Shown here: one piece after another, positions 1 to 64,000 of the stretch | Position numbering within the stretch: the first letter of the stretch is position 1 | How the letters are laid out: the number at the start of each line of letters is the position of its first letter | Virus record (IMG/VR): IMGVR_UViG_3300042904_000073 | Location: 83-64,082 of that record | DNA: 64,000 nucleotides | Source: a virus | Lineage: Duplodnaviria > Caudoviricetes | Strand: one strand, 5' to 3' | Notes under the pieces: generated by a model | What the model saw: the letters and a program-made list of their open reading frames with translations, nothing else | Databases searched by the model: none | Told to the model about the DNA's origin: nothing | Made by a program: the position numbers and the translations under genes

Positions 1-403
1 GGCCAAGGACAAGTCCGGTGAGCTTGGCTTCATGAACAAGCGGTCAGAACTGTGGTGGACCATGCGCGAGCGCCTGGAGCCCGGCTCTGGCTACAACGTG
101 ATGCTGCCGGATGATCCCAAGCTGATCGGCGAGCTTACTACCCCTACCTGGAAGCTGATGGACGGGGCAGGTGAGTTCAAAGGCCGGATTGCCGTTGAGA
201 AGAAAGACGACATTCGGAAGCGGCTCAAGGGCAAGTCCACCGACGCAGCGGACTCGGCCATCATCGTGCTTGGAGACGACACAGTGCCCGCCATCGAAGA
301 GAGCGTGCGCGTGACAGTCTCCGTGGACCCAAGAACCGGAACGAACTTCTATGACGCGCAGTCGCCGAGGCAGTGGCCTGGCTTCCGACCGAGGATTTGG
401 TAA
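1..403 (+). CDS. terL: Terminase large subunit, C-terminal nuclease end (5'-truncated)
   Basis: NKRSELWW..RE.L, EL..P.W, I.VE.KDDIRKRL..STD.ADS is the typical TerL C-terminus; lies upstream of the portal. Confidence 0.85.
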   Translation, partial: AKDKSGELGFMNKRSELWWTMRERLEPGSGYNVMLPDDPKLIGELTTPTWKLMDGAGEFKGRIAVEKKDDIRKRLKGKSTDAADSAIIVLGDDTVPAIEESVRVTVSVDPRTGTNFYDAQSPRQWPGFRPRIW

Positions 404-732
404 TGAAGGAACCGCAAAAGAGCACGCCACCGGAAGGTTGGTTCGTCAGGAACGAGGTAGGCCACAGGGGTGATATTACCTTTACAGTGATGAAGATGGT
501 GCCGCGACAGCACCATCTACCGGCTGAAGAGACTGATCTGAAGCTTACAGTAAAGCGAGAAGCCGGATGGTTCCACAATCTGGTGTATGGCTCGTTCAAC
601 GAGCGAGTTGCCAGTGCCATGAGTAGGGCTCAAAAGAGGGCTTGGTCTCTGAACCAGGACTACAAGGCTTCCATGCAGCTTGCCTACGACATGATGCACC
701 AGACGAAGAAGGCGAACCCGCATGACGACTAG
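403..732 (+). CDS. Hypothetical protein
   Basis: ATG overlaps the terL stop (TAATG); end overlaps the portal start. Confidence 0.6.
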   Translation: MKEPQKSTPPEGWFVRNEVGHRGDITFTVMKMVPRQHHLPAEETDLKLTVKREAGWFHNLVYGSFNERVASAMSRAQKRAWSLNQDYKASMQLAYDMMHQTKKANPHDD

Positions 733-2347
733 CGCACCTTGGGCCAGCGTGCCCGTATTCTATGGCGACCTTCACTCGCGGGAAACAGCGGGCGCGACCG
801 ACGCAGACCTGTACGCCTTCCGGCGTCTCTCTGGTGACGGTGACCGGCCGGATTCTCTCGACCAGGGCACCTTCGAGCGATTCCAGCGGCTCTCTCTCTG
901 GCTCTACTACCAGAACCCGCTCGCTCGCCGACTTAACGACGTGCCGACCGACATGGTTCTCGGCGCGGGCGTCAACATCGACGTGGAGAAGGTACGAGGC
1001 AAGGCCAAGAAGAACGGCGACCGGGTGAAGGAGCTAATCACTCGCTTCCTGGAACACCCGGCAAACGAGTTCGAGATTCGGCTGCCGAGCCTGTTCACGA
1101 TGCTGAACACCACGGTTGGAGAGCTATTCCTGCCCGTGTTTGCCTCCCCGGAGAATGGGGACGTGGCAATCGGGTTCCTGGAGCATCACCTGGTCCAAGA
1201 CGTGATCTGGAACCCGAAGAACCGGATGGAAGCTATCGCGGTGATCCAGCGTCCCCCGGCTCCGGGAGAGAAGCCGCTGTGGTGGAACGTAATCCGTGCC
1301 GAGCAAGGAGTGGACAAGCCCGAGTTTCCAGCGCACCCGTCGATCAAAGACCGGAAGAAGGCAGCAACCGACCGAGAGATTGTTCACACGGACGAGAACG
1401 CCGAGAACACGTCTGTCTCCAGGGCTCCACAGGACTATACCTACGCCGGGGAGATTTTCTACTTCAAGGCCAACGTGCTTGGCACCGGCCGGGGTAGATC
1501 AGCAATCGAGCCGACGCTCGACTGGCTGCACGCCTACGACAACTTCCTCTTCGGCGACCTGCGCAACGCGAACATGCAAGCAGCGTTCGTGTGGGACGTA
1601 ACGATTGAAGATGCGGACGTAGTAACGCTGAAGCAGCGTGCCGATGAAATCAGGCAGAATCCGCCACGACCGGGCGAGGTGAACTTCCACAACCAGAAGG
1701 AGAAGTGGGAGGCATTGTCTCCTAACCTGAATGCCGCAAGTCACACCGACCTCGGTATCCAGGTCAAGAAGATCATCGGCCTGGCGCTTGGGCTGCCGCC
1801 ACACCTGATCGGCGCGGAGAACAACACCAATCGGACAAGTTCTATCTCCAGTGACATTCCGTTCCTGCGCCGGATGGAGCAGAAGCAGAAGGTGTTGCAC
1901 TTCTTCGTCAAGACCATTCTGGACTACCAGCTTGACCAGAAGCGGCACGCAGGCATCCTGAAAGGGGCAGAGCGTCCGTATCCTTACCGGATCGTTCTTC
2001 CGTCCTTGACAGCCGGTGAAATGGTCGCTGTCGCTGAAGCTCTGGCGAACGTCACCACGGCCATCATCGCGGCGATGGAGAGTGGCGTCACTTCTCTGGC
2101 TGACGCCCGGCGCATCTGGTACGCTTACGGGCTCCAGGAAGCGGACATTCCCGAAGGCCTGGAAGATCAGGTCAAGCAGGAGCGGAAAGATGGATTGCTG
2201 CCTGATCCGGTCCAGCTAAAGAAGGACGAAATGGAGCTAAAGGCAAAACAGCCTGCCGCTCCGGGAGCAGCGTCAGCATCCGGTAGAACCGTGGTCCGAG
2301 CCAAAACCGGGCAAGGCGCACCTAGAGCCGCACAGCGCGGAAAGTAG
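722..2347 (+). CDS. Portal protein
   Basis: 541 aa after terL; NPLARR, GELF, GRGRS and GLPPHLIG..NTNR motifs typical of portals. Confidence 0.85.
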   Translation: MTTSAPWASVPVFYGDLHSRETAGATDADLYAFRRLSGDGDRPDSLDQGTFERFQRLSLWLYYQNPLARRLNDVPTDMVLGAGVNIDVEKVRGKAKKNGDRVKELITRFLEHPANEFEIRLPSLFTMLNTTVGELFLPVFASPENGDVAIGFLEHHLVQDVIWNPKNRMEAIAVIQRPPAPGEKPLWWNVIRAEQGVDKPEFPAHPSIKDRKKAATDREIVHTDENAENTSVSRAPQDYTYAGEIFYFKANVLGTGRGRSAIEPTLDWLHAYDNFLFGDLRNANMQAAFVWDVTIEDADVVTLKQRADEIRQNPPRPGEVNFHNQKEKWEALSPNLNAASHTDLGIQVKKIIGLALGLPPHLIGAENNTNRTSSISSDIPFLRRMEQKQKVLHFFVKTILDYQLDQKRHAGILKGAERPYPYRIVLPSLTAGEMVAVAEALANVTTAIIAAMESGVTSLADARRIWYAYGLQEADIPEGLEDQVKQERKDGLLPDPVQLKKDEMELKAKQPAAPGAASASGRTVVRAKTGQGAPRAAQRGK

Positions 2348-2359
2348 TCACGGAAAATA

Positions 2360-2400
2360 AAGGAGCCAGTTTTTCGGGAAACCGCTAAAACTGGCTCCTT
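2360..2400 (+). terminator. Long hairpin between portal and capsid genes
   Basis: AAGGAGCCAGTTTT...AAAACTGGCTCCTT perfect 14-bp stem. Confidence 0.55.
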
Positions 2401-2451
2401 CTTCACTCCGATAAGTCACGTTGTAGGGCAACGACTTTTTGGAGTGTCCCC

Positions 2452-5052
2452 GTGGACCTAGAACGCATTCGAGAATCTATCGCCGCAGAGTTGCTGCCGG
2501 AATTCGACGCTATGTTGGCGTCGGTTCAGGAAGCCTCTTTCGGCGAACTGGATCAGAACGATCTGGACACCAAGCTCCGGTCTGCGCTACGCGAGAAGCT
2601 GAAGGCCGAGAACCCGACTTCCAGCGGTTACAACTACGCCTACGTGCGTGCCGTCTTCCAGACGTTCTTCGTCGCTCGGGAAGAGTGGTACGACGGAACC
2701 GAGTTCAAGTCCGGCTATTACAAGCGGCCTTACTCGGTGAGCGGCACCACCGTAACGGTTGGTGATCGTGGAATTTCCGTCGAGTTGGCCTGGGTAGCCG
2801 CTCTGGAAAGTGCGCTGGAAAGCGTGCTGTCCGACGAGCAGAAGGAGCAGCGGGCCGAGGTAGTGCAGCGTGCCGCAGAAGCGGACGATCTGCTGCGCAC
2901 CGTAGCTCGCGTTGAGCCGACGCAGGAAGCACTAGCGGTTGACGCCCCGCTGATCGACGCCATTGAGAATTCCGGTTCTCTCGCTGACGCGAGTTTCAAT
3001 ACCGGAGTGATCGAAGGAATCATCCCGATCAAGCCGGGTGTGAGCAAGAACCGCAAGCATTACCCGGCCGAAGTGCTGAAGCGCGACGTGCGCGTGTTCG
3101 AGGGACTGCCGGTCTTTTATGACCATCAGGACCCGACGCAGCCGAAGCCGCTAAAGAACGTGATCGGCGTTCTCGAAAATGCACGATGGGACGAGACTGC
3201 TGGTGTCCCGCGAGCCGATCTTCGCTACCCGAATTCGATGGAAGCCGTGGTGGGCGAAATCCGAGAGAAGCACAAGCTACTCGGCGGCGACCGGGTAGGC
3301 TTCTCCATCGACATGAAAGTCAAAGCCAAGGTCGGGCGGCACCAGGGAATGGTTGTCCACTCGGTCGAGGCAATGATCGGTGGCCCCGGAGCGTCTACGG
3401 ACGTTGTTTTCAACCCCGCCGCTGGCGGCACTTTCGACAAAGCTCTGGAAGCAGAGCAGGAAACCAAGGAGACGGGCATGACCCCCGAAGAACTGGCTGC
3501 ACTACAGAAGGCGACCGAAGCCGACATTCGGGCGGCACGGCCCGACCTGTTCCCCGCCGTTCAGGCGGCGACGACCACTCCTCCGGCTACCCAGGCGGCT
3601 CCGGCCGTTGAGACGGTGAGCATGGAGACCATCGACCAGCGCATCGAGGCTCGCGTGGCTCGGATGGTCAACGAGCAGACCTTCCGCACCCGCGTGACCG
3701 AGAGCGGCCTGCCGCAGCGCGTCCAGGAAGCGATGCTCCGCGATGCCGAGACCAAGGACTTCAATCCGCAGTTCACCGAGAGCATCTACTCCGACTGGAG
3801 CAACATCGCTGCGGCTGGTGCCGGTGGCGTGCAGGTGAACGTTCCGGGTGCCAACGGCAGCATGGGTCGCCTCTCGGTGACCGAGAACGCCGACATTCGC
3901 TATGCCCGGCTGCTCGGCGCGGGTCTCCAGCAGGATCAGGAAGTCAACGGTCGCCGCGTGAAGCGGTTCACCAGCTTCCGCGAGGCGGTTCTGGCCTTCC
4001 GGCCCGACCTGGCTCCGATGATCTGGAGCAACCCGAACCAGTTCGCCCTCGAATCCCTGGACCTGCTCCATTGGGGCGGCGGCGAGTTGGGCCACAAGAT
4101 GGACCACACGGCGACCGAGGCCATCATGTCCACCACGTTCAACCTGGCGTGGGCCGACGTGATGAACAAGGTGCTGGCGCGGGAAATGGCCGACCCGAAC
4201 CTGTCCACCTGGCGCGACCTGGTGTCGGACTTCGTGTCCTTCTCCGACCTGACCAACACGAAGAAGATCATCCGCGTGGGCGACTACCCGGATATTGACG
4301 ACGTGTCCGAGGGTGCGCCCTACCAGTTCATCGACACTCCCGGCGAGGAGAAGGTCGAGTTCGGGATCGGCAAGAAGGGTAACCTGGAGAAGTTCACCTG
4401 GGAAGCCGCTCTGGCCGACGACCTGTCGGTGCTGGCCCGCATCCCTCGGAAGCTCGCTCTGGCGTGGGCCTGGACGGTCTACCGCTTCGTCTACAGCCTG
4501 CTCACCGCGAACAGCGGCGACGGTGCGACGATGGACTACGACTCCAAGGAGTTGTTCCACGCCGACCACAACAACGCCAGCGACACGGCGTTCAGCGTAA
4601 GCGCCCTCCTGACGGTCTGCGGCTACATGACCGAGCAGAAGGACATTACGCAGGACAACCCCAAGCTCTACGAGCCGAAGTACCTCTGCTACTCGAACAA
4701 CGTGGCGATGAAGGCCGCAATCTTCGAGGCGCTTCGCTCCGAGTTCAAGGTGGACGGCACGGCCGCGCAGATCAACCTGCCGAACGTGCTGCGCGAGATT
4801 TTCAACCTGGAGCCGCGTCCGGTCTACTACCCGAACGGAAGCGCCACCCGGTGGGAAGTCGTGGCCGATCCGCGAGCAGCGCAGACCCTTGCGGTCGGCT
4901 TCCTCCACGGCAACGAGAACCCGGAAATCTTCGTGCAGGACATGGAGCGGGTCGGCAGCGTGTTCAACAGCGACCAGATCACCTACAAGATCCGTGGCAC
5001 CATCGGCGCGGACGTGATCGACCACCGCTCCTTCGCTCGCGGCCGGAAGTAA
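2452..5052 (+). CDS. Fused prohead protease-scaffold-major capsid protein (Mu gpT-like C-terminus)
   Basis: Protease motifs GVSKNRKHYP, FYDH, GFSID, DVVFNPAAGG; Ala/Thr/Pro linker; capsid motifs V.EGA.Y, EA.LADDL, LFHADH.N, FL.G.E.P, D.RSF. Confidence 0.85.
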   Translation: MDLERIRESIAAELLPEFDAMLASVQEASFGELDQNDLDTKLRSALREKLKAENPTSSGYNYAYVRAVFQTFFVAREEWYDGTEFKSGYYKRPYSVSGTTVTVGDRGISVELAWVAALESALESVLSDEQKEQRAEVVQRAAEADDLLRTVARVEPTQEALAVDAPLIDAIENSGSLADASFNTGVIEGIIPIKPGVSKNRKHYPAEVLKRDVRVFEGLPVFYDHQDPTQPKPLKNVIGVLENARWDETAGVPRADLRYPNSMEAVVGEIREKHKLLGGDRVGFSIDMKVKAKVGRHQGMVVHSVEAMIGGPGASTDVVFNPAAGGTFDKALEAEQETKETGMTPEELAALQKATEADIRAARPDLFPAVQAATTTPPATQAAPAVETVSMETIDQRIEARVARMVNEQTFRTRVTESGLPQRVQEAMLRDAETKDFNPQFTESIYSDWSNIAAAGAGGVQVNVPGANGSMGRLSVTENADIRYARLLGAGLQQDQEVNGRRVKRFTSFREAVLAFRPDLAPMIWSNPNQFALESLDLLHWGGGELGHKMDHTATEAIMSTTFNLAWADVMNKVLAREMADPNLSTWRDLVSDFVSFSDLTNTKKIIRVGDYPDIDDVSEGAPYQFIDTPGEEKVEFGIGKKGNLEKFTWEAALADDLSVLARIPRKLALAWAWTVYRFVYSLLTANSGDGATMDYDSKELFHADHNNASDTAFSVSALLTVCGYMTEQKDITQDNPKLYEPKYLCYSNNVAMKAAIFEALRSEFKVDGTAAQINLPNVLREIFNLEPRPVYYPNGSATRWEVVADPRAAQTLAVGFLHGNENPEIFVQDMERVGSVFNSDQITYKIRGTIGADVIDHRSFARGRK

Positions 5053-5070
5053 GCCCGGCACCGGAAACCA

Positions 5071-5098
5071 GGGGCTCCTTCGGGAGCCCCGCCTTTCC
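5071..5098 (+). terminator. Hairpin or terminator after the capsid gene
   Basis: GGGGCTCC-TTCG-GGAGCCCC followed by CTTT. Confidence 0.6.
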
Positions 5099-5138
5099 CA
5101 AGTCAGCAATCAACTAAAGGCCAGATCAGGAGAACGAC

Positions 5139-5552
5139 ATGCTCGGACAGCTTCCCGGTATCTTCTACACCACGCATACCCTTCCCGCGTCCGCGAGCGG
5201 CGAGAATACGGCTTACAAGGTCGTGGCCCCGAATCCGTTCCAGAGCGAGTATGCGAAGGTCGCCAGCATCGAACACGTCCCCATCGAGACCGTGACCGGG
5301 GACAACACGAACACGACCAACTTCAACGCCGACCTCGTGAACGGCACCGAAATCGCCAACAAGGACTACCCGACCGGCGAGAGTGCGGCTCGCGGCGTGG
5401 CCGAGGCGTTCACCTTCACGGGCACGGCCGCGCAGCGCCGGATCGCGCCGGGTGGTGCCATCCTGATCGAGACCGAAGAGGTGGGCACGCAGCCCGCACG
5501 CGCCCACGGGCACGTCATTCGGATCGGCTGGAAGGCAGACGGCCTGGCGTAA
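5139..5552 (+). CDS. Putative capsid decoration or cement protein
   Basis: Small beta-rich protein right after the capsid gene; AGGAG SD; strongly biased codons. Confidence 0.55.
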   Translation: MLGQLPGIFYTTHTLPASASGENTAYKVVAPNPFQSEYAKVASIEHVPIETVTGDNTNTTNFNADLVNGTEIANKDYPTGESAARGVAEAFTFTGTAAQRRIAPGGAILIETEEVGTQPARAHGHVIRIGWKADGLA

Positions 5553-5581
5553 GCCGGATCGACAACTGAAGACGCAGGGAG

Positions 5582-5610
5582 CCCCGCAGCCTAAAGCTGC
5601 GGGGTTTCTT
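5582..5610 (+). terminator. Rho-independent terminator
   Basis: CCCCGCAGC-CTAAA-GCTGCGGGG-TTTCTT. Confidence 0.7.
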
Positions 5611-5641
5611 GTTACGAGAATGGATACAGGAGGCCAGTGAA

Positions 5642-5974
5642 ATGATTGACGATCCGAAGTCTCGAAGACTGGTGAATGAGCGTGTGCGTCCTCTTTGCGA
5701 TGCCGCGCAGCAGACGTTCCGTGGGGCGATGCACCTGATCGCCGAAATGGACAGCCTGGCCGCTACCGGCGTGCCGCTGGAGAGCTACATTCCGAACACG
5801 GATGAAGTGATCTTGGACGGCTCCGAGGAAGACGGTCGTGTCCCTCTTACCGGCGCAGACGTACATCGAGTGATCGGTTTCTTCCGTGAACTGATCGTGG
5901 ACTTGAATTCCAGCCAGCAGCTTCCGCTGGCAACGATCAACAAGGCAGCGGTAAACGGTCAGCCGCGCTTCTAA
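5642..5974 (+). CDS. Hypothetical virion-associated protein
   Basis: GGAGG SD before ATG 5642, in frame with ORF 5609..5974. Confidence 0.6.
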   Translation: MIDDPKSRRLVNERVRPLCDAAQQTFRGAMHLIAEMDSLAATGVPLESYIPNTDEVILDGSEEDGRVPLTGADVHRVIGFFRELIVDLNSSQQLPLATINKAAVNGQPRF

Positions 5975-5987
5975 TCCAGGTTGAACT

Positions 5988-7355
5988 GTGGCAGAACCGA
6001 AGATCAAGTTCAATTCCAGCGGAAGCGATACGCAGGCATCCGGGGCAGGACCAGGCGACGGCACTACTTCAGGCACGGCGCTCTTTGGTACTGCTACCGC
6101 TCACACGTCTGGTGCTGCGTCTACCACTATTCAGCTTCCGGCTGGCACTGACCTATCCAATGTTCCCACTGATGGTAGCGCAGCCGTATACCTCGCTACT
6201 GCTTCAGGTCGTCGTTTCTCGAAGATCACCGCGAAAGACGATACTAATGACACGATTACTGTAGCTGACAGTTTTACAATTGCCGCGCCTGGTGTTGATT
6301 GGGCTATTGGTGGAAAACGAGCCACTCTTGACCACGCTGGCTCTAGGCAGCTAGGAGCAGACATAAAGTCGGGCTGGTGGATTTGCATTGAAACAGCACA
6401 ATCCATTAACACTACTACTTTCACTATCTCTTCAAGCGGTTCCACTTCTTCTCCTGGGTGGATCATAGTGACTGGAAATAGCCGATCTGACCGTGCATTG
6501 ATTACTGGCACGTTCAACGGCAGGTCTATTTCCTGCACTGGCGTTCGCATTGTAGTTCGCTGGCTTTGCTTCGACAACACTCACGCTACCAAGACCGCCT
6601 CTGCTGGTCTTTATCAGTCTAACACGACGAGTGAGTTCAAAGTCTTTGAATGTAAGTTCGGCGATGCTACTAACAAACTCTGGAGAGGAATTGACTGCGC
6701 TGCTACCCCTTCGTACGAAATCAGGGGGTGTGAGTTCTGCTACCTAACCGGCGTTGCGCTCCGCGGTCAGTTTGCCGGTTCTGGAATCACCTGGTCAGAC
6801 TGCGACTTCCATCACAACACGTTCACCAACGTGACCGATACTGACGGTGGAGGCGCATCTTATACGAGGTGCCGGTTCTGGGCAAACTCTGGCGTGCCGA
6901 TCCTGGTGAACAGTAGTGGTGCTGCAAGTATCACTTACTGCATCTTTGATGGAAACGGGAGCCACGCTGTTAGCTGGAATGGCGGATCAAGCACACTTCT
7001 GGGTAGGCACATTTACGGCAACCAGTTTACCAATAACAGTGGATATGGCTTCAGGCTTTCCGCTCTGCCTACGAATTGGGATGCTGGACTAACTGAAATA
7101 CTGGACTACAACAACTACTACAACAACACTTCCGGCGCTCGACTAAATCTGCCAGCGGGCGCTCACGACAAGGCTGTAGACCCGGATTACGTTGACAGGG
7201 CTAATGGTGATTTCCGTTACCAGAACTCTGCTCTCGACAACTCCGGTTTCTCGGCCAATCTCGCATACGGACCCATCATTGGGATGCTGCCCTACGGTGG
7301 CTCTGGCGGCAGCGGTGGCGGCAGCGACGTATTTTCCAGTCCGGTAATCAGGTAA
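5988..7355 (+). CDS. Right-handed beta-helix (pectate-lyase-like) protein, possible depolymerase or head spike
   Basis: Repeating C.F..N beta-helix rungs; DPDYVD..NGDFR terminus. Confidence 0.7.
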   Translation: MAEPKIKFNSSGSDTQASGAGPGDGTTSGTALFGTATAHTSGAASTTIQLPAGTDLSNVPTDGSAAVYLATASGRRFSKITAKDDTNDTITVADSFTIAAPGVDWAIGGKRATLDHAGSRQLGADIKSGWWICIETAQSINTTTFTISSSGSTSSPGWIIVTGNSRSDRALITGTFNGRSISCTGVRIVVRWLCFDNTHATKTASAGLYQSNTTSEFKVFECKFGDATNKLWRGIDCAATPSYEIRGCEFCYLTGVALRGQFAGSGITWSDCDFHHNTFTNVTDTDGGGASYTRCRFWANSGVPILVNSSGAASITYCIFDGNGSHAVSWNGGSSTLLGRHIYGNQFTNNSGYGFRLSALPTNWDAGLTEILDYNNYYNNTSGARLNLPAGAHDKAVDPDYVDRANGDFRYQNSALDNSGFSANLAYGPIIGMLPYGGSGGSGGGSDVFSSPVIR

Positions 7356-7366
7356 GGGAGAATTGA

Positions 7367-9409
7367 ATGTACATCGGAAGCTGGAAAATAGGCGATGCGG
7401 TTACGTTCTACGCTAACACCCACACGACTGCCGGGGTTGCTACTGACGCCGACAGTCTGCCCACGTACCGCGTCTACGAAGACGAGAGTGGCACGCCTTT
7501 GCTCACGGGCAGCATGGCGCTTCTCGACTCGGCTAACACGAACGGAAACTACTCGGAGCAGATCACGCTCGCTTCCGGCAGCGGCTTCGAGAAGGGGAAA
7601 AGCTACACCATTCGGATCGAAGCGACTGTGGGCGGAATCGGGCCTGGAGTGGTGTACCGTTATTTCCAGGTCGAAGCCGAGGTGGACTCCAACACCGTCT
7701 CTCCGAACGTCACCGTGGGCGGATACGCAGCCGGGCAAGACCCCGCTACCCTGATCGACTCTGGAAGCACCAAGTTGACCACGGTTGTGAACCAAACCGA
7801 CACACTGGAAAGCTCGGTAGCGTCTATCGCGTCTGCGCTCCTGGGCCTACAGAGCGACGTTGACGCTATCGAGGCAGTGCTGGCCGCAATCAAGGGTGCG
7901 GGTTGGACGGATCAAACCCTGGTCGCGCTGAAGACAGCCATCGACTTGAAGCTGAATGCTTCCGATTACGTGGCTCCGAACAACGCGGGTATCACCACGA
8001 TAATCAACGCGACCGACACCCTAGAATCTGGCGTGGCAGCCATCGCTTCGGCTTTGCTTGATATGCAGGCTGACGTTGACGCGGTAATCGCAGCCATCGA
8101 CGCCATCAAGGGGGCAGGCTGGACGAACCAGACGCTCGTTGCCCTGAAGGCAGCCCTGGACCTGAAGCTCAACGCCTCGGATTACGTGGAGCCCGACAAT
8201 GACGGCATCGCGGATGCCGTAGCGCAGACGGATACCGTCGAGAGCGTTCTTACTACATTGGCAGCGGCGGTAAACTCCGTTCAGTCGGACACTGACGCCA
8301 TCCAGGTAGTGCTGGCTGCCATCATGGGCGGCGGCTGGAGCAACCAGACCCTAGTTGCCGTTTACGCGCTGCTTCAAACGGTAGCCAGCCAGACTGACAC
8401 CCTGGAAGCCGGTCTCGCCTCGGTTCAGGAAGACGTAGCCCTGATCCTGGACACGTTGGCGACCATCCAGGGGGTAGGCTGGTCCGGTCAAACCCTGGTC
8501 GCTATCCAGGCCGCGCTCGCGCTGAAGCTGAACACGTCGGCCTACGTGGCACCGGATAACGCTGGAATCGCAACCATCGAAAGCGCCGTAGCAGCCATCG
8601 CGTCCTCTCTGCTGGACGTGCAAGAAACTGGAGAGGCCACGGAAGCCGCTGTGGCGGCCGTCAGTGCTGTTCTGGAGGCGATTAAGGGTCCTGGGTGGTC
8701 CACGCAGACTCTCGTGGCTCTGAAGGCCGCTGTGGACCTGAAGCTGAACACCGAGGACTATACCGAGGCCCCCACGGTCGATCAGATCATGGACGCCATC
8801 GCGGCCCGGTTCGGGGAAGGCTCTTACGTCTTCGAGCCGTTGGGCGACAACGCCGTCACCATCCGAGTCCGCGACGACCTGACCAACCCGGTTTTCGGGG
8901 TCAAGGTCACCCTTCGGGCAGGCGGGTCCATCAAGGGTCAGAAGATTACGGGCGTAGACGGAACGGTGGTGTTCAATCTGTCGGCCGGTGACTTCACTGT
9001 GGACGCCAGTGTCGTCGGCTACAACGGGGTCGTCGGCCAGGAGTTCACGGTATCAGGCGACCAGACGGAAGACGTGACGCTTACCACGTTGACGATCAGC
9101 GAGCCGGTAATGCCCGGCGCGTGCGTGGTCTACGGCTACGTGTTTGACGGCGCTGGAAACCCCATCGAAGACGCCGAGGTGCGGGTCAAGCTGATCGACC
9201 AGCCCGACGTAAACGACGAGGTGCTGCTCTCACTAAAGGAGCAGACAGTCACGACAAATAGTGATGGACTGTTCGAGGTGAACGTCATTCGCAAGGACCA
9301 GTTCCGCAAGGGCTTTGGTCGCTACGAATACAACATCCCGGCCATCCCCATCGTCAAGCGGGCAAGCACGCCTAACGCTGACAGCTACCTCTTCAACAAC
9401 CTGGTGTAA
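7367..9409 (+). CDS. Repeat-containing fibre-like protein with C-terminal Ig/carboxypeptidase-regulatory-like domains
   Basis: Five copies of AIKG.GW..QTLVA.K.A.DLKLN; G.V.D..GNPI.DA.V...T..DG.F motifs. Confidence 0.65.
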   Translation: MYIGSWKIGDAVTFYANTHTTAGVATDADSLPTYRVYEDESGTPLLTGSMALLDSANTNGNYSEQITLASGSGFEKGKSYTIRIEATVGGIGPGVVYRYFQVEAEVDSNTVSPNVTVGGYAAGQDPATLIDSGSTKLTTVVNQTDTLESSVASIASALLGLQSDVDAIEAVLAAIKGAGWTDQTLVALKTAIDLKLNASDYVAPNNAGITTIINATDTLESGVAAIASALLDMQADVDAVIAAIDAIKGAGWTNQTLVALKAALDLKLNASDYVEPDNDGIADAVAQTDTVESVLTTLAAAVNSVQSDTDAIQVVLAAIMGGGWSNQTLVAVYALLQTVASQTDTLEAGLASVQEDVALILDTLATIQGVGWSGQTLVAIQAALALKLNTSAYVAPDNAGIATIESAVAAIASSLLDVQETGEATEAAVAAVSAVLEAIKGPGWSTQTLVALKAAVDLKLNTEDYTEAPTVDQIMDAIAARFGEGSYVFEPLGDNAVTIRVRDDLTNPVFGVKVTLRAGGSIKGQKITGVDGTVVFNLSAGDFTVDASVVGYNGVVGQEFTVSGDQTEDVTLTTLTISEPVMPGACVVYGYVFDGAGNPIEDAEVRVKLIDQPDVNDEVLLSLKEQTVTTNSDGLFEVNVIRKDQFRKGFGRYEYNIPAIPIVKRASTPNADSYLFNNLV

Positions 9410-9413
9410 AGCT

Positions 9414-10370
9414 ATGGCCGATCCGCGCATTCTAACCTTCCAAGTGCCCAAGAGAACGGGCGTGACCAACTTCCAGATCGGCTTCAGTGACGACGGGGAG
9501 AATTGGGATACCGTCAAGGTCGAAGGAGTAACCGACCTTGACGTAGACCTGCTCGCCAGCGACTACACCTACGAACTGGACGGAGTGAACATCGAAGACG
9601 ATGCTGACAACAACAGTCAATCGGCTTCGATTGCTCCGCAGTGGTATCGCGTCCGCGTCAAGATCGGCGGTAAATGGAAGCAGTGGGGCGAGCCCTTCGT
9701 TCACCCTTCACCGGAAGACTTCGTGTCGGCGATGAAGCGCCAGCTAAAGGACCCTTCCCTGGAAGGCGGCACGGCTCTGCTAATCGACGCTGACTACCGG
9801 CTGCACGTCGCCAACGCAGTAGAGGCGTTCGAGAAGTACCACCCGGCAATCGCCGAGGAAGTGTTCGACATGGAAGCCTCGGTGACGGGCTATTCGCTGC
9901 CTTGGGAGTGGACCCAGAGCTTCAGCCATATCACCCAGGTCGAATATCCCGTAGGGTCTAGCCCTCGCCGGTTCCTTCCCGCTGACTACGTGATCTACGA
10001 TCAGTCGGTAGGGCAGTGGCGCTGGCGCAGGATCGACCCTAGCCAGGGTGAGCAGGCACGCCTCTACTTCACAACCCGGCATAACCGCGACGGCAGCACT
10101 GTTCCGATGGCGAACTTCAACTCGGTTCTGATGTGGGCAACCGGGGACGCCGCGTCACAGCTACGCGCCAGCCGCAACCAGTTCGGGGACGTGTTCACCG
10201 GAGCCGATTTCGCGCAGATCGACCCACGCATCCGGGAATGGGGCAAGATCGCCACCGACTTCAAGAAGCAGGCGGAAGCCATGTGGGGAGCAGGGGTGAC
10301 CGGCGTACGCTCTAACATCGCTCACTATGAAGACCACGGCCGGATTCCTGGCCGTGTCCTGGGGCCGTAA
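9414..10370 (+). CDS. Head-tail adaptor (neck) protein
   Basis: Position; Y.LP..W....VEYPVG pattern; ATG 9414 follows the upstream stop. Confidence 0.6.
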   Translation: MADPRILTFQVPKRTGVTNFQIGFSDDGENWDTVKVEGVTDLDVDLLASDYTYELDGVNIEDDADNNSQSASIAPQWYRVRVKIGGKWKQWGEPFVHPSPEDFVSAMKRQLKDPSLEGGTALLIDADYRLHVANAVEAFEKYHPAIAEEVFDMEASVTGYSLPWEWTQSFSHITQVEYPVGSSPRRFLPADYVIYDQSVGQWRWRRIDPSQGEQARLYFTTRHNRDGSTVPMANFNSVLMWATGDAASQLRASRNQFGDVFTGADFAQIDPRIREWGKIATDFKKQAEAMWGAGVTGVRSNIAHYEDHGRIPGRVLGP

Positions 10371-10888
10371 TGCGGAATTCTGGCATCGAATCACTTCACG
10401 GGCCATACGGGCTGCTTCGGCGTTTATCTGACGACCAGATGAACGTCAGGCTTCGTGATGCCTGCGACGATACAGCCGCACTAATCCAGTCAAAGATCAT
10501 CGACCTTGCCCCGGCTTCATTCGCGCCAGGCATTGAAGCTCACGTTGAACAAGACGGTGAAGGGCGGTTCAAGATCGTTGCAACGGCAACCCATAGGCGA
10601 GCCAGTGGTTGGGACGAATCAGGTCCAGTAGTTGACATTGCACCGTTTGTCAATGATGGAACTGGTATGTTCGGACCTAACCGCCGTATGATCCGACCGA
10701 CGAACCGGAAGTGGATGTACTTCTTCTGGGAGCGACCTGGCGGTGCCCGCGACTATCCAGGCTTCAAGTACGGCTTCAAGTTCATGAAAGAGAACCACGG
10801 TCAGAAGCCGCAGGGCTTCATGGAACGTGGCTGGCGGAACGCTATGCGGGTTGCCCGGCGCAGGTTTGGGCAGATGCTCAAGAAGTAG
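10370..10888 (+). CDS. HK97 gp10-like neck/tail component
   Basis: APFVNDGTG and HGQKPQGFMERG motifs. Confidence 0.7.
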   Translation: MRNSGIESLHGPYGLLRRLSDDQMNVRLRDACDDTAALIQSKIIDLAPASFAPGIEAHVEQDGEGRFKIVATATHRRASGWDESGPVVDIAPFVNDGTGMFGPNRRMIRPTNRKWMYFFWERPGGARDYPGFKYGFKFMKENHGQKPQGFMERGWRNAMRVARRRFGQMLKK

Positions 10889-10915
10889 GGCTGCGACTCC
10901 GACAAGCCCTATTGC

Positions 10916-11410
10916 ATGGCACGTCCCATTTCATACAACGAACTGATCGCCGCAATCAAGGCCGCAGCCGACGAAGTGTCTGGCCTGGGCTCGTTCGATC
11001 TGCTGCCTGGCGGGGCATCCCCTTGGTCTCGAAATGGCGGCGTGCCTACATTTCACTGGTGGGCCGAGGTGATCCAGGCCAAGCAGCGGATCACGACCAT
11101 TCCAGGCTCCGAGCGCACTATGAGTGCCAGGAAGGAATACTCGGTCCTGGTCGAAGGCTGGTATCCGGTCGTAACCCCGAAGAACTCGCAGGCTACCTGG
11201 GACGCCGGTATTGACGCCTTGCTTACCAAGCTGGAGCGCAAACGCTTCCCGGCTCGCCCTATCCCGGTAATGTTCGAGCGAGGCCAATTGGTTGAGAACA
11301 GCCAGCAGATGAAGGCCAGCTTGCATCAAGGGGATACGACCATCCTTTGCCACCACTGCCGCTTCTTCCTGACCTACTCCCAGGAGTATGAGTTCACCAC
11401 TGTTGACTAG
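10916..11410 (+). CDS. Putative tail terminator (paralog 1)
   Basis: Position and size; C-terminal CHHCRF. Confidence 0.55.
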   Translation: MARPISYNELIAAIKAAADEVSGLGSFDLLPGGASPWSRNGGVPTFHWWAEVIQAKQRITTIPGSERTMSARKEYSVLVEGWYPVVTPKNSQATWDAGIDALLTKLERKRFPARPIPVMFERGQLVENSQQMKASLHQGDTTILCHHCRFFLTYSQEYEFTTVD

Positions 11411-11418
11411 GAGAGTCA

Positions 11419-11952
11419 ATGACTACAGCAGAGCCTACCGCGTCACTCTCTCTTTCAGTGGCAGCGAACAACGCCTTTTCCGGCGACACAGAAGGCCAGC
11501 GGCAGGGTAGCCGCTCTTACAGCCGCTCCTTCCAGTGCGACCCCGCCTTGCCCGAAATCATCGGCATGGGTGCATTCCTGTCGGCCGTGGAAGTCACCTG
11601 CGAGGCAGGGGAATGGCACCTGGCCGACTTGACCGACCCATTCCAGGGAATGGGCGATTCTCTCTGGAATGACGACCAAACTCCGGTCGGCAAGTCCCTG
11701 AATATGCTGCTCGTGATTTCGGCCGACGACAACGAGGATTCGGTCACGATCCGGGTTCCCGCAGCAAATGGTTGCCCGATCCTAAAGGGGACCACGCCAG
11801 CATACGAGATTAAACCAGGAGGCGTCTTTCTCTTCCTGGACCCGACCGGCGAACTCGTGTCGGCCTTGGCGAGAGGGACCAACGACATTATCACCATCGA
11901 AATCTCTGGAGGCGCACCAGTCGTCTCCGTGCTGGCGATTGTAGGACCGTAA
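11419..11952 (+). CDS. Hypothetical virion protein
   Basis: AGGAG SD; within the structural operon. Confidence 0.6.
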   Translation: MTTAEPTASLSLSVAANNAFSGDTEGQRQGSRSYSRSFQCDPALPEIIGMGAFLSAVEVTCEAGEWHLADLTDPFQGMGDSLWNDDQTPVGKSLNMLLVISADDNEDSVTIRVPAANGCPILKGTTPAYEIKPGGVFLFLDPTGELVSALARGTNDIITIEISGGAPVVSVLAIVGP

Positions 11953-11954
11953 CT

Positions 11955-12230
11955 ATGGCAGACCAGAAGAAGCCCGACCCTTATGTCGCTGCGCAGGAGA
12001 AGCTGGACGCCGAGTCCGGCGAGCGCACCGTTTTTTACCATCCTGGCCGGAAGTGCAACTGCCTCTGCGCTGGCGATGGCGAAGTCCAGGAGCAGGGTGT
12101 CCCGAAAGGCTACGAACTCGACGTAGAGCGGTGGGAGAAGGACGGCAAGAAGGGCGCGGCGTTCCTGCGCAAGATCAAGCCGGTCGAGCCCACGGTGGAG
12201 ACCCAGGACGGGACCGCTCCGAAGAAGTGA
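11955..12230 (+). CDS. Hypothetical protein
   Basis: Tightly packed in the operon; typical codon bias. Confidence 0.55.
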   Translation: MADQKKPDPYVAAQEKLDAESGERTVFYHPGRKCNCLCAGDGEVQEQGVPKGYELDVERWEKDGKKGAAFLRKIKPVEPTVETQDGTAPKK

Positions 12231-12242
12231 CGACGCTGCTAA

Positions 12243-12722
12243 ATGCTTCCGACCATCGAGACCATAATCCAGGGAACGGTAGACACTATTAGTGCGCTAT
12301 CCGGCATCGGGCAAGTCGGCAAACAGCAAGGGGCGCAATCCCCTTGGGCCAAAGCTCCGGGTCAGAAGCAGTGCTTCTGGATTGTGACACACGAGCAGTC
12401 GCAGGCAAGTAGCGCAGGTGTCGGTGGCACCGTCAAAAACAAGAACGTTCGCATTCGCCGGATTGTGATTGACGCCTGGATGCCGTGGTCGGTAGGCATC
12501 AGAACCGGCGAGACGTTCCGAGACAAATTAAACGACGTTGAGTGGCAGTTAACGACAAACAAAGGCTTGGGAGTGTGCGCAAAGATGCTGTCTGTTCCTA
12601 ACCTGGATTACAGCAAAGTTGAGCCATATTCAAGTCTCAATGTAAACGACGAACCACGCATCTGCCACCACGCACGAATTTCATTTGACGTGATTGCACA
12701 TCACACCACGGAAGGGAGTTAG
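12243..12722 (+). CDS. Putative tail terminator (paralog 2)
   Basis: Resembles 10916..11410 (SPW and CHH.R motifs); directly precedes the tail tube gene. Confidence 0.55.
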   Translation: MLPTIETIIQGTVDTISALSGIGQVGKQQGAQSPWAKAPGQKQCFWIVTHEQSQASSAGVGGTVKNKNVRIRRIVIDAWMPWSVGIRTGETFRDKLNDVEWQLTTNKGLGVCAKMLSVPNLDYSKVEPYSSLNVNDEPRICHHARISFDVIAHHTTEGS

Positions 12723-12724
12723 CC

Positions 12725-13582
12725 ATGCGCTCACTACACGCATCCGAGGGAGTCCTGCTCTACTCCCTTCAGTCGGTTTTCGCAACGGCGGTAGCCCCCG
12801 CTGAAACGCTCGGCATCGCGGAATACAACGCGACCGACGACGGGGACTTCCGGCAGTTCTTCACGGTCGGCAAGAAGAACCTGCACAAGAACAAGGCAGG
12901 CAACGCGAAGGTGGACTGGCAGGTTCGCTTGAACGGCCTCGGGAGCCCCGATCTGCTGGCGCTCGGCGTCCGCACTTCCGGCCAGGTGCCGTGGATTACC
13001 TGGGGCTTCGGTTCCGATGCCGTGGACGCCTCGCCGGAAGCCTGGCAGGTTCAGGACAGCAAGTGCGACACGCTGGAATGCTCGCTCGACGGTGGCGGCA
13101 TCCTGACGGCCAGCCTCCAGGGCATCGGCGGGCAGAAGTCCACGCTGACGACCCTGACGGCCGATCCGGGTGACGACAATCCGTTCTTCAGCTACGAAGC
13201 CATCTGCACCCTGGCGGGCAGCGCGTTCGAGTTGAAGGGCTTCCGGTTCACCGTCAACCACAACCTGACGCCGGAGTACGTGATCCGGGGCACGTCCGTC
13301 TCTTCGGCTCGCCGCCGACTGTGGGACTACCTGACGGAAGGCAACGAGGAAATCAGCGGCTCGGTGATCCTGGCCCGCAAGTACTCGAAGGACTTCCAGG
13401 CGCTCTGCCCGGCCGCTGACGGCGACCTGGTGCTGACGCTCACCGAGGCGTGCGATGCCCTGAACACGTTCGCCATCACGCTCGAAGACGTGGAGTTCTT
13501 GAGCCAGGCGCGGAACATGCCCGCCGATGGCTACGGGACGTTCGAGCTTCCCTTCAACGCCAAGGGATGGTCGGTAGCGTAA
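12725..13582 (+). CDS. Major tail tube protein
   Basis: 285 aa upstream of the chaperones and tape measure; F.FTVNHNL and EISGS tube-like strands. Confidence 0.75.
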   Translation: MRSLHASEGVLLYSLQSVFATAVAPAETLGIAEYNATDDGDFRQFFTVGKKNLHKNKAGNAKVDWQVRLNGLGSPDLLALGVRTSGQVPWITWGFGSDAVDASPEAWQVQDSKCDTLECSLDGGGILTASLQGIGGQKSTLTTLTADPGDDNPFFSYEAICTLAGSAFELKGFRFTVNHNLTPEYVIRGTSVSSARRRLWDYLTEGNEEISGSVILARKYSKDFQALCPAADGDLVLTLTEACDALNTFAITLEDVEFLSQARNMPADGYGTFELPFNAKGWSVA

Positions 13583-13649
13583 GCTACTGAACAAAGTGAA
13601 ACAAGATACAGTTGGCGCGGTATAAACTACCGAACCGGCTGAATTGACT

Positions 13650-13684
13650 GGCCGGGGGTCCTAGTGACCCTCGGCCGCTTTTTC
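13650..13684 (+). terminator. Terminator or attenuator after the tail tube gene
   Basis: GGCCGGGGGTC-CTAGT-GACCCTCGGCC-GCTTTTT. Confidence 0.65.
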
Positions 13685-13689
13685 GAGGA

Positions 13690-14196
13690 GTGAGCCCCGT
13701 GCCCGAAAAGACCGAAGGAATGACACAGGAAGAACTGGAAGCGCAGATCGCCGAGGACTTCGATCCCGGCCTCTCCGGTTCCAGCGTTGCCGCGCTGTTC
13801 TCCGCGCACCTGGACGCCGAGGAAATCCCTTTCACCATCGGCGAGTGCAAGCAAGAGTCCTCGGCTACGCTTCGACCGATGGACGCCGACAAGCTGTCCC
13901 GCTACCGCGATAGCGTCAGCCGCTTCTCCACCGTGGAAGGGCAGGAGACGAAGTTCTACTTCGAGCCCGCCACGGCCGAGTCCGAGGTGGCGCTGCTGCT
14001 CGGCACCGTCGAAGCCATGACCATCTTCTGGGACAAGCCCGTGGTCGGTGGCGGCACGACCGTGGAGCAGATTCCCTTCCCGAAGCCCGGCCCAGGCCGC
14101 ATCCTGTTCTTCCAGCGGATGCACCCTGACCTGCGGAAGAAGCTGGTCCACGAGTGCAAGCGCGTCAACGGGCTGCACCCCGCAGTCCCAAAGTAG
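13690..14196 (+). CDS. Tail assembly chaperone (gpG-like)
   Basis: Between tail tube and tape measure; ends in slippery C CCA AAG TAG. Confidence 0.75.
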   Translation: MSPVPEKTEGMTQEELEAQIAEDFDPGLSGSSVAALFSAHLDAEEIPFTIGECKQESSATLRPMDADKLSRYRDSVSRFSTVEGQETKFYFEPATAESEVALLLGTVEAMTIFWDKPVVGGGTTVEQIPFPKPGPGRILFFQRMHPDLRKKLVHECKRVNGLHPAVPK

Positions 14197-14459
14197 GGCC
14201 TCGATGGTGTAAGCGGGTAGAAAACTTCCTCGACGCTCTTGCCGATAGTTACTATAGAGCCCGGCTTGGCGCGAGGAAGGAACCGCTCGGTTTTCTCCAG
14301 CTTTACATCATCGAGCTTTACAACGCTTACGAGCATCACAACATTCTGCCTACCAACCAGAATGCCGGATACGGCGGGCAGAATCCACGGTTGATGGAAG
14401 CGTTTGGAAGGCTACGCGCCAAAGACGCTGAAATCAGGAAGCAATCAGAAGGCGGATAA
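14187..14459 (+). CDS. Tail chaperone gpGT-like extension via -1 frameshift
   Basis: The -1 frame is open from the slippery site to 14459, 3 nt before the tape measure start. Confidence 0.75.
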   Translation, partial: PKVGPRWCKRVENFLDALADSYYRARLGARKEPLGFLQLYIIELYNAYEHHNILPTNQNAGYGGQNPRLMEAFGRLRAKDAEIRKQSEGG

Positions 14460-14462
14460 ACC

Positions 14463-17400
14463 GTGGATCAGGAAACGCTAAAGCTCGTTCTGGAAGCTCA
14501 CAACGCAGCCTCTCCGATTATCAAGCAGGTCAGGAATGATCTACTTGCTGCGGAGAAGGCTGCGACGAGTTTGAACAAGTCGCTCAAGATCAAAGCGTCC
14601 GGTGCATCAGAAGTGCAGCGGACTATGCAGGGCATTAAGCGCCAGATCACCGAAGTGATCCAGGCTGCTGATCGACTGCATAAAGCTCTACGTGTTAAAG
14701 CCACACGAGACGCTTCTATCGGCTCTGTGTTCAACGGTATTCGCTCCGAAATCAAGAAGACGATCCAGGAAGCAGACCGGCTGCATAAAGCTCTTAACAC
14801 CAAATCGAGCGCAAAGGCTTTCTCCAATACCGACCTGGCGAAGTTCGTAAAGGACCTTGCTGCGGCTGCAAAGAATGTGCGCGACTTGAAGGCATCGCTG
14901 CGCAGCAACAACCTGAAGCTGACTTTCACTTTCAGCTATCGCGGCTCGAAGTCGATGGACAAGTTGATCGCCGACTTGCGAGCCGTAAACAAGCTGCTGG
15001 CGGTCACGGCCAGCCGTTCCGCTGCGGCTGCCAGTGGACTCAACGGCCTGCGCGGGCCTCGGGTCAATACCGGAGGTGGCGGCGGCGGCGGCGGGAACGG
15101 CAACCGAGCAAACAAGCTGTTCTCTGCTGTCGGCGATGTTTTCGGCGGTGCCGGTGAAGCGATAGGCGGGGTTGGCCGGGTTACCGGAGCCATCATGGGC
15201 TTCGGCGGTACGCTCATGCGTGTCGGCGACTTCGCGCTCGGGTTCGGCAAGGCCGTTATCAGCGGAGTCGTGGGCACCCTTCAGGAAGTGGAGAAGGCTG
15301 CGGCGGTCACTACCGGGGTACTAACCGGGCTCGGCGTAGTTACCGCGAAGCTCGGCACCGACTTCAACCAGTTCAAAGAGAACACCCTTCAGACCTTGGC
15401 CGCGCTTACCAAGAGCGGAGAGAAGGCGCAGAAGATTTTCGACTTCTCGTTCCAGCTTGCCATTCCGGCCAAGTTCACGTTCGAGGAAGTCCTGGAAGGC
15501 GCACGCACGCTCGAAGCATTCGGCATTAGCCTTGACCGTCACGGCCAAGCCACGGGTCGCTACCTGACCAACGCAGTAGCACTGGCACAGGGTATGGAGA
15601 AGCCGCTGGCGCAGGTGACCCGGTTCCTCGGCAACCTGTCCCAAGGCCGTTTGCTGCTACAGCAGGCAGCGCCTCTCGGCATGGGCCGTCAGACGCTCCA
15701 GCAGTACGGCGTCGAGTTCGATAGCCACGGTTCGGCGACCGACCGGACCAAGCTGCTTGAAGCGGCGATGAAGGCAATCGAAGATCGGTGGGGCAGCCTG
15801 CTTGATAAGATGGCGAACACCTACGAGTCCAAGCTCGACTCTATGGTGTCCATGACGCGCATGTTCTCTGGCAAGATCACCGAGGGGTTGTTCGGCCATC
15901 TGACCAAGGCCTACGGCAACGTCGCTGACCTGTTCCAGAACCTTATCGACCCGAAAGCTATTGTCAACGGCGTAGAAATCTCCGTCAAGCAGGCCGAGGC
16001 TCGTGTCAAGACCCTGAAGGAAGAACTCGCGGGTCAGAAGTCGATGCAGCAGGAGTACTCTGGCGGCAGCTACTCCCCGCAGCTTCGGACAGAGACGGCA
16101 GAGGGCATCAAGTCCACGGAGCAGGAGCTTGCCAACGCGACCAAGACCCTATCGGCTGTTAAGGCTGAACTCGGGCCGGTCTACTCACTGGTTGAAGCTC
16201 TGAAGACGCCGTTCGACTTGCTCGGGTCGGCCATTGAAAAGGCGACCGAGGCGTTGCCGGGGTTCGTCAACTGGCTTTCCCAGGTGCTCACCAAGGACCG
16301 CATCATCGACTTCCTGTCGGAAATCATTGCGGTCGCTCGGGTCATGTGGGAGGACTTCCAGGAGTTCTTCAATCAAGCCAGTGGCGGCAAAGGCCTGGTC
16401 GGTATCTGGGAGAACTTCCGCAACTTTGCTCTGGATGCCATCGACGCTGTGATGGAAGCGTGGACCGAGTTCCGCGCCAACGTCGAGTATGCGATGAAAA
16501 CGGCACCGGAGCTATTCGCCATGCTGATCGAGGCGGCGGGCCAGTTGAAGGCGGCTCTGGAAGCTATCGTCGGCTTGATGGTGCTGAACTTCGGGGCGCA
16601 GGTAGCGTCGGGCATCTTCCAGATCGTGGGCGGCATCGGGCAGATGGTCGTGGGAGTAGTTCGCCTGGTCGGGCTGATGCGCGGCGGCGGCGGCTTCCTG
16701 GGTGCCCTGAAGCAGATGCTAGGGCTCGGAGGTGCCGCAGGGGGCCAGACGGCCGCTGGCGGGGCTTCTGGGGCCGCTGGCGCGGCTGCCAGTAATGGCG
16801 GGCGGATGGCGGCGGCAATGGCGAAGATGCCGAAAGGCTTGGGGCCTGCTGGCATCGTAGGTGCGCTCGCCGATTGGGGGACCAACCTGCTGCCTGACAA
16901 CGAAGGCGGATGGGGCAAGCATGGCGCGGCTGGTGCCATCGGGAAGATCGGTGGCCGGGCTGCAAGCATGGCCGCTACCGGCGCTATGGTGGGCTCGTTC
17001 TTCCCTGGACCCGGTACGGTGATCGGCGGGGTTGTTGGCGGGGTTGGCGGTGCAATCTGGGGTGGCATCGACTTCGCTAACGGTCGCAAGGACTACGAGG
17101 AGCGCAAGCGTGCTGCAACTCACAAGCGTGGTCTGACTATCAACGACATTAAGTCGGCCAAGCAGAAGTGGGAAGAGTCCTCGAATGTGCAGCTTCAGGG
17201 GATGGCCGGAACCGCGCAGGGTGTTGGCAAGTGGGCTATCGGTCAGGCTACCGGGATGGCTGGAGACGCTATTCCTGAACGGTTCAAGCAGTGGAACGCC
17301 GAGCGCGAGAAGTACGTAGCGGGCCAGATGGACGGTGCTAAAGGCCGTGCTGCCCGCCGACGCGAGCGCCTGGGATACCGGGACAAAGCCAAGGAGTTCC

Positions 17401-18638
17401 TGAACGGTCTCACGGGCGGCGAAATGGAAATGCCCAAGGACAAGAAGGGAGACGACATTTCGCCTTCCACGATCATCGGCGGCGGCAGTCAACCCGGCCA
17501 CGGTGGCTTTACCTACGTCGGCGATATGCCGAAGCCGCAGGATCAGTTCCGTGACCCGGATGTAGTGTCGGCACAGATCGAAAGCTACGAGAGCCGCTTC
17601 AGGGGAATGACCAGTAACGAGCAGGCCATCGCTCGACAGAAGCTACTCCCGCTCTACCAAGAGAAGATGAAAGGCGACCGGGAAGCTGTTACTGCTGCGC
17701 AAGAGGAAATGGCAAACACCATTAACTCGTCTGGTCAGCAGAAATCGGAAGACGAAACGAACAAGGACAAGATCAACTACTGGAAGGCAATCGAGAAATT
17801 CTGGAAGTCTGAAGCAGAAGTCCAGGAGATTCAGCGCGAGGCGCAAGACGCTATTCACAATCGTCTCAAAGAGGCGAATGAAGCACGAATGGCGGCGGTG
17901 CAAGCGCAGATCGAACTCTTGCCAGATAGTCAGCAGGCGGCGGCTCGCCAGGCGCAGTTGGTCCCATACCTGGCGCAGCAGCATCGGCTAGTCCTGAACA
18001 AGCTGAAGACGGTCCAGAAGGGCTCTCTTGAAGAGTCTCGACTTCTCGAAGAAGAAGCGAAGATAAGGAAGCAGATCACCGAGACCAAGAACGAGGCTGT
18101 AGACGAAGCGGCGAAGCAGGCGTTCGAGGGTCCCAGGCGTCAGTTCGGCACGTTGAAGAAGCTGATCGGAATGATGCCGAAGGGCTCGCAGAAGGGTGCG
18201 ATGCAGGCGCTCTTGATGCCCCGGATCAAGGCGGCTATGGCCGGTGCGCAGCAAGAGCGAGACCCGGTGAAGCGCCAGGAGAAGCTGCTTGAAGTCGCCG
18301 ACATGTTCAGCGAACTGAAGGAAGCCAAGAAGTCTGGCGACCCGTTCAGCGGTATGTTCGACAAGGCAATGGCAGGCGAGCGCCAGGGTGCCATTGGGCG
18401 CTACCAGCAGATGTTGATGGGGCGCAAGAATGGCCGTGGTCAGCGGATCGGCAAGCAGAAGGACATTTTCGCTGCTATGTCGCCGTTCGCTCCGGGAGCC
18501 GGTGTTGGCGGCGGAACAGCGTTTTCGCAGGACAAGTTCACGCAGCTAATTTTCCAGCTTCCGGTCAACGCAAGCGAACAACAGATCGCTGATTTGATTA
18601 TGAAGGTAATGCAGGACCAGATGGGTCCTGGGAGGTAA
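14463..18638 (+). CDS. Tape measure protein
   Basis: 1391 aa, Ala/Gly-rich helical protein with tape-measure domain and glycine-zipper segments. Confidence 0.9.
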   Translation: MDQETLKLVLEAHNAASPIIKQVRNDLLAAEKAATSLNKSLKIKASGASEVQRTMQGIKRQITEVIQAADRLHKALRVKATRDASIGSVFNGIRSEIKKTIQEADRLHKALNTKSSAKAFSNTDLAKFVKDLAAAAKNVRDLKASLRSNNLKLTFTFSYRGSKSMDKLIADLRAVNKLLAVTASRSAAAASGLNGLRGPRVNTGGGGGGGGNGNRANKLFSAVGDVFGGAGEAIGGVGRVTGAIMGFGGTLMRVGDFALGFGKAVISGVVGTLQEVEKAAAVTTGVLTGLGVVTAKLGTDFNQFKENTLQTLAALTKSGEKAQKIFDFSFQLAIPAKFTFEEVLEGARTLEAFGISLDRHGQATGRYLTNAVALAQGMEKPLAQVTRFLGNLSQGRLLLQQAAPLGMGRQTLQQYGVEFDSHGSATDRTKLLEAAMKAIEDRWGSLLDKMANTYESKLDSMVSMTRMFSGKITEGLFGHLTKAYGNVADLFQNLIDPKAIVNGVEISVKQAEARVKTLKEELAGQKSMQQEYSGGSYSPQLRTETAEGIKSTEQELANATKTLSAVKAELGPVYSLVEALKTPFDLLGSAIEKATEALPGFVNWLSQVLTKDRIIDFLSEIIAVARVMWEDFQEFFNQASGGKGLVGIWENFRNFALDAIDAVMEAWTEFRANVEYAMKTAPELFAMLIEAAGQLKAALEAIVGLMVLNFGAQVASGIFQIVGGIGQMVVGVVRLVGLMRGGGGFLGALKQMLGLGGAAGGQTAAGGASGAAGAAASNGGRMAAAMAKMPKGLGPAGIVGALADWGTNLLPDNEGGWGKHGAAGAIGKIGGRAASMAATGAMVGSFFPGPGTVIGGVVGGVGGAIWGGIDFANGRKDYEERKRAATHKRGLTINDIKSAKQKWEESSNVQLQGMAGTAQGVGKWAIGQATGMAGDAIPERFKQWNAEREKYVAGQMDGAKGRAARRRERLGYRDKAKEFLNGLTGGEMEMPKDKKGDDISPSTIIGGGSQPGHGGFTYVGDMPKPQDQFRDPDVVSAQIESYESRFRGMTSNEQAIARQKLLPLYQEKMKGDREAVTAAQEEMANTINSSGQQKSEDETNKDKINYWKAIEKFWKSEAEVQEIQREAQDAIHNRLKEANEARMAAVQAQIELLPDSQQAAARQAQLVPYLAQQHRLVLNKLKTVQKGSLEESRLLEEEAKIRKQITETKNEAVDEAAKQAFEGPRRQFGTLKKLIGMMPKGSQKGAMQALLMPRIKAAMAGAQQERDPVKRQEKLLEVADMFSELKEAKKSGDPFSGMFDKAMAGERQGAIGRYQQMLMGRKNGRGQRIGKQKDIFAAMSPFAPGAGVGGGTAFSQDKFTQLIFQLPVNASEQQIADLIMKVMQDQMGPGR

Positions 18639-18643
18639 CCTTC

Positions 18644-19072
18644 ATGATCCGAGAAACGAAGATCACCGGCCAGGAGGCATTCATCCGAATGGCCGGTGAT
18701 CCCGACGTTGTAAAGCGAACAATCAAGCAGTCGCAGGCTGCGTTCCCGCAAGATCGCTGGCAGCAGTCCTGCCACTTCGCCTGGAAGCTACTCTACCTGT
18801 CAGGCATCGAAACTGCGCTCGGCAGCCATCGCGGCGGCTTCGCGCAGAACCTTGGACAGCGCGGATGGAAGGCTGTCAACGTCAAGTCGCCCGGCTGCCT
18901 GAAGGCTGGCGACATAGCCATGACCGAGGAAGGCTACGTCAGCGTGGTCGCCAAGGTGGACACGGCCGGTAATTTCTGGCACGCCGTTGACGTTGGCTGT
19001 GAAGAAGGCAAAGCCGTGCGCCATGAAGGTGTCGGTAGATACCTCTTCCTGCGTCCTGGCGGCGGCGGGTGA
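18644..19072 (+). CDS. Small CHAP/NlpC-P60-like protein, possibly degenerate
   Basis: SCHFAW...KAGDIA....GYVSVV resembles C...PGD....GHV with His replaced by Tyr. Confidence 0.35.
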   Translation: MIRETKITGQEAFIRMAGDPDVVKRTIKQSQAAFPQDRWQQSCHFAWKLLYLSGIETALGSHRGGFAQNLGQRGWKAVNVKSPGCLKAGDIAMTEEGYVSVVAKVDTAGNFWHAVDVGCEEGKAVRHEGVGRYLFLRPGGGG

Positions 19073-19114
19073 GGGGATAAGAAAGCTCCGGTCGGAGCAT
19101 CCCCCAATCCTACA

Positions 19115-19348
19115 GTGCCGCCTGAAGTAGCCGCCAGAATGGCTATGTACCCGTTGCACCCGAATCCTCCAGCTAACACCTGGCCGATGCCACAGGAGAA
19201 GGTGATCGTCGCCGAGGGCAACACGATCATCGTCCAGCCGGGAGCCACGGTCTATATCGTGAACGGCGGGCCTCCCACAATCTATGGACCGGACGGCCAG
19301 CCTGTGCCGCCTGGAACGCCTGTTCCGAGACCTGGCAAGAGAGCCTGA
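19115..19348 (+). CDS. Small Pro-rich hypothetical protein
   Basis: Fills the gap in the operon. Confidence 0.45.
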   Translation: MPPEVAARMAMYPLHPNPPANTWPMPQEKVIVAEGNTIIVQPGATVYIVNGGPPTIYGPDGQPVPPGTPVPRPGKRA

Positions 19349-19350
19349 CG

Positions 19351-21888
19351 ATGCCTATACCTGCTGGCTACTGTGATACCGGCGAACGCTTCACCATCCA
19401 AGCGAGCGGCACCATCACGATCAACTATGGTCCTTGTGGGCCTGACGCTGACGTGACGAGCCAGCAGGTATTCGCGTCTGCCTGGGTGACCCCGGCTCCA
19501 CAGATCGAGATTAAGCACCGGATCAACGGAACTACGGGCTTGGTCGAAGTCTTCGCTGACAAGCCGTGGGCTCCGCTAGACCCAAGCAAGGTAATCATCG
19601 ACACGGTGTCGCAGTCGTACCGTGGCGTCGTGAACGCCGATTACTCGGTGACCGCTGGACCGTTCTACCTGCTTGCGAACTCCTGTGGCACGCTTCATTG
19701 GTGGGCAAGCCCTGACACCCTCGTTTGCTACTACATCGAAGGCCAGGGTGCTTGCCGGGCGATGTATAGCGGCTGGACACAGATGGTCAACGGCATCGGC
19801 GCTACGTCCTTCCAGGGTAGCCGAGCCAATATGCCAGGTGGCTGTGACGAGAGCAAGCCGTTCCTGCGAATCAGTCACACGGACAACCTCGGCAAGCTGG
19901 CTGCACAGGCCGACGCAACCAGTTGCGGCAGCCACGTCTGCGTGCGCAAGGATGGCACGAACCTGAAGTGGTGGGTGCAAAGCCCAACCAGCGGGCCGGA
20001 AGTGCGAAGCTGGCAGGCTGGCAACATGACCGCTGAAGCCGCCGCTTGGTGTCAGGCTCGCATCTGCGTACTCGACTCTTGCGACAACACGCCGATCCCT
20101 GGTGCCACGGTCGAGATTTACGATCAGTGTAATCCCCTTACTGGAAATATGGGCGGCGGTGCCTACTTGCTCTCTTCCGGTGTTACCGGGAGCGACGGTT
20201 GTGTTACCTTGCCCTACAAGGGCATGTATGCCGTATTCAGCGTTTACAAGCAGTGTTATCAGAGTGTAGGAGGCAGCGGTTTCGGCTCCGTGGGTGCCTG
20301 TAGCTGTGCTGGTAATGACGGTAGCAGTAGGCCAGGACTCACTGCATTCCTGCATCCGATGCTGCGCGTCGGCTCTGGCTGTTCAGGGCTGAAGCCGTGC
20401 GTCTGCCCTGACGGTACTACCTGGAACGAGCAGTGCCAAATCTGTCAACCTGAATGCGGCCCCTGCCAGACCTGGGTTCAGTCTCACTGCCGGTGTGAGA
20501 CTATGGACACCTCGTGTGACGGTGGCCGCATCTTCTCTTGGGACGACTGCGAATGCCACTGCCCTGAAGGGTCGATCCTTTGCAACGACTACTGCATTTA
20601 CGAGCCTAGTAAACCTCCGTGTTACGAGGAGCTTAACGGGCGCTGGAACGGCACGACCTGCAATTGGGAAGTAGATGATCCGGTCTTGCCGCTATGCGGC
20701 GAGGAGCGGGCTTGCACCTGGCGCGAGAACCTGTGTCAGTGGTGCTGCATCTTCCACGACGGCAACCCGCAGAATACCGGGTGCCCTTCCGGCTACACCT
20801 GGGATGCCGAGAAGAAGGACTGCGTAATCCCCGAGCCGGGAAAGGGCTGCCCGCCTGGCTACACCTGGAGTGAAGACGCCGACGACTGTATCAGCGTGAC
20901 AACCGCTGAAAAGCTATGTCCTGTCGGCTTCTGGGATAGCAACCGTGGTCAGTGCGTTACTTCGGGCTCGCCCGGTTCAAAGCTCTGCGGCAGCACCGGC
21001 TCTTGGGATAACACCTGCGGGCAATGCACGTATCCGATGCCGTGTCCAGAGGATCACGTCTACGACATTTCTACGTGCGAATGCGTTCTTGATTGTCCTG
21101 ACGGTGAAGAGGTTTGCAACGGCGTTTGCATTCAACGTCCAGAACAGCCTCCCTGTTTCTCGGAGCGTAATTGTCACTGGTCAACTACTGAATGCAAATG
21201 GGTGTGTGACGACGCTACTTGCGAGCCTAATCATTACTATGATTGGGACGAATGCGAATGCTCGCCTGTTGATAAGAAGTCGAAGTATTCAGGAAACATA
21301 GACACCTGCTTTAGCTTCGATATGACGAAGCTGCACTGGTTCCGTAGTGGCGTATCTCCTGACACGAAGCTCTACGTTGACACTTTCCATCTTGATGTAA
21401 GCCAACCCGGAAATTGGGTTCTGGAAAGCACCGCTGAAATTATAGATAAGGGCGCGTCACCGTCGATCATCAAATGGGGGAGAGACGGGTTCATGTCGTT
21501 GGCCTACCTCGACCTGGACAGCGGGAACGCAATGTCCCAACTGTGGGACCCGCTCAACGGGGCAAGGAACATGGTAACGGTAGCCGGTGGCGCAAAGTGG
21601 GTTGACCACAAGATGGACAAGTGGGGCAGGACCGTGTTCGCGGTCTATACCGGCGACTGGTCCGTCTGCATCGGCAAGCTCGGCGGCGACGGCAAGCTGG
21701 TCATTTCGGCCGGGCCGGTGCTGATGCAGGACAAAGACGGGAACGGCATGAACGGTGCCGAATCTCAAGGTTCACTCCTACCTCTCCCCGATGGTGGAAT
21801 GCTATTCACGTTCACTGACAAGAGCGGGAATTCAAAGCAAGTCCACTGCCGAATGCTGAATGACGATGGGAGCGGGGAGTGGAACTAG
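19351..21888 (+). CDS. Cys-rich repeat tail-region protein
   Basis: Many CPxGxxWxxxxCxC units in a 845-aa ORF within the tail module. Confidence 0.8.
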   Translation: MPIPAGYCDTGERFTIQASGTITINYGPCGPDADVTSQQVFASAWVTPAPQIEIKHRINGTTGLVEVFADKPWAPLDPSKVIIDTVSQSYRGVVNADYSVTAGPFYLLANSCGTLHWWASPDTLVCYYIEGQGACRAMYSGWTQMVNGIGATSFQGSRANMPGGCDESKPFLRISHTDNLGKLAAQADATSCGSHVCVRKDGTNLKWWVQSPTSGPEVRSWQAGNMTAEAAAWCQARICVLDSCDNTPIPGATVEIYDQCNPLTGNMGGGAYLLSSGVTGSDGCVTLPYKGMYAVFSVYKQCYQSVGGSGFGSVGACSCAGNDGSSRPGLTAFLHPMLRVGSGCSGLKPCVCPDGTTWNEQCQICQPECGPCQTWVQSHCRCETMDTSCDGGRIFSWDDCECHCPEGSILCNDYCIYEPSKPPCYEELNGRWNGTTCNWEVDDPVLPLCGEERACTWRENLCQWCCIFHDGNPQNTGCPSGYTWDAEKKDCVIPEPGKGCPPGYTWSEDADDCISVTTAEKLCPVGFWDSNRGQCVTSGSPGSKLCGSTGSWDNTCGQCTYPMPCPEDHVYDISTCECVLDCPDGEEVCNGVCIQRPEQPPCFSERNCHWSTTECKWVCDDATCEPNHYYDWDECECSPVDKKSKYSGNIDTCFSFDMTKLHWFRSGVSPDTKLYVDTFHLDVSQPGNWVLESTAEIIDKGASPSIIKWGRDGFMSLAYLDLDSGNAMSQLWDPLNGARNMVTVAGGAKWVDHKMDKWGRTVFAVYTGDWSVCIGKLGGDGKLVISAGPVLMQDKDGNGMNGAESQGSLLPLPDGGMLFTFTDKSGNSKQVHCRMLNDDGSGEWN

Positions 21889-24102
21889 ATGGCTGAAAGG
21901 GTAGTCCCGATCCTTCAGATTCGCCGTTTCAGGAACGGGTCCGAGCCTTACTTCGGACCCGGTTCTGACTTCGGCTATTCCTGGTACTCTTCGCTTAACA
22001 ATGAGTTCAAGTTCGGTAGCGTAAGTTACCTGTCCGTGGACTCTGTTCTAGGCGCACCGATCTACGCTCCGATGGTGGAATACATCGGCACGGAACGGAT
22101 GCGTACCGCCAACCGGGATAACGGGCACGACGTGCCGATTGGCCTCGTGATGAAGCCGTTCGTCATTCCCAAAGACGTTGGGGAATGGGAAACGCTGCCT
22201 GGCGACCTGGGTGTCTGGGAGACTCGCACGTCTTTCATGAACCCTCCCGTGGAGCTTCTGACGCAGAACTTCCAGGGTGTTGACAGCGCGGGAGACACGG
22301 TAATCGCTCCGTGGGGCTCGCAGTCCACCTACTCCCATCCTGGCCTGCCGAGCTTCGCGTTCACGATCCTGCCTGCGGCGGTCTCGCCGGATTACAACCC
22401 GTTCGTCGGTGGCGTCCCCTACAGCCAGGTTGCCTGGTCTGGCGGCAAGTGGGCTATCCGGTTCTTCAATCACGGCAACCCGGTACTGATGAAGTCCTTC
22501 GGCGGCATCATGGTCCCGCTGATGGAGCTTGGCTCACCGGCCCGAATGAACAACGGAGACAACCCCGATTTGATCGAAGGCATCGTGCGGCACCAGCGGG
22601 GAGCCCTGATGATTTCGATGGACCACGGGGCAACCTACGACGTGTGGTGGGAGCCGACCAACACTCCGGTCTCTTGCCCGTCTGGCAAGTACCAGTTCAC
22701 CGGCTTGGGGATGGCGGCGGCTCTAGGCATTCACCAGGTGGCCTACGGCGACGATCAGAACCACGGACACTACGACAGCCCGAAGCTGCCAATGGAGCGA
22801 CTTCGCGCCGGGTCGCCAACGCTTGTCAACTTCAGATACGCGAACGCGACGAACACGGCGGTCACCGTCCAGAACATCGCGCCGACCACGACCACGACCT
22901 ACATGCAATACCGGATCAACATGACGGCCGGTGTTGTGAACACGTCGCACTTTGCGTATTACTACTCCCCCGAATCGTATGCCGTGGAGTTGGCGTATCC
23001 GACCACGCCAAGCCTCTACTTCCCGATGCACGACAACGGGGCGACGTTCGAGGGGCGTATTCAACAGCTTACCATTGACAAGCCCTTTGAACTCGATGAA
23101 GCGACCTGCTCTTTCACCTGCCGCTACACCGTAGACGAAGGCGGGCCGCAAGGTAGCTTCGGGCTCAATCTGATTCAGGTCTGGGGTGGTTGGCAGTATG
23201 ACGACGGGTCGAACGACGTTGATCTGCTGTTCACCGGCTACCTGGTTGATCCGAAGGTTACCCAGGTCAACAGCAACTACATCACCGTCAGCTTCACGGC
23301 TCACTCTACAGCCTTGCGCCCGAAGCGGATGCAGTGGCGAGACAGTAACGCCTCGCCATACGATGGCTTGACGCCCAACCAGGCACTCTTGAAGTGGGCC
23401 GTCTCGATGGGTCTCAACGCCAGCTTCCTCGCCTTCGACAGCACCGGCCGGGGAGACAACGTGCTGCTGCCCGCCGAGTCGCCGGAAGAACCTGCTTACG
23501 TGCCCGTGGTCGGCGAGGCTCGATGGGACATTATGGCGAAGATCGCCGAGTATGCCCGTCTGGAGCTTGGCGTAATGAACAACGGCTCGTATGCTCTCTT
23601 CCCGAGCGACACGTTCGTGTTGACGCCTTACACCTGGGACGCCGCGCCGGTCAACAACAACACCTCGCACATTGAGAGCATCAGCCTGGAACAGCGCGTG
23701 CTAGACACCTTCACCGGAGTTTTAGTGCGCGGGCGAACAATGTGGAATGCTCAAATAGCCGCTTGGATATACGACAGTGACGCCGAGACCAATATCTTCA
23801 GTAGTAGGTTCCGACCCTGGCCGGAATGGACTGTGGAGACTATCGACCATCCGGTAACTCCGCAGTGGCTTGGGCAGGTAGCTCTTGGCCTGGCCTGGAA
23901 CAAGATCGTCCCCAACTTCGAGCTTACCTGGAAGGGCGAGCTTGCCACCTTCGTTTCCAGGCGTCACGCCGTCTGGGTGCGAGGCACGACGGTAGGGGCG
24001 GGCAACTTGGTCAAGGTCGGCGTGCTATCGCTACGGCACACCTTTGACCGGAACGACCCGATGATGGCGTGGACCGAGGTGCGCGGAAGGAAGCTCTCCT
24101 AA
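21889..24102 (+). CDS. Tail tip or hub (Tal-like) protein
   Basis: IQVWGG..Y....LFTGY hub motif; position. Confidence 0.65.
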   Translation: MAERVVPILQIRRFRNGSEPYFGPGSDFGYSWYSSLNNEFKFGSVSYLSVDSVLGAPIYAPMVEYIGTERMRTANRDNGHDVPIGLVMKPFVIPKDVGEWETLPGDLGVWETRTSFMNPPVELLTQNFQGVDSAGDTVIAPWGSQSTYSHPGLPSFAFTILPAAVSPDYNPFVGGVPYSQVAWSGGKWAIRFFNHGNPVLMKSFGGIMVPLMELGSPARMNNGDNPDLIEGIVRHQRGALMISMDHGATYDVWWEPTNTPVSCPSGKYQFTGLGMAAALGIHQVAYGDDQNHGHYDSPKLPMERLRAGSPTLVNFRYANATNTAVTVQNIAPTTTTTYMQYRINMTAGVVNTSHFAYYYSPESYAVELAYPTTPSLYFPMHDNGATFEGRIQQLTIDKPFELDEATCSFTCRYTVDEGGPQGSFGLNLIQVWGGWQYDDGSNDVDLLFTGYLVDPKVTQVNSNYITVSFTAHSTALRPKRMQWRDSNASPYDGLTPNQALLKWAVSMGLNASFLAFDSTGRGDNVLLPAESPEEPAYVPVVGEARWDIMAKIAEYARLELGVMNNGSYALFPSDTFVLTPYTWDAAPVNNNTSHIESISLEQRVLDTFTGVLVRGRTMWNAQIAAWIYDSDAETNIFSSRFRPWPEWTVETIDHPVTPQWLGQVALGLAWNKIVPNFELTWKGELATFVSRRHAVWVRGTTVGAGNLVKVGVLSLRHTFDRNDPMMAWTEVRGRKLS

Positions 24103-24311
24103 TGAAGTCACCACGCAACCCGGTCCAGGCGCTACGCAAAGACCTTCGCCGGTCCCAGGTCGAGACAACTGTGGGCATGACCATCTTTGTCCTCGGTCCT
24201 TCCGGCGAGGGTGACCAGTTCTCGGCAGCAGAGATTGACAAGCAAGGAAACATCGTAGAGTGCGCACAGTTCGACGTAAACAAGTTCGATGAAAGCACCT
24301 TCTGCGACTAG
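24102..24311 (+). CDS. Small hypothetical tail protein
   Basis: TAATG coupling with the upstream gene. Confidence 0.5.
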   Translation: MKSPRNPVQALRKDLRRSQVETTVGMTIFVLGPSGEGDQFSAAEIDKQGNIVECAQFDVNKFDESTFCD

Positions 24312-24326
24312 GCTGATAACACGCTC

Positions 24327-26633
24327 ATGGCAACAACTGTCTATAACCTTCAGAACGATGCGGCGAAGTGCAAGAAGATCAGCAGCGCCCAATGGAACAA
24401 GCTCGCCAACACGCTTGAACTCGTGGCGGTCAGCTTGGCCGAGTTCGGCGGCTCTGGCTTCCTGACGGCAGGAGACTTCAATGCGTCGGCTGTGGTCGGG
24501 CAGAAGAAGGCCTCGGTCTCTTCCGGCCGGGTGATCGTCGGAGAGACCGGGGAGCGCAAGCTGGTCCACGAAGACGACCTCCAGGAAGTGGACCTGGTAG
24601 GCACCACAGTCTCGCCGCAGGTCAACTACGGCTACGTGACCCAGGAAGGCACCGTCACCGTAGTTCAGAACCCCATGAACGCGCCTGCAAACTCGATGCT
24701 GGCGTGGACCTGTGACTGCGACGACGATGGGGGCTCGAACTTCGACAACTTCCCGGATGGCCGGGTAAACCTGCTCTCCTTCCTGGCGCTCAAGGTCACG
24801 GGCGACGACCGGCAGGGTGGCTACCTGAATGACAAGCTGGACGCCGGTACGGGTGTCACGCTCACTGTCACTGGAACGGGAGCCGACGAGAAGCTGGTCA
24901 TTGCCGTGGACCCGGCCGCTATTCTGGACTACAAGGTCAAGGCGGATGGCACGGACACGCAACCCGACTACCTGGGAGACGCGCTGCTCGCGGGCACGGG
25001 CATCACCGTAGCTGTAGAGACCGTCAGCGGCACGCAGCGCAAGGTGCGTATCACCAACTCGGCACCGGACGATAAGAAGCTCCTGACGAGCGGTGCCGAC
25101 ACCGTAGCCGCTTACCTGGGTGCCAAGCTGTCTGCGGGTGCCGGTATCACCATCGAAGAAATCGACGGGGCTCCAGGCGCGGGCAAGATCATCCGTATCA
25201 CGGCCGACGCAGCCGAGGAGGGCGGCACGGACATTAAGGTCAAGTCTAGCGCGGCCGATGCCGTGGCGGGCTACCTGTCCGACAAGCTCCAGGAAGGCGA
25301 CGGCATCACGATTGAAGTCGTGGACGGTGCAGAAGGCGAGAAGCTGGTTCGCATCACGTCGGCCACGGCATCGCTGGTCAAGGTAGACGAAGACGACACG
25401 ACTTCAGGTTACCTGGCTGACAAGCTGTCAGCCGGAACCAATATCAGCTTGACAGTCGTTGAAGACGAGGAAACGGGCGAGAAGACTCTGGTGATCGCCG
25501 CCGATGCGTTCGAGTCCAGCGATGAACTGGTGAAGACCTCGGCGGGCGATACGGTAGCCGAATACCTGGCAGCCAAGCTGACGGCTGGCACTGGAATTGC
25601 GGTCGAGGAACTTACGGAAGCCGTCACTGGCCGCAAGTACATTCGGATCAGCAACTCGGCCACGACTGCTGACGAGAAGGTGAAGGTCAACGGCTCCGAC
25701 ACGCAGGCTGATTACCTGGGCAACAAGCTGATTGCCGGTTCCGGTATCGCCATCGACACCGTAGTAGCGGGAACCGTTCGCACCCTGCGAATCAGGAACA
25801 CCGGCAGCGGCATCACGAAGGTGGACTTGCCCGAGTTCACGGTGACCCTCGAAGACAGCGACCAGCTTGTGCTGAAGCTGGACTTCGAGGAAGTGGGCGA
25901 GTTCCCGGATGGCCGCTACTTCGTCTGGGTGAACCTGACGCGAGAAGACGAGAGCGAGGTGCCCAACGGCAAGATCGTGGTCACCGAAGGCATCATGGAG
26001 AAGACCGGCTCCGTGTGCTACCTGTTCGTCCAGGTCGCCTGTGACGCCGGGCTCGGCGCTGACAGCCTGGACACCGAGGACATTACGTTCAACGTCTCGG
26101 TGGCTGGCACGGGTTACGCTACGGCAGGCGGCACCACTATGACGGTAACTCCGGTGGAGTACTGCAACACGGCTGATGATGTAGCCGCGCAGAAGTATGA
26201 CGCCCCCGTGGGCGCGTTCTTCATGGACGACATTGGGACCAATATCACCGGGTCCGAAGGGTCGTTGAAGAATGCCTGGATGGGTGGTGCAGTCTGCAAG
26301 CAAGGGCTCCTCGGAAACATAAGCGGTAAAATCACGGGCGCGGTCCTTACGTTCAGCAACGTGGATTGGGGTAGCTCGGACGCAGAACTGGAAATCAAGT
26401 TCAAGACAGATGGCTCCGGTGGCGTTGAAACGGTGACCGTTAGCCCGAACCCGGAAGAAGCGATTTCCGGTTCCTACGGAACTATCGCTATCGACCTGCA
26501 AAGCCTGGACTTCCCGTTGGATATAGCTAATTACCACGTATGTTGGGTAACCGCTCGCCTGGCGGCGGGCAGCCTGAACAGCGGGGTCACGCTCGGAGTA
26601 GTTCTTTACGGTTGGACAGGGAATAGCCAGTCA
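24327..26633 (+). CDS. Tail fibre with tandem KV...D....YL..KL.AG.GI repeats
   Basis: About 7 visible ~50-aa repeats. Confidence 0.7.
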
Positions 26634-26635
26634 TA

Positions 26636-28204
26636 ATGCACGTTTATAGAGGCATGGGGACACAGGAAGTAGGGCAAGGTGCCCACAGACCAATCGAGGC
26701 GCTGTGGCGGGCATGGGGACCCGCCCGGCGCCCTCTTCGTGACTTGAACGCGCCACTCGGTATCGGGGTGATTACCTACAACCGGCGCGAGCATGTAGTC
26801 AAGCTCGTGGAAGCCATCGAGCGCCACACCAAGACTCCGTTCTACCTGGTGATCGCTGACGACGGCTCCACGGACGGAACTTCGGCCTGGGCGCGGGACT
26901 GCAACATCCCCGTGGTTACCGGCCGCAACCTGGGGGTGGACTGGAACAAGAACCGGGCTACGCACTACCTGGCGCACAATACGAAGGCCGAGACCTTCAT
27001 CCTTCTGGAAGACGACGCGCTTCCTTGCGAGGATGGATGGGATCGACTGTGGATAGATGCGGCCCGGCGCTGGCAGCACGTCACCTACGCCAACGATTGG
27101 GTCTTCAAGCACAATCCCACCGGCAGTGGAGTACCTGGCAATCCTTACGTCACGCAGAATTGGGTCACGGGCCAAGTAGACGCTACTTCGCGGCACGGGC
27201 TGGAGAAGGTCGGCTACTTCGACACCCGCTACTACGGCTACGGGTGGGGTCACGTCGAGCGCGACTGGCGGTTCCGCTGGCAGTTCAACCAACCTGGCTT
27301 CCTGTCGATGGATCGCGGGATCAAGTCCGTAGATGCAGGCACCTTCCGCAACGAAGACGAGGTAGCAGGCAACCGCAGCATCTTCGAGCAGATCAAAAAC
27401 GAGGCCATCTACCGCCATCCTTACCGGGGCGAGGTAGAGAGCGACCGCCTGGTTCACGAGCAAGTCCGGTCTACGTGGCCGCTGGCTCCTGACGCCTGGG
27501 ATACGAGCAAGCTGTCGGTGATCTGTCCGACCCGCAGGCCGGAACTGGCTCACCGGATGTATGCCTCGCTGATTGCCAGCAATCCCGGCTTCCCCTTCCA
27601 GATGGTGTGGGCCTGGAACGGCGAAGGCTCCTGCGACCTACCGGGAACGGTCGTGCCCTACTTGGAGCAGGACTTCCGTTACGAGGAAGCAATCAACCGG
27701 GCTGTTATTCAGTCTACTGGCGGCGTGCTAATGATCGTCAATGACGACATTGTGCTGCGCACTGAAGGCCTCTTTCAGAGGATTGTCAACGCCTACAAGC
27801 ACGATCCTCGACTCGGCGTTCTCCACGGCCAGCAACCGGGCTCCTGGTCCGTTATGTCTGACCCGAACGCGCCCGGCTGGAACGGTGCCTGCTGGACGAT
27901 CCGGCGCGAGGCGTTCTGCGAAATGGGCGGGCTCGAAGAGACTCTGCTCTCGTACGGCGGCGACGAATTCGTTACCAGGGTGCGCATGAAGCGGCTCGGC
28001 TGGAACGGCGGGCGTTGCACCGGGTGGGAGTATCACCACGACAGGCATTCCAGCTACGGTGAAAACCCGAATACTCACCAGTCAACCTACGAAGCTGCGA
28101 TGGCTTTGGGCTGGCACGGGGTGTCGAAGCATCTGAACCAGGCCGTGGCCGGTCAAGCGCAATCCATCATTCTGCGGGCCGAGGGTCTTGCACGCAAGCT
28201 CTGA
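26636..28204 (+). CDS. Tandem two-domain GT2 (GT-A fold) glycosyltransferase
   Basis: ITYNR, DDGSTDGT, LEDD, GWGHVE; second domain ICPT, VNDD, GGLEE....YGGDE. Confidence 0.85.
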   Translation: MHVYRGMGTQEVGQGAHRPIEALWRAWGPARRPLRDLNAPLGIGVITYNRREHVVKLVEAIERHTKTPFYLVIADDGSTDGTSAWARDCNIPVVTGRNLGVDWNKNRATHYLAHNTKAETFILLEDDALPCEDGWDRLWIDAARRWQHVTYANDWVFKHNPTGSGVPGNPYVTQNWVTGQVDATSRHGLEKVGYFDTRYYGYGWGHVERDWRFRWQFNQPGFLSMDRGIKSVDAGTFRNEDEVAGNRSIFEQIKNEAIYRHPYRGEVESDRLVHEQVRSTWPLAPDAWDTSKLSVICPTRRPELAHRMYASLIASNPGFPFQMVWAWNGEGSCDLPGTVVPYLEQDFRYEEAINRAVIQSTGGVLMIVNDDIVLRTEGLFQRIVNAYKHDPRLGVLHGQQPGSWSVMSDPNAPGWNGACWTIRREAFCEMGGLEETLLSYGGDEFVTRVRMKRLGWNGGRCTGWEYHHDRHSSYGENPNTHQSTYEAAMALGWHGVSKHLNQAVAGQAQSIILRAEGLARKL

Positions 28205-28231
28205 TCCCAATAATCCCGCTGGAGGTATCCC

Positions 28232-28543
28232 ATGCAACTCACCATCGCCAACACTGAAACCGAAAGCTCGTCCATCAAGCCGCTTGGTCGCCCGCCGATG
28301 GGACTGATCGTCCCGGCCTCGTTCGAGGGGACCACGCTCACCTTCGAGGTGTCGCAAGACGACGTGTCGTTCATCCCGTTCACGAAGGAAGACGGCTCGG
28401 ACTACGCCGTCACCGTGGCAGCGTCCACGGCCGTCATGCTGCTGCCCGACTTCGCCCGCACCCTCGGCAAGTTCTATGCGTTCCGGGTCGTATCGAACAA
28501 CGCCGTAGCCGCCGAGCGGGTGATCGAAGCGATTATGAGCTAG
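28232..28543 (+). CDS. Small beta-sandwich hypothetical protein
   Basis: GGAGG SD; P..F.GT.LTFEVS.D motif. Confidence 0.65.
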   Translation: MQLTIANTETESSSIKPLGRPPMGLIVPASFEGTTLTFEVSQDDVSFIPFTKEDGSDYAVTVAASTAVMLLPDFARTLGKFYAFRVVSNNAVAAERVIEAIMS

Positions 28544-28588
28544 ATCACAATGTGGTGCCTGCCTATCATTCTTTTTGTAGAGCAGTAG

Positions 28589-28939
28589 ATGGAGGCAGGC
28601 ACCATGACGGTTAAACAGGCAGCGATGGCACTTACCGGGCAACCCGCCGAAATAGGCGAGGAATCCAAGATCAGCGTCAAGCTAATCCTGGCCTGCCTGG
28701 CACTCTTCTTGAGCGGCTTTGGCCTGTTCCTTACGGTGGTTTCTTTCTACCACTCGTCGGCAGTCAACACGATCAAGGAGAACCAGAAGGAGAGCATCGC
28801 CGCACTGCGCGGAGAGCGCGACCGGGTGCTGGAGAACTATCCCACCTGGAGAGACATTAACCGAATGCGAGACGAGGATCGCAAGTACCTGGACAGTCAG
28901 TTCGGGGCCATTCGTGACGAAATCAGAAGGAGTAGGTAA
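28589..28939 (+). CDS. Membrane protein, holin- or spanin-like
   Basis: One TM helix followed by a coiled coil; in the lysis region. Confidence 0.5.
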   Translation: MEAGTMTVKQAAMALTGQPAEIGEESKISVKLILACLALFLSGFGLFLTVVSFYHSSAVNTIKENQKESIAALRGERDRVLENYPTWRDINRMRDEDRKYLDSQFGAIRDEIRRSR

Positions 28940-29139
28940 TGCCCGTTCACAAGCTGCGGATCGTCGTAACGCTCACCTGCATTCTGGTCACCCTGATTAC
29001 GGGAGCCGTGGTGAGCTACAGCCTGGGACCCGACGCACGCGACCGGCGTGCCCTGCATCGGGAAGAGGCTGGCGGGATGATCGTCGTGGACGGAACGCTC
29101 CTGGAATTCGGGCACGACCCCCTAGAAATCAGCACGTAA
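28939..29139 (+). CDS. Small membrane protein
   Basis: N-terminal hydrophobic helix; TAATG coupling. Confidence 0.5.
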   Translation: MPVHKLRIVVTLTCILVTLITGAVVSYSLGPDARDRRALHREEAGGMIVVDGTLLEFGHDPLEIST

Positions 29140-29250
29140 GGCCCGAGAATTCGCCGGAAGCCCCGTATGGACCCATTGGACCTGCGGGGCTTCTCTTGGC
29201 CTCTGGTGAAGCTCCTGGACGCCTTAAACGTGATCCTGAAGGAGAGAACC

Positions 29251-29676
29251 ATGAAGAAAGCGTTATCCCAACTGATCGTATGGGTCTTTGCACCCGTCTT
29301 GAACAGCCGCCGCGATGCCCTGTCTCTGGGCCGGGTCCTGCTGTTCCTCTACACCCTGGCGCTCGTCTGGTCGCTGGTGCTGAACCTGCCGCGCCTGGTA
29401 GCTGTGCAGGCGAACCCGGTAGTGGTCACTGCCCTGGTGTTCCTGCTGGTCGTGGTCTTCCTGGTCCTGGCCGTCTACTGCTTCGGCGACAAACCGTGGG
29501 TCCGAGAGACGGTGCTGCTGCTTGCCAACAAGGCGAGCTTGAGTAGTCCTGGAGACTATGCGGGCGTGACCCGCTACGTCCAGGATCACGCCAAGCCAGC
29601 AGGCCCTAACCCCTACGGCGGGCCGGAAAATGTCAGCCCACAGGCTGAAACGTCAGAGTCCGAGCCTGGTATATGA
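29251..29676 (+). CDS. Putative holin
   Basis: 2-3 TM helices; AAGGAG SD before ATG 29251; upstream of the endolysin. Confidence 0.6.
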   Translation: MKKALSQLIVWVFAPVLNSRRDALSLGRVLLFLYTLALVWSLVLNLPRLVAVQANPVVVTALVFLLVVVFLVLAVYCFGDKPWVRETVLLLANKASLSSPGDYAGVTRYVQDHAKPAGPNPYGGPENVSPQAETSESEPGI

Positions 29677-29698
29677 CGGTGACGCGATTTGTAGTAGA

Positions 29699-29736
29699 GG
29701 GGACGCCGACACCTGCCCGTGCGGCGTCCCCGTTTC
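29699..29736 (+). terminator. Hairpin or terminator
   Basis: GGGGACGCCG...CGGCGTCCCC-GTTT. Confidence 0.5.
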
Positions 29737-29749
29737 GCAGGAGTAAGCT

Positions 29750-30049
29750 GTGCCACCTACCCCATACGCAACAATCTACGTTGTAGCCGGTGAATCGGTT
29801 GAAGGGCTCAACCTCTTCGTGGCCGCAGACCCGGATGTACCGGCCGTCTTGTTCGACTTGACCGGACTGACTGCACTGTCCGAGTTAGATATAGCGGAGT
29901 TGCTACGAGTTGTCAAGCGCGGACAGCGCGTCTATCTGCGACTGGTTCACGAATCACAGCCGTGGCGGACTCTTTCCCAGAAGCAGTGTCTAGTAAACGG
30001 GCTGGAGCCAAATGTGTTCCAGTTCATGAAAAACTCAACAAAGGAGTAG
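29750..30049 (+). CDS. Hypothetical protein
   Basis: AGGAG SD; ends just before the endolysin. Confidence 0.55.
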   Translation: MPPTPYATIYVVAGESVEGLNLFVAADPDVPAVLFDLTGLTALSELDIAELLRVVKRGQRVYLRLVHESQPWRTLSQKQCLVNGLEPNVFQFMKNSTKE

Positions 30050-30052
30050 CCA

Positions 30053-30907
30053 ATGTCTCGTGTTATCCCCGCTTCCTGGATGCCCGACGCTCGCATGGTC
30101 GGCATCGTCAATCACTGGACGGCCGGTCCCTACCAGGCTACGTCGCTCGATAAGCGCGACTACCACATCATCATCGAGGGTGACGGTCGCCTGGTGCGCG
30201 GCAACCATGCCATCCCCGACAACATGAGCGTCCACGATGGCGACTACGCTCCGCACTGTGGACGCCACAATACGGGCTACATCGGCGTCTCCGTGGCGTG
30301 CATGGCCGGTGCCATCGAAGTCCCGTTCTACGCGGGCAAGTCCCCCATGACGAAGAAGCAGTGGGACGTGATGATGGCTGTGAACGCCGACCTGTGCGAG
30401 CGGTACGGCATTCCGGTCACCCCCAAGACCCTCTGCGGCCACGGTGCCATCTATGGGCACTTCGGCGAGGCGAACCTGAAGGGCAAGTGGGACCCGCTGC
30501 GGCTCCCGTGGGACAAGGGCTTGAGCAAGACGGACGCCGACCGGCTGATCCGAGTAGAGACCAGCAGGCTCATGGACGGGTCGAAGAGTCCGGTCCTGCC
30601 CGCCGAAGACCTGAAGCCGATCCTCGTCAACATGAACGGGGTCACGATCAGCGACGACGCCTTCAACGAGAAGAACAAGGTCTGGGTGCCGCTCCGGGTG
30701 CTTGCCGAACCGATGGGTTGTCGGATCGTGGACACGGATGGCAGGACGGTCCTGGTCACGGACAAGACGGGCAAGCCCCATCACCTGGACTTCCAGATCA
30801 AGGGCGGGGTCGGCTTCGTGAAGGTCGGCGACCTCCGCGAGCAGGTAGGCGGCATCGCCACGGAGTGGAACGGAATCCACCGGATTCTCAAGGTAACCCT
30901 GGTTTAG
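30053..30907 (+). CDS. Endolysin: N-acetylmuramoyl-L-alanine amidase with copper-amine-oxidase-N-like C-terminal domain
   Basis: HWTAG, YHIII, H....NTG.IGVS; C-terminal VWVPLR.LAE..G. Confidence 0.85.
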   Translation: MSRVIPASWMPDARMVGIVNHWTAGPYQATSLDKRDYHIIIEGDGRLVRGNHAIPDNMSVHDGDYAPHCGRHNTGYIGVSVACMAGAIEVPFYAGKSPMTKKQWDVMMAVNADLCERYGIPVTPKTLCGHGAIYGHFGEANLKGKWDPLRLPWDKGLSKTDADRLIRVETSRLMDGSKSPVLPAEDLKPILVNMNGVTISDDAFNEKNKVWVPLRVLAEPMGCRIVDTDGRTVLVTDKTGKPHHLDFQIKGGVGFVKVGDLREQVGGIATEWNGIHRILKVTLV

Positions 30908-30920
30908 CAAACGAACGAGG

Positions 30921-30931
30921 TGTGGTATCCT
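30921..30931 (+). promoter_or_regulatory. Extended -10 promoter for the putative sRNA
   Basis: TGTG-G-TATCCT; -35 is poor; predicted start at about 30937. Confidence 0.5.
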
Positions 30932-30936
30932 GGTGT

Positions 30937-31010
30937 GGGATAACACAAAACCTCTTAACAGGCACGGCAAGCTCCAGCGCATCGGGGCTCGCCGTGCCTG
31001 TCTTTTTTTT
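30937..31010 (+). ncRNA. Putative trans-acting antisense sRNA (seed GGGAUAAC) ending in an intrinsic terminator
   Basis: Unstructured 5' GGGATAACACAAAACCTCTT, then a ~17-bp stem (30958-31001) and T8; seed complementary to nine start-proximal sites. Confidence 0.6.
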
Positions 31011-31182
31011 GCAATATCTAAAGACTAACGGAACTCTGAAATGATCCGAAATAAGTTACTACTGGCCTGGTATATGACCAGTAGCTAGTAGAGTTGGCGT
31101 CCGCTGCCCTGGTCTTCAACTCTTCTGGCAAGTAGCACTACTACCTACCTGCTTCCGCTGCCCCGGAAGCCTGGAGTAATGA

Positions 31183-31827
31183 ATGACCGCAGCTACCTGC
31201 GGCAGGAGTGTGCCCTCCTCGCCGCTTTCTCTTGCGCACACAAGCAACCAGGCCGTATCAGTAAAACCGGCCGAGCCCGACCTTGATACGGCTGTCAACT
31301 ATGCCATCCAGGAAGCTCGCCGGTACTGTCGCAAGAACCCCGGCGTAGACGAAGGCGCTGCGGAAAGCGGGGCCATTCAGGGAGCCTGGGACGCCGTAAA
31401 GGACTACGACCCCAAGCGGCCGGGCTTCGAGGGTAAGGTCGCATCCTGGGAGACCTACCTGTTCAACATGGTCCGGTGGGGCATCCTGAAAGCCCTGCGG
31501 CCGACCCAGGCCAAGAGCAGAGCGGCCTTTGACGAGGAGTTCACCATCGTCCCGCTCGACAGTCCCACCACTCGGGTAGACAACGGCCTGGTTCACGAAC
31601 TGGTCGCCGACCCCGCCTCCAATCAGGGCTTCGCCACCATCGACATGGCGAACCTGCTGTCCCTGATCCCCAAGATGGAACACACCATCCTCTTCCGGCG
31701 CTACGGCCTGGAGCAATCCTGCAACGAGGTAGCCCGCAGCCTCGGCGGCGACTGGACCCACATGAAGGTCTGGCGCATGGAGCAGAAGGGTCTACGGCGT
31801 CTCCGTATCCTGCTCGGTCTCGCGTAG
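31183..31827 (+). CDS. RNA polymerase sigma factor (sigma70 family, regions 2 and 4)
   Basis: G.WDAV..YDP.R....W.TY....VRW; C-terminal HTH RRYGL..S..EVA..LG...V..ME..GL.RLR. Confidence 0.85.
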   Translation: MTAATCGRSVPSSPLSLAHTSNQAVSVKPAEPDLDTAVNYAIQEARRYCRKNPGVDEGAAESGAIQGAWDAVKDYDPKRPGFEGKVASWETYLFNMVRWGILKALRPTQAKSRAAFDEEFTIVPLDSPTTRVDNGLVHELVADPASNQGFATIDMANLLSLIPKMEHTILFRRYGLEQSCNEVARSLGGDWTHMKVWRMEQKGLRRLRILLGLA

Positions 31828-31850
31828 CGCCCTGACTACCCTGAATCGGT

Positions 31851-31884
31851 GAAGCCCTGGTCCTAGCGGCCAGGGCTTCTTCTT
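31851..31884. terminator. Terminator between convergent arms
   Basis: GAAGCCCTGG...CCAGGGCTTC-TTCTT. Confidence 0.65.
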
Positions 31885-32005
31885 ATCGTGAGCAGCGTCC
31901 GCAGTAGAACGGCGTTCCGTGAACACACTTCGGCGCTTTCTCGGCCATACACTGGCCGCACGCTCCTTGGATTACTCCGTGGTGGCATTGAGCCGTGTTC
32001 ATAGG

Positions 32006-32377
32006 CTACCTCCCGAACAGTTGATAAAGGCGGGCAAGGTCGGTTTGCAGGGCTCCGGTTCGACTGCGCGTCCCGCCAGGACCGGCAGCCACGTCGATCA
32101 GGAGCCCCTTCTTGAAGTCAGCAGGCACTTCCACGGTCAACACGGGGCGACCTGCTTCGTCCGTCCACAGCACGAACGGCTCTGTGGGCGGGTTCCAGTC
32201 TTTGACCCAGGCTAACAGGCGCTCGGTATCCGAGTCCCACTTATACCTCGTTTGACCTTCCTTGTCCTTGTCAACGATGGCATAGTTAGACGTAGAAGAG
32301 ACCTGGGTGTTGCTTCCCAGGTCCCCCGTGGCTACCTGCTGCTTGAGCCTGGCTACCAGGGCTAGGGCTTTGCTCAT
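32006..32377 (-). CDS. Hypothetical protein, probably leaderless mRNA
   Basis: ATG lies 7 nt after the -10 box. Confidence 0.6.
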   Translation of the reverse strand: MSKALALVARLKQQVATGDLGSNTQVSSTSNYAIVDKDKEGQTRYKWDSDTERLLAWVKDWNPPTEPFVLWTDEAGRPVLTVEVPADFKKGLLIDVAAGPGGTRSRTGALQTDLARLYQLFGR

Positions 32378-32383
32378 ACAGGT

Positions 32384-32412
32384 ATCTTATCAGTGTTTAC
32401 TTCGGTTGTCAA
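32384..32412 (-). promoter_or_regulatory. Sigma70-type promoter
   Basis: TTGACA-17-TAAGAT with TG extension. Confidence 0.7.
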
Positions 32413-32846
32413 GACTGTCTTGCTGCCTTGGCCTCCGAGAGCATCTGCTGGAAGGTGTCGTCGTTCTCGAAGAACTCCAGTAGCTCCGTCAGTAGCGCCT
32501 GCTCCTCCGGGAGAAGCGGCTGCCCGTCGCTCTGGTCGAGGCCGTCCTGGTTGATGTTCCAGAGGGTCACGGCCGACCGGCGCAGGAGTTGACGCTGCTT
32601 GCGCTTCACCTCGTCTTCCGACTGTGACAGCCGGTGAACGTGGAGCTTCAGTTCGCGGTACTGACGCTGCTTGATCGTGAGTGCCCATTTGGCGCGAGTG
32701 CGCCAGTCGTCAACATCAGGGCTGCGCTCGAATTTGCGCTCGGAAAGCTGCGCCTGAATGTCCTGGATTTCGCCGAGGATCAGGTCACGCAGGTTCTCGG
32801 CTTCGGGCAGGGATAACTTGCTTACTTCGACTTCGTTTACAATCAC
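32409..32846 (-). CDS. Hypothetical coiled-coil protein
   Basis: GGAG SD with GTG start. Confidence 0.6.
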   Translation of the reverse strand: MIVNEVEVSKLSLPEAENLRDLILGEIQDIQAQLSERKFERSPDVDDWRTRAKWALTIKQRQYRELKLHVHRLSQSEDEVKRKQRQLLRRSAVTLWNINQDGLDQSDGQPLLPEEQALLTELLEFFENDDTFQQMLSEAKAARQS

Positions 32847-32941
32847 GGTTAACTCCGTTTTGGTTAAGTGGAAGCGGCGTAGCCCGTAGACTACGCCGCT
32901 CGATCAGCCACTTACTTGATACCGGAGTAACGGGCCGCTTG

Positions 32942-33883
32942 TTACACGAAGGTGGGCATTTCGATCCGGCCTTGGGTCAGGCGCTCGGGCATCTTCGTGA
33001 TGGTCTCGCCCGTGATTTCCTTACGGTGCTGAATCCAGCCGAGGAACGGGCCGCTGCGCACTCGCTGGTCATACGAGGGCTTGGCTACGTGTTCAAACGG
33101 GCTGGTGTGGCGCGGATCGTTCGGCGTCCACGTCTCTGACTTACCGTACGGAGGGTAGAGCAGCTTGGCGTAGGTATCAAGGTCCTTGGCCTGGATGCGC
33201 AGTCCATCGTGGTTCAGGGTAGACACCCGGCAGCAGCGAGCCGTGGAACACTTCTTGAGCAGTTCCCACCATTGCGGCGAGCCCTGCGCGAACCGCTCCG
33301 ACGCCTCGTAGTAGTCCTGCTCGACCACGTAGGGCAGGTGCCACTCGTGGTACTTCAGGCGCTTGGGGCGACTCTCCACGTAGGCCAGGTAGAGCATCCA
33401 GGCGATCTTCTGGAACTCGGGCTGCGCGTCAGGGTGAGCCCGCAGGCCGAAGAAGTTGGGCAGCGCATCGCCGGTCATGGTCAGCACTACGGTGATCCAC
33501 GACCACGGCTCCAGGATGCGGTTCACGACCTGCTTGTGGGCACCGAGCTTCCACAGGATGAACGCGACGAGCAGCGCCGGGAACCGGGCTCCATACCATA
33601 GTTGCGCGAACAGCCAGCGCAGGATCGGGTGAACCTCGTTCCGCGCCTGCATACCCCCCTGGTTCTGCCCCCAATGGACGAACCCGGCCGGATGCTTCAG
33701 GACGGCTTCCAGGACCTTCCTGGTCGGCGTAGCGCGGCTGCTCTGCGCGTTGCGGGCCGAGGCCCGGTGCGTCATGATTTCGGCGTGGATGAAGCGCGGG
33801 TAGGTCGCTTCCATCGTCACGATTTCGGTGTTGTCCGGTGACTTGCTGTGCGCCACGATACGAGCGCGGTATCCGGTGTGCAT
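32942..33883 (-). CDS. thyX: Flavin-dependent thymidylate synthase
   Basis: PRFIHAEIMTHR...RNAQSSRA, HKQVVNR.LEPW, LR.HPDAQPE, H.SPFEH; start MHTGY with GAGG SD. Confidence 0.9.
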   Translation of the reverse strand: MHTGYRARIVAHSKSPDNTEIVTMEATYPRFIHAEIMTHRASARNAQSSRATPTRKVLEAVLKHPAGFVHWGQNQGGMQARNEVHPILRWLFAQLWYGARFPALLVAFILWKLGAHKQVVNRILEPWSWITVVLTMTGDALPNFFGLRAHPDAQPEFQKIAWMLYLAYVESRPKRLKYHEWHLPYVVEQDYYEASERFAQGSPQWWELLKKCSTARCCRVSTLNHDGLRIQAKDLDTYAKLLYPPYGKSETWTPNDPRHTSPFEHVAKPSYDQRVRSGPFLGWIQHRKEITGETITKMPERLTQGRIEMPTFV

Positions 33884-33905
33884 GGGATAACTTCCTCTCT
33901 CTCGG

Positions 33906-34265
33906 TTAGTGCCCGAGCTTTCGTAGATACTCGACAGCGGCGTCCAATTCCTTGCGCATCTTCTCGGCTTCGCTGCGCCGGATGCCGCCGCCCACGGTGC
34001 TGTCTTCGTCCAGGAACCATTCCTCTTCGTCGTCCTCGGACTGGCGAAGCTCACGGAAGCTGATGTAGGGTTCACCCTTGGCGACCGGCACCTGCGCCGT
34101 GTAAGTGATGCCGCCTTGCGTGATGGTCTTCTTCTCGCGCCGAGCATTCCAGCAGACGCAGACGTAGCTGCCGAACGACTTTGCCAGGCAGCTACTTCCG
34201 GTAGCGTACTTGATCGTGTCGTCTTCAGGTATCACGGCATCGGGCGGATTGAACGGGTCACTCAT
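33906..34265 (-). CDS. Hypothetical protein
   Basis: 4-nt overlap with the upstream gene. Confidence 0.6.
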   Translation of the reverse strand: MSDPFNPPDAVIPEDDTIKYATGSSCLAKSFGSYVCVCWNARREKKTITQGGITYTAQVPVAKGEPYISFRELRQSEDDEEEWFLDEDSTVGGGIRRSEAEKMRKELDAAVEYLRKLGH

Positions 34266-35065
34266 TGCTTGTTCTTCTCCAGGAAGTCAGCGATCTGACG
34301 ATGAACGTAGTCGTGTTCAGCCGGAACCGCGTTGCGAATCTTGGTCAGGTTCTCCTCGATCCGGCGCAGGTTCACCAGCGCATTGTCGGACGTGAATACT
34401 TCCTGGCCGCGCTCGTCCATCAGTGACGCACCGCGCAGGTAGGTGCCAAGCCACGGCAGAACCTCGCGGGCGTCGGCTACGCAGTCAATGACGAGCTTCG
34501 ATAGCGTGGTAATCGGGCTTTCCAAACCCTCGCTGGCTTCTACGGCGAGCCAGAAATCGCTGGACCGTGCCCGTTCCCAGATCGTGCCGTCGAACTCCTT
34601 CTCCTGCTCCACCGTCTCGTGCGGGCAAGACCAGTAGACCCAGAAGGTGTCGCCGATCTTGTCAAAGCCGGGCCGTGCCATCTTCCCTTCTACGCGCAGG
34701 TAAATGTCGCCCGGCATCCCCGGAGTAGGAGGCCATTTCAGGAAGATGGCTTGCAGGCGCTCGGCGAGCTTCCGGCCTTCTTTCGTCTTACGGGCTGGCG
34801 TGTAGAACCAGTCGTTCTCACCGAGCTTCCAGAGTTCGCTCGGTATGCTTTGCCGCATCTGGTTCCGCGTCTTGGACTCTACCGGATGGATACCGATAGC
34901 TCGTTTGAACCCGTGGCCGGAACTGACGACCAGTTCGTGGCCGGGGTATTCCGCCTTCAGTGCGTCAGCCTGCTCGTTGAACAGGTCGTTCCGACGCTGA
35001 AGCTCCTCGTACATTTCCAGCACTGATTCATGCTGCGTGCGGTAATGGTAGTTCCTGTCTCTCAC
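34262..35065 (-). CDS. Hypothetical protein
   Basis: 267-aa ORF in the operon. Confidence 0.65.
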   Translation of the reverse strand: MRDRNYHYRTQHESVLEMYEELQRRNDLFNEQADALKAEYPGHELVVSSGHGFKRAIGIHPVESKTRNQMRQSIPSELWKLGENDWFYTPARKTKEGRKLAERLQAIFLKWPPTPGMPGDIYLRVEGKMARPGFDKIGDTFWVYWSCPHETVEQEKEFDGTIWERARSSDFWLAVEASEGLESPITTLSKLVIDCVADAREVLPWLGTYLRGASLMDERGQEVFTSDNALVNLRRIEENLTKIRNAVPAEHDYVHRQIADFLEKNKQ

Positions 35066-35493
35066 TACCAGCCTCCTTGCTTGATTGCGTCGATGCGTGC
35101 CTTCACGTCGTCGGGCGTAGCTCCGAACCCGGAGCCGCCAGAGGCACGCTTGCGAGCTTCGTCTATCACCTCTTGACAGGCCTTGAGACGGCCATAGTCT
35201 TCCTGGGTCTGCGGCGGCTGAAGCTCCTGGAGCTTTTCAAAAGCGGCCGTGACCCTCTGCTCGTATTCAGCCGGGAACTCGGCGATCTGATCCCCGTAGC
35301 CGTCGCGGAAGGCCTCGGACGCCGGGTCCATCACCTCGGGCACGAACTCCGGGGTCCCCTGGTCAGCCTGCGGCACTGCGTCCATGAACGGCACGCCTTG
35401 CAGATTCCGCACGATCATACTGCCGTGGTGTGCGGCCTGTTCCGGCGAGTCGGCGTTGATGTAGAAGGTGATCGGGACAGCGTATTTAGCCAT
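35065..35493 (-). CDS. Hypothetical protein
   Basis: First gene after promoter 35549-35577. Confidence 0.65.
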   Translation of the reverse strand: MAKYAVPITFYINADSPEQAAHHGSMIVRNLQGVPFMDAVPQADQGTPEFVPEVMDPASEAFRDGYGDQIAEFPAEYEQRVTAAFEKLQELQPPQTQEDYGRLKACQEVIDEARKRASGGSGFGATPDDVKARIDAIKQGGW

Positions 35494-35548
35494 TTAACGG
35501 TTTAACCATCCTTTCCGCTGGTAAGGGTGCCCGTCTCCAGGCACCCTT

Positions 35549-35577
35549 ACTTTAGCAGACTTTACAACGGCTGTCAA
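35549..35577 (-). promoter_or_regulatory. Sigma70-type promoter
   Basis: TTGACA-17-TAAAGT with TG extension. Confidence 0.7.
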
Positions 35578-35580
35578 GAA

Positions 35581-38496
35581 CTACGAACAGCCGGTGCTGG
35601 TGCCGCAGTCGGGGCAGATGTAGCACTTCCCTGCGGGCTGCGTGATCGAATGGCACTCGGGACACTGCGGGCCGGTCAGGCAGGCAAAGGCGCTAGGCCT
35701 CGCCATTTCCCGCTCCATCATGTCCGTCACGATGGACGCTGCTCGGTGAAGGGCTGCTTCCCGATCCATGCCTTCGGGCAGGTTGATCGTGATTACCGGA
35801 GCAGTCCTGCCGCTACTCTGCTCCGGGGTCCCGAAACGCAGGTTGAGCCACCGGAAGATGTAGTCGAGGATCGACTTGGCCTGCGGAATGTCCTGGTTGC
35901 CGGTCCAGCCGCTCGGCTCGAAGCGCATGTGGCTGTACTTGTCGATCATCTTGGAGAGCGGCACGCCGTATTGCAGGCCGAGGCTCACAGCCGTGGCGAA
36001 CCCGTCTGCGAATCCGGCCACGGTCGAACCTTCCTTGCTCATGGTGATGAACAGTTCGCCCGGCGTGCCGTCTTCGTAGAGCCCCACGGTCACGTAGCCT
36101 TCCACCCCGCCAATGTCGAACTTGTGGGTGATGGCGTGGCGCTCGCGGGGCAGCTTCCGGCGTACCGGCGCTCCGATCCCCGAGAGACGGGCTTCCAGTT
36201 CCTTGATGCGGTCCCGAAGCTCCTGGGTCTCCCCGTCGTCGGTGATCCCTACCAGGGTCTCGGCGTCCTGCTTCTTGACTTCGAGAGGCTGGCTCCGCTT
36301 GCAGCCGTCGCGGTAGATGGCTACGCACTTGACACCGAGCTTCCAGGCCTGATAGTAGGCCTGCTCAATGTCCTCCACCGTGGCCGTGTTCGGCATGTTC
36401 ACGGTCTTGGAGATTGACATTGACAGGAAAGGCTGGATGGCTCCGAGCATCTTCATGTGCCCCTGCCACGAGATAGTGCGGAAAGCATCACTCGGAGCGA
36501 AGGCACAGTCGAACACCGGCAGGTGTTGCGGCTTCAGGTAGACGCAGTTGTCCATCGCCCCCGTGTCGGCGACCCATCCCAGGATGGCTACTTGCTCGCC
36601 TTCCGAGTAACCGAGAGCCTTCAGCGCGTCGGCCACGGCCTGGTTCGCCATCTTCTCCACGCCACCGCCGACGAGGTTCTTGTAGGCGACGAGGCTAATA
36701 CACGGCTCGATGCCCGTGGTGTCGCAGTCCATGATGAACGAGATCGTGCCGGTGGGAGCCTCCAGAGTCACGTTCGCGTTGCGGAAGCCGAACTGACGGC
36801 CGAGATCGAGAGCAGCATCCCAGAGTACGTCGCCGTCCGCGTGAAGCTGACGAGCGATGGGATGATCCAGGCTGACCCCGGCGTTCATTGCCTGTGCCCC
36901 GGTATGGGCTCTAGCGTGGCGACCGAGCACGCCAAGCATCGCATACCAGTTGCGATCCCACTCCGCGAACGGCCCGCCGCATGCGCCTGCGATGGTAGCA
37001 CTGCCCGCGTAAGCCCGCGCCGTCAGCGTGGAGCAGAGCATGGCGGCGATACCGCGCCCCTGGTCGCTGTCGTAAGCAAGCCCGAGCTTCATCAACATCG
37101 CACCCAGGTCGCAGTGCCCGAGCCCCAGGTTACGGAAAACCTTCGTCCAGTAAGCGATGTCTCCCGTGGGGAAGTCGCCGCCGGCCACGATGATTTCCAT
37201 CGCCAGGATCGCGATGTCTACGGTGTGCAGGTAGCCTGTCGTGTCGAAGCCGTAGTTGCCCGGCTCGCCGGTCAGGTACTTCGTCAGCCGGATGCTTGCC
37301 AGGTTGCAGGACGTGTTGTCCCGCGAGATGTACTCGCTGCACGGATTCGACGCCCAGATCCAGAACGAGTTCGGGCAGGTGTTCCCGGAGTTGATATGGT
37401 CATCGAACTGGACACCGGGGTCGCCGCAGAACCAGGTCGCCTCGGCGATTTCGCGTAGCACCTGGCGGGCCGAATACTCGGCGCACTGGTGGCCCGTCTT
37501 GACATACTTCGTCCAGTAGGTGACGCCGCGCTCATAGGCTTCCATGAACTCCTCGGTGATCCGCACCGAGTGATTGGCATTCTGGAAGTCCACGAGCGAG
37601 TAGGCGTTGCCCGGCGCGTTGAACATCACCGGGTAGCCTGCGTCGATCAGCGTGTGCGCTACCTTCTCGGCGGCTGACTTGGCGCGGATGAAGCCCGGCG
37701 TGCCGTCGTTGTTCTCCAGAATATCCGGGTGGTCGCAGCGCATAACGACCATCTTGGCCGCTCGCCGGGTCGTGCCCCCGCTCTTGATCTGACCGGCGTT
37801 GCAGTCGGCGACCTTCATGAACGACAGCGGCCCGCTGGCTCGCCCGCCGAGGGACAGGCTCTCGCGGCTGGACCGGATGCGGCTCACGTCGGCACCGGAC
37901 CCGGAACCCCGCTTGAAGATGCGCGTCTCAACCGTGTACCAGTTGGACAGGTCGTCCAGGGTATCCTCGACCGGGACGATGAAGCAGGCGCTCCCCTGCT
38001 GCGCGATTCCGTCGATGCCGAAGTTGAACCAGACGGGCGAGTTGAACGCGAAGTGCTGGTTCAGCAGCATGAAGGACAGTTCGTCGTAGTGCGCATCCCG
38101 GTCGGCGCTGCTGGCGTAGTAGCCGTAGTCGTCGCCCCATCCGGTGATCCGCTGCACGATCCGGCGCACCAGCACCTCGAAGTCCTGGACGCCGTTGCCA
38201 TTGTCGCAGACCTTCAGATACTTCGCGGCCACGATCTTACGGGCACGCTCCGAGAAGAACGCCGGGAACCGGCACTTTACCACCTTGGCCTCGTCGCCGG
38301 GCAGGGTTACGTCCGTGGTCTCCCATTGGATTGCACTGTAAGGGTCGGTATGCGCGGACGTGTAATGCCGCTTGACCGTGACGCCGGGCCAGGTCTTGCC
38401 GCCTGGGAAATGATCCTTGCACATGCCCGGCTGGTACTTCAGCCACTCCGGGATAACAACGTCTTCTCTGCCGATGTTCGGCTTGGTTGATTGCAT
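35581..38496 (-). CDS. nrdJ: Class II (B12-dependent) ribonucleotide reductase with TSCPD and Zn-ribbon C-terminus
   Basis: FNSPVWFN, SACFI, GGTTRRAAKM, NPCSE, CNLAS, APTGTIS, SISKTVNMP, YRDG. Confidence 0.95.
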   Translation of the reverse strand: MQSTKPNIGREDVVIPEWLKYQPGMCKDHFPGGKTWPGVTVKRHYTSAHTDPYSAIQWETTDVTLPGDEAKVVKCRFPAFFSERARKIVAAKYLKVCDNGNGVQDFEVLVRRIVQRITGWGDDYGYYASSADRDAHYDELSFMLLNQHFAFNSPVWFNFGIDGIAQQGSACFIVPVEDTLDDLSNWYTVETRIFKRGSGSGADVSRIRSSRESLSLGGRASGPLSFMKVADCNAGQIKSGGTTRRAAKMVVMRCDHPDILENNDGTPGFIRAKSAAEKVAHTLIDAGYPVMFNAPGNAYSLVDFQNANHSVRITEEFMEAYERGVTYWTKYVKTGHQCAEYSARQVLREIAEATWFCGDPGVQFDDHINSGNTCPNSFWIWASNPCSEYISRDNTSCNLASIRLTKYLTGEPGNYGFDTTGYLHTVDIAILAMEIIVAGGDFPTGDIAYWTKVFRNLGLGHCDLGAMLMKLGLAYDSDQGRGIAAMLCSTLTARAYAGSATIAGACGGPFAEWDRNWYAMLGVLGRHARAHTGAQAMNAGVSLDHPIARQLHADGDVLWDAALDLGRQFGFRNANVTLEAPTGTISFIMDCDTTGIEPCISLVAYKNLVGGGVEKMANQAVADALKALGYSEGEQVAILGWVADTGAMDNCVYLKPQHLPVFDCAFAPSDAFRTISWQGHMKMLGAIQPFLSMSISKTVNMPNTATVEDIEQAYYQAWKLGVKCVAIYRDGCKRSQPLEVKKQDAETLVGITDDGETQELRDRIKELEARLSGIGAPVRRKLPRERHAITHKFDIGGVEGYVTVGLYEDGTPGELFITMSKEGSTVAGFADGFATAVSLGLQYGVPLSKMIDKYSHMRFEPSGWTGNQDIPQAKSILDYIFRWLNLRFGTPEQSSGRTAPVITINLPEGMDREAALHRAASIVTDMMEREMARPSAFACLTGPQCPECHSITQPAGKCYICPDCGTSTGCS

Positions 38497-38509
38497 GTCT
38501 ACCTCTTGT

Positions 38510-41500
38510 TTACTCGACCCATACGGTGCCGCCGTAACGCTTCACGGCAGCTAGGGCATCCTTGATGATCTGCGGGGAGAGAGCGGTGTTTAGGCCTTCC
38601 TCTTCCGGCTTACCGGCGACCCTGAACCGGGTTTCTACCGGGCCGGGCTTGCCCGCGAACACGAGCAGGGCTCGCTCGGCTACGGCTTCGTCTGGAGCGC
38701 ACACTACAATTACGGGGGCATGGCCCTCTGTGTTCACCTCTAGCGGCTGCAAGTCTTGCACCGCCATTTCGATCTGCGGGGCTCCGTCTTCGTCGCTCTG
38801 GTTCTCCTTCACCGAGAGCCGTCCCCGCACCACGACTATCCTATCACGCATCAACTGCGATTTGCAAGCGTTGTAAACCCTCGGGAACAACGTGATCGTC
38901 ACCTGGCCCGACAGGTCTTCCAGCGTGGCAGTCGCCATCTGCTGCTTGCTCTTGGTCTCTCGCAGCTTCACCTCGGTGATGATCCCGGTCACCGTGGCGT
39001 CGTCGGTGTCGCGCAGGTTGTCCAGGTCAGCAATCTGGTGAGTAGCCCGCTCGCGCATCCGATCTACCAGGTCGGCAAGAGGGTGTCCAGACACGTATAC
39101 ACCGAGTAGGTCCTTCTCCATCGCAAGTTGTTCGCGGTGCGTTAATTCCGGCACCGGATTAACCTTCACCTCGGCAAGCTCGGGAACAGCGCGACCCCTG
39201 GCCTTCGTCACTTCGTCCATAGAGCCGTCTAGCGCGGCCAAGAACTGGCCTCTGGCCCCCGGAAGGCAATCCAGTGCCCCGCAGCGGATCAGAGCCTCTA
39301 CGTGGCCTCTGGAGACGACTGTGCCAGCGTTCTTCAAGCAGACCCGGCGCAGGAAGTCTGTGAACGTGGTGAAGGGTCCATTCTCGCTGCGTTCCTTGAA
39401 CACGGCAGCCACGCAATCGTCTCCTACCCCCTTGACCGAGTTCAGACCCATCCGAATGACGTGTCCTTGCTCGTCAGTGTGGAGAGCGAACTCACCCTCG
39501 CTCTCGTTGACGCTCGGCGGCAGGATGCGCATTCCCATTCGCCGCACGTCGTTGACATAGAGTGCCAACTTCTCCTTCTTGTCCACGATGGAGTTCAGGT
39601 TCGCCGTCATGAATTCGTAGGGGAAGTTCGCCTTCAGGTAGGCCGTATGGTAAGCGAGCATACCGTAGGCCCCGGAGTGCGCCATGTTGAAGCCGTAGCT
39701 GGCGAAGTTGACCATCACCTCGTAAAGCTGCGTGGCGATACCTTCATCGACACCACGCTCTTTACAACCACCGAGAAAGTCGATCTTCAGTTTCTCAATG
39801 ACTTCCTTCTTCTTCTTCGCCATGCCCTTCATGGCGTTCTCCGCTGGCCCCGGCCCGAACCCAGCCAAGGCCATCGTGATCTTCATGATCTGCTCTTGGT
39901 AGAGGATGATCCCGTAGCTGTTGGAAAGGATTGGGGCAAGCTCGGGTAGTAGGTACTCCACTGGCTCGCGTCCATGCTTCCGATCCACGTAGGTCTTGAC
40001 CATCCCGGATTGCAGTGGCCCAGGACGATAGAGCGCAACCAGCGCAATAAGGTCCTCCAGCCGGTCGGGTCGCAGGTCTCGCAGGAGCCTTTGCATCCCA
40101 GAAGACTCGAACTGGAACACGCCGATGGACTCTCCTCGCTGGAGGATTCGGAAGGCAGCTTCATCGTCATGGGGAATGTCTCCGAGCTTCAGGGACAGGC
40201 CTCGCCGCCACCGAAGCAGGTTCAGGGTGCGGAACACCACGGACAGGTTGCGCAGGCCCAGGAAGTCCATCTTGACCAGGCCGACCTTCTCCGCGTCTTC
40301 CATGTCGTATTGAATGGCGACGTTCCCTTCCCTGGTCGCCATAAGCGGGGCGTATTCGATCACCGGATCGGTGGTAATGACCACCCCGGCCGCGTGAACC
40401 GAGGCGTGCCGAGACAGGCCTTCCACGCAACGTGCTGTGTCGATCAGGTGCTTGGTCGCTGGCTCGTTGTCGTAAGCCGCCTTCAGGTCGGGCACCTTCT
40501 CCAGTGCTTCTTCCAGCTTGATCCCTACCGGCTTGACCGGGATCATCTTGGCGATGCGCTCCACGGCAGGCAACGGCATGTCCAGCGCCCGGCCCGCGTC
40601 TTTAACCGAGCCCTTGGCTGCCATCGTGCCGAATGCCACGATCTGCGCTACATGGTCCTCGCCATACTTGTCTTTACAATACTGGAGAACCTCTTCTCGC
40701 CGGTCGTCCGCGAAGTCCAGATCAATGTCGGGCATCGACTTCCGATCCGGGTTCAAGAACCGCTCGAACATCAGCGAGTAACGCAGTGGGTCGATAGTGG
40801 TGAGACCAAGCAGGTAGCTCACGATAGACCCGGCCGCAGACCCTCTGGCCTGGCTCACGATCTGCTGGCCGCGAGCGAAGCGCACGAAGTCGTGGACGAT
40901 CAGGAAGTAGGACGAGAAGCCCTTGCTGGCGATGATGCCAAGCTCATACTTGATCCGGTCCTCGATCTGCTGCGTGTGCGCCGGGTAGCGCGTGCTGATC
41001 TGCTCGCGGACCAGCTTCTCCAGCCAGGTATCCGCAGTGTGACCTTCCGGCACGTCAAACCGGGGTAGGTGGTGCTTGCCGAACTCGAACTCGAAGTTGC
41101 ACCGCTCGGCGATCCACAGCGTGTTCTCGCAGGCGTCGGGATACTCGGCGAAGATGCGCTGCATGTCCTCTGTGGGACGCAGGAAGAAGTTGGGCGGGCC
41201 GTACTTCAGCCGGTTGGCGTCCCGCATCGTGCGGCCGGTCTGGATGCACAGCAACACCTCGTGCGGGTCCGCGTCCTGTTGACGCAGGTAGTGAACGTCG
41301 TTCGATGCGACCAGCGGCAGATTGAGATTGTTGGCGATCCGGCGCAGCCACGGGTTGCACGCTTCCTGCTCACGGAGTCCGTGGTTCTGCACTTCGATGA
41401 AGAAGTTGTCAGGCCCGAACAGTTCGGCCCAAGCGGCTGCCCGGTCCTCGGCTCGCTTATACTCCTGCTTTAGCAGCGTAGAGCAAATCTCACCTCCCAG

Positions 41501-41905
41501 GCAGGAACTTGTTGCAATCAGGCCGCTGCGGTACTGGCTGATAAGCTCCATGTCAACACGGGGCTTGTAGTAGAGCCCTTCCGTGAAGCCACGACTCACC
41601 AGCTTGACCAGGTTCTTGTAGCCCTCGACGTTCTTTGCCAAGAGCAGCATGTGATGGTAGCGGTTGTTGGTGCCCTTCTCGAACCGCGAGCCCGGCGCGA
41701 CGTACACCTCGCAGCCGATGATGGGCTTGACCCCATTAGTCACGCAGTCTTCGTAGAACTGGACCGCGTTGTACATCACTCCGTGGTCCGTGACCGCGAG
41801 CGCCGGTTGTCCGAACTCGGCAGCCTGCTTCGCCATGTCCTTCGACTTGCACATGCCGTCAAGCAGGCTGCCCTCGGTGTGGCAGTGTAGGTGAACGAAG
41901 CTCAT
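38510..41905 (-). CDS. dnaE: DNA polymerase III alpha subunit
   Basis: PHP motifs FVHLHCH and TDHG; RGSAAGS, PDIDLDF, HAAGVV, KMDFLGL; OB fold. Confidence 0.97.
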   Translation of the reverse strand: MSFVHLHCHTEGSLLDGMCKSKDMAKQAAEFGQPALAVTDHGVMYNAVQFYEDCVTNGVKPIIGCEVYVAPGSRFEKGTNNRYHHMLLLAKNVEGYKNLVKLVSRGFTEGLYYKPRVDMELISQYRSGLIATSSCLGGEICSTLLKQEYKRAEDRAAAWAELFGPDNFFIEVQNHGLREQEACNPWLRRIANNLNLPLVASNDVHYLRQQDADPHEVLLCIQTGRTMRDANRLKYGPPNFFLRPTEDMQRIFAEYPDACENTLWIAERCNFEFEFGKHHLPRFDVPEGHTADTWLEKLVREQISTRYPAHTQQIEDRIKYELGIIASKGFSSYFLIVHDFVRFARGQQIVSQARGSAAGSIVSYLLGLTTIDPLRYSLMFERFLNPDRKSMPDIDLDFADDRREEVLQYCKDKYGEDHVAQIVAFGTMAAKGSVKDAGRALDMPLPAVERIAKMIPVKPVGIKLEEALEKVPDLKAAYDNEPATKHLIDTARCVEGLSRHASVHAAGVVITTDPVIEYAPLMATREGNVAIQYDMEDAEKVGLVKMDFLGLRNLSVVFRTLNLLRWRRGLSLKLGDIPHDDEAAFRILQRGESIGVFQFESSGMQRLLRDLRPDRLEDLIALVALYRPGPLQSGMVKTYVDRKHGREPVEYLLPELAPILSNSYGIILYQEQIMKITMALAGFGPGPAENAMKGMAKKKKEVIEKLKIDFLGGCKERGVDEGIATQLYEVMVNFASYGFNMAHSGAYGMLAYHTAYLKANFPYEFMTANLNSIVDKKEKLALYVNDVRRMGMRILPPSVNESEGEFALHTDEQGHVIRMGLNSVKGVGDDCVAAVFKERSENGPFTTFTDFLRRVCLKNAGTVVSRGHVEALIRCGALDCLPGARGQFLAALDGSMDEVTKARGRAVPELAEVKVNPVPELTHREQLAMEKDLLGVYVSGHPLADLVDRMRERATHQIADLDNLRDTDDATVTGIITEVKLRETKSKQQMATATLEDLSGQVTITLFPRVYNACKSQLMRDRIVVVRGRLSVKENQSDEDGAPQIEMAVQDLQPLEVNTEGHAPVIVVCAPDEAVAERALLVFAGKPGPVETRFRVAGKPEEEGLNTALSPQIIKDALAAVKRYGGTVWVE

Positions 41906-42168
41906 GGAATGATCCTCTTTCCGGGTTCGCACCGATGCTGAAAAGCCCAATACCTCGTGTTGTGCGGCCGTTTATACGTCTTACTGAAATGCAGGCATCC
42001 GTCACACCAGGCGACGTATCCACCGTCTCGCTCTTTCAGGTAAACAGGCCCAGATAGCGCGACTGGCTCTGCATCAGAAAGAACTTCGCTCTGGATTACA
42101 ACTGTGCCTCCAGAGCCAGCGCGTATTTGGTCTATCTTGTAACGACGACCGCAGAGGAGTTTGTTCAT
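41902..42168 (-). CDS. Hypothetical protein (AT-richer)
   Basis: 4-nt overlaps with both neighbours. Confidence 0.55.
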   Translation of the reverse strand: MNKLLCGRRYKIDQIRAGSGGTVVIQSEVLSDAEPVALSGPVYLKERDGGYVAWCDGCLHFSKTYKRPHNTRYWAFQHRCEPGKRIIP

Positions 42169-42575
42169 CGCCGCCTCCGTTTCAGGTTCTCGTAACGTGT
42201 CGATACTTGCGCCGGTATGATCCCGGCATCTTCAATTAAGCTGCGAATTCCACTGCGACCGTGACCAGGTATAAACCACTCCAGGTCTTCGAGAGACGGG
42301 TCATTGGTCAGGATAAGCCAGCAGATTTCTTCTAATTGATACTGACTGAATGAATTACGGTTAAATTCGCGGTAGGAGACGAACCTACGAACCGGCCATC
42401 CCTTGTGGTTAAGCTGATCGTCGTAATAGACGACTTTCTGCTTGGAGCTACAGGCTAGAACGTCGTAAAGAGCGTAAAGCGCCTCTGCCTTACGGACGAG
42501 AACAGACTCTAGTTTCATCTGATCCTCTTCCCATTCGCTCCATTCTCTCTCGCCCCATTGCTCAACCACGGACAT
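42165..42575 (-). CDS. Hypothetical protein (AT-richer)
   Basis: GGAGG SD; in the operon. Confidence 0.6.
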   Translation of the reverse strand: MSVVEQWGEREWSEWEEDQMKLESVLVRKAEALYALYDVLACSSKQKVVYYDDQLNHKGWPVRRFVSYREFNRNSFSQYQLEEICWLILTNDPSLEDLEWFIPGHGRSGIRSLIEDAGIIPAQVSTRYENLKRRRR

Positions 42576-42578
42576 TAG

Positions 42579-42806
42579 TTAATCGCCTCCGGTTTCCACG
42601 TCTCTTAATGTTCTCGCGCACTGGAAGCAGCAAGATCGGCGCGGGTTATTGCGGCATCCGCACTTCGGGCACTTCTTGGTCGTCTGCTTATTCCAGGCCT
42701 CGTGTCCGTCAGGATTGCAGGTCTGGCAGCGCAGGTTGACCAAGACGGCTGCCTTGCCGCACTGAAGGCAGCCGCCGTTGGTGAGTGTGAGTCGGGAAGG
42801 CATCAT
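42579..42806 (-). CDS. Small double zinc-ribbon protein
   Basis: Four CxxC pairs. Confidence 0.6.
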   Translation of the reverse strand: MMPSRLTLTNGGCLQCGKAAVLVNLRCQTCNPDGHEAWNKQTTKKCPKCGCRNNPRRSCCFQCARTLRDVETGGD

Positions 42807-43156
42807 GGTCCACCTCCGAGGAACTTGTCCATAGAGGCAGCTTCGTGATCCGCTTCGTCCAGATCGGACGGCTGGAGAGGCCTCCATTCGTAGTTCCCGA
42901 GGTAGACTATCACGGTTCCACAGCCACCGCACTTGGCCCGGCTCTCATAGCCCGTGCCGACTGGCGGGGCTTTCGGTGCCCCGGTCACTCGGCAACGAGG
43001 CTGCAACGGCTTGTTGCACACCGGGCAGCGGCCGAAGGAAGGGGGAGCATCGCCCGGTGTCTCTTCCCGGCCAGTGTCATGGCCGATCCCGCCGAAGTCC
43101 TGGTCAGGACTGATCGTCGTATCGTATAACGGGCGCTCGATTACTTCTAATGGCAT
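42803..43156 (-). CDS. Zinc-ribbon hypothetical protein
   Basis: CPVC and CGGC; GGAGG SD. Confidence 0.6.
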   Translation of the reverse strand: MPLEVIERPLYDTTISPDQDFGGIGHDTGREETPGDAPPSFGRCPVCNKPLQPRCRVTGAPKAPPVGTGYESRAKCGGCGTVIVYLGNYEWRPLQPSDLDEADHEAASMDKFLGGGP

Positions 43157-43184
43157 CTTCTCACCTCCCTTCTCTGATGGTGTA

Positions 43185-43213
43185 AGTATAACGGCCTTGA
43201 ACACTAATGTCAA
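43185..43213 (-). promoter_or_regulatory. Sigma70-type promoter
   Basis: TTGACA-17-TATACT. Confidence 0.75.
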
Positions 43214-43251
43214 GGCCGTGTTTGTCCTTATTCAGTTGTCGCGGCTGCGGT

Positions 43252-43563
43252 TTAGCAACCGACTGCGCGGCCGTGCTGGAAGGGGCGGTTCCGGTTCTTC
43301 TCCATCTTCTTCTCGATCACGGCATCCATGTCGATTCCGCAGGCTCCGGCGATATGGAGAACACGGATCACTACGTCGGCCAACTCCTCGCCGAAGTTCT
43401 CCATGTCTCCGTCGCGCACGGCCTCGGCGGCTTCCGCTACCTCGGTCGTGACCAGCATGAGCTTTGCCAGTTGAGCCTCGGCGTCCGCTCCGTGGATCGT
43501 CGCCGGGCTGTTGAAGCCCTTCGACTGCATCACTTCTAGGATTTCATTTGCAAGCTCGTTCAA
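43252..43563 (-). CDS. MazG-like nucleotide pyrophosphohydrolase
   Basis: L..TEVAEA.EAVR...EELADV.IR...KMEKNR.RP..HG. Confidence 0.85.
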   Translation of the reverse strand: MNELANEILEVMQSKGFNSPATIHGADAEAQLAKLMLVTTEVAEAAEAVRDGDMENFGEELADVVIRVLHIAGACGIDMDAVIEKKMEKNRNRPFQHGRAVGC

Positions 43564-43573
43564 CGTCTTACTC

Positions 43574-44200
43574 CTATGCCGCAGGTTGCGGCTTCCTCGG
43601 GATGATCGGGTGTGGCCCGAGCAACTGCACGATGTAACGCGACGGCTGCGGACCTACCTGCTTGGTGTAGTGGCTACCCCGTGCCGCACCGTAGGGCACC
43701 TCGCACGGCTCACTCATTTCCTCGAAGGAGAACTGTGCGATGCACATGCCCGGCCAGATCGGCACCCCACACGGGAACACGCAGGCCACCTCCAGCGTCA
43801 CCTCGCACGGGTCGGCCTCTTCGGACGTGGCCCGGCCGAAGCCTGGGTCAAGGTAGCCCGCCGTAATGTGGACCAACAAACCCGTACGACCAAGCGTGCT
43901 TTTGCCTTCTACCCGGCCAACCATATCGTAGGGGATGGAGACCGTCTCCTTCGTGGTAGCCAGGATGAACTGCCCCGGATGGATCAAGAAAGGCTGCCCG
44001 TCCTCGACCCAGGAGCGACCGACTTCCACAGGATCGTCCTCTTCGTCCCTGGTGTAGACGATGAACTCATTGCCGAGCCGCACGTCCACAGAGGCGGGCT
44101 GTATCTGCTTGGCCGGGTCAGCCAGGTTGCCGATGTAGAGACGCCTGGAGAGGTCTCCGTCAGCCAGGCGTCTCTTGATCTGTCCGTCAGTGAGAGGCAT
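43574..44200 (-). CDS. dcd: dCTP deaminase
   Basis: QIQPASVDVRL, GKSTLGR.GL.VH.TAGYLDPGF, IAQ..F. Confidence 0.9.
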   Translation of the reverse strand: MPLTDGQIKRRLADGDLSRRLYIGNLADPAKQIQPASVDVRLGNEFIVYTRDEEDDPVEVGRSWVEDGQPFLIHPGQFILATTKETVSIPYDMVGRVEGKSTLGRTGLLVHITAGYLDPGFGRATSEEADPCEVTLEVACVFPCGVPIWPGMCIAQFSFEEMSEPCEVPYGAARGSHYTKQVGPQPSRYIVQLLGPHPIIPRKPQPAA

Positions 44201-44201
44201 T

Positions 44202-45383
44202 CTACTTCGTCCGCAGGTGGTAACCGAGCTTCACCTCGACCTTCGGAACCACGACCCCATCGGGGTTCTCTTCGGTGATGGCCCACTCGTCCTTCACCGG
44301 CTCACCTTCCCAGACGACGAGGGTTTCAGGTGCCCCCATTTCCTTCCACACCTGGCGTACAGCCTTGGTGTCGAGTGCAGGCGGGGGAGGCGGCGGCTGG
44401 ACTGCGAGCCCGAGCGCGATCAGCGGCACCAGGTTGTCAGTGTGATGTACCACGCAGGTGGGCTGGCTGTTTCGCTGAATTCGCACGGACCATTCCGGCG
44501 TGTCCAGCTTGGTCAGTCCTTCACCGCGCAGAAGCTCCATGATCCGCTTCTTGCCCGTGGTGATGGCGGATTCGTGGTAGTCGGCGATCCGCCTGATCCG
44601 ATCCGCTTCCTGCTTGGCTGCGTCCGCGATGATCTGCCGCTCGCGCATGTCGTAGATCAACCGGCCAATCTCACCGCCGAGCGGCCTGCCTTCCGGTCCC
44701 CAGATGCCGCCGTTGTCGGACTCCGCTGCCTGCTGGTCGAAGAGGACGAAGGGTCGCCCGTCTTCGTCGTGGTCCAGGTCCACCGTGACCGTAGGCGTCT
44801 CGATGGCGTCCTTGCCCATCGCGTTCATGGTGGTTGCCAGGTAGTCTTCCAACTGGTTCGCGGCCCGCTCCAAGCGGCGACCGTAGGCGACCTGGTTCTC
44901 GCCGAACGCAACACGGGCACGACCCCGTTGCCGAAGCTCGAAGATGGCGTGCGCGGTATGCTGGACCTTGACAACGAGGTCCATCTTCAGGCTGTCCAGA
45001 AGCTCGCGGATGGGCTCCGTCACCTCGCCTTCGGTCTCTTCCAGCATTTCGCCCAGAGCCTCGAACTCGGCCGGGAACTGGTAGAGCTTCAGGTCTATCT
45101 GCCGGGCGGCGGGCATCCCCGGCGCGAAGTGGTCCAACGCCGACAAGCTGGAACCGTCCAGGTCGCCGGGCTGCACCCAGGCTGCAACGGGGTTCTGGAC
45201 GCCCTCACCGACCAGCATCGTCATGCGCTCCGTGCCAGCCTGGCGCTCCACGTAGGCCGTGCCGGGGGTCTCGCGCACTCGCCGGATGGCGTCTTCCTCG
45301 TTGCCGTAGGTGGTCAGGACCTTCCCGGCGTCAGGGCTTGATCCGTCGCAGTTGTAAACGTCGTATACAAGCGGTTCACTCAT
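44202..45383 (-). CDS. Siphovirus Gp157-like protein with an apparently duplicated domain
   Basis: KLYQ...EF..L; two coiled-coil segments ending in IETP and LDTP; V.LGYHLR end. Confidence 0.6.
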   Translation of the reverse strand: MSEPLVYDVYNCDGSSPDAGKVLTTYGNEEDAIRRVRETPGTAYVERQAGTERMTMLVGEGVQNPVAAWVQPGDLDGSSLSALDHFAPGMPAARQIDLKLYQFPAEFEALGEMLEETEGEVTEPIRELLDSLKMDLVVKVQHTAHAIFELRQRGRARVAFGENQVAYGRRLERAANQLEDYLATTMNAMGKDAIETPTVTVDLDHDEDGRPFVLFDQQAAESDNGGIWGPEGRPLGGEIGRLIYDMRERQIIADAAKQEADRIRRIADYHESAITTGKKRIMELLRGEGLTKLDTPEWSVRIQRNSQPTCVVHHTDNLVPLIALGLAVQPPPPPPALDTKAVRQVWKEMGAPETLVVWEGEPVKDEWAITEENPDGVVVPKVEVKLGYHLRTK

Positions 45384-45627
45384 GGGTAACACTCTCCTCT
45401 CGGGCGGGACGCTTACTTCGCCTCGCCTTCTGAATACTACCGCCGTTGTCGCCCTTTGTCAAGAGCTTTCTCAAGCGGTCGATTTCCGCGAAGGCCGAGT
45501 TCAAGTCACCCTTCGCGTGGTTCTGGAAGTTGATGCGGTGCCCGTAGTTCGTCGGGCACCGCTCCAGGTCTACCAGGCGCTTCCGCGCAGCTTCCTCTCC
45601 GGGGTATACCCGAACCTTAACTGCCAT
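45376..45627 (-). CDS. Small hypothetical protein
   Basis: Overlaps the MTase stop; L.AEIDRLR motif. Confidence 0.45.
   Translation of the reverse strand: MAVKVRVYPGEEAARKRLVDLERCPTNYGHRINFQNHAKGDLNSAFAEIDRLRKLLTKGDNGGSIQKARRSKRPAREESVTHE
45434..45462 (-). promoter_or_regulatory. Sigma70-type promoter
   Basis: TTGACA-17-TAGTAT. Confidence 0.65.
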
Positions 45628-46963
45628 TGGCAACCCTCTTGAAAAACAGCACGTCTTCCCACTTCGCCGGGGCGATCCGACCCTGGAGCATGTGGTTGAC
45701 GTTGAAGAACGAGATTTCGCCGTAGGGCCGTTCGTCCCACTTGTCCCAGAACATGTGGTCGAGCTTCGCCTTGGGCTTGTCCGGTTTGGGAATGGTGACG
45801 CCGCGAGCCGCGAGTTCGGCCACCGTCTGCCACAGGTAGGCACGCCGGGCAGCAACCAGGGAGTAGCCCGCGTCCTGCATCAACTGGACGGTCAGCAGGT
45901 CCAGCCGCTTCAACTGCTGCTTCTTCACCGGGTTCTTGGTCACTAGCACCACGGTAGGGATCGAAGCACGCCACAGCGCCCGGTACACATCTCGGCACAT
46001 TGCCGAGTAACGCTCACCCTTTGCGTTGCCGATCTGCCCTTCCGTCGCCTCGCTGTAGCCGCCGTTCTTGCCGATACGGCTGGCAGCGTGCCGGTCGTGG
46101 AGCCGCTTGTCAGCCAGAGGCCCGGTCTTCACTTCGGGGTTCCCACCGGACTGTGCTTCGTAGGGCTGCGAGCCCACGGCAGCTACAGTATGACTGCCGT
46201 TGTATGTCCCTGTCAAGGCAGGATCACCGGCCCGCTTCGGGTCCCGGAAGAGACCGCCTTTCTTGGCCGGGTCGCCGCTTGCCAGGGTGTTCCAGTAGGG
46301 CGGCGAGCCGACCGCAGCGGCTTCCAGTTCGGCAAAGTCCTTGTCGATGTTGGCGAGGTCGATGTTGCCCGGCGACCACTGGTAGCCCTGCACCATCGCC
46401 TTGAACCAGTCGCCTTCCGGGTCACGCCCGTAAAGGCTGGAAGTCGGGTCCTGGGTCAGCTTACGCAGCCGCTCCTCGTTGGACTTGCCGATCACCCCTT
46501 TGCCGTAGGGCGGGCTGGTGACGGCCGCGAGCGCCTGCTCCAAGAACTGGTCGAAGACGCGGCTGTCACCCCGGTAAAGGTCCCACCGCAGAGGACGACC
46601 AAGCACGCGCTCGGCGTGCTGCTTGTTGGCGAACGCCATATCGTAGAAGGGCTGCTCCAGGTCGCAGGTCACGGCCCGGTTCCACTCGTGGAGCTTCAGC
46701 CACTCGATGGCCGTGGTGCCTCGCCCGCCGAACGGGTCGGCCAATACCCCGCCGATGGTCAGCAGGCGAGCGTCCAGAAGCTCCTTGATGATCCGCTGGC
46801 AGAGCAGTGGACTCATCTTGGCCGGGTGCTGCGTGCTTTCCGGCGTGTAGCATTCGCCCTTGGCGCGGTTCTTCGGGTACAGATCGAACCAGTCACCGAT
46901 AGGAGCAAGAGACGTGTCGAAGGGTTGCCGCTCCGCGATGGGCGGCATTGCAAGTGTTGTCAT
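45617..46963 (-). CDS. Amino-DNA methyltransferase (N4-C/N6-A) with three SPPY-like motifs
   Basis: HPAKM, DPFGGRGTT (motif I), GDSR, TSPPY, GSPPY, GSQPY. Confidence 0.8.
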   Translation of the reverse strand: MTTLAMPPIAERQPFDTSLAPIGDWFDLYPKNRAKGECYTPESTQHPAKMSPLLCQRIIKELLDARLLTIGGVLADPFGGRGTTAIEWLKLHEWNRAVTCDLEQPFYDMAFANKQHAERVLGRPLRWDLYRGDSRVFDQFLEQALAAVTSPPYGKGVIGKSNEERLRKLTQDPTSSLYGRDPEGDWFKAMVQGYQWSPGNIDLANIDKDFAELEAAAVGSPPYWNTLASGDPAKKGGLFRDPKRAGDPALTGTYNGSHTVAAVGSQPYEAQSGGNPEVKTGPLADKRLHDRHAASRIGKNGGYSEATEGQIGNAKGERYSAMCRDVYRALWRASIPTVVLVTKNPVKKQQLKRLDLLTVQLMQDAGYSLVAARRAYLWQTVAELAARGVTIPKPDKPKAKLDHMFWDKWDERPYGEISFFNVNHMLQGRIAPAKWEDVLFFKRVANGS

Positions 46964-46970
46964 GGGATAA

Positions 46971-47612
46971 CTACCTCGCGTGCCGGGATAGCTCCCAGGC
47001 TCGCCGTTCGATTAGGTGCAGCGCCTCGTTGACACGGGCGGCACGCTCGTTGCTTTGCAGGTGGACGACGTTGCGCCTGCCGTCCAGCATTCCCCGAACC
47101 AGCAGGTCGATCTGCTCTCGGAAGTAAGGCTTATCTTCCCGGCAGCCGTCAAGGTCGTTCGGGATATTCGGGGGCACGACCACGTAAATGCAGTCGATGC
47201 GGCCAAGCTGGCGCTGCACTACGTGGCGGCAGTGATCCAGGGTATCCCGTACCAGCGGATGGTCGCTGCGTCCCAGGTGCGCCACGGTGTAGGCGTAGAC
47301 CGAAACCGGGCTCCGGTCGGCGACTGCTGCGCCCACGGGCTCGTGCCGCTGGTGAGCCAGGTCCATGATCTGGCGCTGAACCTGCGCTATCTCCTGCGGG
47401 TCAAAGTCGCGGTAGCTGGCGTCAGCTTCCCACTCGTTGAACACCTCGCGCACCGGCTCTGCGATGGTGGGCAGGCCGAGGATGCGAGCCAGGGACTTCA
47501 GCAACGTGGACTTGCCCGTGCTGTGGGTCCCTTCCAGGATGATCTTGACCTGCTCACGCTTCAGGTGCCCGGCGAGCGCGGAGAAGTCATTGCCGCCTAC
47601 CATTGAGCCCAC
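46971..47612 (-). CDS. P-loop NMP kinase (AAA_28/NadR-like)
   Basis: EGTHSTGKSTL, E..R, ADRS.V...AY, DG.R. Confidence 0.8.
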   Translation of the reverse strand: MGSMVGGNDFSALAGHLKREQVKIILEGTHSTGKSTLLKSLARILGLPTIAEPVREVFNEWEADASYRDFDPQEIAQVQRQIMDLAHQRHEPVGAAVADRSPVSVYAYTVAHLGRSDHPLVRDTLDHCRHVVQRQLGRIDCIYVVVPPNIPNDLDGCREDKPYFREQIDLLVRGMLDGRRNVVHLQSNERAARVNEALHLIERRAWELSRHAR

Positions 47613-47992
47613 CTGCCAATCTCGCGGGTGGTGTCGGTGCCGGGGCGAACGACTTCGCGGGTGCCGGTGCCTTCGGGACGCTTCCGGTCCCGCGTCTCGC
47701 CTTCGCGGACTTCTTCGACCACGACTTCGCGGGTCTCGCGGGCATCCAGCGTCTCTTCGTCGGCGAGCGGCTGCATCCGCACATTGGAGGCCGGGTAGGC
47801 ATAGCAGAACCGGCGAGCATCGGGAGTGCCGGTCGCCAGGGCATCGGGCACCGCGTTCGGGTCCATCGGAGCCACGTAGACCATCCCGTGGACCGGACTG
47901 AAGATGGCGGACTTGTCGCGGTACTGCGAGGTTTCCACGCCGACGATGCCGAGAACTTGGATACGTGTTACTTGATTGATCGGCCGTTGCAT
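47597..47992 (-). CDS. Hypothetical protein
   Basis: AGGAG SD followed by the GTTATCCC motif. Confidence 0.65.
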   Translation of the reverse strand: MQRPINQVTRIQVLGIVGVETSQYRDKSAIFSPVHGMVYVAPMDPNAVPDALATGTPDARRFCYAYPASNVRMQPLADEETLDARETREVVVEEVREGETRDRKRPEGTGTREVVRPGTDTTREIGRWAQW

Positions 47993-48006
47993 CTGGGATA
48001 ACGCTC

Positions 48007-48267
48007 CTACGTTTGGAATGCGTCCGTCACTGCGGACTTGATCTTTCCGCTGGCCGTGTTCCGGTCAGCCTTACCTCTGATCGGTTCTGTCGTGAGCAGG
48101 CTTGCCAGGTAACCATTTTTGAATTCGGTCTCCCTGGTCGGAGGTTCCTCGGCGGGATCGAAATAGACCGTCGCCGTAGTCTCGTCCAAGTAGCCGGTCT
48201 TACCCTGACACCAGGCAGGCCCGCTCACGACTAGCACCAGCTTATACCAGGCCTTGGGGTCGGTCAT
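48007..48267 (-). CDS. Hypothetical protein
   Basis: ATGA overlap with the upstream gene. Confidence 0.5.
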   Translation of the reverse strand: MTDPKAWYKLVLVVSGPAWCQGKTGYLDETTATVYFDPAEEPPTRETEFKNGYLASLLTTEPIRGKADRNTASGKIKSAVTDAFQT

Positions 48268-48506
48268 TTCGGCCAACCCCTGGAAATTGCGGCGATACCC
48301 CGCTTGGTGGCTGCCGTGTCGATGCACAGGATCAGGTCTTGCCCGCTGGTCCATAGGTCATAGAACGGCTTGCTGCTTTCACCGCTGAACTCGTTAGCGA
48401 GCGAGCGTTCCGCTACTCGCTGTGCCTGCTTGGCTTCAAGCGACGACGGGTATTTGACCCGCTGCTGGTCACGGACAGGCTGTGCCCTCGGAGCTTGTTT
48501 ACGCAT
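48264..48506 (-). CDS. Hypothetical protein
   Basis: GGAG SD. Confidence 0.5.
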   Translation of the reverse strand: MRKQAPRAQPVRDQQRVKYPSSLEAKQAQRVAERSLANEFSGESSKPFYDLWTSGQDLILCIDTAATKRGIAAISRGWPK

Positions 48507-48559
48507 CTTGTCAACTCCGTAGGAGCCGGGTGGTTAGCCCGGCTCCCAGGTCAGTGACC

Positions 48560-49552
48560 TTACAGGTCGTCTTCGTCGTAGTTCTCGTCGGCGTCCGTGT
48601 CCAGGTCGTCGCCTTCGCTGCCGCCATCCTGCTCGGCGAGCGCAGCTTCGGCCTGCTCCTTGATGGTCTGCCAGTTGTCGGACACCCACCGCAACTTACG
48701 CTGCTCGGCATCCTGGTCAGCCTTGGCGGCATCCCAGGCGTCCCGGTCGATCAGGCGCTTAACCGCATCCTGCATCAGCGAGTCCAGCACGTTCGGCGGC
48801 AGCGCGTCCAACTCCCAGGACTCGTCGCCATACTCCTCGATGTAAGCCCTGGCGCGGCTGTCAGTGAGCTTGGCCGGGTTCGGCGGCGGGTTGTACTCCT
48901 CGATCTGGTCCATGTTCAGCGCCAGCCGCTTGAACTCGATGGTGTTGACCCCGTGCGCGTGCATGAACTCGCGGATGCGGTCTTCAATGTCCGTGGACAT
49001 GTGAACCCCGCTCGGGTCGTGGTCACCGATATGGAAGATCACCGGAATCTGGTCGTTCTTCCGATAGCGGATGAACCGCTGCGCGGCTTCCCACATTTCG
49101 GACGCCGACATATAGCCGCGACAGGCCATCCAGCTAACTTCAACGGCGTGCGCAGATTGCGAGACGATACCCGCGAGGGCTTCTTTCTCGACCCAGAGTT
49201 CGGGCCGGTACTTCTGCCCCTTCCACTTGTCCTCAACGTAGCCGAGAGCGGAGCTACGGATGATCTGCGCCGGGCTGTCCCAGAAGTAGGTGCCCTTCAG
49301 GTTTCGGGTCCGGTCTTCGATAGCCCGCCAGGAAATGAGACCGGCGTAGCGAGCATTGGCGATGATTTCGCCGAGCCGCTTGTACTCCTTGTCATCGTTC
49401 TTGATTAGGTTCTTGCTGACGAACTGGTAGTAAAGCTGGCGCAGGGTCAGCGAGTAACCCTGCCTCTGGTAGTCGGCGATGATGTTGTTCGCGGCCTCCA
49501 CCATCGTCAGGCTTGCACCTCGGAACTTGTAGTCTCGGTAAGCGAGCTTCAT
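48560..49552 (-). CDS. Topo VI-A/Spo11-like WHD plus TOPRIM protein
   Basis: TLRQLYY, WVEKEAL, RGY.S, GDHDPSG, ELDAL. Confidence 0.8.
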   Translation of the reverse strand: MKLAYRDYKFRGASLTMVEAANNIIADYQRQGYSLTLRQLYYQFVSKNLIKNDDKEYKRLGEIIANARYAGLISWRAIEDRTRNLKGTYFWDSPAQIIRSSALGYVEDKWKGQKYRPELWVEKEALAGIVSQSAHAVEVSWMACRGYMSASEMWEAAQRFIRYRKNDQIPVIFHIGDHDPSGVHMSTDIEDRIREFMHAHGVNTIEFKRLALNMDQIEEYNPPPNPAKLTDSRARAYIEEYGDESWELDALPPNVLDSLMQDAVKRLIDRDAWDAAKADQDAEQRKLRWVSDNWQTIKEQAEAALAEQDGGSEGDDLDTDADENYDEDDL

Positions 49553-49588
49553 GGGATAACCTACCTTTCTCTTCGTTGTCGATGTTGG

Positions 49589-49948
49589 TTAGGCGCGGTA
49601 AGCGCCGGGTCCCTGGTCCTCGGAGCCGTCGTATTCCGGGGCGCTGGTGTGGTGGCCGGTCTCGAACTCGCACGCCTGGCATCCGTGGCACTGCTGCTCG
49701 GCTTCCGACTGAATGGCGTTGAGCCACTGGTAGGCCGACCTGAAGCCGAGCAGCAGAACGATAGGCAGCCAGAGCAGGGTGATGATGGCGCTCGCCAGGG
49801 TGACCTGGATGATCGGGTGGAGCAGAGCCGTGCTGACCCCGAAAAGGCGCTGCGAAAAGTGGTTCATCACGGCCAGGGTGGCGTTGAGCCACTTCAGTCC
49901 GCAGATCACGGAGATAACCAGAGTGAGCAGTAGATACGGTAGCAGCAT
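49589..49948 (-). CDS. Membrane protein
   Basis: Two hydrophobic helices; AGGAG SD. Confidence 0.5.
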   Translation of the reverse strand: MLLPYLLLTLVISVICGLKWLNATLAVMNHFSQRLFGVSTALLHPIIQVTLASAIITLLWLPIVLLLGFRSAYQWLNAIQSEAEQQCHGCQACEFETGHHTSAPEYDGSEDQGPGAYRA

Positions 49949-49991
49949 AAGCGGTCTCCTTACTCGTGGATCACGATTGCCCGTCAACCTT

Positions 49992-50020
49992 ATGGTAGCA
50001 GGCTTCACAACGGTTGTCAA
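49992..50020 (-). promoter_or_regulatory. Sigma70-type promoter
   Basis: TTGACA-17-TACCAT with TG extension. Confidence 0.7.
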
Positions 50021-50029
50021 CAGGGAATT

Positions 50030-50371
50030 TTAGCGTCGGCGCTTGGCGTCGTTGAGAGCCTGAACGGCGCTCATGTGAGCCTGGGAGTCGCGGGGGTCCC
50101 AACACTTCCGGCAAGTAAGCGACCGTGTGTCAGGGAACATTTCCCGGCTGCACTTCTTACAGTAGACGACGTAGCGCCAGCGCCCCTTATCCGAGAGTTC
50201 TGGCTTGTAGAGGCGCTTCCCGAACCCGTTAGTGCCGGTCAGGAAGACTGGCTTGCCTTTCTTGGCCGCTCGGGCTGCTTCTCTCGCAGCCACGACGAGT
50301 GATGGACCCCGGTAAATGGGGGCACGACCACCTTTCTCCACGACCTTATACTCGGCAGAGCCAGCTTCCAT
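50030..50371 (-). CDS. Zinc-finger hypothetical protein
   Basis: CKKC and CRKC; GAGG SD. Confidence 0.6.
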   Translation of the reverse strand: MEAGSAEYKVVEKGGRAPIYRGPSLVVAAREAARAAKKGKPVFLTGTNGFGKRLYKPELSDKGRWRYVVYCKKCSREMFPDTRSLTCRKCWDPRDSQAHMSAVQALNDAKRRR

Positions 50372-50382
50372 AACGGCCTCTT

Positions 50383-51009
50383 TCAGTGCAGTGTTGGGCG
50401 GTCACCTAGTGGACCGCTCCATACGTCGTCAACGCCTGGAAGCTGTTCGACGCTGACTTCTACTCGGCGATCAGGCTGCTCAACGCTCGCGGCAACCAGT
50501 CGCGCACCTTGGGTGTGCATCCACCGGACCAGCTTCGTAACTTCCTTCTCCAGTGTCGGAGGGTCAAGCAGGTCAGGTATAGCCCAGAAGAACTGCGCGA
50601 CTTTGTAGGACAAGCCAGGATCAGCCGCCACGGCTCGTTTGTAAGCGTGAACGGCCGCGCCTTGCGTAAAGAACACGCCGGTCTTGATGAACGTGGTCGA
50701 GTTCCGCTCCTGGGACAGCAGGTAAAACCTGGCCGTTTCCGTGGCTTCCAATTGACCAGCGATCAAGTCCCTGAAAATGTCCAGGGTAACCGGGCGAGTG
50801 AAGAACCTGACTGCCTCCGTGGTGACCGGAAACAGGCAAGCCTCGCCGCCGTAGGTCCCGGCGTTGAAGTGCCTCGTCGTCAGAGCGATGCAGGCAGCCA
50901 GCTTGTTATCCGAGTTCTCCCGCATCACAAGCTGGCTGTGGACGAACGACCAGAAGGCCGGGTCGCCCTCCAGAATGTCCGGTGCTACCGGCTGCTCCTG
51001 GTCGCTCAC
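50383..51009 (-). CDS. Hypothetical protein
   Basis: GTGA overlap with the upstream gene. Confidence 0.55.
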   Translation of the reverse strand: MSDQEQPVAPDILEGDPAFWSFVHSQLVMRENSDNKLAACIALTTRHFNAGTYGGEACLFPVTTEAVRFFTRPVTLDIFRDLIAGQLEATETARFYLLSQERNSTTFIKTGVFFTQGAAVHAYKRAVAADPGLSYKVAQFFWAIPDLLDPPTLEKEVTKLVRWMHTQGARLVAASVEQPDRRVEVSVEQLPGVDDVWSGPLGDRPTLH

Positions 51010-51668
51010 GCCGCTACCTTGTCCTTCTTGTTGGCCTGCTGCGCGGCTGCCCGATCCCGCAGGGTGTAGCCCATCCCCTGGAGCGCCCGGCGCACCTTGC
51101 CATGCTGGCCGCGCCCCCATCCCAGGTTGTCGGCGATCTTGGACGGGCCGTGCCCGGCTTCATAATCGCTCTTGATGCGCTCGCGGGTAGCTTCCGGCAA
51201 GCTCGCGGCGTACTTGCGCCGGTCTTCCTGGTATCGGTCGCCCGGCTTCTTGATCGTGACGCCCATGCTGCGCAGGAGCCCGGCGATTGTGGCAGCACTG
51301 CTCCGGTAGTCGCGGGCGATCAGTTCGCAGCCTTCGCCGCCTTCGTACCGCTCCTTGATCTTGGTCTTCTCCTCGGCGCTGAACTCGATGGGCTTCACCT
51401 TCGTGGCCTCGCCGCGAGCCTTGTTCATGATGCCGGTGCGGGTGCCGTTGTACTGCGGAGCGTGGCGCACGTACTCCAGGAAGCTCTCCAGGGTAATGAG
51501 CTTCACGGGGCGGAAACCACGGCCAGGGATGATCTTCTCCTCGGCCTTCAGACGCGGTTCATCGCCTTCGGTCAGGCTGTAAATCCACTCGCGGGACTTG
51601 CCAAGCAAGGCGCTTGCCGTGGCTACGGTGATGAACCCGGTCGGGCTGTTATGGGGCTTTTCAGGCAT
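51006..51668 (-). CDS. Multi-HTH DNA-binding protein
   Basis: N-terminal excisionase-like HTH plus two Y..G.....IA HTH units. Confidence 0.7.
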   Translation of the reverse strand: MPEKPHNSPTGFITVATASALLGKSREWIYSLTEGDEPRLKAEEKIIPGRGFRPVKLITLESFLEYVRHAPQYNGTRTGIMNKARGEATKVKPIEFSAEEKTKIKERYEGGEGCELIARDYRSSAATIAGLLRSMGVTIKKPGDRYQEDRRKYAASLPEATRERIKSDYEAGHGPSKIADNLGWGRGQHGKVRRALQGMGYTLRDRAAAQQANKKDKVAA

Positions 51669-51750
51669 TACCTACTCCTTCTTTGAACTCACTGTCAACT
51701 CTAGTATGGACACGACGTGCCGCGAGTGTAACATGTCGTGTCCGAAATCG

Positions 51751-52386
51751 CTAGGAAACCGCGCCCATCGGCGCGTCGTCGCTGGTGCCCTCGTCGTACT
51801 CGGCTTCATGCCGCATCGGGGGCTTGTCGGTGATCGTGCCGTCAGCGGCAACGCCGGTCTGCATATCCTCGTTCCTGGCCTGCTCCAGCAGGTCGGAAGG
51901 CGGGTGGTCCATATCGCCGTACTTGGCCCACCAATCTGCTTCCTTGGGGCCGCACCCTTCAGGCACGCCGGGACGCCGGATGCGACCTTCAGACTGCGCG
52001 TAAGACACCGCTGCGTTCTGATGCGGGAACAGGCCGGAATCCTGGTTGTCCCGTGGCCGAGCCGCGTAGGATGCACGGGCTGCATTCACCAGGCGGCAGC
52101 ACGTCTCGGCCGTCTTGTCGGCGAAGAAGGCCTCGCCCGCTTCACGAAGCTCCTGGTCTTCCGGGGACAGCGGGTCCCTGGCGCGGAGAGCTTCAGAGCA
52201 GACGTTGCGCAGTTCACGAAGCTGACTCTTGTTCACGTAGAGGGTGGCCTCGGCGGCAAGCCGGGTGTCGTCTCCGTGCCGCACTTCGATGTTGACCGTA
52301 AGCCGATCATCGCCTTTGGGAAGCCAGTCGGTAACGCTGAAGGTTGCGTTTCCATGTCGGCAGTGAAGATTGAACGTTCCACTCAT
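51751..52386 (-). CDS. Hypothetical protein
   Basis: GAGG SD; follows promoter 52417-52445. Confidence 0.6.
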   Translation of the reverse strand: MSGTFNLHCRHGNATFSVTDWLPKGDDRLTVNIEVRHGDDTRLAAEATLYVNKSQLRELRNVCSEALRARDPLSPEDQELREAGEAFFADKTAETCCRLVNAARASYAARPRDNQDSGLFPHQNAAVSYAQSEGRIRRPGVPEGCGPKEADWWAKYGDMDHPPSDLLEQARNEDMQTGVAADGTITDKPPMRHEAEYDEGTSDDAPMGAVS

Positions 52387-52416
52387 TAGGCACCTCGCTT
52401 TCGTCGTCGTGTGAAC

Positions 52417-52445
52417 ACCTTACCAGTATTGACTAGCGTTGTCAA
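52417..52445 (-). promoter_or_regulatory. Sigma70-type promoter with TTGAC-N7-GTCAA palindrome
   Basis: TTGACA-17-TAAGGT with TG extension. Confidence 0.7.
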
Positions 52446-52448
52446 CTA

Positions 52449-52724
52449 CTACTTCGAGAAGAGGTCCTCGGGGGTCACGGAGTAGCCGAACCGAGCGAAC
52501 ACCTGGTGGGTCCGGTGGTGCATTTCCCGCTGGTAACGGTTCAGTGCCGCAGGCTCGTTGACCAGCGTGAGCGACCGATCCGTGTGCGAAATCGTGTAGA
52601 CCAGGTTAGCCTGCGGAAAGGCCCACTTTCCACCGTCGTTGATGATAGCCAGCACGCCTTGTGCCCAGACCAGATCGGCGCTGGTTGGCTCGTATGGTCC
52701 TACCTTACCCTCTTCATTGCTCAT
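52449..52724 (-). CDS. Hypothetical protein
   Basis: GAGGA SD before MSNEEG. Confidence 0.55.
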   Translation of the reverse strand: MSNEEGKVGPYEPTSADLVWAQGVLAIINDGGKWAFPQANLVYTISHTDRSLTLVNEPAALNRYQREMHHRTHQVFARFGYSVTPEDLFSK

Positions 52725-52747
52725 TCTTCCTCGCTTCCTGCAACCCG

Positions 52748-52777
52748 TTGACTTCGGCTGCCAACGTATGGTATCTT
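52748..52777 (+). promoter_or_regulatory. Sigma70-type promoter for the right arm
   Basis: TTGACT-18-TATCTT with TG extension. Confidence 0.55.
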
Positions 52778-52859
52778 CCTTGTGCGGCGTTGTCAACGTC
52801 GAAATTTGAAAAGGAAGGGCTCCGGCCGGAGTATACCGACTGGAGAGGAGGTTGAGTGA

Positions 52860-54587
52860 ATGAGTGATCCCAACCCAACAATCGTGACCCTGGAGAAAGG
52901 TCGCGTATACGTGCGCTCGCACTTCAACTACAAGGAGCGATGCACGCAGATACCGGGTGGCCGGTGGGACAAGTCTGCCACGGCTTGGAACTACCCTATC
53001 TCGCCCGCTACCGCACAAGCGATCCTGGATGCGTTTAGAGGAACGCCCGTGCGTGCGGACGCGGAATTCCGCAAGCTCGTGCAGAAGGCGAAGGAGCAGC
53101 GAGAACTGGCAGCGGTCAAGACGGCTACGGACTTGCCCGACATTCCCTACACCAGAACGAAGCCGTGGCTGCACCAGCTACGCGCGTACCATTTTGCGTA
53201 TCCCATGCAGGCGTGCATGTTGGCGCTCGACATGGGCTGCGGCAAGTCGAAGATCACCGTGGACCTGATCGTCAACCGGGGCCACAAGCGAACCCTACTC
53301 TGCGCCCCGCTTTCGGTAATCCAGGAATGGCCGCACCAGTTCAAGGCCCACGCCGGTAAGCCGGTGATCGTCTGCCCGCTGGACAATAAGGCAGGCTCGG
53401 TGAAGGACAAGGTGACAGCCGCGAAGATGGCGCTGTTCCAAGCCGAACAGGAAGACAAGCAGGTCGTGATCGTCACCAACTACGAGACGGTCTGGCGTGA
53501 ACCCTTCGGCCCGGTCTATGAGAAAGTCGAGGACCCGGAGACCGGCAAGATGGTTCAGGGTGACCGGATCATCGACAAGGGCTTCGCTATGCAGGCAGGC
53601 TTCGACCTGGTAGCCCTGGACGAAATCCACCGCATCCAGGCCGCAAACGGGAAGGCCAGCAAGTTCCTCGGTCGCCTGGGAGATAAGGTGCCCTACAAGC
53701 TCGGGCTCACTGGCACTCCCTTCTCTTCAGGGCCGTTGTCAATCTACGCCCAATACCGCTTCCTGGACAAAGGCATCTTCGGCTCCAGCAATAAGGAGTT
53801 CAAGAGCCGGTATGCCGTGCAAGGCGGCTTCGGCGGCAACCAGGTAGTCGGCTTCCAGAACGAGGAAGAACTCCAGCGGAAGTTCTACTCCATCGCCTTC
53901 CGGGTCGAGAGCCGCGACGTGCTGGACCTGCCCGAAGAACAGCATATCGTGCGCACCGTCACTCTGTCGGCGGCTGCCATGAAGGCTTACAAGGAACTTG
54001 AGAAGCAGTTCATCGCCAAGTTCCAGGAAGGCGAGGTAACCGTCACCAATGCGCTCACGAAGCTCCTGCGCCTCCAGCAGCTAACTAGCGGCTATGCCCG
54101 GCTGGACGAGACCTTCGAGGAAGAGGGCAAGACCATCCGGGTCGATCACGAGAAGCAGAAGGTACTCGAAGACATTTTCGAGGACCTGGATAAGCGCGAG
54201 CCGATCATCGTGTTTGCCCGCTTCACCCACGACCTGGAAGCCGTCGCCGAAGTGTGCAAGAAGCAGGGTCGGCGCTGTGGGTTCCTGGACGGCAGCCGTA
54301 AAGACCTGGAAGCCTGGCGCAACGGCGAATACGACGTGCTGGCCGTTCAGATCAAGGCCGGTGGCACCGGGGTCAACGCGACCCGCGCCAAGTACTGCGT
54401 CTACTACTCGATGGGCTACTCTCTGGCCGACTACCGGCAGTCGCTCGCTCGTGTGATGCGACCCGGCCAGAAGCACAATGTAACTTATTACCACCTTGTC
54501 GCCGAAAAGACAGTGGATCAGAAGGTCTATAAGGCCTTGGATACCAAGCAGGAGGTCGTCCAGAGCATCCTATCTGACCTCCGCTAG
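52860..54587 (+). CDS. SNF2-family helicase with N-terminal HARP-like domain
   Basis: DMGCGKS, DEIH, LTGTP, LLRLQQ, GGTGVN, QSLARVMRPGQ. Confidence 0.92.
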   Translation: MSDPNPTIVTLEKGRVYVRSHFNYKERCTQIPGGRWDKSATAWNYPISPATAQAILDAFRGTPVRADAEFRKLVQKAKEQRELAAVKTATDLPDIPYTRTKPWLHQLRAYHFAYPMQACMLALDMGCGKSKITVDLIVNRGHKRTLLCAPLSVIQEWPHQFKAHAGKPVIVCPLDNKAGSVKDKVTAAKMALFQAEQEDKQVVIVTNYETVWREPFGPVYEKVEDPETGKMVQGDRIIDKGFAMQAGFDLVALDEIHRIQAANGKASKFLGRLGDKVPYKLGLTGTPFSSGPLSIYAQYRFLDKGIFGSSNKEFKSRYAVQGGFGGNQVVGFQNEEELQRKFYSIAFRVESRDVLDLPEEQHIVRTVTLSAAAMKAYKELEKQFIAKFQEGEVTVTNALTKLLRLQQLTSGYARLDETFEEEGKTIRVDHEKQKVLEDIFEDLDKREPIIVFARFTHDLEAVAEVCKKQGRRCGFLDGSRKDLEAWRNGEYDVLAVQIKAGGTGVNATRAKYCVYYSMGYSLADYRQSLARVMRPGQKHNVTYYHLVAEKTVDQKVYKALDTKQEVVQSILSDLR

Positions 54588-54600
54588 TCTGGAGGTTAAG

Positions 54601-54882
54601 GTGAGCGTCCGTTCATTCCGCCGAGCTAGTTGCTCGGGCAAGAAAGCGTTCGGTAGTCCCGGTGAAGCCCGTCAATCGGCAGGCTGTATCAGGCGCAAGA
54701 CGGGTGAGCGGATGCACCCTTACTTCTGCGAGTTCTGCACGTATTACCACATTGGGCACAAGTCCACACGACGCAAGAGGAGAATGGTCCCCCATGCTAC
54801 TGAACAACGAGAACGCCGACGATCAAAGCGGCAAGAAGACCGGGATGATCTACGCGCAGGCGGCCTACACGGCGACGGCTGA
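54601..54882 (+). CDS. Small zinc-finger protein
   Basis: C.GK..F...Y.C..C..YHIGH; GGAGG SD. Confidence 0.6.
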   Translation: MSVRSFRRASCSGKKAFGSPGEARQSAGCIRRKTGERMHPYFCEFCTYYHIGHKSTRRKRRMVPHATEQRERRRSKRQEDRDDLRAGGLHGDG

Positions 54883-55246
54883 CGTGATGGAAGCCCTCTT
54901 CCGGTCGGAGAAGGCTAAAGTCGATGTTGACAAAGCCCTTCAAGGACTGATATGGTCTTCACTGTCGGATGGTAGGCACTACCTGGTCAAGCTCGGTGAA
55001 ATGCGGCGGCAGAACCCGGAGTTCCCGAACGATCAGGTGGTGTTCGCCAGGACCGGCGTAATCCTGCTCACCAACCCGTACGAGGTGGAGCCCGGCGAAT
55101 GCCTGACGTGGGAGTCGCTGCACGGCAACAACGCGACCCAGGTACGGCCCAACCTGTTCCGGCTCAAGCCGAACCACGACATGCCGATCCTGGACTTCCA
55201 GCCCACGATGTTCGAGAACCAGGTTCGCTGTTGGGAGCGAGTGTAA
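54794..55246 (+). CDS. Hypothetical protein
   Basis: Typical codon bias; in the operon. Confidence 0.55.
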   Translation: MLLNNENADDQSGKKTGMIYAQAAYTATADVMEALFRSEKAKVDVDKALQGLIWSSLSDGRHYLVKLGEMRRQNPEFPNDQVVFARTGVILLTNPYEVEPGECLTWESLHGNNATQVRPNLFRLKPNHDMPILDFQPTMFENQVRCWERV

Positions 55247-55255
55247 AGGAAGCGC

Positions 55256-55630
55256 GTGCGAAGACTACTGCTAGTGTTACTGCTTGCCGTCCCGGTCGGA
55301 GCTAAACCGACCGGGCGGAAGGTCCGATTAGTTACTACTGCCTACTGCCTCGGTCCCTGTCGCCGTTGCGGCACCAGCGGGATCACCAGACTCGGCTCCC
55401 GGTCGATGCGCGGTGTAGCCGTGGGCTCGAAGCGCCGGGCCATCGCTCTTGGTTCCACGGTTACCATCCCCGGATACGGCCGTGGCCGGGTAGACGACGT
55501 AGGCGGCGGGGTGCGAGGAAACCAGCTTGACCTGCGGTTTCGATCCCACGAGCGAGCCGAGAAGTGGGGCCGGAAGGTGATCGAGGTGACGATCCAAAAT
55601 CGGCCAAAGAAAAATCGAAAAAGCCCTTGA
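55256..55630 (+). CDS. Secreted 3D-domain protein (MltA-like peptidoglycan hydrolase fold)
   Basis: Signal peptide; TAYC, IPGYG, DDVGG.V.GNQLDL, A.KWGR. Confidence 0.85.
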   Translation: MRRLLLVLLLAVPVGAKPTGRKVRLVTTAYCLGPCRRCGTSGITRLGSRSMRGVAVGSKRRAIALGSTVTIPGYGRGRVDDVGGGVRGNQLDLRFRSHERAEKWGRKVIEVTIQNRPKKNRKSP

Positions 55631-55655
55631 CTTCGGTTGAGAACGGTGGTAACTT
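55627..55655 (+). promoter_or_regulatory. Sigma70-type promoter
   Basis: TTGACT-17-TAACTT with TG extension. Confidence 0.65.
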
Positions 55656-55704
55656 ATGAACGTCGCTGATAACAACAACAACAGCGACGGAGAGGAGAGG
55701 CCTG

Positions 55705-55974
55705 ATGCCAACGCAGACGGCTGAAGTCGGCGACCGAAGGAAGCGCCTGAACGAGTGGGCTGACACCAACCCGTTCCGAGTGTGGCGCAAGACCAGCGGA
55801 CAGAACGCCTCCGACTTCGGACACATCGGAACACCGAACAGCTTTAAGAATTGGGAGCGGGGCCACGTCCGACCGAGCGCCGAGAAGATGGCCGATCTAG
55901 CCTCTGAAATGGGGATCAGCCAGGTCAAGCTGGAAGCGCAGTGGACGGATTGGGAAGTAGCCCGCCCCCGGTAA
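55705..55974 (+). CDS. XRE/Cro-like HTH regulator
   Basis: WERG..RPS......LA..MG motif. Confidence 0.75.
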   Translation: MPTQTAEVGDRRKRLNEWADTNPFRVWRKTSGQNASDFGHIGTPNSFKNWERGHVRPSAEKMADLASEMGISQVKLEAQWTDWEVARPR

Positions 55975-55986
55975 CAGGGGGTCTGA

Positions 55987-56385
55987 ATGAGCGCAGAGAG
56001 ACAACCTAGCAACCTGATCGAAGAGTATGCGCAGCGTGCGGTGAAGATCAGGGAGCTTGAAGAGGAAGCCGCCGCTCTCAAGACGAAGAACGAGGAAGCG
56101 AGGGAGACCTTGCTCCGGGTATTCGAGGAGACCGGCGAGAACAGCATCAAGACCGTGTTCGGGACGGTGTATCTGCACCGCACCGTGGTACTGAAGCTGG
56201 AGCGAGGCGTCGAACACGTTTGCAAGGCCTTGAAGATGATGGGGCTGGAGAAGTTCGTCACCGAAAGAATTGCGAACGAAAAGGAATTGGCGCGGCATAT
56301 AGACGAGCAGAACCTCGCTGACGCGCTTGCAGATGAAGTCAAGATCGTAGAGCTTTACCACCCGAGGGTAAGGAGGCCCAGGTAA
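55987..56385 (+). CDS. Hypothetical coiled-coil phage protein
   Basis: IKT..GTVY motif; precedes the SSB gene. Confidence 0.65.
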   Translation: MSAERQPSNLIEEYAQRAVKIRELEEEAAALKTKNEEARETLLRVFEETGENSIKTVFGTVYLHRTVVLKLERGVEHVCKALKMMGLEKFVTERIANEKELARHIDEQNLADALADEVKIVELYHPRVRRPR

Positions 56386-56387
56386 CC

Positions 56388-57221
56388 ATGTCAAATCAGA
56401 ATGCAATCGTCCCTGTAAGCCAGTTCGCTATCGCGCAGATGGGTGCGGCGGAAGTCGCCGAAATCATGGAAGCGAACCTCGGCGGAACCCAGATCAGCGT
56501 CGGCGACTTCGACCGGGTGAAGGTGCCGAGCGGCGGCGGAACCATCTGGGAGGTGCCCACCCTCGAAGGCCCCCGGCCGGAACGCTTCATCACTGGCGTG
56601 ATCGTCTACTGGCGCGACAACCGGGCCATGTGGAAGAAGACCGTCGAGGAAGGCGGCAGCGGCCAGGCCCCCGACTGCACCGGCCGTCTGATCCCTCTGG
56701 AAGTCGGCAGCGCGTCGAAGGTGTGGACCGGCAAGGGTGTCCGGTGGGAAGGCGACGACAGCGGCCCGCACGACTGCTCGGCGTGTCCGTACAACGACTT
56801 CGGCTCCGCTGACAAGGGCGAGGGTAAGAAGTGCAAGGAAACGCGGATGCTCGCCATCCTGACGCCGGAAGGCTTCATGCCGCTGCTCCTGAACATCCCG
56901 CCCACGTCGCTCAAGCTGATCCGGCAGTTCTGCCTGCGCCTGGCGGGCCGGGGTATCCCGCTGCACGGGGTGCAGGTGAAGATCGGGCTGAACAAGGCCA
57001 AGAACAAGGGCGGCACGGACTACTGCGAGGTGGTGCCCGAACTGGTCGAGACGCTGGACGCCGCGAACCGGGCGCTGATGAAGGCCTACGTGGACCAGAT
57101 CAAGCCGGTCCTGGAGACCGTCGAAGCCGAGGAGTCCGCAGCGGCGGCGGGCGGCACCGGCTCCAGCTTCGCAGAGGGCGAGGGCGGCGACCTGGAAGAC
57201 CTGGACACGGACGCCGAGTAA
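56388..57221 (+). CDS. Putative single-stranded DNA-binding protein
   Basis: PDC, C..CPYN.FGS..G.GKKCK, IPPTS; acidic C-terminal tail. Confidence 0.7.
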   Translation: MSNQNAIVPVSQFAIAQMGAAEVAEIMEANLGGTQISVGDFDRVKVPSGGGTIWEVPTLEGPRPERFITGVIVYWRDNRAMWKKTVEEGGSGQAPDCTGRLIPLEVGSASKVWTGKGVRWEGDDSGPHDCSACPYNDFGSADKGEGKKCKETRMLAILTPEGFMPLLLNIPPTSLKLIRQFCLRLAGRGIPLHGVQVKIGLNKAKNKGGTDYCEVVPELVETLDAANRALMKAYVDQIKPVLETVEAEESAAAAGGTGSSFAEGEGGDLEDLDTDAE

Positions 57222-57336
57222 GTTCAACCTGGCCCGGCCGTAAGCCGATAGTCAAAAGGATGGTGAAGGGCTTGTCTAAACGGCAAGCCCTTCACTGTCT
57301 CAAACAAGAATTAGCCAGGCAGGAGGTTATCCCACA

Positions 57337-59142
57337 ATGAACGAAACCCGCGCCTTTCTCGAAGCTCTCTTTTCCAGGATGCCTGAAGGCGCTCGACTGC
57401 TGATTTGGACCTTGCCCGAGAAGCGGAGCTTCTGGTGCCAGTCCGTCGAAGAGGCGGTCACGCAGGTAGAGAGAGTTCGTCAGACCAGTAACGTTTACTT
57501 CGGCATCGGCCTACTCGGTAAGGACTTCGGGCCGACCAAGCGAGGCAACGCCGAAGACCGCATCGCTATCCCCGCGCTGTGGGCTGACTTCGATATTGCG
57601 AACGCAGCCGCCCACAAGAAGGGCAACCTGCCTCCGAACCGGCAGGCGATTCTGGACCTGCTCAAAGAGGCAGGCCTGCCGCCCACTATCTCCATCAACA
57701 GCGGCCACGGGCTCCAGTCGTACTGGCTGTTCAACGACCTGTGGCAGTTCACCAGCGAAGAGGACCGGGGCAAGGCCGAAGACCTGATCCGGCGCTGGAA
57801 CTACACGCTGCGAGACCTGGCCCGAAAGAAGGGTTGGGACGTGGACTCCACGTTCGACCTTGCCCGTGTGTACCGGGTGCCGGGCACGATGAACCGGAAG
57901 GTGCCGACGAGCCCCGTGCCGGTCGAAATCGTCCATGCGGACGGCCCGCGCTACAACCCGGCTGACTTCGAGCCCTACCTGATCGCCGAGGACCCGAGCC
58001 TGCGTGCTTCCAAGGCGAAGGACTACAACGGTGTCCAGGTATCCGAAGACCTGACGCTGGACCCTACGGCCAGCGTAGACCTGGAGAAGTTCGAGCTACT
58101 GTGCGAGGCCGACCCGAAGTTCGCGCTCTCGTGGGACCGAAAGCGGAAGGACTTCTCGGATACGTCGGGCTCCAGCTATGACATGAGCCTGGCGACCATT
58201 GCGGCGAACGCCGGATGGACTGACCAGGAAATCGTCAACCTACTGATCCACCATCGCCGGAAGCACAAAGACGACCTGAAGCTGCGGATCAACTACTACC
58301 GGCTCACCCTGTTCAACGCTCGTAAAGGCATTGCTGCACAGCAAGCTATCGAGCGTCTGAACGAAATGCTTCATGAGACCCCGGAAGCCGTCGAATACGA
58401 CGACCTGGGGCCGGTCATGGATGAAGACGACGACGACCAGCCGGAAGACCTTTCGGAGCCGGGCGAGCCCGGTAGTCCCGGCAAGCCGGTCGAGAAGAAG
58501 GCCGAGCCGAAGAAGCAGACCAGTGAGCAAGAGAGCAAGCGGCAAACCATCCTGCGCCACGTCTCGGACCTGCTTGGGTTCGAGATTGTAAACATCATCA
58601 AGTACGTGTCGAGCGAGCCGACCTTCCGCCTGGAGACTGCCAGGGGCGGCATCATGCTCGGAAACGTCAACGGGCTGATTAAGCAGGAAGCACTCCGCAG
58701 CCAGGTTGCTGCGCTTACCGGCTTCTACCTGCCGAAGTTCAAGAACAACCTGTGGGACACTATCGCCCAGAGCTTGCTCAACGCGGTAGAGGAGCAGAGC
58801 GCAGGCGAAGAGGCCACGGACGAAGGGGCTATCCGCACCTGGCTTCGCATCTACCTGTCCGACAACCAGCCGAGCGATGCGGGGCTCACCGAGGAGAACG
58901 TCGCCAACCAGTTCCCCTACGTGGACGCCGCATCCGGCCGCGTCTACATCTTCGGGATCGGCTTCCAGGACTGGCTCAAGAAGAAGTACGGCGAGAACCT
59001 GGGACCGAAGCGCCTGGGGGCTCTCCTACGGCTCTATGGGGCCTCGCCCGAAGTGGTAGGCCTCGTCTTCAACGGCAAGAAGACGACCCGTTCCGTGTGG
59101 CGGATGCCCTACGACACCGGAGAGGGCGAGTTCGGCGGATAG
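57337..59142 (+). CDS. RepB-like archaeo-eukaryotic primase
   Basis: NVYFG, LWADFD, SGHGLQSYW, DLARVYRVPGT.NRK, D.S.S.YD. Confidence 0.85.
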   Translation: MNETRAFLEALFSRMPEGARLLIWTLPEKRSFWCQSVEEAVTQVERVRQTSNVYFGIGLLGKDFGPTKRGNAEDRIAIPALWADFDIANAAAHKKGNLPPNRQAILDLLKEAGLPPTISINSGHGLQSYWLFNDLWQFTSEEDRGKAEDLIRRWNYTLRDLARKKGWDVDSTFDLARVYRVPGTMNRKVPTSPVPVEIVHADGPRYNPADFEPYLIAEDPSLRASKAKDYNGVQVSEDLTLDPTASVDLEKFELLCEADPKFALSWDRKRKDFSDTSGSSYDMSLATIAANAGWTDQEIVNLLIHHRRKHKDDLKLRINYYRLTLFNARKGIAAQQAIERLNEMLHETPEAVEYDDLGPVMDEDDDDQPEDLSEPGEPGSPGKPVEKKAEPKKQTSEQESKRQTILRHVSDLLGFEIVNIIKYVSSEPTFRLETARGGIMLGNVNGLIKQEALRSQVAALTGFYLPKFKNNLWDTIAQSLLNAVEEQSAGEEATDEGAIRTWLRIYLSDNQPSDAGLTEENVANQFPYVDAASGRVYIFGIGFQDWLKKKYGENLGPKRLGALLRLYGASPEVVGLVFNGKKTTRSVWRMPYDTGEGEFGG

Positions 59143-59170
59143 AAAGCCGTTGACAATGAAGGGGAAGCTC

Positions 59171-59199
59171 TTGCAGCTTCCCCTTTGCCGTGCTATACT
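59171..59199 (+). promoter_or_regulatory. Sigma70-type promoter
   Basis: TTGCAG-17-TATACT with TG extension. Confidence 0.55.
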
Positions 59200-59219
59200 G
59201 CGTGTGGGAGGTATTGACA

Positions 59220-61013
59220 ATGAGTGTAGTGGACATACAGCACCAAGAAGAGTTGATGAAGCGCGAGACCCGGATGCGCCGGGTGATCGGGCCTCCCGGC
59301 TGTGGCAAGACCACGCGCCTTGGACGCATCTGCCAGCACGCCGCACGCCACTACGGCAGCGAGAAGGTCATGGTCATGTCTTTGACCAGGGCAGCGGCGG
59401 CAGAAGTCACGCGCAAGGAGATTGACGGGGCACGTATCCCGGTTCCCAAGCAGAACATCGGGACCATGCACGCAATGGCCTACCGGGCGCTCGAACGGCC
59501 GGAAATCGCCGACACTCCCAAGAATATCGGACTCTGGAATGAGTGGATCGTCCAGCAGGGTCACCCTACCTACCGGCTCACCGTGGAAGGCGCGGACATG
59601 GACGACTCGGCCACAGAGTCAGCCGTGGTAATGCAGACCACGGGTGACGAGGCCTACAACGCCTACGGTATCGCCCGCGCCCGGCTCCAGCCAGTGAACA
59701 GCCTCTCGGCATCCATCCAAGGCTTCGTGAAGTGGTGGGAGTTGTTCAAGACGGAACACGACATGATGGACTTCAGCGAAATGCTGGAGCGAGCCTATCA
59801 CGACGTGGACACCGCGCCGGGCGACCCTCGCGTGATCCTGCTGGACGAAGGCCAGGATACCCCCAAGCTCGGAATGCGGCTCGCTCGCAAGTGGGGAGAG
59901 GAAGCGGACTGGTTCTTCGTGGTAGGTGACCCGCTCCAGAATCTCTACCAGTGGGCGGGCACGGACCCCGAGAGCTTCACCTTCCCGGTCTTGCCACAGG
60001 ATCAGCAGGAAGTACTGTCCCAGAGCTACCGGGTGCCCCGGCGCGTGCGGGACTTCGCCTTCAAGTGGATAGAACCCCACAAGCTGGAAGTCGAGGCGCA
60101 GCTTGGCAAGAAGATCGAGTATAACGCCCGGCTGGACCGGCAGACCGGCGAGCCCGTGGAAGGCGAAGTGCGGACCCTACCTGCGGCAAGTTGGAAGTAC
60201 CCGGAGCCCGCCATCCGCGACTGCATGAAGTACCTCGAAGCGGGCAAGACGGTGTTCTTCATTACGGCTTGCTCTTACATGCTCCAGCCGCTCATTGCGT
60301 CCCTGCGTCAGAACGGAATTCCCTTCTGGAATCCGTGGCGCGAGACGCGGGGTGACTGGAACCCGCTGCACGCTACACGGGGCACCAGCAGCGCCATGCG
60401 GCTCCTATCCTTCCTACGCCTGGACGAACGCGCCTGGGGTGACGACGTACGGCTCTGGAACCCGAAGGAGTTGCACGCCTGGACCGAGATTCTGGAAGCG
60501 AAGAACCTGCTGAAGCGGGGCGCAAAGGAGAAGATCAAGGCTGCGGCCGACAAGCCGATCCGCCATGACGAACTCGGCCATGCCCTTTCCGGCGAGCTTC
60601 AACTGGCCGACCTGGACCTCTGGTTCGAGGACCTGGACGCGCTTGTTGACGTGGCCGGGATGATCGCTGAAGGAAGGGCGCTCGACTGGTTCAAGTCCCG
60701 GCTGCTATCCGGCAAGCGGAAGGCGATGGAGTTCCCTATCGCTATCGCCAAGAAGCACGGGCCGCAGAAGCTCCGGGAGAAGCCGCAGGTGGTCGTCGGC
60801 ACGATCCACAGCCTGAAGGGTGCCGAGGCCGAGGCTGTCTATGTGTTCCCCGACCTGTCGGGCGCTGGAATGCAGAACTGGAACCGGCGCGGACCCGAGA
60901 AGGAAGGCGTGCGCCGGGCCTTCTACGTAGCCTTCACCCGCGCCAGCGAGACCCTGATCCTGTGTCAGCGGGCAAGCCCGAGCGCCATTCAGTACCCGTC
61001 AACAAGGAGCTAG
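59220..61013 (+). CDS. UvrD/Rep-like SF1 helicase
   Basis: GPPGCGKT, TMHA, DEGQD, VGDPLQNLY, QSYRVP, TIHSLKG.E, YVAFTRA. Confidence 0.92.
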   Translation: MSVVDIQHQEELMKRETRMRRVIGPPGCGKTTRLGRICQHAARHYGSEKVMVMSLTRAAAAEVTRKEIDGARIPVPKQNIGTMHAMAYRALERPEIADTPKNIGLWNEWIVQQGHPTYRLTVEGADMDDSATESAVVMQTTGDEAYNAYGIARARLQPVNSLSASIQGFVKWWELFKTEHDMMDFSEMLERAYHDVDTAPGDPRVILLDEGQDTPKLGMRLARKWGEEADWFFVVGDPLQNLYQWAGTDPESFTFPVLPQDQQEVLSQSYRVPRRVRDFAFKWIEPHKLEVEAQLGKKIEYNARLDRQTGEPVEGEVRTLPAASWKYPEPAIRDCMKYLEAGKTVFFITACSYMLQPLIASLRQNGIPFWNPWRETRGDWNPLHATRGTSSAMRLLSFLRLDERAWGDDVRLWNPKELHAWTEILEAKNLLKRGAKEKIKAAADKPIRHDELGHALSGELQLADLDLWFEDLDALVDVAGMIAEGRALDWFKSRLLSGKRKAMEFPIAIAKKHGPQKLREKPQVVVGTIHSLKGAEAEAVYVFPDLSGAGMQNWNRRGPEKEGVRRAFYVAFTRASETLILCQRASPSAIQYPSTRS

Positions 61014-61014
61014 G

Positions 61015-61323
61015 ATGAAGCCAGAGACACGGCTTGTCAACAAGATCAAGGAGCGGTTCGAGCGGACGCCGGGCATCTGGTTCATGAAGGTCCACGGGTC
61101 TCCGTTCCAGATGGCCGGGGTGCCCGACCTAATAGGCTGCTACAGGGGCCGATTCTTCGGCCTGGAAGCCAAGGTGGGCTCCAACGTCCCAACCCTGCTC
61201 CAGCAGCGCACTATGGCCGCGCTAGAGGCCGCAGGAGCGATTGTAGCAGAGGTGCGCTCCGTCGAAGATGCAGAGCGGGTGCTGGAATTGCCGCCGCCCA
61301 TCGTCAAGAAGAAAAGGACTTGA
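61015..61323 (+). CDS. VRR-NUC domain nuclease
   Basis: GVPDLI...GRF..LEAK, T.LQ. Confidence 0.85.
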   Translation: MKPETRLVNKIKERFERTPGIWFMKVHGSPFQMAGVPDLIGCYRGRFFGLEAKVGSNVPTLLQQRTMAALEAAGAIVAEVRSVEDAERVLELPPPIVKKKRT

Positions 61324-61348
61324 CAACAGAAGTCAAGCCTGTTAACCT
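61320..61348 (+). promoter_or_regulatory. Sigma70-type promoter with TTGAC-N7-GTCAA palindrome
   Basis: TTGACA-17-TAACCT with TG extension. Confidence 0.7.
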
Positions 61349-61380
61349 ACAACTAGACGGGATTTACAAGGAGGTTGAAG

Positions 61381-61710
61381 ATGCAATACACCTGGATCAG
61401 CACCACGGTAAGAACTACCAAAGACGGCATTGCAGTTGACATGAACACCAGCGAGCAGCCCAACCTGATCGCGCCGGAATGGATCATCAACCTGTGCGGC
61501 GGTGCCATCACCTACACGCGAACCAGCGAAGACGGCTACGAAGAAGTTCCGCTCGACCAGGTGCCCGACGTGATCCGCTGCAAGCTCTACGACGCGCTCG
61601 CCAACGCCAGGAGCCTGATCCGTAGCACGTTCGACCAGTGTGTCAGCCACTTCACCGCGCCGGGCACCGTCTTCATCGAAGCCAGCAAGATCAAAAACGA
61701 GCGACCGTAA
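61381..61710 (+). CDS. Hypothetical protein
   Basis: AGGAGG SD. Confidence 0.6.
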   Translation: MQYTWISTTVRTTKDGIAVDMNTSEQPNLIAPEWIINLCGGAITYTRTSEDGYEEVPLDQVPDVIRCKLYDALANARSLIRSTFDQCVSHFTAPGTVFIEASKIKNERP

Positions 61711-61725
61711 CCAAGGAGGTTCAGA

Positions 61726-62022
61726 ATGCCCAAGCCAAAGCAGAAGAGTCGGGGTCAGCGATGGTCGGAAGCCGTCGCGGCGGTCCAGGCGAACGTCGAG
61801 GCGGCGAAGGAAGCCCTCGAAGAACTGAAGTCCGTGCGCGGCGAATACGAGGAATGGAAGGATAACCTGCCGGAGAACCTGCAATCCAGTGCGCTCGGCG
61901 AGAAGCTGGAAGCCGTGTGCGACCTGGACCTGGACGGGGTAGAGAGCAGCCTGGACGACGCGCTCTCAACGCTCGAAGAAGCGGAGAGCATGGACCTGCC
62001 TCTCGGCTTCGGGAGGGACTAG
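61726..62022 (+). CDS. Acidic coiled-coil phage protein
   Basis: AGGAGG SD; EY.EW.DNLPENLQ.S motif. Confidence 0.7.
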   Translation: MPKPKQKSRGQRWSEAVAAVQANVEAAKEALEELKSVRGEYEEWKDNLPENLQSSALGEKLEAVCDLDLDGVESSLDDALSTLEEAESMDLPLGFGRD

Positions 62023-62025
62023 CCT

Positions 62026-62361
62026 ATGGTCCTCTACACGGCTTCCATCGACCCTGGCGGCACCAGGGTACGGGTCAACGTGATCCCGGTATGGCGCGAG
62101 ACCGAGACCAACTGGTTCGTGCCTCGTTCAGACCGGACGTTCGGCCGCTCCAAAGTGACGAAGAAGAGGGCTCGGCGCTACGGGTGGGGCCTGACCCCGG
62201 CCGAGGCCATAGACTACCTGATCGGCGTCTCCGGGTTCACGTTGGAGCGGCTGGCGCAGTTACAGGCACTCGAAGAGAGGCGCATGGAAACCCTGAATGC
62301 TGCCAAGAACAAGGCAGTCGAGGAGCCAGGCTGGTTCGAGCAGCGATTCTGGTATCCGTAG
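62026..62361 (+). CDS. Hypothetical protein
   Basis: In the operon; followed by a hairpin. Confidence 0.55.
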   Translation: MVLYTASIDPGGTRVRVNVIPVWRETETNWFVPRSDRTFGRSKVTKKRARRYGWGLTPAEAIDYLIGVSGFTLERLAQLQALEERRMETLNAAKNKAVEEPGWFEQRFWYP

Positions 62362-62366
62362 CGAGG

Positions 62367-62390
62367 AGCCCCGCCGCGAGGTGGGGCTTC
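62367..62390 (+). terminator. Terminator-like hairpin
   Basis: AGCCCCGCC-GCGA-GGTGGGGCT. Confidence 0.55.
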
Positions 62391-62413
62391 GTCGCGTTTA
62401 ACCATCCACGGTC

Positions 62414-62451
62414 GGAATAACGATCTGGAATAACGATCTGGAATAACCATC
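62414..62451. repeat. Three tandem 13-bp repeats GGAATAACGATCT in an origin-like non-coding region
   Basis: Two exact copies and one variant (GGAATAACCATC). Confidence 0.85.
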
Positions 62452-62782
62452 GGTATAGCGGATTTAACGATCCTGGAAGATGGTTAAACGCTTTAGCACT
62501 CTTGACAACCTAAAAAGCAGACCGTGAAAGCCCTTTCCGTCCCTATAAGGGAGATTTAACGGTTTAACCATTTAGCGGGCTCGAAATTTCCGCCGTGCGA
62601 GAAACGACTCGGAAATGGCTAAATGGTTAAATCTGTGCGTAACTGTTGGGAAGATGGCTATACGACTGCCGGTCAGAATGTGGCGTTGTCGTTTCCAGAC
62701 GAGACGACTATCCCCTTTTCGGACTCAGAAGGCGTGTGGAGTCTCGCACGCATGATAGTGACTAAACCGTCATGCCTGCGGA

Positions 62783-63064
62783 CTACCAGTCGCGCTCGTG
62801 CTGGCACCGTCTGACGTGGACCCAGAGTGCTGCCGCGCACCAGGCCAGTACGACCAGCCCTTGCACCCATGGGTTGTGGACTACCAGGCGTGACAGGTGC
62901 AGTACCAGCCCGCCGACAGCGAACACGAGACAGTACCGGGCAGCTACTCGGTGACCGCGACGAACGAACGCTTCTACCTCGGCTTGCTTCAGCACTGCGC
63001 CGAGCGCCGGGCTGGTCTCGACTTCTTCCAGTTCATCCAGGTAACGCTGCATTCGCTCACTCAT
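62783..63064 (-). CDS. Small two-TM membrane protein
   Basis: MSERMQ start; two hydrophobic helices. Confidence 0.45.
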   Translation of the reverse strand: MSERMQRYLDELEEVETSPALGAVLKQAEVEAFVRRGHRVAARYCLVFAVGGLVLHLSRLVVHNPWVQGLVVLAWCAAALWVHVRRCQHERDW

Positions 63065-63098
63065 GCTGAACCTTACCCAATCTGTTGAAAACAAGGTG

Positions 63099-63127
63099 TT
63101 GACAGCCGTTGTATAGGGTGGTATAAG
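63099..63127 (+). promoter_or_regulatory. Sigma70-type promoter
   Basis: TTGACA-17-TATAAG; first 15 bp identical to promoter 35577(-). Confidence 0.65.
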
Positions 63128-63163
63128 TATGCAGGCCGCAGTCAGCGGCCAGGAGGTAGCCAG

Positions 63164-63406
63164 ATGAAGTTGTCCAAGACCCAGGAGAAGCTGTTGGCCC
63201 GAGCCAAGGAAAGTCCGCGACGGCTCGTTACTCCTTCTGGCAATCGAGAGCTTAATGCAGCGGTCGGACTTGTCAATGCTGGCACCCTGAAAGTACACAG
63301 TGAACATCGCGGGATGTACTACCGCAATCGCGGCACTGGCCGCTGTCGCTACAGTCAGCAGGTCTATTACGTCGAAACTACATACAAATTAGTTGACAAC
63401 GCCTGA
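63164..63406 (+). CDS. Hypothetical protein
   Basis: AGGAGG SD; MKLSKTQ.K.L. Confidence 0.65.
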   Translation: MKLSKTQEKLLARAKESPRRLVTPSGNRELNAAVGLVNAGTLKVHSEHRGMYYRNRGTGRCRYSQQVYYVETTYKLVDNA

Positions 63407-63421
63407 AAAGGTCGTTAAACT
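63393..63421 (+). promoter_or_regulatory. Sigma70-type promoter
   Basis: TTGACA-17-TAAACT. Confidence 0.65.
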
Positions 63422-63456
63422 GAATTCAGATCGACACACGACCACGGAGGTGACCT

Positions 63457-63846
63457 ATGAGCTACCATCAGATCGGCAACCGTCATTTCAGCTACGATAC
63501 CTGCATCCGTGAACTGCTGCCGGATGGCCGCAGCATCGGCAACGTGACCAAGTACAGCGCCACGACCAGCAAGCACCAGCGCCAGGCCTGCGTTCAGTCC
63601 TGCGACGTGAAGATCGACAACGTGCCGACCGGCACCTCTGACCTGACGGAACTCTACCTTCAGCGCAACCCGGCCGAGGCTCCGAAGAACTACGCGGAAG
63701 AGGCGCTGGACGACGTGAAGAAGCTCCTGATCTTGCTGGACACCGCGCTCTCCTGTATGCCCGCTGGCAGCGACCGCAAGCGGCTGGACGAGCAGTATGT
63801 CGCCATCGACCGGAAGTACCGGCCGGAAGCATACAAGGGGCGCTAA
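63457..63846 (+). CDS. Hypothetical protein
   Basis: GGAGG SD; YS.TTSKHQ motif. Confidence 0.7.
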   Translation: MSYHQIGNRHFSYDTCIRELLPDGRSIGNVTKYSATTSKHQRQACVQSCDVKIDNVPTGTSDLTELYLQRNPAEAPKNYAEEALDDVKKLLILLDTALSCMPAGSDRKRLDEQYVAIDRKYRPEAYKGR

Positions 63847-63848
63847 CC

Positions 63849-64000
63849 ATGCCAAGAACTCGCATAGTGTCTCCCGAGGAGCGACTGAACGGCAAGGCCG
63901 GGATACTCACACTGGTCAAGCCCGGCCAGGTCGTCTACACCCTGGTTCTCCATCGACACGCTCAAGGAGCCTGGGGAAGTATCTCACTGTTCATCGTCCA
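63849..64000 (+). CDS. Hypothetical protein (3'-truncated)
   Basis: ATG right after the upstream stop; frame open to the window end. Confidence 0.45.
   Translation, partial: MPRTRIVSPEERLNGKAGILTLVKPGQVVYTLVLHRHAQGAWGSISLFIV

What the first reader, a model, noticed from the sequence alone, without database searches (positions are those of the whole stretch)
29262..57333. Start-associated octamer GTTATCCC, always in mRNA sense near start codons
Seen between SD and ATG: thyX (33884-33891), MTase (46964-46971), the 47992 gene (47995-48002), the Top6A-like gene (49553-49560) and primase (57326-57333). Seen in the first 16 codons: holin (29262-29269), endolysin (30062-30069), the 32846 gene (32810-32817) and nrdJ (38450-38457). 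Near matches occur at Gp157 (GTGTTACCC-ATG), the 28232 gene (GGTATCCC-ATG) and SNF2 (GTGATCCC). The only other copies I spotted are the sRNA seed and two gene-internal copies in antisense orientation (21005, 22115). A rough chance expectation, assuming ~62% GC, is 1-2 copies, against 12 seen. The orientation follows the mRNA on both strands, which argues for an RNA-level signal: an sRNA target, or a site for a translational regulator (compare T4 RegA and mycobacteriophage start-associated sequences).
Basis: partly seen in the sequence, partly recalled or inferred. Interest (0 to 1): 0.85.

Follow-up and report, generated by a model that had tools for sequence, protein, structure and literature searches.

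The report
Start-linked octamer in a soil phage
An eight-base sequence sits at the very start of at least ten genes of an uncultured soil phage, always in the sense of the message, and probably marks them for joint control of protein synthesis, possibly by a matching antisense RNA made just behind the phage's lysis gene.

Summary
GTTATCCC occurs 12 times in the window, against 0.93 expected. Nine copies are in mRNA sense between -11 and +47 of a predicted start. Five of these fill the gap between the Shine-Dalgarno sequence and the ATG. Four lie in codons 4-16, in two reading frames. A 13th copy lies in 2.6 kb of extra sequence from the same phage (L009). It is again in sense, at +14 of a start, and in the third reading frame.

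GTTATCCC is the most start-associated 8-mer in the window (p 5.6e-10). None of 50 control phage loci shows a comparable signal. None of 154 orthologues of the topoisomerase-like gene carries it. The signal is therefore specific to this lineage and acts at nucleotide level. The closest known analogue is the start-associated sequences of cluster K mycobacteriophages, whose function is still unknown.

The only complementary copy in non-coding sequence lies in the endolysin 3'UTR, in a stable hairpin just before an intrinsic terminator. This segment is a partial inverted copy of the thyX start region.

My best reading, at about 0.4, is that the octamer is the target of this antisense RNA. An RNA-binding protein is the main rival, at about 0.3. 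I found no RNA data and no close relatives to test either reading.

The parts
33884..33891 (-). Octamer between the Shine-Dalgarno sequence (GAGG) and the ATG of thyX (32942-33883); 0 nt to the ATG
   Evidence: Pfam Thy1; start verified
46964..46971 (-). Octamer between the Shine-Dalgarno sequence and the ATG of the DNA methylase gene (45617-46963); 0 nt to the ATG. The TAG stop of the upstream gene overlaps its first G.
   Evidence: Pfam N6_N4_Mtase
47995..48002 (-). Octamer between the Shine-Dalgarno sequence (GGAG) and the ATG of a 131-aa gene of unknown function (47597-47992); 2 nt to the ATG
   Evidence: no family found
49553..49560 (-). Octamer directly before the ATG of the topoisomerase-like (Toprim) gene 48560-49552
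   Evidence: phrog_6247 'DNA topoisomerase'; 0 of 154 orthologues in other phages carry the octamer here
57326..57333 (+). Octamer between the Shine-Dalgarno sequence (GGAGG) and the ATG of the primase/polymerase gene 57337-59142; 3 nt to the ATG; 11 nt complementary to the 3'UTR element
   Evidence: phrog_2478
29262..29269 (+). Octamer at +12..+19 of the holin-like membrane protein gene (29251-29676), read as ..G TTA TCC C..
   Evidence: hydrophobic segments
30062..30069 (+). Octamer at +10..+17 of the endolysin gene (30053-30907), read as GTT ATC CC.; 10 nt complementary to the 3'UTR element
   Evidence: Pfam Amidase_2
32810..32817 (-). Octamer at +30..+37 of a 145-aa gene (32409-32846), read as ..G TTA TCC C..
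38450..38457 (-). Octamer at +40..+47 of nrdJ (35581-38496), read as GTT ATC CC.
   Evidence: Pfam ribonucleotide reductase class II
30917..30955 (+). Hairpin 1 of the endolysin 3'UTR: GAGGUGUGGUAUCC / loop / UGGGAUAACAC..CCUC. The 3' arm holds the complement of the octamer (30936-30944). The 5' arm holds a near-copy of the motif (GGUAUCC) preceded by GAGG.
   Evidence: free energy -50.9 kcal/mol for 30905-31012, z -6.2
30960..31010 (+). Intrinsic terminator: a 17-pair hairpin followed by a run of eight T. It ends the lysis-gene transcript.
33846..33891 (-). thyX start region that resembles the reverse complement of the 3'UTR element beyond the octamer (29 of 38 aligned columns)
   Evidence: flank score 23; 0 of 2000 shuffles; above the 99.9th percentile of 20,000 random 32-mers; net pairing gain -26.5 kcal/mol
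28224..28231 (+). Near match GGTATCCC directly before the ATG of gene 28232-28543
52864..52871 (+). Near match GTGATCCC at +5..+12 of the SNF2 helicase gene (52860-54587)
45384..45392 (-). Near match with one base missing, GTGTTACCC, directly before the ATG of the Gp157-like gene (44202-45383)
21005..21012 (-). Antisense copy inside a tail gene; probably chance
22115..22122 (-). Antisense copy inside a tail gene; probably chance

Best explanation
GTTATCCC(A) is a lineage-specific, start-associated element read on the mRNA. It marks at least ten genes of this phage. Five carry it between the Shine-Dalgarno sequence and the AUG: thyX, a DNA methylase, a 131-aa protein, a topoisomerase-like protein and the primase. 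Five carry it in codons 4-16: a holin-like protein, the endolysin, a 145-aa protein, NrdJ, and a 133-aa protein on L009. No virion gene carries it.

I infer that it is the docking site of a trans-acting regulator of translation initiation. The most likely partner is the complementary sequence UGGGAUAAC in the 3'UTR of the endolysin message, which lies in a hairpin just before the intrinsic terminator. This 3'UTR segment is a partial inverted copy of the thyX start region.

In this model the RNA accumulates with the lysis-gene transcript and pairs with the octamer. That would occlude the ribosome-binding region and turn down nucleotide-metabolism and replication genes, thyX most strongly. It might also temper the lysis genes in cis or in trans. 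This would be an RNA counterpart of T4 RegA.

Shown here: the positions, orientation and frames of the octamer, the complementarity, the hairpin and terminator, and the similarity to thyX. Inferred: that the 3'UTR RNA is made, that it pairs, the direction of the effect, and its timing. I give about 0.7 to 'an RNA-level signal recognised in trans' and 0.4 to this particular partner.
For: Position and strand:
- 9 of 12 window copies, plus the one copy on L009, are in sense at -11..+47 of a start.
- It is the best of 41,455 8-mers for start association, and this holds with automatic gene calls.
- 0 of 50 control phage loci show a comparable signal.

Nucleotide-level rather than protein-level selection:
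- The coding copies use three reading frames.
- Two copies use TTA, 1.1% of Leu codons.
- The core is 8 nt plus an A at +9 in 7 of 10 copies, and the flanks are not conserved.

Geometry and distribution:
- The Shine-Dalgarno sequence lies upstream of the octamer, so the octamer cannot be a promoter for the gene it precedes.
- 0 of 25 virion-module starts carry it, against 9 of 47 other starts (p 0.016).
- 0 of 154 orthologues of the topoisomerase-like gene carry it, and its density in 80 other phage loci is 1.5 per 64 kb.

The candidate partner:
- The only complement of the octamer in non-coding sequence is at 30936-30944 (+).
- It lies between the endolysin stop codon and a hairpin with a U8 tail.
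- 9 of 10 sense copies match it over 9 nt or more: primase 11, endolysin 10.
- The thyX start region pairs with it far beyond the octamer. The net gain is -26.5 kcal/mol against -12.3 for the next best, and 7 of the 8 best of 72 start regions carry the motif or a near match.

Host: the endolysin's relatives are in phages of Alphaproteobacteria (at least 42 of 46 records). From recall, these hosts have Hfq and sRNAs derived from 3'UTRs.
Against: - The putative seed is not free. GGGAUA has an unpaired probability of 0.05 or less in the predicted fold.
- Once folding costs are counted, 5 of the 10 motif-bearing start regions gain only -1.6 to -7.2 kcal/mol. That lies within the spread of the 62 start regions without the exact octamer, which have a mean of -3.9. 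Their best is -11.1 (the near match 28232), and the best with no resemblance to the motif is -9.7.
- The 3'UTR copy shares descent with the thyX site. It is therefore not independent evidence. It could be a thyX-only antisense element or a relic of a rearrangement.
- The copies at +30 and +40 lie outside the region where pairing normally blocks 30S binding (recalled 'five-codon window').
- Predicted accessibility of the octamer equals that of controls (0.46 against 0.46).
- Ten identical 8-mers with almost no wobble variants near starts would fit a protein site equally well. Only 2 of 31 one-mismatch variants lie within a dozen bases of a start. A third, the wobble variant GTTATCTC at 49911(-), sits at about +30 of gene 49948; that offset is my own arithmetic.
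- Three tandem GTTATTCC-containing 13-mers in a non-coding region hint at a DNA-binding protein with a similar site.
- The host assignment is uncertain: the primase's weak relatives are mostly in actinobacteriophages.
Confidence: 0.4

Rival explanations
1. The octamer is the single-stranded RNA binding site of a phage- or host-encoded protein that represses or activates translation of a regulon, as T4 RegA does. The 3'UTR element would then be unrelated to the regulon: a thyX-specific antisense, or a relic.
For: The positional, strand and frame evidence is the same as for the best explanation. Ten identical 8-mers suggest a sequence-specific reader. Three motif-bearing genes of unknown function (47597-47992, 32409-32846, L009:102-503) could encode an autoregulated binder. 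The 3'UTR seed is sequestered, and most targets pair no better than background. Papers from 2011 to 2025 still leave open whether an RNA or a protein reads the cluster K start-associated sequences (passages of PMC3203893, PMC11373665, PMC12699233).
Against: No RNA-binding or RegA-type family was found. I scanned 52 query frames against Pfam, covering 50 non-virion genes, with thyX scanned at two lengths and 33906-34265 scanned twice. I also scanned 10 against PHROGs. The virion-module genes after 403-732 were not scanned. Two ESM Atlas look-ups gave nothing. This reading does not explain why the one complementary copy sits in a transcribed hairpin-terminator unit.
Confidence: 0.3
2. The octamer is read on DNA. 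It would be an asymmetric operator for a phage DNA-binding protein that blocks or modulates transcription in an orientation-dependent way, like the stoperators of mycobacteriophage L5.
For: Stoperators are short, asymmetric, oriented with transcription and scattered between genes. PMC3203893 mentions them in contrast to start-associated sequences; the further details are recalled. A tandem array of three 13-mers beginning GTTATTCC lies in a 421-nt non-coding region. The site before gene 47992 matches that 13-mer at 11 of 13 positions. A reversed copy in non-coding DNA is natural for a DNA site.
Against: The conserved core is only 8-9 nt, which is short for an asymmetric DNA operator. Five copies sit at a fixed 0-3 nt before the ATG and downstream of the Shine-Dalgarno sequence, which a DNA reader has no reason to respect. 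No repressor or integrase was seen in the 80% of the genome that is held.
Confidence: 0.1
3. The octamer acts in cis only. It would tune translation through its position in the spacer, or by pairing with ribosomal RNA, as proposed for the T7 gene 10 enhancer.
For: The octamer stretches the distance from the Shine-Dalgarno sequence to the AUG to 10-11 nt in all five spacer copies. Most other genes here, and the 154 orthologues, have about 5-9 nt. In the primase leader, GGAGGUUAUCCCAC differs at only 2 of 14 positions from the complement of the 16S rRNA 3' end (my comparison with a recalled rRNA sequence).
Against: The invariant U at position 3 is exactly the mismatch with the 16S tail. The better-matching variant GTGATCCC (5 copies) is not start-associated. 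In the other four spacer copies, the Shine-Dalgarno sequence and the octamer cannot both be in register with the rRNA. The coding copies at +30 and +40 cannot act as spacers.
Confidence: 0.08
4. The octamer has no regulatory function. It would be a junction or boundary sequence left by recombination between gene modules, or a chance clustering.
For: Repeated regulatory cassettes at gene boundaries drive shuffling in T4-type phages (PeSLs; abstract of PMC2839356). The 3'UTR holds an inverted fragment of the thyX start region adjoining the octamer, as a motif-mediated rearrangement would leave.
Against: Chance is excluded by the positional statistics and by the out-of-sample copy on L009. Boundary sequences would not be kept inside coding regions in three frames at the cost of rare codons. 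Nor would they be absent from all 25 virion-module starts.
Confidence: 0.05

Closest known systems
Start-associated sequences (SAS) of cluster K mycobacteriophages (Pope et al. 2011, PMC3203893; passages read)
   Same: A short asymmetric repeat in one orientation, within a few bases of start codons (mostly ATG), in 11-19 non-structural genes. It is attached to unrelated gene families, is specific to one lineage, and has an unknown function. Subcluster K1 phages also carry one reversed copy away from any start. In Anaya I found that copy in the 385-bp non-coding gap between gp96 and gp97.
   Different: The sequence is unrelated: the SAS consensus occurs at chance level here (3 matches against 1.8 expected). 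SAS is 13 bp and contains the Shine-Dalgarno core. This octamer is 8-9 nt and lies downstream of the Shine-Dalgarno sequence. Half of its copies lie inside the first 16 codons, against 6 of 125 SAS copies inside ORFs (PMC12699233). No inverted-repeat ESAS element accompanies it. The host is probably an alphaproteobacterium, not a mycobacterium.
c4 antisense RNA of phages P1 and P7 (as described in the review PMC12197685; passage read)
   Same: A phage-encoded trans-acting RNA with short complementary stretches displayed in a structured RNA. It pairs around the ribosome-binding site of a phage message and blocks translation.
   Different: c4 acts on a single operon (ant) and belongs to the immunity system. 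Here at least ten dispersed genes share the target. The candidate RNA is a 3'UTR, its seed is predicted to be paired rather than in a loop, and nothing has been shown experimentally.
T4 RegA translational repressor regulon (review PMC3014915 seen only in a search listing; the rest is recalled)
   Same: Many phage messages for DNA-metabolism genes are controlled together through a site that overlaps the start region.
   Different: RegA is a protein and its sites are degenerate and AU-rich. No RegA-family protein was found among the proteins scanned.
Hfq-type sRNAs derived from 3'UTRs of enterobacteria, such as CpxQ and SroC (recalled; no paper read)
   Same: The regulatory RNA is the 3' end of a protein-coding message. 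It ends in the gene's own intrinsic terminator with a U tail, and a short seed lies just upstream.
   Different: The seed here is buried in a stable hairpin. No processing site, Hfq dependence or expression is known.
Stoperators of mycobacteriophage L5 (mentioned in PMC3203893; details recalled)
   Same: Many copies of a short asymmetric site oriented with transcription.
   Different: Stoperators are 13 bp, are read on DNA by the repressor, and are not locked to the spacer between the Shine-Dalgarno sequence and the ATG.

Membership tests
Cluster K start-associated sequences (SAS) | Matches the consensus GGGATAGGAGCCC with at most 2 mismatches | tested here: not met
   3 matches in the window against 1.8 expected, and 25 of 100 shuffles reach 3. 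The same search finds 16 in 30.8 kb of phage Anaya.
Cluster K start-associated sequences (SAS) | Lies a few bases upstream of start codons, in one orientation | tested here: met
   5 copies lie 0-3 nt before an ATG, all in sense. A further 5 lie at +10..+47, which SAS rarely do.
Cluster K start-associated sequences (SAS) | Contains the Shine-Dalgarno core | tested here: not met
   The Shine-Dalgarno sequence lies 0-3 nt upstream of the octamer as a separate element.
Cluster K start-associated sequences (SAS) | Restricted to non-structural genes | tested here: met
   0 of 25 virion-module starts against 9 of 47 others. Two of the nine are lysis genes.
Trans-acting base-pairing sRNA with a target regulon | A non-coding RNA unit with its own 3' end (intrinsic terminator) | tested here: met
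   Hairpin plus U8 tail at 30960-31010 on the + strand; fold z -6.2. No Rfam family matches.
Trans-acting base-pairing sRNA with a target regulon | Accessible (single-stranded) seed | tested here: not met
   Unpaired probability is 0.05 or less for GGGAUA in the predicted ensemble. Processing could free the seed, but that is untested.
Trans-acting base-pairing sRNA with a target regulon | Complementarity to targets beyond what chance gives | tested here: inconclusive
   Clear for thyX (-26.5 kcal/mol; flank similarity 0 of 2000 shuffles). For the others the match is the 8-11-mer itself, and 5 of 10 fall within background once folding is counted.
Trans-acting base-pairing sRNA with a target regulon | The RNA is expressed | not testable with these tools
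   No usable RNA data (see Tried and rejected).
Trans-acting base-pairing sRNA with a target regulon | Seed and targets co-vary in relatives | not testable with these tools
   No relative closer than 57% (topoisomerase-like protein) could be fetched.
T4 RegA-type translational operator | A RegA-family or other RNA-binding repressor is encoded by the phage | tested here: not met
   None found among 52 query frames (50 non-virion genes) scanned against Pfam and 10 against PHROGs. The virion-module genes after 403-732 and the missing ~20% of the genome were not scanned.
L5-type stoperator | An asymmetric site of about 13 bp read by a phage repressor on DNA | tested here: inconclusive
   The conserved core is only 8-9 nt and no repressor was identified. 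A tandem array with a similar 8-mer exists at 62414-62451.

The most novel reading that the evidence does not exclude
A lytic phage has made a trans-acting antisense RNA by placing an inverted copy of the thyX start region into the 3'UTR of its endolysin message. At least ten dispersed phage genes have then acquired the matching 8-9-nt 'address' at their starts. One late RNA would thereby shut down, or time, a whole regulon of nucleotide-metabolism, replication and lysis genes. If so, start-associated sequences in general, including the unexplained ones of cluster K mycobacteriophages, may be docking sites for phage antisense RNAs. K1 members also carry one reversed copy in non-coding DNA.
Probability: 0.3. 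Interest if true: 0.85.

Novelty: new variant of a known kind. Interest (0 to 1): 0.62.

Why it matters
Start-associated sequences were described in 2011, and papers of 2024 and 2025 still call their role unknown. This is a second, independent example. It has a different sequence, a different position relative to the Shine-Dalgarno sequence, and a different host group. Unlike the first example, it comes with a concrete candidate partner, a complementary hairpin-terminator unit in a 3'UTR. That gives a direct experiment: compensatory mutations in reporter fusions. If the RNA partner is real, it would be a phage regulon run by a 3'UTR-derived antisense RNA that arose by inverted duplication of a target's start region. 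It would also suggest where to look in cluster K phages.

Tried and rejected
Relatives. These searches found nothing closer than the near-identical contig L009:
- a near-identity DNA search in GenBank phages;
- protein-guided scans of IMG/VR with the endolysin, terminase (alone and as alignment A1), right-end gene, L009 gene and primase;
- scans of JGI contigs and of species genomes.

Terminase relatives at 71% and 62% identity, and a topoisomerase-like relative at 69-70%, exist only as proteins from contigs I could not fetch. The co-variation test could therefore not be run.

Expression. No RNA holder was listed.

Strain variation. Laying four DNA runs showed a near-identical strain in run X2. 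The difference table printed 40 rows and hid 595, so I cannot say whether the motif sites vary. Runs X3-X5 gave only 151-253-nt pieces.

Accessibility. The octamer is no more single-stranded than control windows.

Duplex energies. Simple duplex energies without folding costs were not meaningful, so I replaced them with dimer-minus-monomer energies.

thyX hairpin. The hairpin in the thyX start region is not significant (z +1.0).

TTA codons. The position of TTA codons is not significant as a statistic (p 0.26).

Known RNA families. Rfam found nothing at gathering thresholds. In the 3'UTR it found only a sub-threshold microRNA-hairpin match to the terminator. No tRNA genes were found.

Promoter reading. 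Rejected, because the Shine-Dalgarno sequence lies upstream of the octamer.

DnaA box and integron core-site resemblances. Considered from memory and rejected, because they do not fit beyond TTATCC or GTTA.

16S rRNA 3'-tail pairing. Rejected as the main reading, because the invariant U is the mismatch.

A start-associated 8-mer in control locus L085 proved to be a coding tandem repeat.

Structure and atlas look-ups of motif-bearing unknown proteins gave nothing.

The supplements of PMC3203893 list the reversed sites in Adephagia, Angelica and CrimD.

Full report
**What the window is.** The window is 64,000 of the 64,082 bases of an IMG/VR virus record, classed as linear and about 80% complete. 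It has about 60% G+C.
- Genes at 1-31.8 kb are on the + strand: terminase, virion genes, a lysis cassette and a sigma-factor-like gene.
- Genes at 32.0-52.4 kb are on the - strand: ThyX, NrdJ, DNA polymerase III alpha, MazG, dCTP deaminase, Gp157, a DNA methylase and a topoisomerase-like protein.
- Genes at 52.9-64 kb are mostly on the + strand (one predicted gene, 62783-63064, is on the - strand): SNF2 helicase, primase/polymerase and a UvrD-like helicase.

No GenBank phage is similar at DNA level. A second IMG/VR contig, L009, is 99.7% identical over 5,477 bases and adds 2,639 bases to the left of the record. A near-identical strain is present in a soil metagenome of another study (run X2). 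The endolysin's relatives are in phages of Alphaproteobacteria: at least 42 of 46 records, with Rhizobium PPF1 at 50% and Sinorhizobium PBC5 at 45%. I take that as the likely host group. The primase's weak matches are mostly to actinobacteriophages, which argues the other way.

**The observation.** GTTATCCC occurs 12 times, at exactly the coordinates given, against 0.93 expected from dinucleotide shuffles. The count alone is not decisive. In this coding-dense genome several codon-driven 8-mers are 11- to 17-fold over a zero-order expectation, while by my own arithmetic from the base frequencies this one is about 7-fold over.

The exceptional feature is position.
- With 72 curated starts, 8 of the 12 copies fall in the 3.3% of positions within -20..+45 of a start in sense. 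This gives p = 5.6e-10, the best of 41,455 8-mers and ahead of all Shine-Dalgarno words.
- The nrdJ copy, at +40..+47, falls just outside that window.
- With an automatic gene caller that knows nothing of the motif, the result is 7 of 12 (p = 2e-8).
- Five copies are followed by ATG within 0-3 nt (p = 1e-4).
- In 50 control loci of at least 15 kb from other phages, the best non-purine 8-mers reached p of 3.5e-6 or weaker. The top three were a word containing ATG, a word containing GGAG, and a coding tandem repeat. This comparison is imperfect, because those loci are 15-21 kb and the window is 64 kb. One 20-kb piece of the window reaches 2.3e-6 on its own.
- An out-of-sample check also succeeded. 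The 2.6 kb of new sequence on L009 holds one copy, in sense, 13 nt after the ATG of a 133-aa ORF with a good Shine-Dalgarno sequence.

**Anatomy.**
- In the five spacer copies the order is Shine-Dalgarno sequence, 0-3 nt, octamer, 0-3 nt, ATG. This stretches the distance from the Shine-Dalgarno sequence to the ATG to 10-11 nt.
- The five coding copies are read in all three frames: GTT ATC CC (endolysin, NrdJ), G TTA TCC C (holin-like gene, gene 32846) and cGT TAT CCC (L009). No peptide motif can therefore explain them.
- Two copies use TTA, the rarest Leu codon here (17 of 1594). As a positional statistic, however, this is not significant.
- The conserved core is 8 nt plus an A at +9 in 7 of 10 copies. 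Upstream is only a purine-rich tendency, and nothing else is conserved.
- One-mismatch variants are not start-associated as a class. Two of 31 lie within a dozen bases of a start. By my own arithmetic, a third, GTTATCTC at 49911(-), sits at about +30 of gene 49948.
- No virion-module start carries the motif: 0 of 25, against 9 of 47 elsewhere (p = 0.016).
- The two antisense copies, at 21005 and 22115, are the number that chance predicts.

**Lineage specificity.** The topoisomerase-like gene belongs to a very large phage and prophage family. I fetched 160 loci with orthologues at 40-58% identity. In the 154 where a start could be placed, none has the octamer before the ATG, and most show a Shine-Dalgarno sequence at ordinary distance. 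Across the 80 IMG/VR loci the octamer occurs 32 times in 1.38 Mb, or 1.5 per 64 kb, which is background. The motif therefore belongs to this phage lineage and not to the genes it precedes.

**The twelfth copy.** At 30937-30944 the + strand reads GGGATAAC, the complement of the motif.
- It lies 30 nt after the endolysin stop codon and 15 nt before a 17-pair hairpin followed by eight T. That is an intrinsic terminator for the + strand, the strand on which the lysis genes are transcribed.
- The stretch 30905-31012 folds into two hairpins (-50.9 kcal/mol, z = -6.2).
- In the first hairpin the complement of the motif pairs with GGUAUCC, a one-mismatch copy of the motif that is itself preceded by GAGG.
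- This is the only complement of the motif in any non-coding gap of the window.
- Its reverse complement resembles the thyX start region well beyond the octamer: 29 of 38 aligned columns, covering GGATACC and TCGT..TCGT.
- The flank score of 23 was reached by 0 of 2000 shuffles and lies above the 99.9th percentile of 20,000 random 32-mers. No other motif site shows such similarity.
- When the 3'UTR RNA is folded together with each of 72 start regions and the monomer energies are subtracted, thyX gains -26.5 kcal/mol. The next are primase -12.3, L009 -11.6, the near match 28232 -11.1, endolysin -10.0, a non-motif start (14463) -9.7, and the near matches SNF2 -9.1 and Gp157 -8.9. The remaining five motif sites gain -1.6 to -7.2, which is background.

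**Interpretation.** The facts point to a signal read on the mRNA near the ribosome-binding site, most likely by a trans-acting factor. The complementary hairpin-terminator unit behind the endolysin gene is the obvious candidate. In this model it would be made as the 3' end of the lysis message and would pair with the octamer, and extensively with thyX. That would reduce translation of nucleotide-metabolism and replication genes late in infection. It might also act on the holin-like and endolysin starts of its own message.

Several points count against this reading.
- The seed is buried in the hairpin.
- Half the targets pair no better than background once folding is counted.
- The 3'UTR copy shares descent with the thyX site, so it is not independent evidence.
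- Two sites lie 30-40 nt into the coding region.
- Nothing is known about expression.

A sequence-specific RNA-binding protein explains the ten identical 8-mers equally well, but I found no candidate. A DNA-level, stoperator-like reading is kept alive by three tandem 13-mers beginning GTTATTCC at 62414-62451. It does not fit the short core or the fixed position between the Shine-Dalgarno sequence and the ATG.

**Comparison with what is known.** The nearest described phenomenon is the start-associated sequences of cluster K mycobacteriophages. These are 13-bp repeats 3-7 bp before the starts of 11-19 non-structural genes, in one orientation. The authors left open whether an RNA or a protein reads them (PMC3203893, passages). 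Papers of 2024 and 2025 still call the role unknown (PMC11373665 and PMC12699233, passages). The present motif works like an SAS but is not a member of that family:
- the consensus is absent;
- it excludes the Shine-Dalgarno core;
- half of its copies are inside coding sequence.

PMC3203893 notes that the four K1 phages each carry one reversed SAS that is not at a start. In Anaya I located it (one mismatch) in the 385-bp non-coding gap between gp96 and gp97, downstream of a terminator-like hairpin. The paper reports no such copy for TM4 or Pixie, so the parallel is limited. For the proposed mechanism the closest precedents are the c4 antisense RNA of P1 and P7 (PMC12197685, passage) and, from recall, enterobacterial sRNAs derived from 3'UTRs. 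T4 RegA is the protein counterpart.

**Verdict.** It is a new variant of the start-associated-sequence phenomenon, with a candidate antisense partner that makes the mechanism testable. The mechanism itself is inferred. I give 0.7 to an RNA-level signal recognised in trans, 0.4 to the 3'UTR RNA as its reader, and 0.3 to a protein reader.

Noticed in passing
window 62362-62782 and 35502-35509: TTAACCAT occurs 5 times against 0.43 expected. Four copies lie in the 421-nt non-coding region at 62398-62630, and one lies just before gene 35065-35493, within a shared 14-mer GGTTAAACCGTTAA. From recall, TTAACCAT is a CtrA half-site of Alphaproteobacteria, which would fit the host guess and suggest host cell-cycle control or an origin region.
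   Followed up: partly
window 62414-62451: Three tandem 13-bp units, GTTATTCCAGATC on the - strand (TRF score 69). Their first 8 bases differ from the octamer by one base. They could be iterons or an operator. Any relation to the octamer is unclear.
   Followed up: partly
L009:1-2639 (left of window position 1): A near-identical contig extends the genome by 2.6 kb. It encodes a 133-aa protein carrying the octamer, a 217-aa protein with sigma-70 region 4 (Pfam), and a 604-aa helicase-like protein.
   Followed up: partly
window 31183-31827 (+): A second sigma-factor-like gene (phrog_351, E 2.4e-5; helix-turn-helix-like C-terminus). It stands alone between the lysis-cassette terminator and the convergent terminator, behind an AT-rich 170-nt gap.
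   Followed up: no
L010:29871-29883 (Mycobacterium phage Anaya, record 59870-59882): The single reversed start-associated sequence of Anaya (one mismatch) lies in a 385-bp non-coding gap after a terminator-like hairpin. On the transcribed strand it reads as the complement of the SAS, including CCUCC.
   Followed up: partly
window, several starts (52860, 45383, 59220, 52386, 63064): ATGAGTG is the next most start-associated 7-mer that is neither a sub-word of the octamer nor a Shine-Dalgarno word (6 of 9 copies at starts). This reflects a preference for Met-Ser-(Asp/Glu/Val/Gly) N-termini.
   Followed up: no
window 2452-5052 (+): An 866-aa ORF whose C-terminal 300-380 residues match proteins annotated as Clp protease or major capsid protein in Pseudomonas and Bordetella phages. 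It looks like a fused portal/protease/capsid-type reading frame, or a long scaffold-capsid fusion.
   Followed up: no
L044 (IMG/VR contig, 47% G+C), 7601, 12500, 14374: In an unrelated phage locus, three of four copies of the octamer lie on the opposite strand of GGGATAAC-ATG. There the complement directly precedes start codons, so it is probably just a Shine-Dalgarno sequence plus spacer.
   Followed up: no

Follow-up and report, generated by a model that had tools for sequence, protein, structure and literature searches.

What is encoded by the 100 nt that run from the stop codon of the endolysin gene to the terminator of the late operon in this phage? The stretch contains the exact reverse complement of an 8-mer that recurs at the starts of phage genes, and it could accordingly be a regulator, a relic of a start region or a mere accessory of the terminator. 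The answer that we hold, tentatively, to be the most probable is that these 100 nt encode an antisense riboregulator of translation starts whose founding target was thyX. All positions given here refer to the 64,000-nt stretch of DNA that was analysed (the window; Table 1), part of a phage record estimated to be about 80% complete. The sequence features that a first, sequence-only reading had described at 30921-31010 were all located.

Table 1. Coordinates of the antisense locus and of the word-bearing start regions in the window (offsets relative to the start codon).
Feature	Position	Strand	Details
Endolysin TAG stop codon	30905-30907	+	gene 30053-30907, last of the structural and lysis block
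Putative sigma-70-type promoter	30904-30931	+	TTAGCA (4/6), 16-nt spacer, TG-g-TATCCT; predicted start ~30937-30938
Inverted, diverged copy of the thyX translation-initiation region	30908-30957	+	SD, 8-mer and first ~10 codons; antisense to thyX mRNA -17 to +33
Hairpin HP1	30917-30954	+	left arm: -10 and degenerate sense word GGTATCCT; right arm: seed and anti-SD
Candidate seed GGGAUAAC (DNA GGGATAAC)	30937-30944	+	reverse complement of the word GUUAUCCC
CCUCUU anti-Shine-Dalgarno segment	30951-30956	+	second helix with AGAGG/GAGG of SD-proximal targets (duplex predictions)
Intrinsic terminator	30958-31010	+	17-bp stem-loop 30958-31001 and T8 31003-31010; ends late/lysis operon
thyX start region	33850-33900	-	ATG 33883; word 33884-33891, offset -8; proposed founding and best target
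Endolysin target site GUGUUAUCCC	30060-30069	+	8-mer offset +9; 10-nt match
Word in 141-aa lysis-cassette gene	29262-29269	+	offset +11; start 29251; GCG TTA TCC C, rare Leu codon TTA
Word in 145-aa gene	32810-32817	-	offset +29; GTG start 32846; TTA used as well
Word in class II ribonucleotide reductase gene	38450-38457	-	offset +39; start 38496
Word at DNA methylase-like gene	46964-46971	-	offset -8; start 46963
Word at 131-aa gene, no assigned function	47995-48002	-	offset -10; start 47992
Word at 330-aa gene, phrog_6247 (label "DNA topoisomerase")	49553-49560	-	offset -8; start 49552
Word at primase/polymerase gene	57326-57333	+	offset -11; start 57337

The 8-mer GTTATCCC is present in 12 copies on the two strands of the window, against 0.93 ± 0.96 expected, a count reached by none of 100 shuffles, and under an order-3 Markov model it ranks first among the 8-mers of the window (z 15.2). 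Nine of these copies lie on the sense strand near predicted start codons, at offsets of -11, -10, -8, -8, -8, +9, +11, +29 and +39, which bears out the earlier claim that the word sits at the starts of nine phage genes. Start windows from -25 to +45, which make up 4,550 of the 128,000 strand positions, contain eight of the 12 copies, and the ninth straddles +45. A tenth start-proximal copy was found on L231, an overlapping contig from the same phage, where it lies at +13 of a 133-aa gene; a small word-bearing ORF spans positions 102-503 of that contig. All ten start-proximal copies are in sense orientation no more than about 50 nt from a start codon and share one exact 8-mer register, and seven of them are followed directly 3' by an A. 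Copies within coding sequence are read in three frames (GTT ATC CC, G TTA TCC C and GT TAT CCC), and two of the 13 TTA codons (among 1,524 leucine codons in total) fall inside a copy. The use of all three frames and of rare codons argues that selection on GTTATCCC acts at the level of nucleotides and not of protein. Even if its antisense copy were a relic, the word at start regions would constitute a strong, unexplained translational signal.

The genes marked in this way include thyX, identified by Pfam (Thy1, E 2.1e-8) and PHROGs (phrog_85, E 1e-55) and starting at the same position in the public gene call P0122, and the endolysin (Pfam Amidase_2, E 1.2e-12), whose start at 30053 is correct, as its N-terminus MSRVIP aligns with those of homologs. 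A short element is thereby shared by the starts of several genes of replication and nucleotide metabolism, as would be seen in a RegA-type regulon. As a promoter element the word was rejected: no conserved block lies upstream of it, and in five genes it falls inside conserved or required N-terminal coding sequence. An extended Shine-Dalgarno (SD) interaction with the 3' tail of 16S rRNA was discarded as well, because two candidate host lineages have the standard GGAUCACCUCCUUU tail, the SD spacing varies from 0 to 3 nt and five copies lie downstream of the start codon. Nor is pairing with an internal 16S segment supported. Two Armatimonadota 16S genes contain the sequence GGGAUAAC near position 141, one Leptolyngbyaceae 16S does not, and this part of 16S rRNA is not known to touch mRNA.

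Among the non-coding stretches transcribed in the corresponding sense, the complement of the word occurs once, at 30937, and a G:U-tolerant scan (GGGRTRRY) of such stretches returned no further exact GGGATAAC. This copy sits 30 nt past the endolysin stop codon and is followed by ACAAAA and then by CCTCTT, and the element as a whole lies between the stop codon and the intrinsic terminator, the placement of a 3'UTR-embedded sRNA. The terminator arms (30958-30975 and 30984-31001) are 18 nt long, 89% complementary and separated by an 8-nt loop; they fold into 17 bp, in agreement with the stem of ~17 bp, the U8 tail and the ~74-nt RNA that the sequence-only reading had predicted. Such a 74-nt RNA would fold at -34.2 kcal/mol (z -6.23; none of 200 shuffles equally stable), and the centroid structure leaves its first 21 nt unpaired, where the sequence-only reading had foreseen a free 5' end. 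Judged by its sequence, the locus has the anatomy of a 5'-seed sRNA, comprising a -10-like element, a predicted unpaired 5' segment, a U8 terminator and exact complementarity to the word.

The start of thyX and the antisense locus give the best non-self local alignment in the window. When only the flanks were aligned, the pair scored 28, against 8-16 for the other 10 copies of the word (background P for a score of at least 24, 5e-4). The locus is thus an inverted partial copy of the thyX start, which gives the complementarity a simple origin, and the alignment argues that the antisense element originated from the thyX start region. Within the inverted copy, the 9-mer and AGAGG are intact, and indels have removed the ATG and broken the reading frame. 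A duplication of start-region sequence was also observed elsewhere, 19 identical nt being common to the starts at 28939 and 51668.

The inverted copy contains a hairpin, HP1 (-15.6 kcal/mol, z -3.19; two of 200 shuffles equally stable), which is also formed in a 133-nt fold. The probability that the seed is unpaired was computed as 0.0000 in the read-through 3'UTR form and as 0.19 in the 74-nt form. In these fold models the seed is fully masked by HP1 in the read-through late mRNA and could be free only in the putative promoter-initiated 74-nt form. As an alternative to its own promoter, the sequence-only reading had offered the 3' end of the late mRNA as the source of the seed RNA. In that form the seed is completely masked, and the longer RNA has 38 bp of complementarity with thyX alone.

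The putative promoter that would initiate the 74-nt form has a correctly spaced -10-like element. At 30921-30931, TGTGGTATCCT reads TG-g-TATCCT, an extended -10 whose hexamer matches at 4/6 positions, with A at position 2 and T at position 6, and which ends 5 nt upstream of the seed. The TG and the final T go back, according to the alignment, to two substitutions relative to the thyX original. The putative -35 overlaps the endolysin stop codon. The spacing fits the predicted start near 30937, but the promoter scores below the threshold of the promoter scan, and its -35 (4/6) is weaker than those of the other promoter-like sites of the phage, which mostly have a perfect TTGACA at a spacing of 17-18 nt. 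With 37 occurrences against 40.6 expected over 128,000 strand positions, TGNTANNNT is rare per position and not enriched.

Pairing between the predicted RNA and the start regions was assessed for the word alone and for the longer 5' segment. The 10-nt match on the endolysin (GTGTTATCCC) was recovered as described. Pairing is limited to 8 nt in seven of the nine targets and extends by at least 1 nt in the other two, which equals the random rate. A further suggestion, that ACCUCUU pairs with the SD of the targets, agrees with the duplex predictions, in which CCUCU adds SD pairing at SD-proximal targets. Against 65 starts, the 21-nt 5' segment ranked the nine word-bearing starts third to tenth and 16th (-19.1 to -13.1 kcal/mol); the best-scoring starts, 45383 and 52860, lack the word and pair via the anti-SD alone. 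Duplexes of -12 kcal/mol or lower with this segment were predicted for 31% of starts versus 9.7% of 549 internal windows. Accessibility of the target sites was not above that of background 8-mers (percentiles 0.31-0.92), and pairing at +29 and +39 would fall beyond the stretch in which it normally blocks initiation. The proposal of a 5'-seed sRNA is therefore upheld as regards its anatomy and weakened by the promoter, by the 8-nt limit on seven of nine pairings and by target accessibility that is not raised.

According to the riboregulator reading, an inverted partial duplication of the thyX start would have produced an RNA with the order anti-start region, anti-word GGGAUAAC, anti-SD CCUCUU and terminator. 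The active species would most likely be an RNA of ~74 nt made from the internal extended -10 promoter with a start at ~30937; alternatively, it could be a processed 3' fragment. In the short form, GGGAUAAC would be a free 5' seed and would pair with GUUAUCCC near the starts (-11 to +39) of about ten phage genes, namely thyX, the genes for ribonucleotide reductase, primase-polymerase, a methylase-like and a topoisomerase-like protein, the endolysin gene and several small ORFs. At SD-proximal sites, CCUCU would in addition pair with the SD, so that loading of the 30S subunit would be hindered and translation lowered. Read-through late mRNA would keep the seed locked in HP1 and be inactive as a seed regulator, while it could still invade thyX mRNA over 38 bp. 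Spelled out in full, this would be a thyX-born 5'-seed sRNA in a lysis 3'UTR that co-represses about ten dispersed genes of nucleotide synthesis, replication and lysis and switches between a 74-nt free-seed and a read-through locked-seed form; we consider this complete version possible but doubtful. If it is true, early-gene shut-off and lysis would be timed by the activity of the internal promoter relative to late read-through.

Bacteriophage T4 solves a similar task with a protein, RegA, which recognises a short RNA element at the starts of many early genes of replication and nucleotide metabolism. It is quite possible that GUUAUCCC(A) is likewise the operator of a RegA-like protein of phage or host, which would bind GUUAUCCCA RNA, or is addressed by the ribosome, and that the copy at 30937 is a relic with no role. 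The exact 8-mer register in all ten copies would suit a protein-binding site, the pairing extending beyond it at a random rate (2/9), and the functional set of nucleotide metabolism and replication resembles the RegA regulon. A relic is what one would expect of a diverged thyX copy whose ATG and frame are lost to indels, in a genome that has copied start-region sequence elsewhere, and the sub-threshold promoter and the unremarkable target accessibility point the same way. A six-frame search, however, found no homologs of RegA (PF01818), CsrA or Hfq, with no RegA match at E ≤ 1 in the 64,082-b record, and no RNA-binding domain was detected among 43 scanned proteins (Pfam, and PHROGs for regulator candidates). 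An unrecognised RNA-binding protein could still be hidden easily, since a Pfam family at or above the curated cut-off was assigned to 13 of these 43. One KH-like match (E 0.078) was too weak for use. The four small word-bearing ORFs gave no match in a PDB sequence search, and two ORFs gave none in an Atlas search, which also tells against a protein regulator among them. Finally, a relic would leave as coincidences the intact 9-mer and AGAGG, the antisense placement before a terminator and the correctly spaced TG-n-TAnnnT. The riboregulator would share with T4 RegA the principle of one factor that acts through a short element on many start regions; it would differ in that the proposed factor is an RNA, in a phage with no detected RegA-family gene. 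If true, an RNA would here take on a task for which T4 uses a protein, the temporal control, after transcription, of genes for replication, nucleotides and lysis.

The long complementarity to thyX suggests a narrower role, in which the late-mRNA 3'UTR (30908-30957), whole or as a fragment, acts in trans as an antisense RNA dedicated to thyX only and the other genes share the word for another reason. A duplex of ~38 bp covering the SD and the AUG along with the first ten codons would then shut off or destabilise thyX at the time of late transcription. Indeed, the RNA of 30908-30957 and thyX mRNA are predicted to form 38 bp at -53.1 kcal/mol, far from the values of 500 shuffles (mean -22.1, sd 3.8, minimum -33.9) and of the 549 control windows (minimum -38.9). 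The thyX start region is unstructured (z +0.94), and since the antisense stretch is located between the stop codon and the terminator, transcription of the endolysin always includes it. We nevertheless regard this role as unlikely. HP1 would have to open first, the substitutions and the insertion relative to thyX strengthen HP1 and lower the complementarity to thyX, and such a role would not explain why the word is enriched at the other starts.

Very unlikely, in our view, is a function at the level of DNA or of structure alone, either as the operator of a dimeric protein, formed by the imperfect palindrome GGTATCC-N7-GGATAAC within HP1, or with HP1 serving merely as an accessory 3' stabiliser or terminator hairpin. 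Both half-sites (GTTATCC ... GGATACC) occur at 30937 and at thyX with 0 mismatches and with differing spacers (background P = 0.004), and the stability of HP1 exceeds that of shuffles on both strands. A similar word, GGAATAAC, makes up three 13-bp iterons at 62414-62451. Of the 12 word copies, however, only those at 30937 and thyX have a perfect second half-site, and one further copy has it with a single mismatch, which led us to reject a general palindromic operator, and the right half-site of thyX is explained by the conserved residues G4-Y5. That all ten start-proximal copies are on the sense strand near start codons points to an RNA rather than a DNA function.

Contrary to the statement of the sequence-only reading that no minus-strand start codon follows the copy at 30937, a GTG (30946-30944) overlaps it in frame with a 315-aa ORF (30035-30982). 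A genuine translation start of a gene antisense to the endolysin is hardly tenable all the same: the arrangement AAGAGG-N4-GTG followed by the word resembles that of other starts and the ORF is open, but its GC1/2/3 of 0.83/0.43/0.60 mirrors the 0.61/0.42/0.87 of the well-supported endolysin and marks it as a shadow frame, it would begin directly after the terminator hairpin and inside a block of plus-strand transcription, and the alignment with thyX shows the ATG to be lost and the frame interrupted. The conclusion that this copy is not another translation start thus still holds. The locus is not cis-antisense either, its best target thyX being 2.9 kb away and the opposite strand holding the shadow ORF only.

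Bacteria are well known to have seed sRNAs with many targets. The 5' domain of RybB, in the account of PMC3495738, pairs with ten mRNAs, and an adenosine flanking the site on its 3' side is reported there as a property of sRNA target sites. With RybB, and also with OmrA/B, the candidate would have in common a short RNA with an unpaired 5' seed, a Rho-independent terminator and a U tail (predicted here), the use of the same 7-8 nt against many start regions and the 3' adenosine of the target sites (PMC3495738). In contrast to these RNAs, it would be phage-encoded and aimed at the phage's own genes, it has no sequence relationship to them (no Rfam match), and its targets all share one exact 8-mer. 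Across the whole window, Rfam gave 0 matches at the gathering score; between 30850 and 31250 the one hit was that of the terminator stem to the model of a miRNA hairpin, which at 27.6 bits stays below the gathering score of 82, and searches for tRNA and tmRNA found none.

Other bacterial sRNAs are embedded in 3'UTRs and share the terminator of the mRNA, being made from an internal promoter (DapZ, MicL) or by processing (CpxQ, SroC). Like these, the candidate is flanked by the upstream gene's stop codon and the terminator, with its seed just 5' of the terminator hairpin; it differs in its location in a phage late operon, in the masking of the read-through seed by the element's own inverted-repeat hairpin and in having a promoter that is putative. 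Its proposed origin has a parallel in plants, where miRNA genes are born by inverted duplication of their target genes. In both cases an inverted copy of part of a target (here thyX) makes up the locus, with long complementarity to the founder and seed-only complementarity elsewhere, whereas the present case concerns a bacteriophage and a single-stranded seed RNA with an intrinsic terminator and no Dicer-type processing. If true, a bacterial-type sRNA can arise by inverted duplication of its own target, and the combination of a start-region word with an antisense copy before a terminator would provide a signature for finding such regulons in uncultured phages.

Among phage RNAs, P22 sar, lambda OOP and P1/P7 c4 block translation at phage ribosome-binding regions, as described in PMC12197685. 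Of these, c4 acts through short complementary stretches on a site that does not lie directly opposite; sar and OOP are encoded in cis, each across from its only target, and c4 acts on one target operon (PMC12197685). The candidate, by contrast, lies 2.9 kb away from thyX, and its targets would be about ten dispersed genes. A phage sRNA that acts in trans, VpdS of vibriophage VP882, is reported to affect the levels of phage and host mRNAs; it is described as binding Hfq and competing with host sRNAs, and the account in PMC12197685 includes no shared start-region word. Most of the phage RNAs listed in this 2025 review either are antisense RNAs with a single target or regulate host genes (PMC12197685). 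The candidate may be a new kind of phage self-regulator. The matches listed by a literature search with the word were all of the primer type.

Relatives, defined as sharing at least two genes with the window (at least three for ThyX loci), were sought in a phage database (DNA and TerL protein), in viral contigs (single proteins, alignments of endolysin, ThyX and TerL, and two exact DNA words), in metagenome contigs (ThyX alignment) and in genome contigs (TerL and endolysin alignments), and no close kin was found in these phage, viral, metagenome and genome collections. Only one ThyX locus (L134) shares at least three genes with the window, at 21-39% identity, and is not close kin. Ten matches to a 16-mer were put down to chance, as they differ in GC content and have no hairpin. 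The sole kin recovered was L231, the same phage at 99.74% identity, which does not extend over the antisense locus. Closer relatives were found for single proteins, with identities of 62% (P0123) and 57% (P0124) for ThyX, 54% (P0002) for the endolysin and 63% (P0243) for TerL.

The octamer GTTATCCC occurs 12 times in the window (0.93 expected), a count that none of 100 shuffles reached, and is its top-scoring 8-mer (z 15.2). Nine copies lie on the sense strand between −11 and +39 relative to predicted starts, as the sequence-only reading had counted, namely at those of a 141-aa lysis-cassette ORF, the endolysin, a 145-aa ORF, thyX, the ribonucleotide reductase (RNR), a methylase-like gene, a 131-aa ORF, the phrog_6247 gene (labelled “topoisomerase”) and the primase-polymerase; an overlapping contig of the same phage (L231; 8,116 bases, 99.74% identical to the window across 5,395 bases and reaching 2,721 bases past it) adds a tenth at +13 of a 133-aa gene. 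Because the word uses all three reading frames within coding sequence and two coding copies use TTA (13 of 1,524 leucine codons), the constraint acts on nucleotides. The following base is A in seven of the ten start-proximal copies. One-mismatch variants also occur at gene starts, GGTATCCC at −8 and GTGATCCC at +7 and +4. The only two other window copies are antisense, inside two large plus-strand tail-region genes, so that with the copy at 30937 the late mRNA has GGGAUAAC three times in total; about 0.46 antisense copies are expected by chance. One tail-gene copy has the 11-mer TGGGATAACAC in common with the seed region.

The copy at 30937 had been proposed to be the seed of a phage sRNA acting on nine gene starts. 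The observation is confirmed and extended here, and the interpretation is partly supported: the extended −10 (TGTGGTATCCT), the 5′ segment (GGGATAACACAAAACCTCTT), the hairpin and the T8 tract are all in place, and the first 21 nt of the putative 74-nt RNA are unpaired in its centroid fold, as the suggested free 5′ end implies. This RNA folds with −34.2 kcal/mol (z −6.23), and none of 200 shuffles was equally stable. The statement that no minus-strand start follows the copy holds in substance and not to the letter: a minus-strand GTG overlaps it and opens a 315-aa ORF, but codon-position GC of this ORF (0.83/0.43/0.60) is the mirror image of that of the endolysin (0.61/0.42/0.87), marking it as a shadow frame.

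Alignment shows that the locus duplicates the start of thyX in inverted orientation: its minus strand aligns to the SD, the word and the first ten codons, with three indels through which the ATG is lost and the frame broken. The 32 nt 3′ of the word alone score 28 against thyX, compared with 8–16 for the other ten copies and a background probability of 5e-4 for at least 24 (20,000 random windows). As the N-terminus MHTGY is kept in the closest ThyX homologs, copying ran from thyX to the locus, not the other way. Plus-strand RNA of the copy could form 38 bp with the thyX mRNA (−17 to +33) at a predicted −53.1 kcal/mol, whereas the mean over 500 shuffles was −22.1 (sd 3.8, minimum −33.9) and the lowest value among 549 control windows −38.9 kcal/mol.

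Among 65 starts, the nine word-bearing ones rank 3rd–10th and 16th in predicted pairing with the 21-nt 5′ segment (−19.1 to −13.1 kcal/mol); two starts that lack the word score best, via the anti-SD alone. The anticipated second helix, CCUCU with the SD, is predicted at SD-proximal sites, and pairing exceeds 8 nt only at RNR (9 nt) and the endolysin, where the 10 nt claimed earlier were recovered. Target words were no more accessible than other start-region 8-mers (percentiles 0.31–0.92). Since the locus retains both inverted-repeat halves (GGTATCC ... GGATAAC), to which outer pairs have been added, it is predicted to fold as a hairpin, HP1 (−15.6 kcal/mol, z −3.2; two of 200 shuffles equally stable); the thyX start region is unstructured (z +0.94). 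In predicted folds the 8-nt seed is unpaired with probability 0.0000 in the read-through 3′UTR and 0.19 in the 74-nt form; a seed mechanism would therefore require an internal promoter or processing. The candidate promoter, plausible but weak, comprises TTAGCA (4/6), a 16-nt spacer and TG-g-TATCCT, the −10 coinciding exactly with the left arm of HP1; a promoter scan did not report it. Relative to thyX, substitutions at the locus created both the TG and the last T. TGNTANNNT is not enriched in the window (37 vs 40.6 expected), but such sites are rare per position, which makes the one 5 nt before the seed notable. The promoter-like set of the phage (sigma-70-type; perfect or near-perfect TTGACA, 17–18-nt spacer, TAnnnT, half with TG) is concentrated in the early region (10 sites in 40–60 kb vs 3.4 ± 1.8 expected), with no excess in the late block (3 vs 4.2 expected in 1–20 kb).

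The signal is strong and unusual, and the existence of the RNA is a prediction from sequence. A functional antisense riboregulator at the locus is a serious possibility, short of an even chance; contained in that estimate, the full regulon, in which the 5′ seed would act on ten genes with a masking switch, is unlikely. Only slightly less probable than the riboregulator is that the copy at 30937 is a relic beside a word read by a protein or the ribosome. Such a relic is credible because start-region sequence gets copied elsewhere in this genome, as 19 identical nucleotides (GAAGGAGTAGGTAATGCC plus one base) at the starts of two unrelated genes indicate, and the single exact register across all word copies would also suit a protein. 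Against a protein reader, RegA, CsrA and Hfq were not found in a six-frame search, 43 scanned proteins contained no RNA-binding domain, though most small ORFs lack an assignment, and PDB and Atlas searches of small word-bearing ORFs returned no match. An antisense RNA for thyX only, a DNA-level or structural role, and a minus-strand start jointly take the remaining share. Geometry, together with the standard sequence of the tail, rules out pairing of the word with the 3′ tail of the 16S rRNA. Armatimonadota, one candidate host group because full-length endolysin relatives occur there, do have GGGAUAAC inside their 16S; we see no reason to think that it contacts mRNA.

An antisense riboregulator derived from inverted thyX sequence would parallel the model in which plant miRNA genes are born through inverted duplication of their targets. 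T4 RegA, a protein, would be a functional analogue of this RNA. In position the candidate resembles 3′UTR-embedded sRNAs. In function it would resemble 5′-seed multi-target sRNAs such as RybB, for which PMC3495738 reports pairing of the 5′ domain with ten mRNAs; the same paper notes that a 3′ adenosine often flanks sRNA target sites. The phage RNAs in the available sections of a 2025 review (sar, OOP, aQ, c4, 24B_1, PreS, VpdS and a PAK_P4 antisense RNA at the endolysin gene; PMC12197685) are cis-antisense, single-target or host-directed; none is described there as controlling a regulon of its own phage through a seed against start regions, as the candidate would.

The viral contig (64,082 bases, GC 0.60, estimated ~80% complete) is nearly all covered by the window. 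Its minus-strand and right-hand blocks encode a DnaE-type polymerase, class II RNR, ThyX, dCTP deaminase, MazG, helicases and a primase-polymerase. Similarity to cultured phages is remote (TerL 27.6% identical to a Microcystis phage TerL), the endolysin giving the only DNA-level match, to a Rhizobium phage. No synteny-sharing relative was found in the phage, viral, metagenome and genome collections searched; closer relatives were found for the single proteins ThyX (P0123, P0124), endolysin (P0002) and TerL (P0243). The endolysin joins Amidase_2 to a Cu_amine_oxidN1-like C-terminus, and most of its full-length relatives (loci L232–L294) come from MAGs of Armatimonadota and cyanobacteria, which gives a hint about the host range of the phage lineage; none of these loci has a second gene in common with the window. 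A public endolysin call (P0001, 270 aa) begins 14 codons 3′ of the ATG; because eleven homologs align through MSRVIPASWMP, the longer, word-containing form is real.

Coordinates of features in the window, with gene layout from a composition-based gene map
Feature	Position	Strand	Remark
Structural and lysis block	1 to 30907	+	last gene Amidase_2 endolysin
Lone gene	31183-31827	+	sigma-like, 214 aa
Minus-strand block	52386 down to 32006	-	
Right-hand block	52860 onward	+	
Endolysin N-terminal extension	30053-30094	+	ATG 30053
Inverted thyX copy	30908-30957		
HP1	30917-30954	+	predicted
Extended -10	30921-30931	+	candidate
Antisense word (seed)	30937-30944	+	
Hairpin; T8	30958-31001; 31003-31010	+	
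Antisense words, tail genes	21005-21012; 22115-22122	+	11-mer at 21004-21014
Variant GGTATCCC	28224-28231		gene start 28232
Variant GTGATCCC	18696-18703; 52864-52871		gene starts 18689; 52860
19-nt start region	28925-28943	+	start 28939
19-nt start region	51664-51682	-	start 51668
Leader	31011-31182		
Leader repeats	31097-31112; 31151-31166		GCGTCCGCTGCCCTGG; GCTTCCGCTGCCCCGG
Leader hairpins	31058-31085; 31084-31096 with 31117-31129		
Convergent-gene hairpin	31851-31879		GAAGCCCTGG ... CCAGGGCTTC
Intergenic region	62398-62640		candidate origin or operator
Tandem units	62414-62451		GGAATAACGATCT
Promoter-like, perfect TTGACA	32384-32412; 35549-35577; 43185-43213; 45434-45462; 49992-50020; 52748-52796; 54927-54956		

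The phage seems, from domain matches, to encode two diverged sigma-70-family proteins. One, at L231:620-1273 (+), matches Sigma70_r4 (E 2.5e-7); the lone gene directly past the late terminator has a weak PHROG sigma match (phrog_351, E 2.4e-5), and its product shows region-2-like similarity to the former (blastp E 3e-4); a word-based search returned no homologs. This lone gene is preceded by an AT-richer leader of ~170 nt with two 16-nt direct repeats and several hairpins, in which no Rfam match was found. Between the gene and the end of the convergent minus-strand block, a hairpin with perfect 10-bp arms is probably a bidirectional terminator. A further intergenic region, a candidate origin or operator, holds a TTGACA, three tandem 13-bp units, each one base different from the antisense word, and several copies of ATGGTTAAA/TTTAACCAT (five in the window; z 17).
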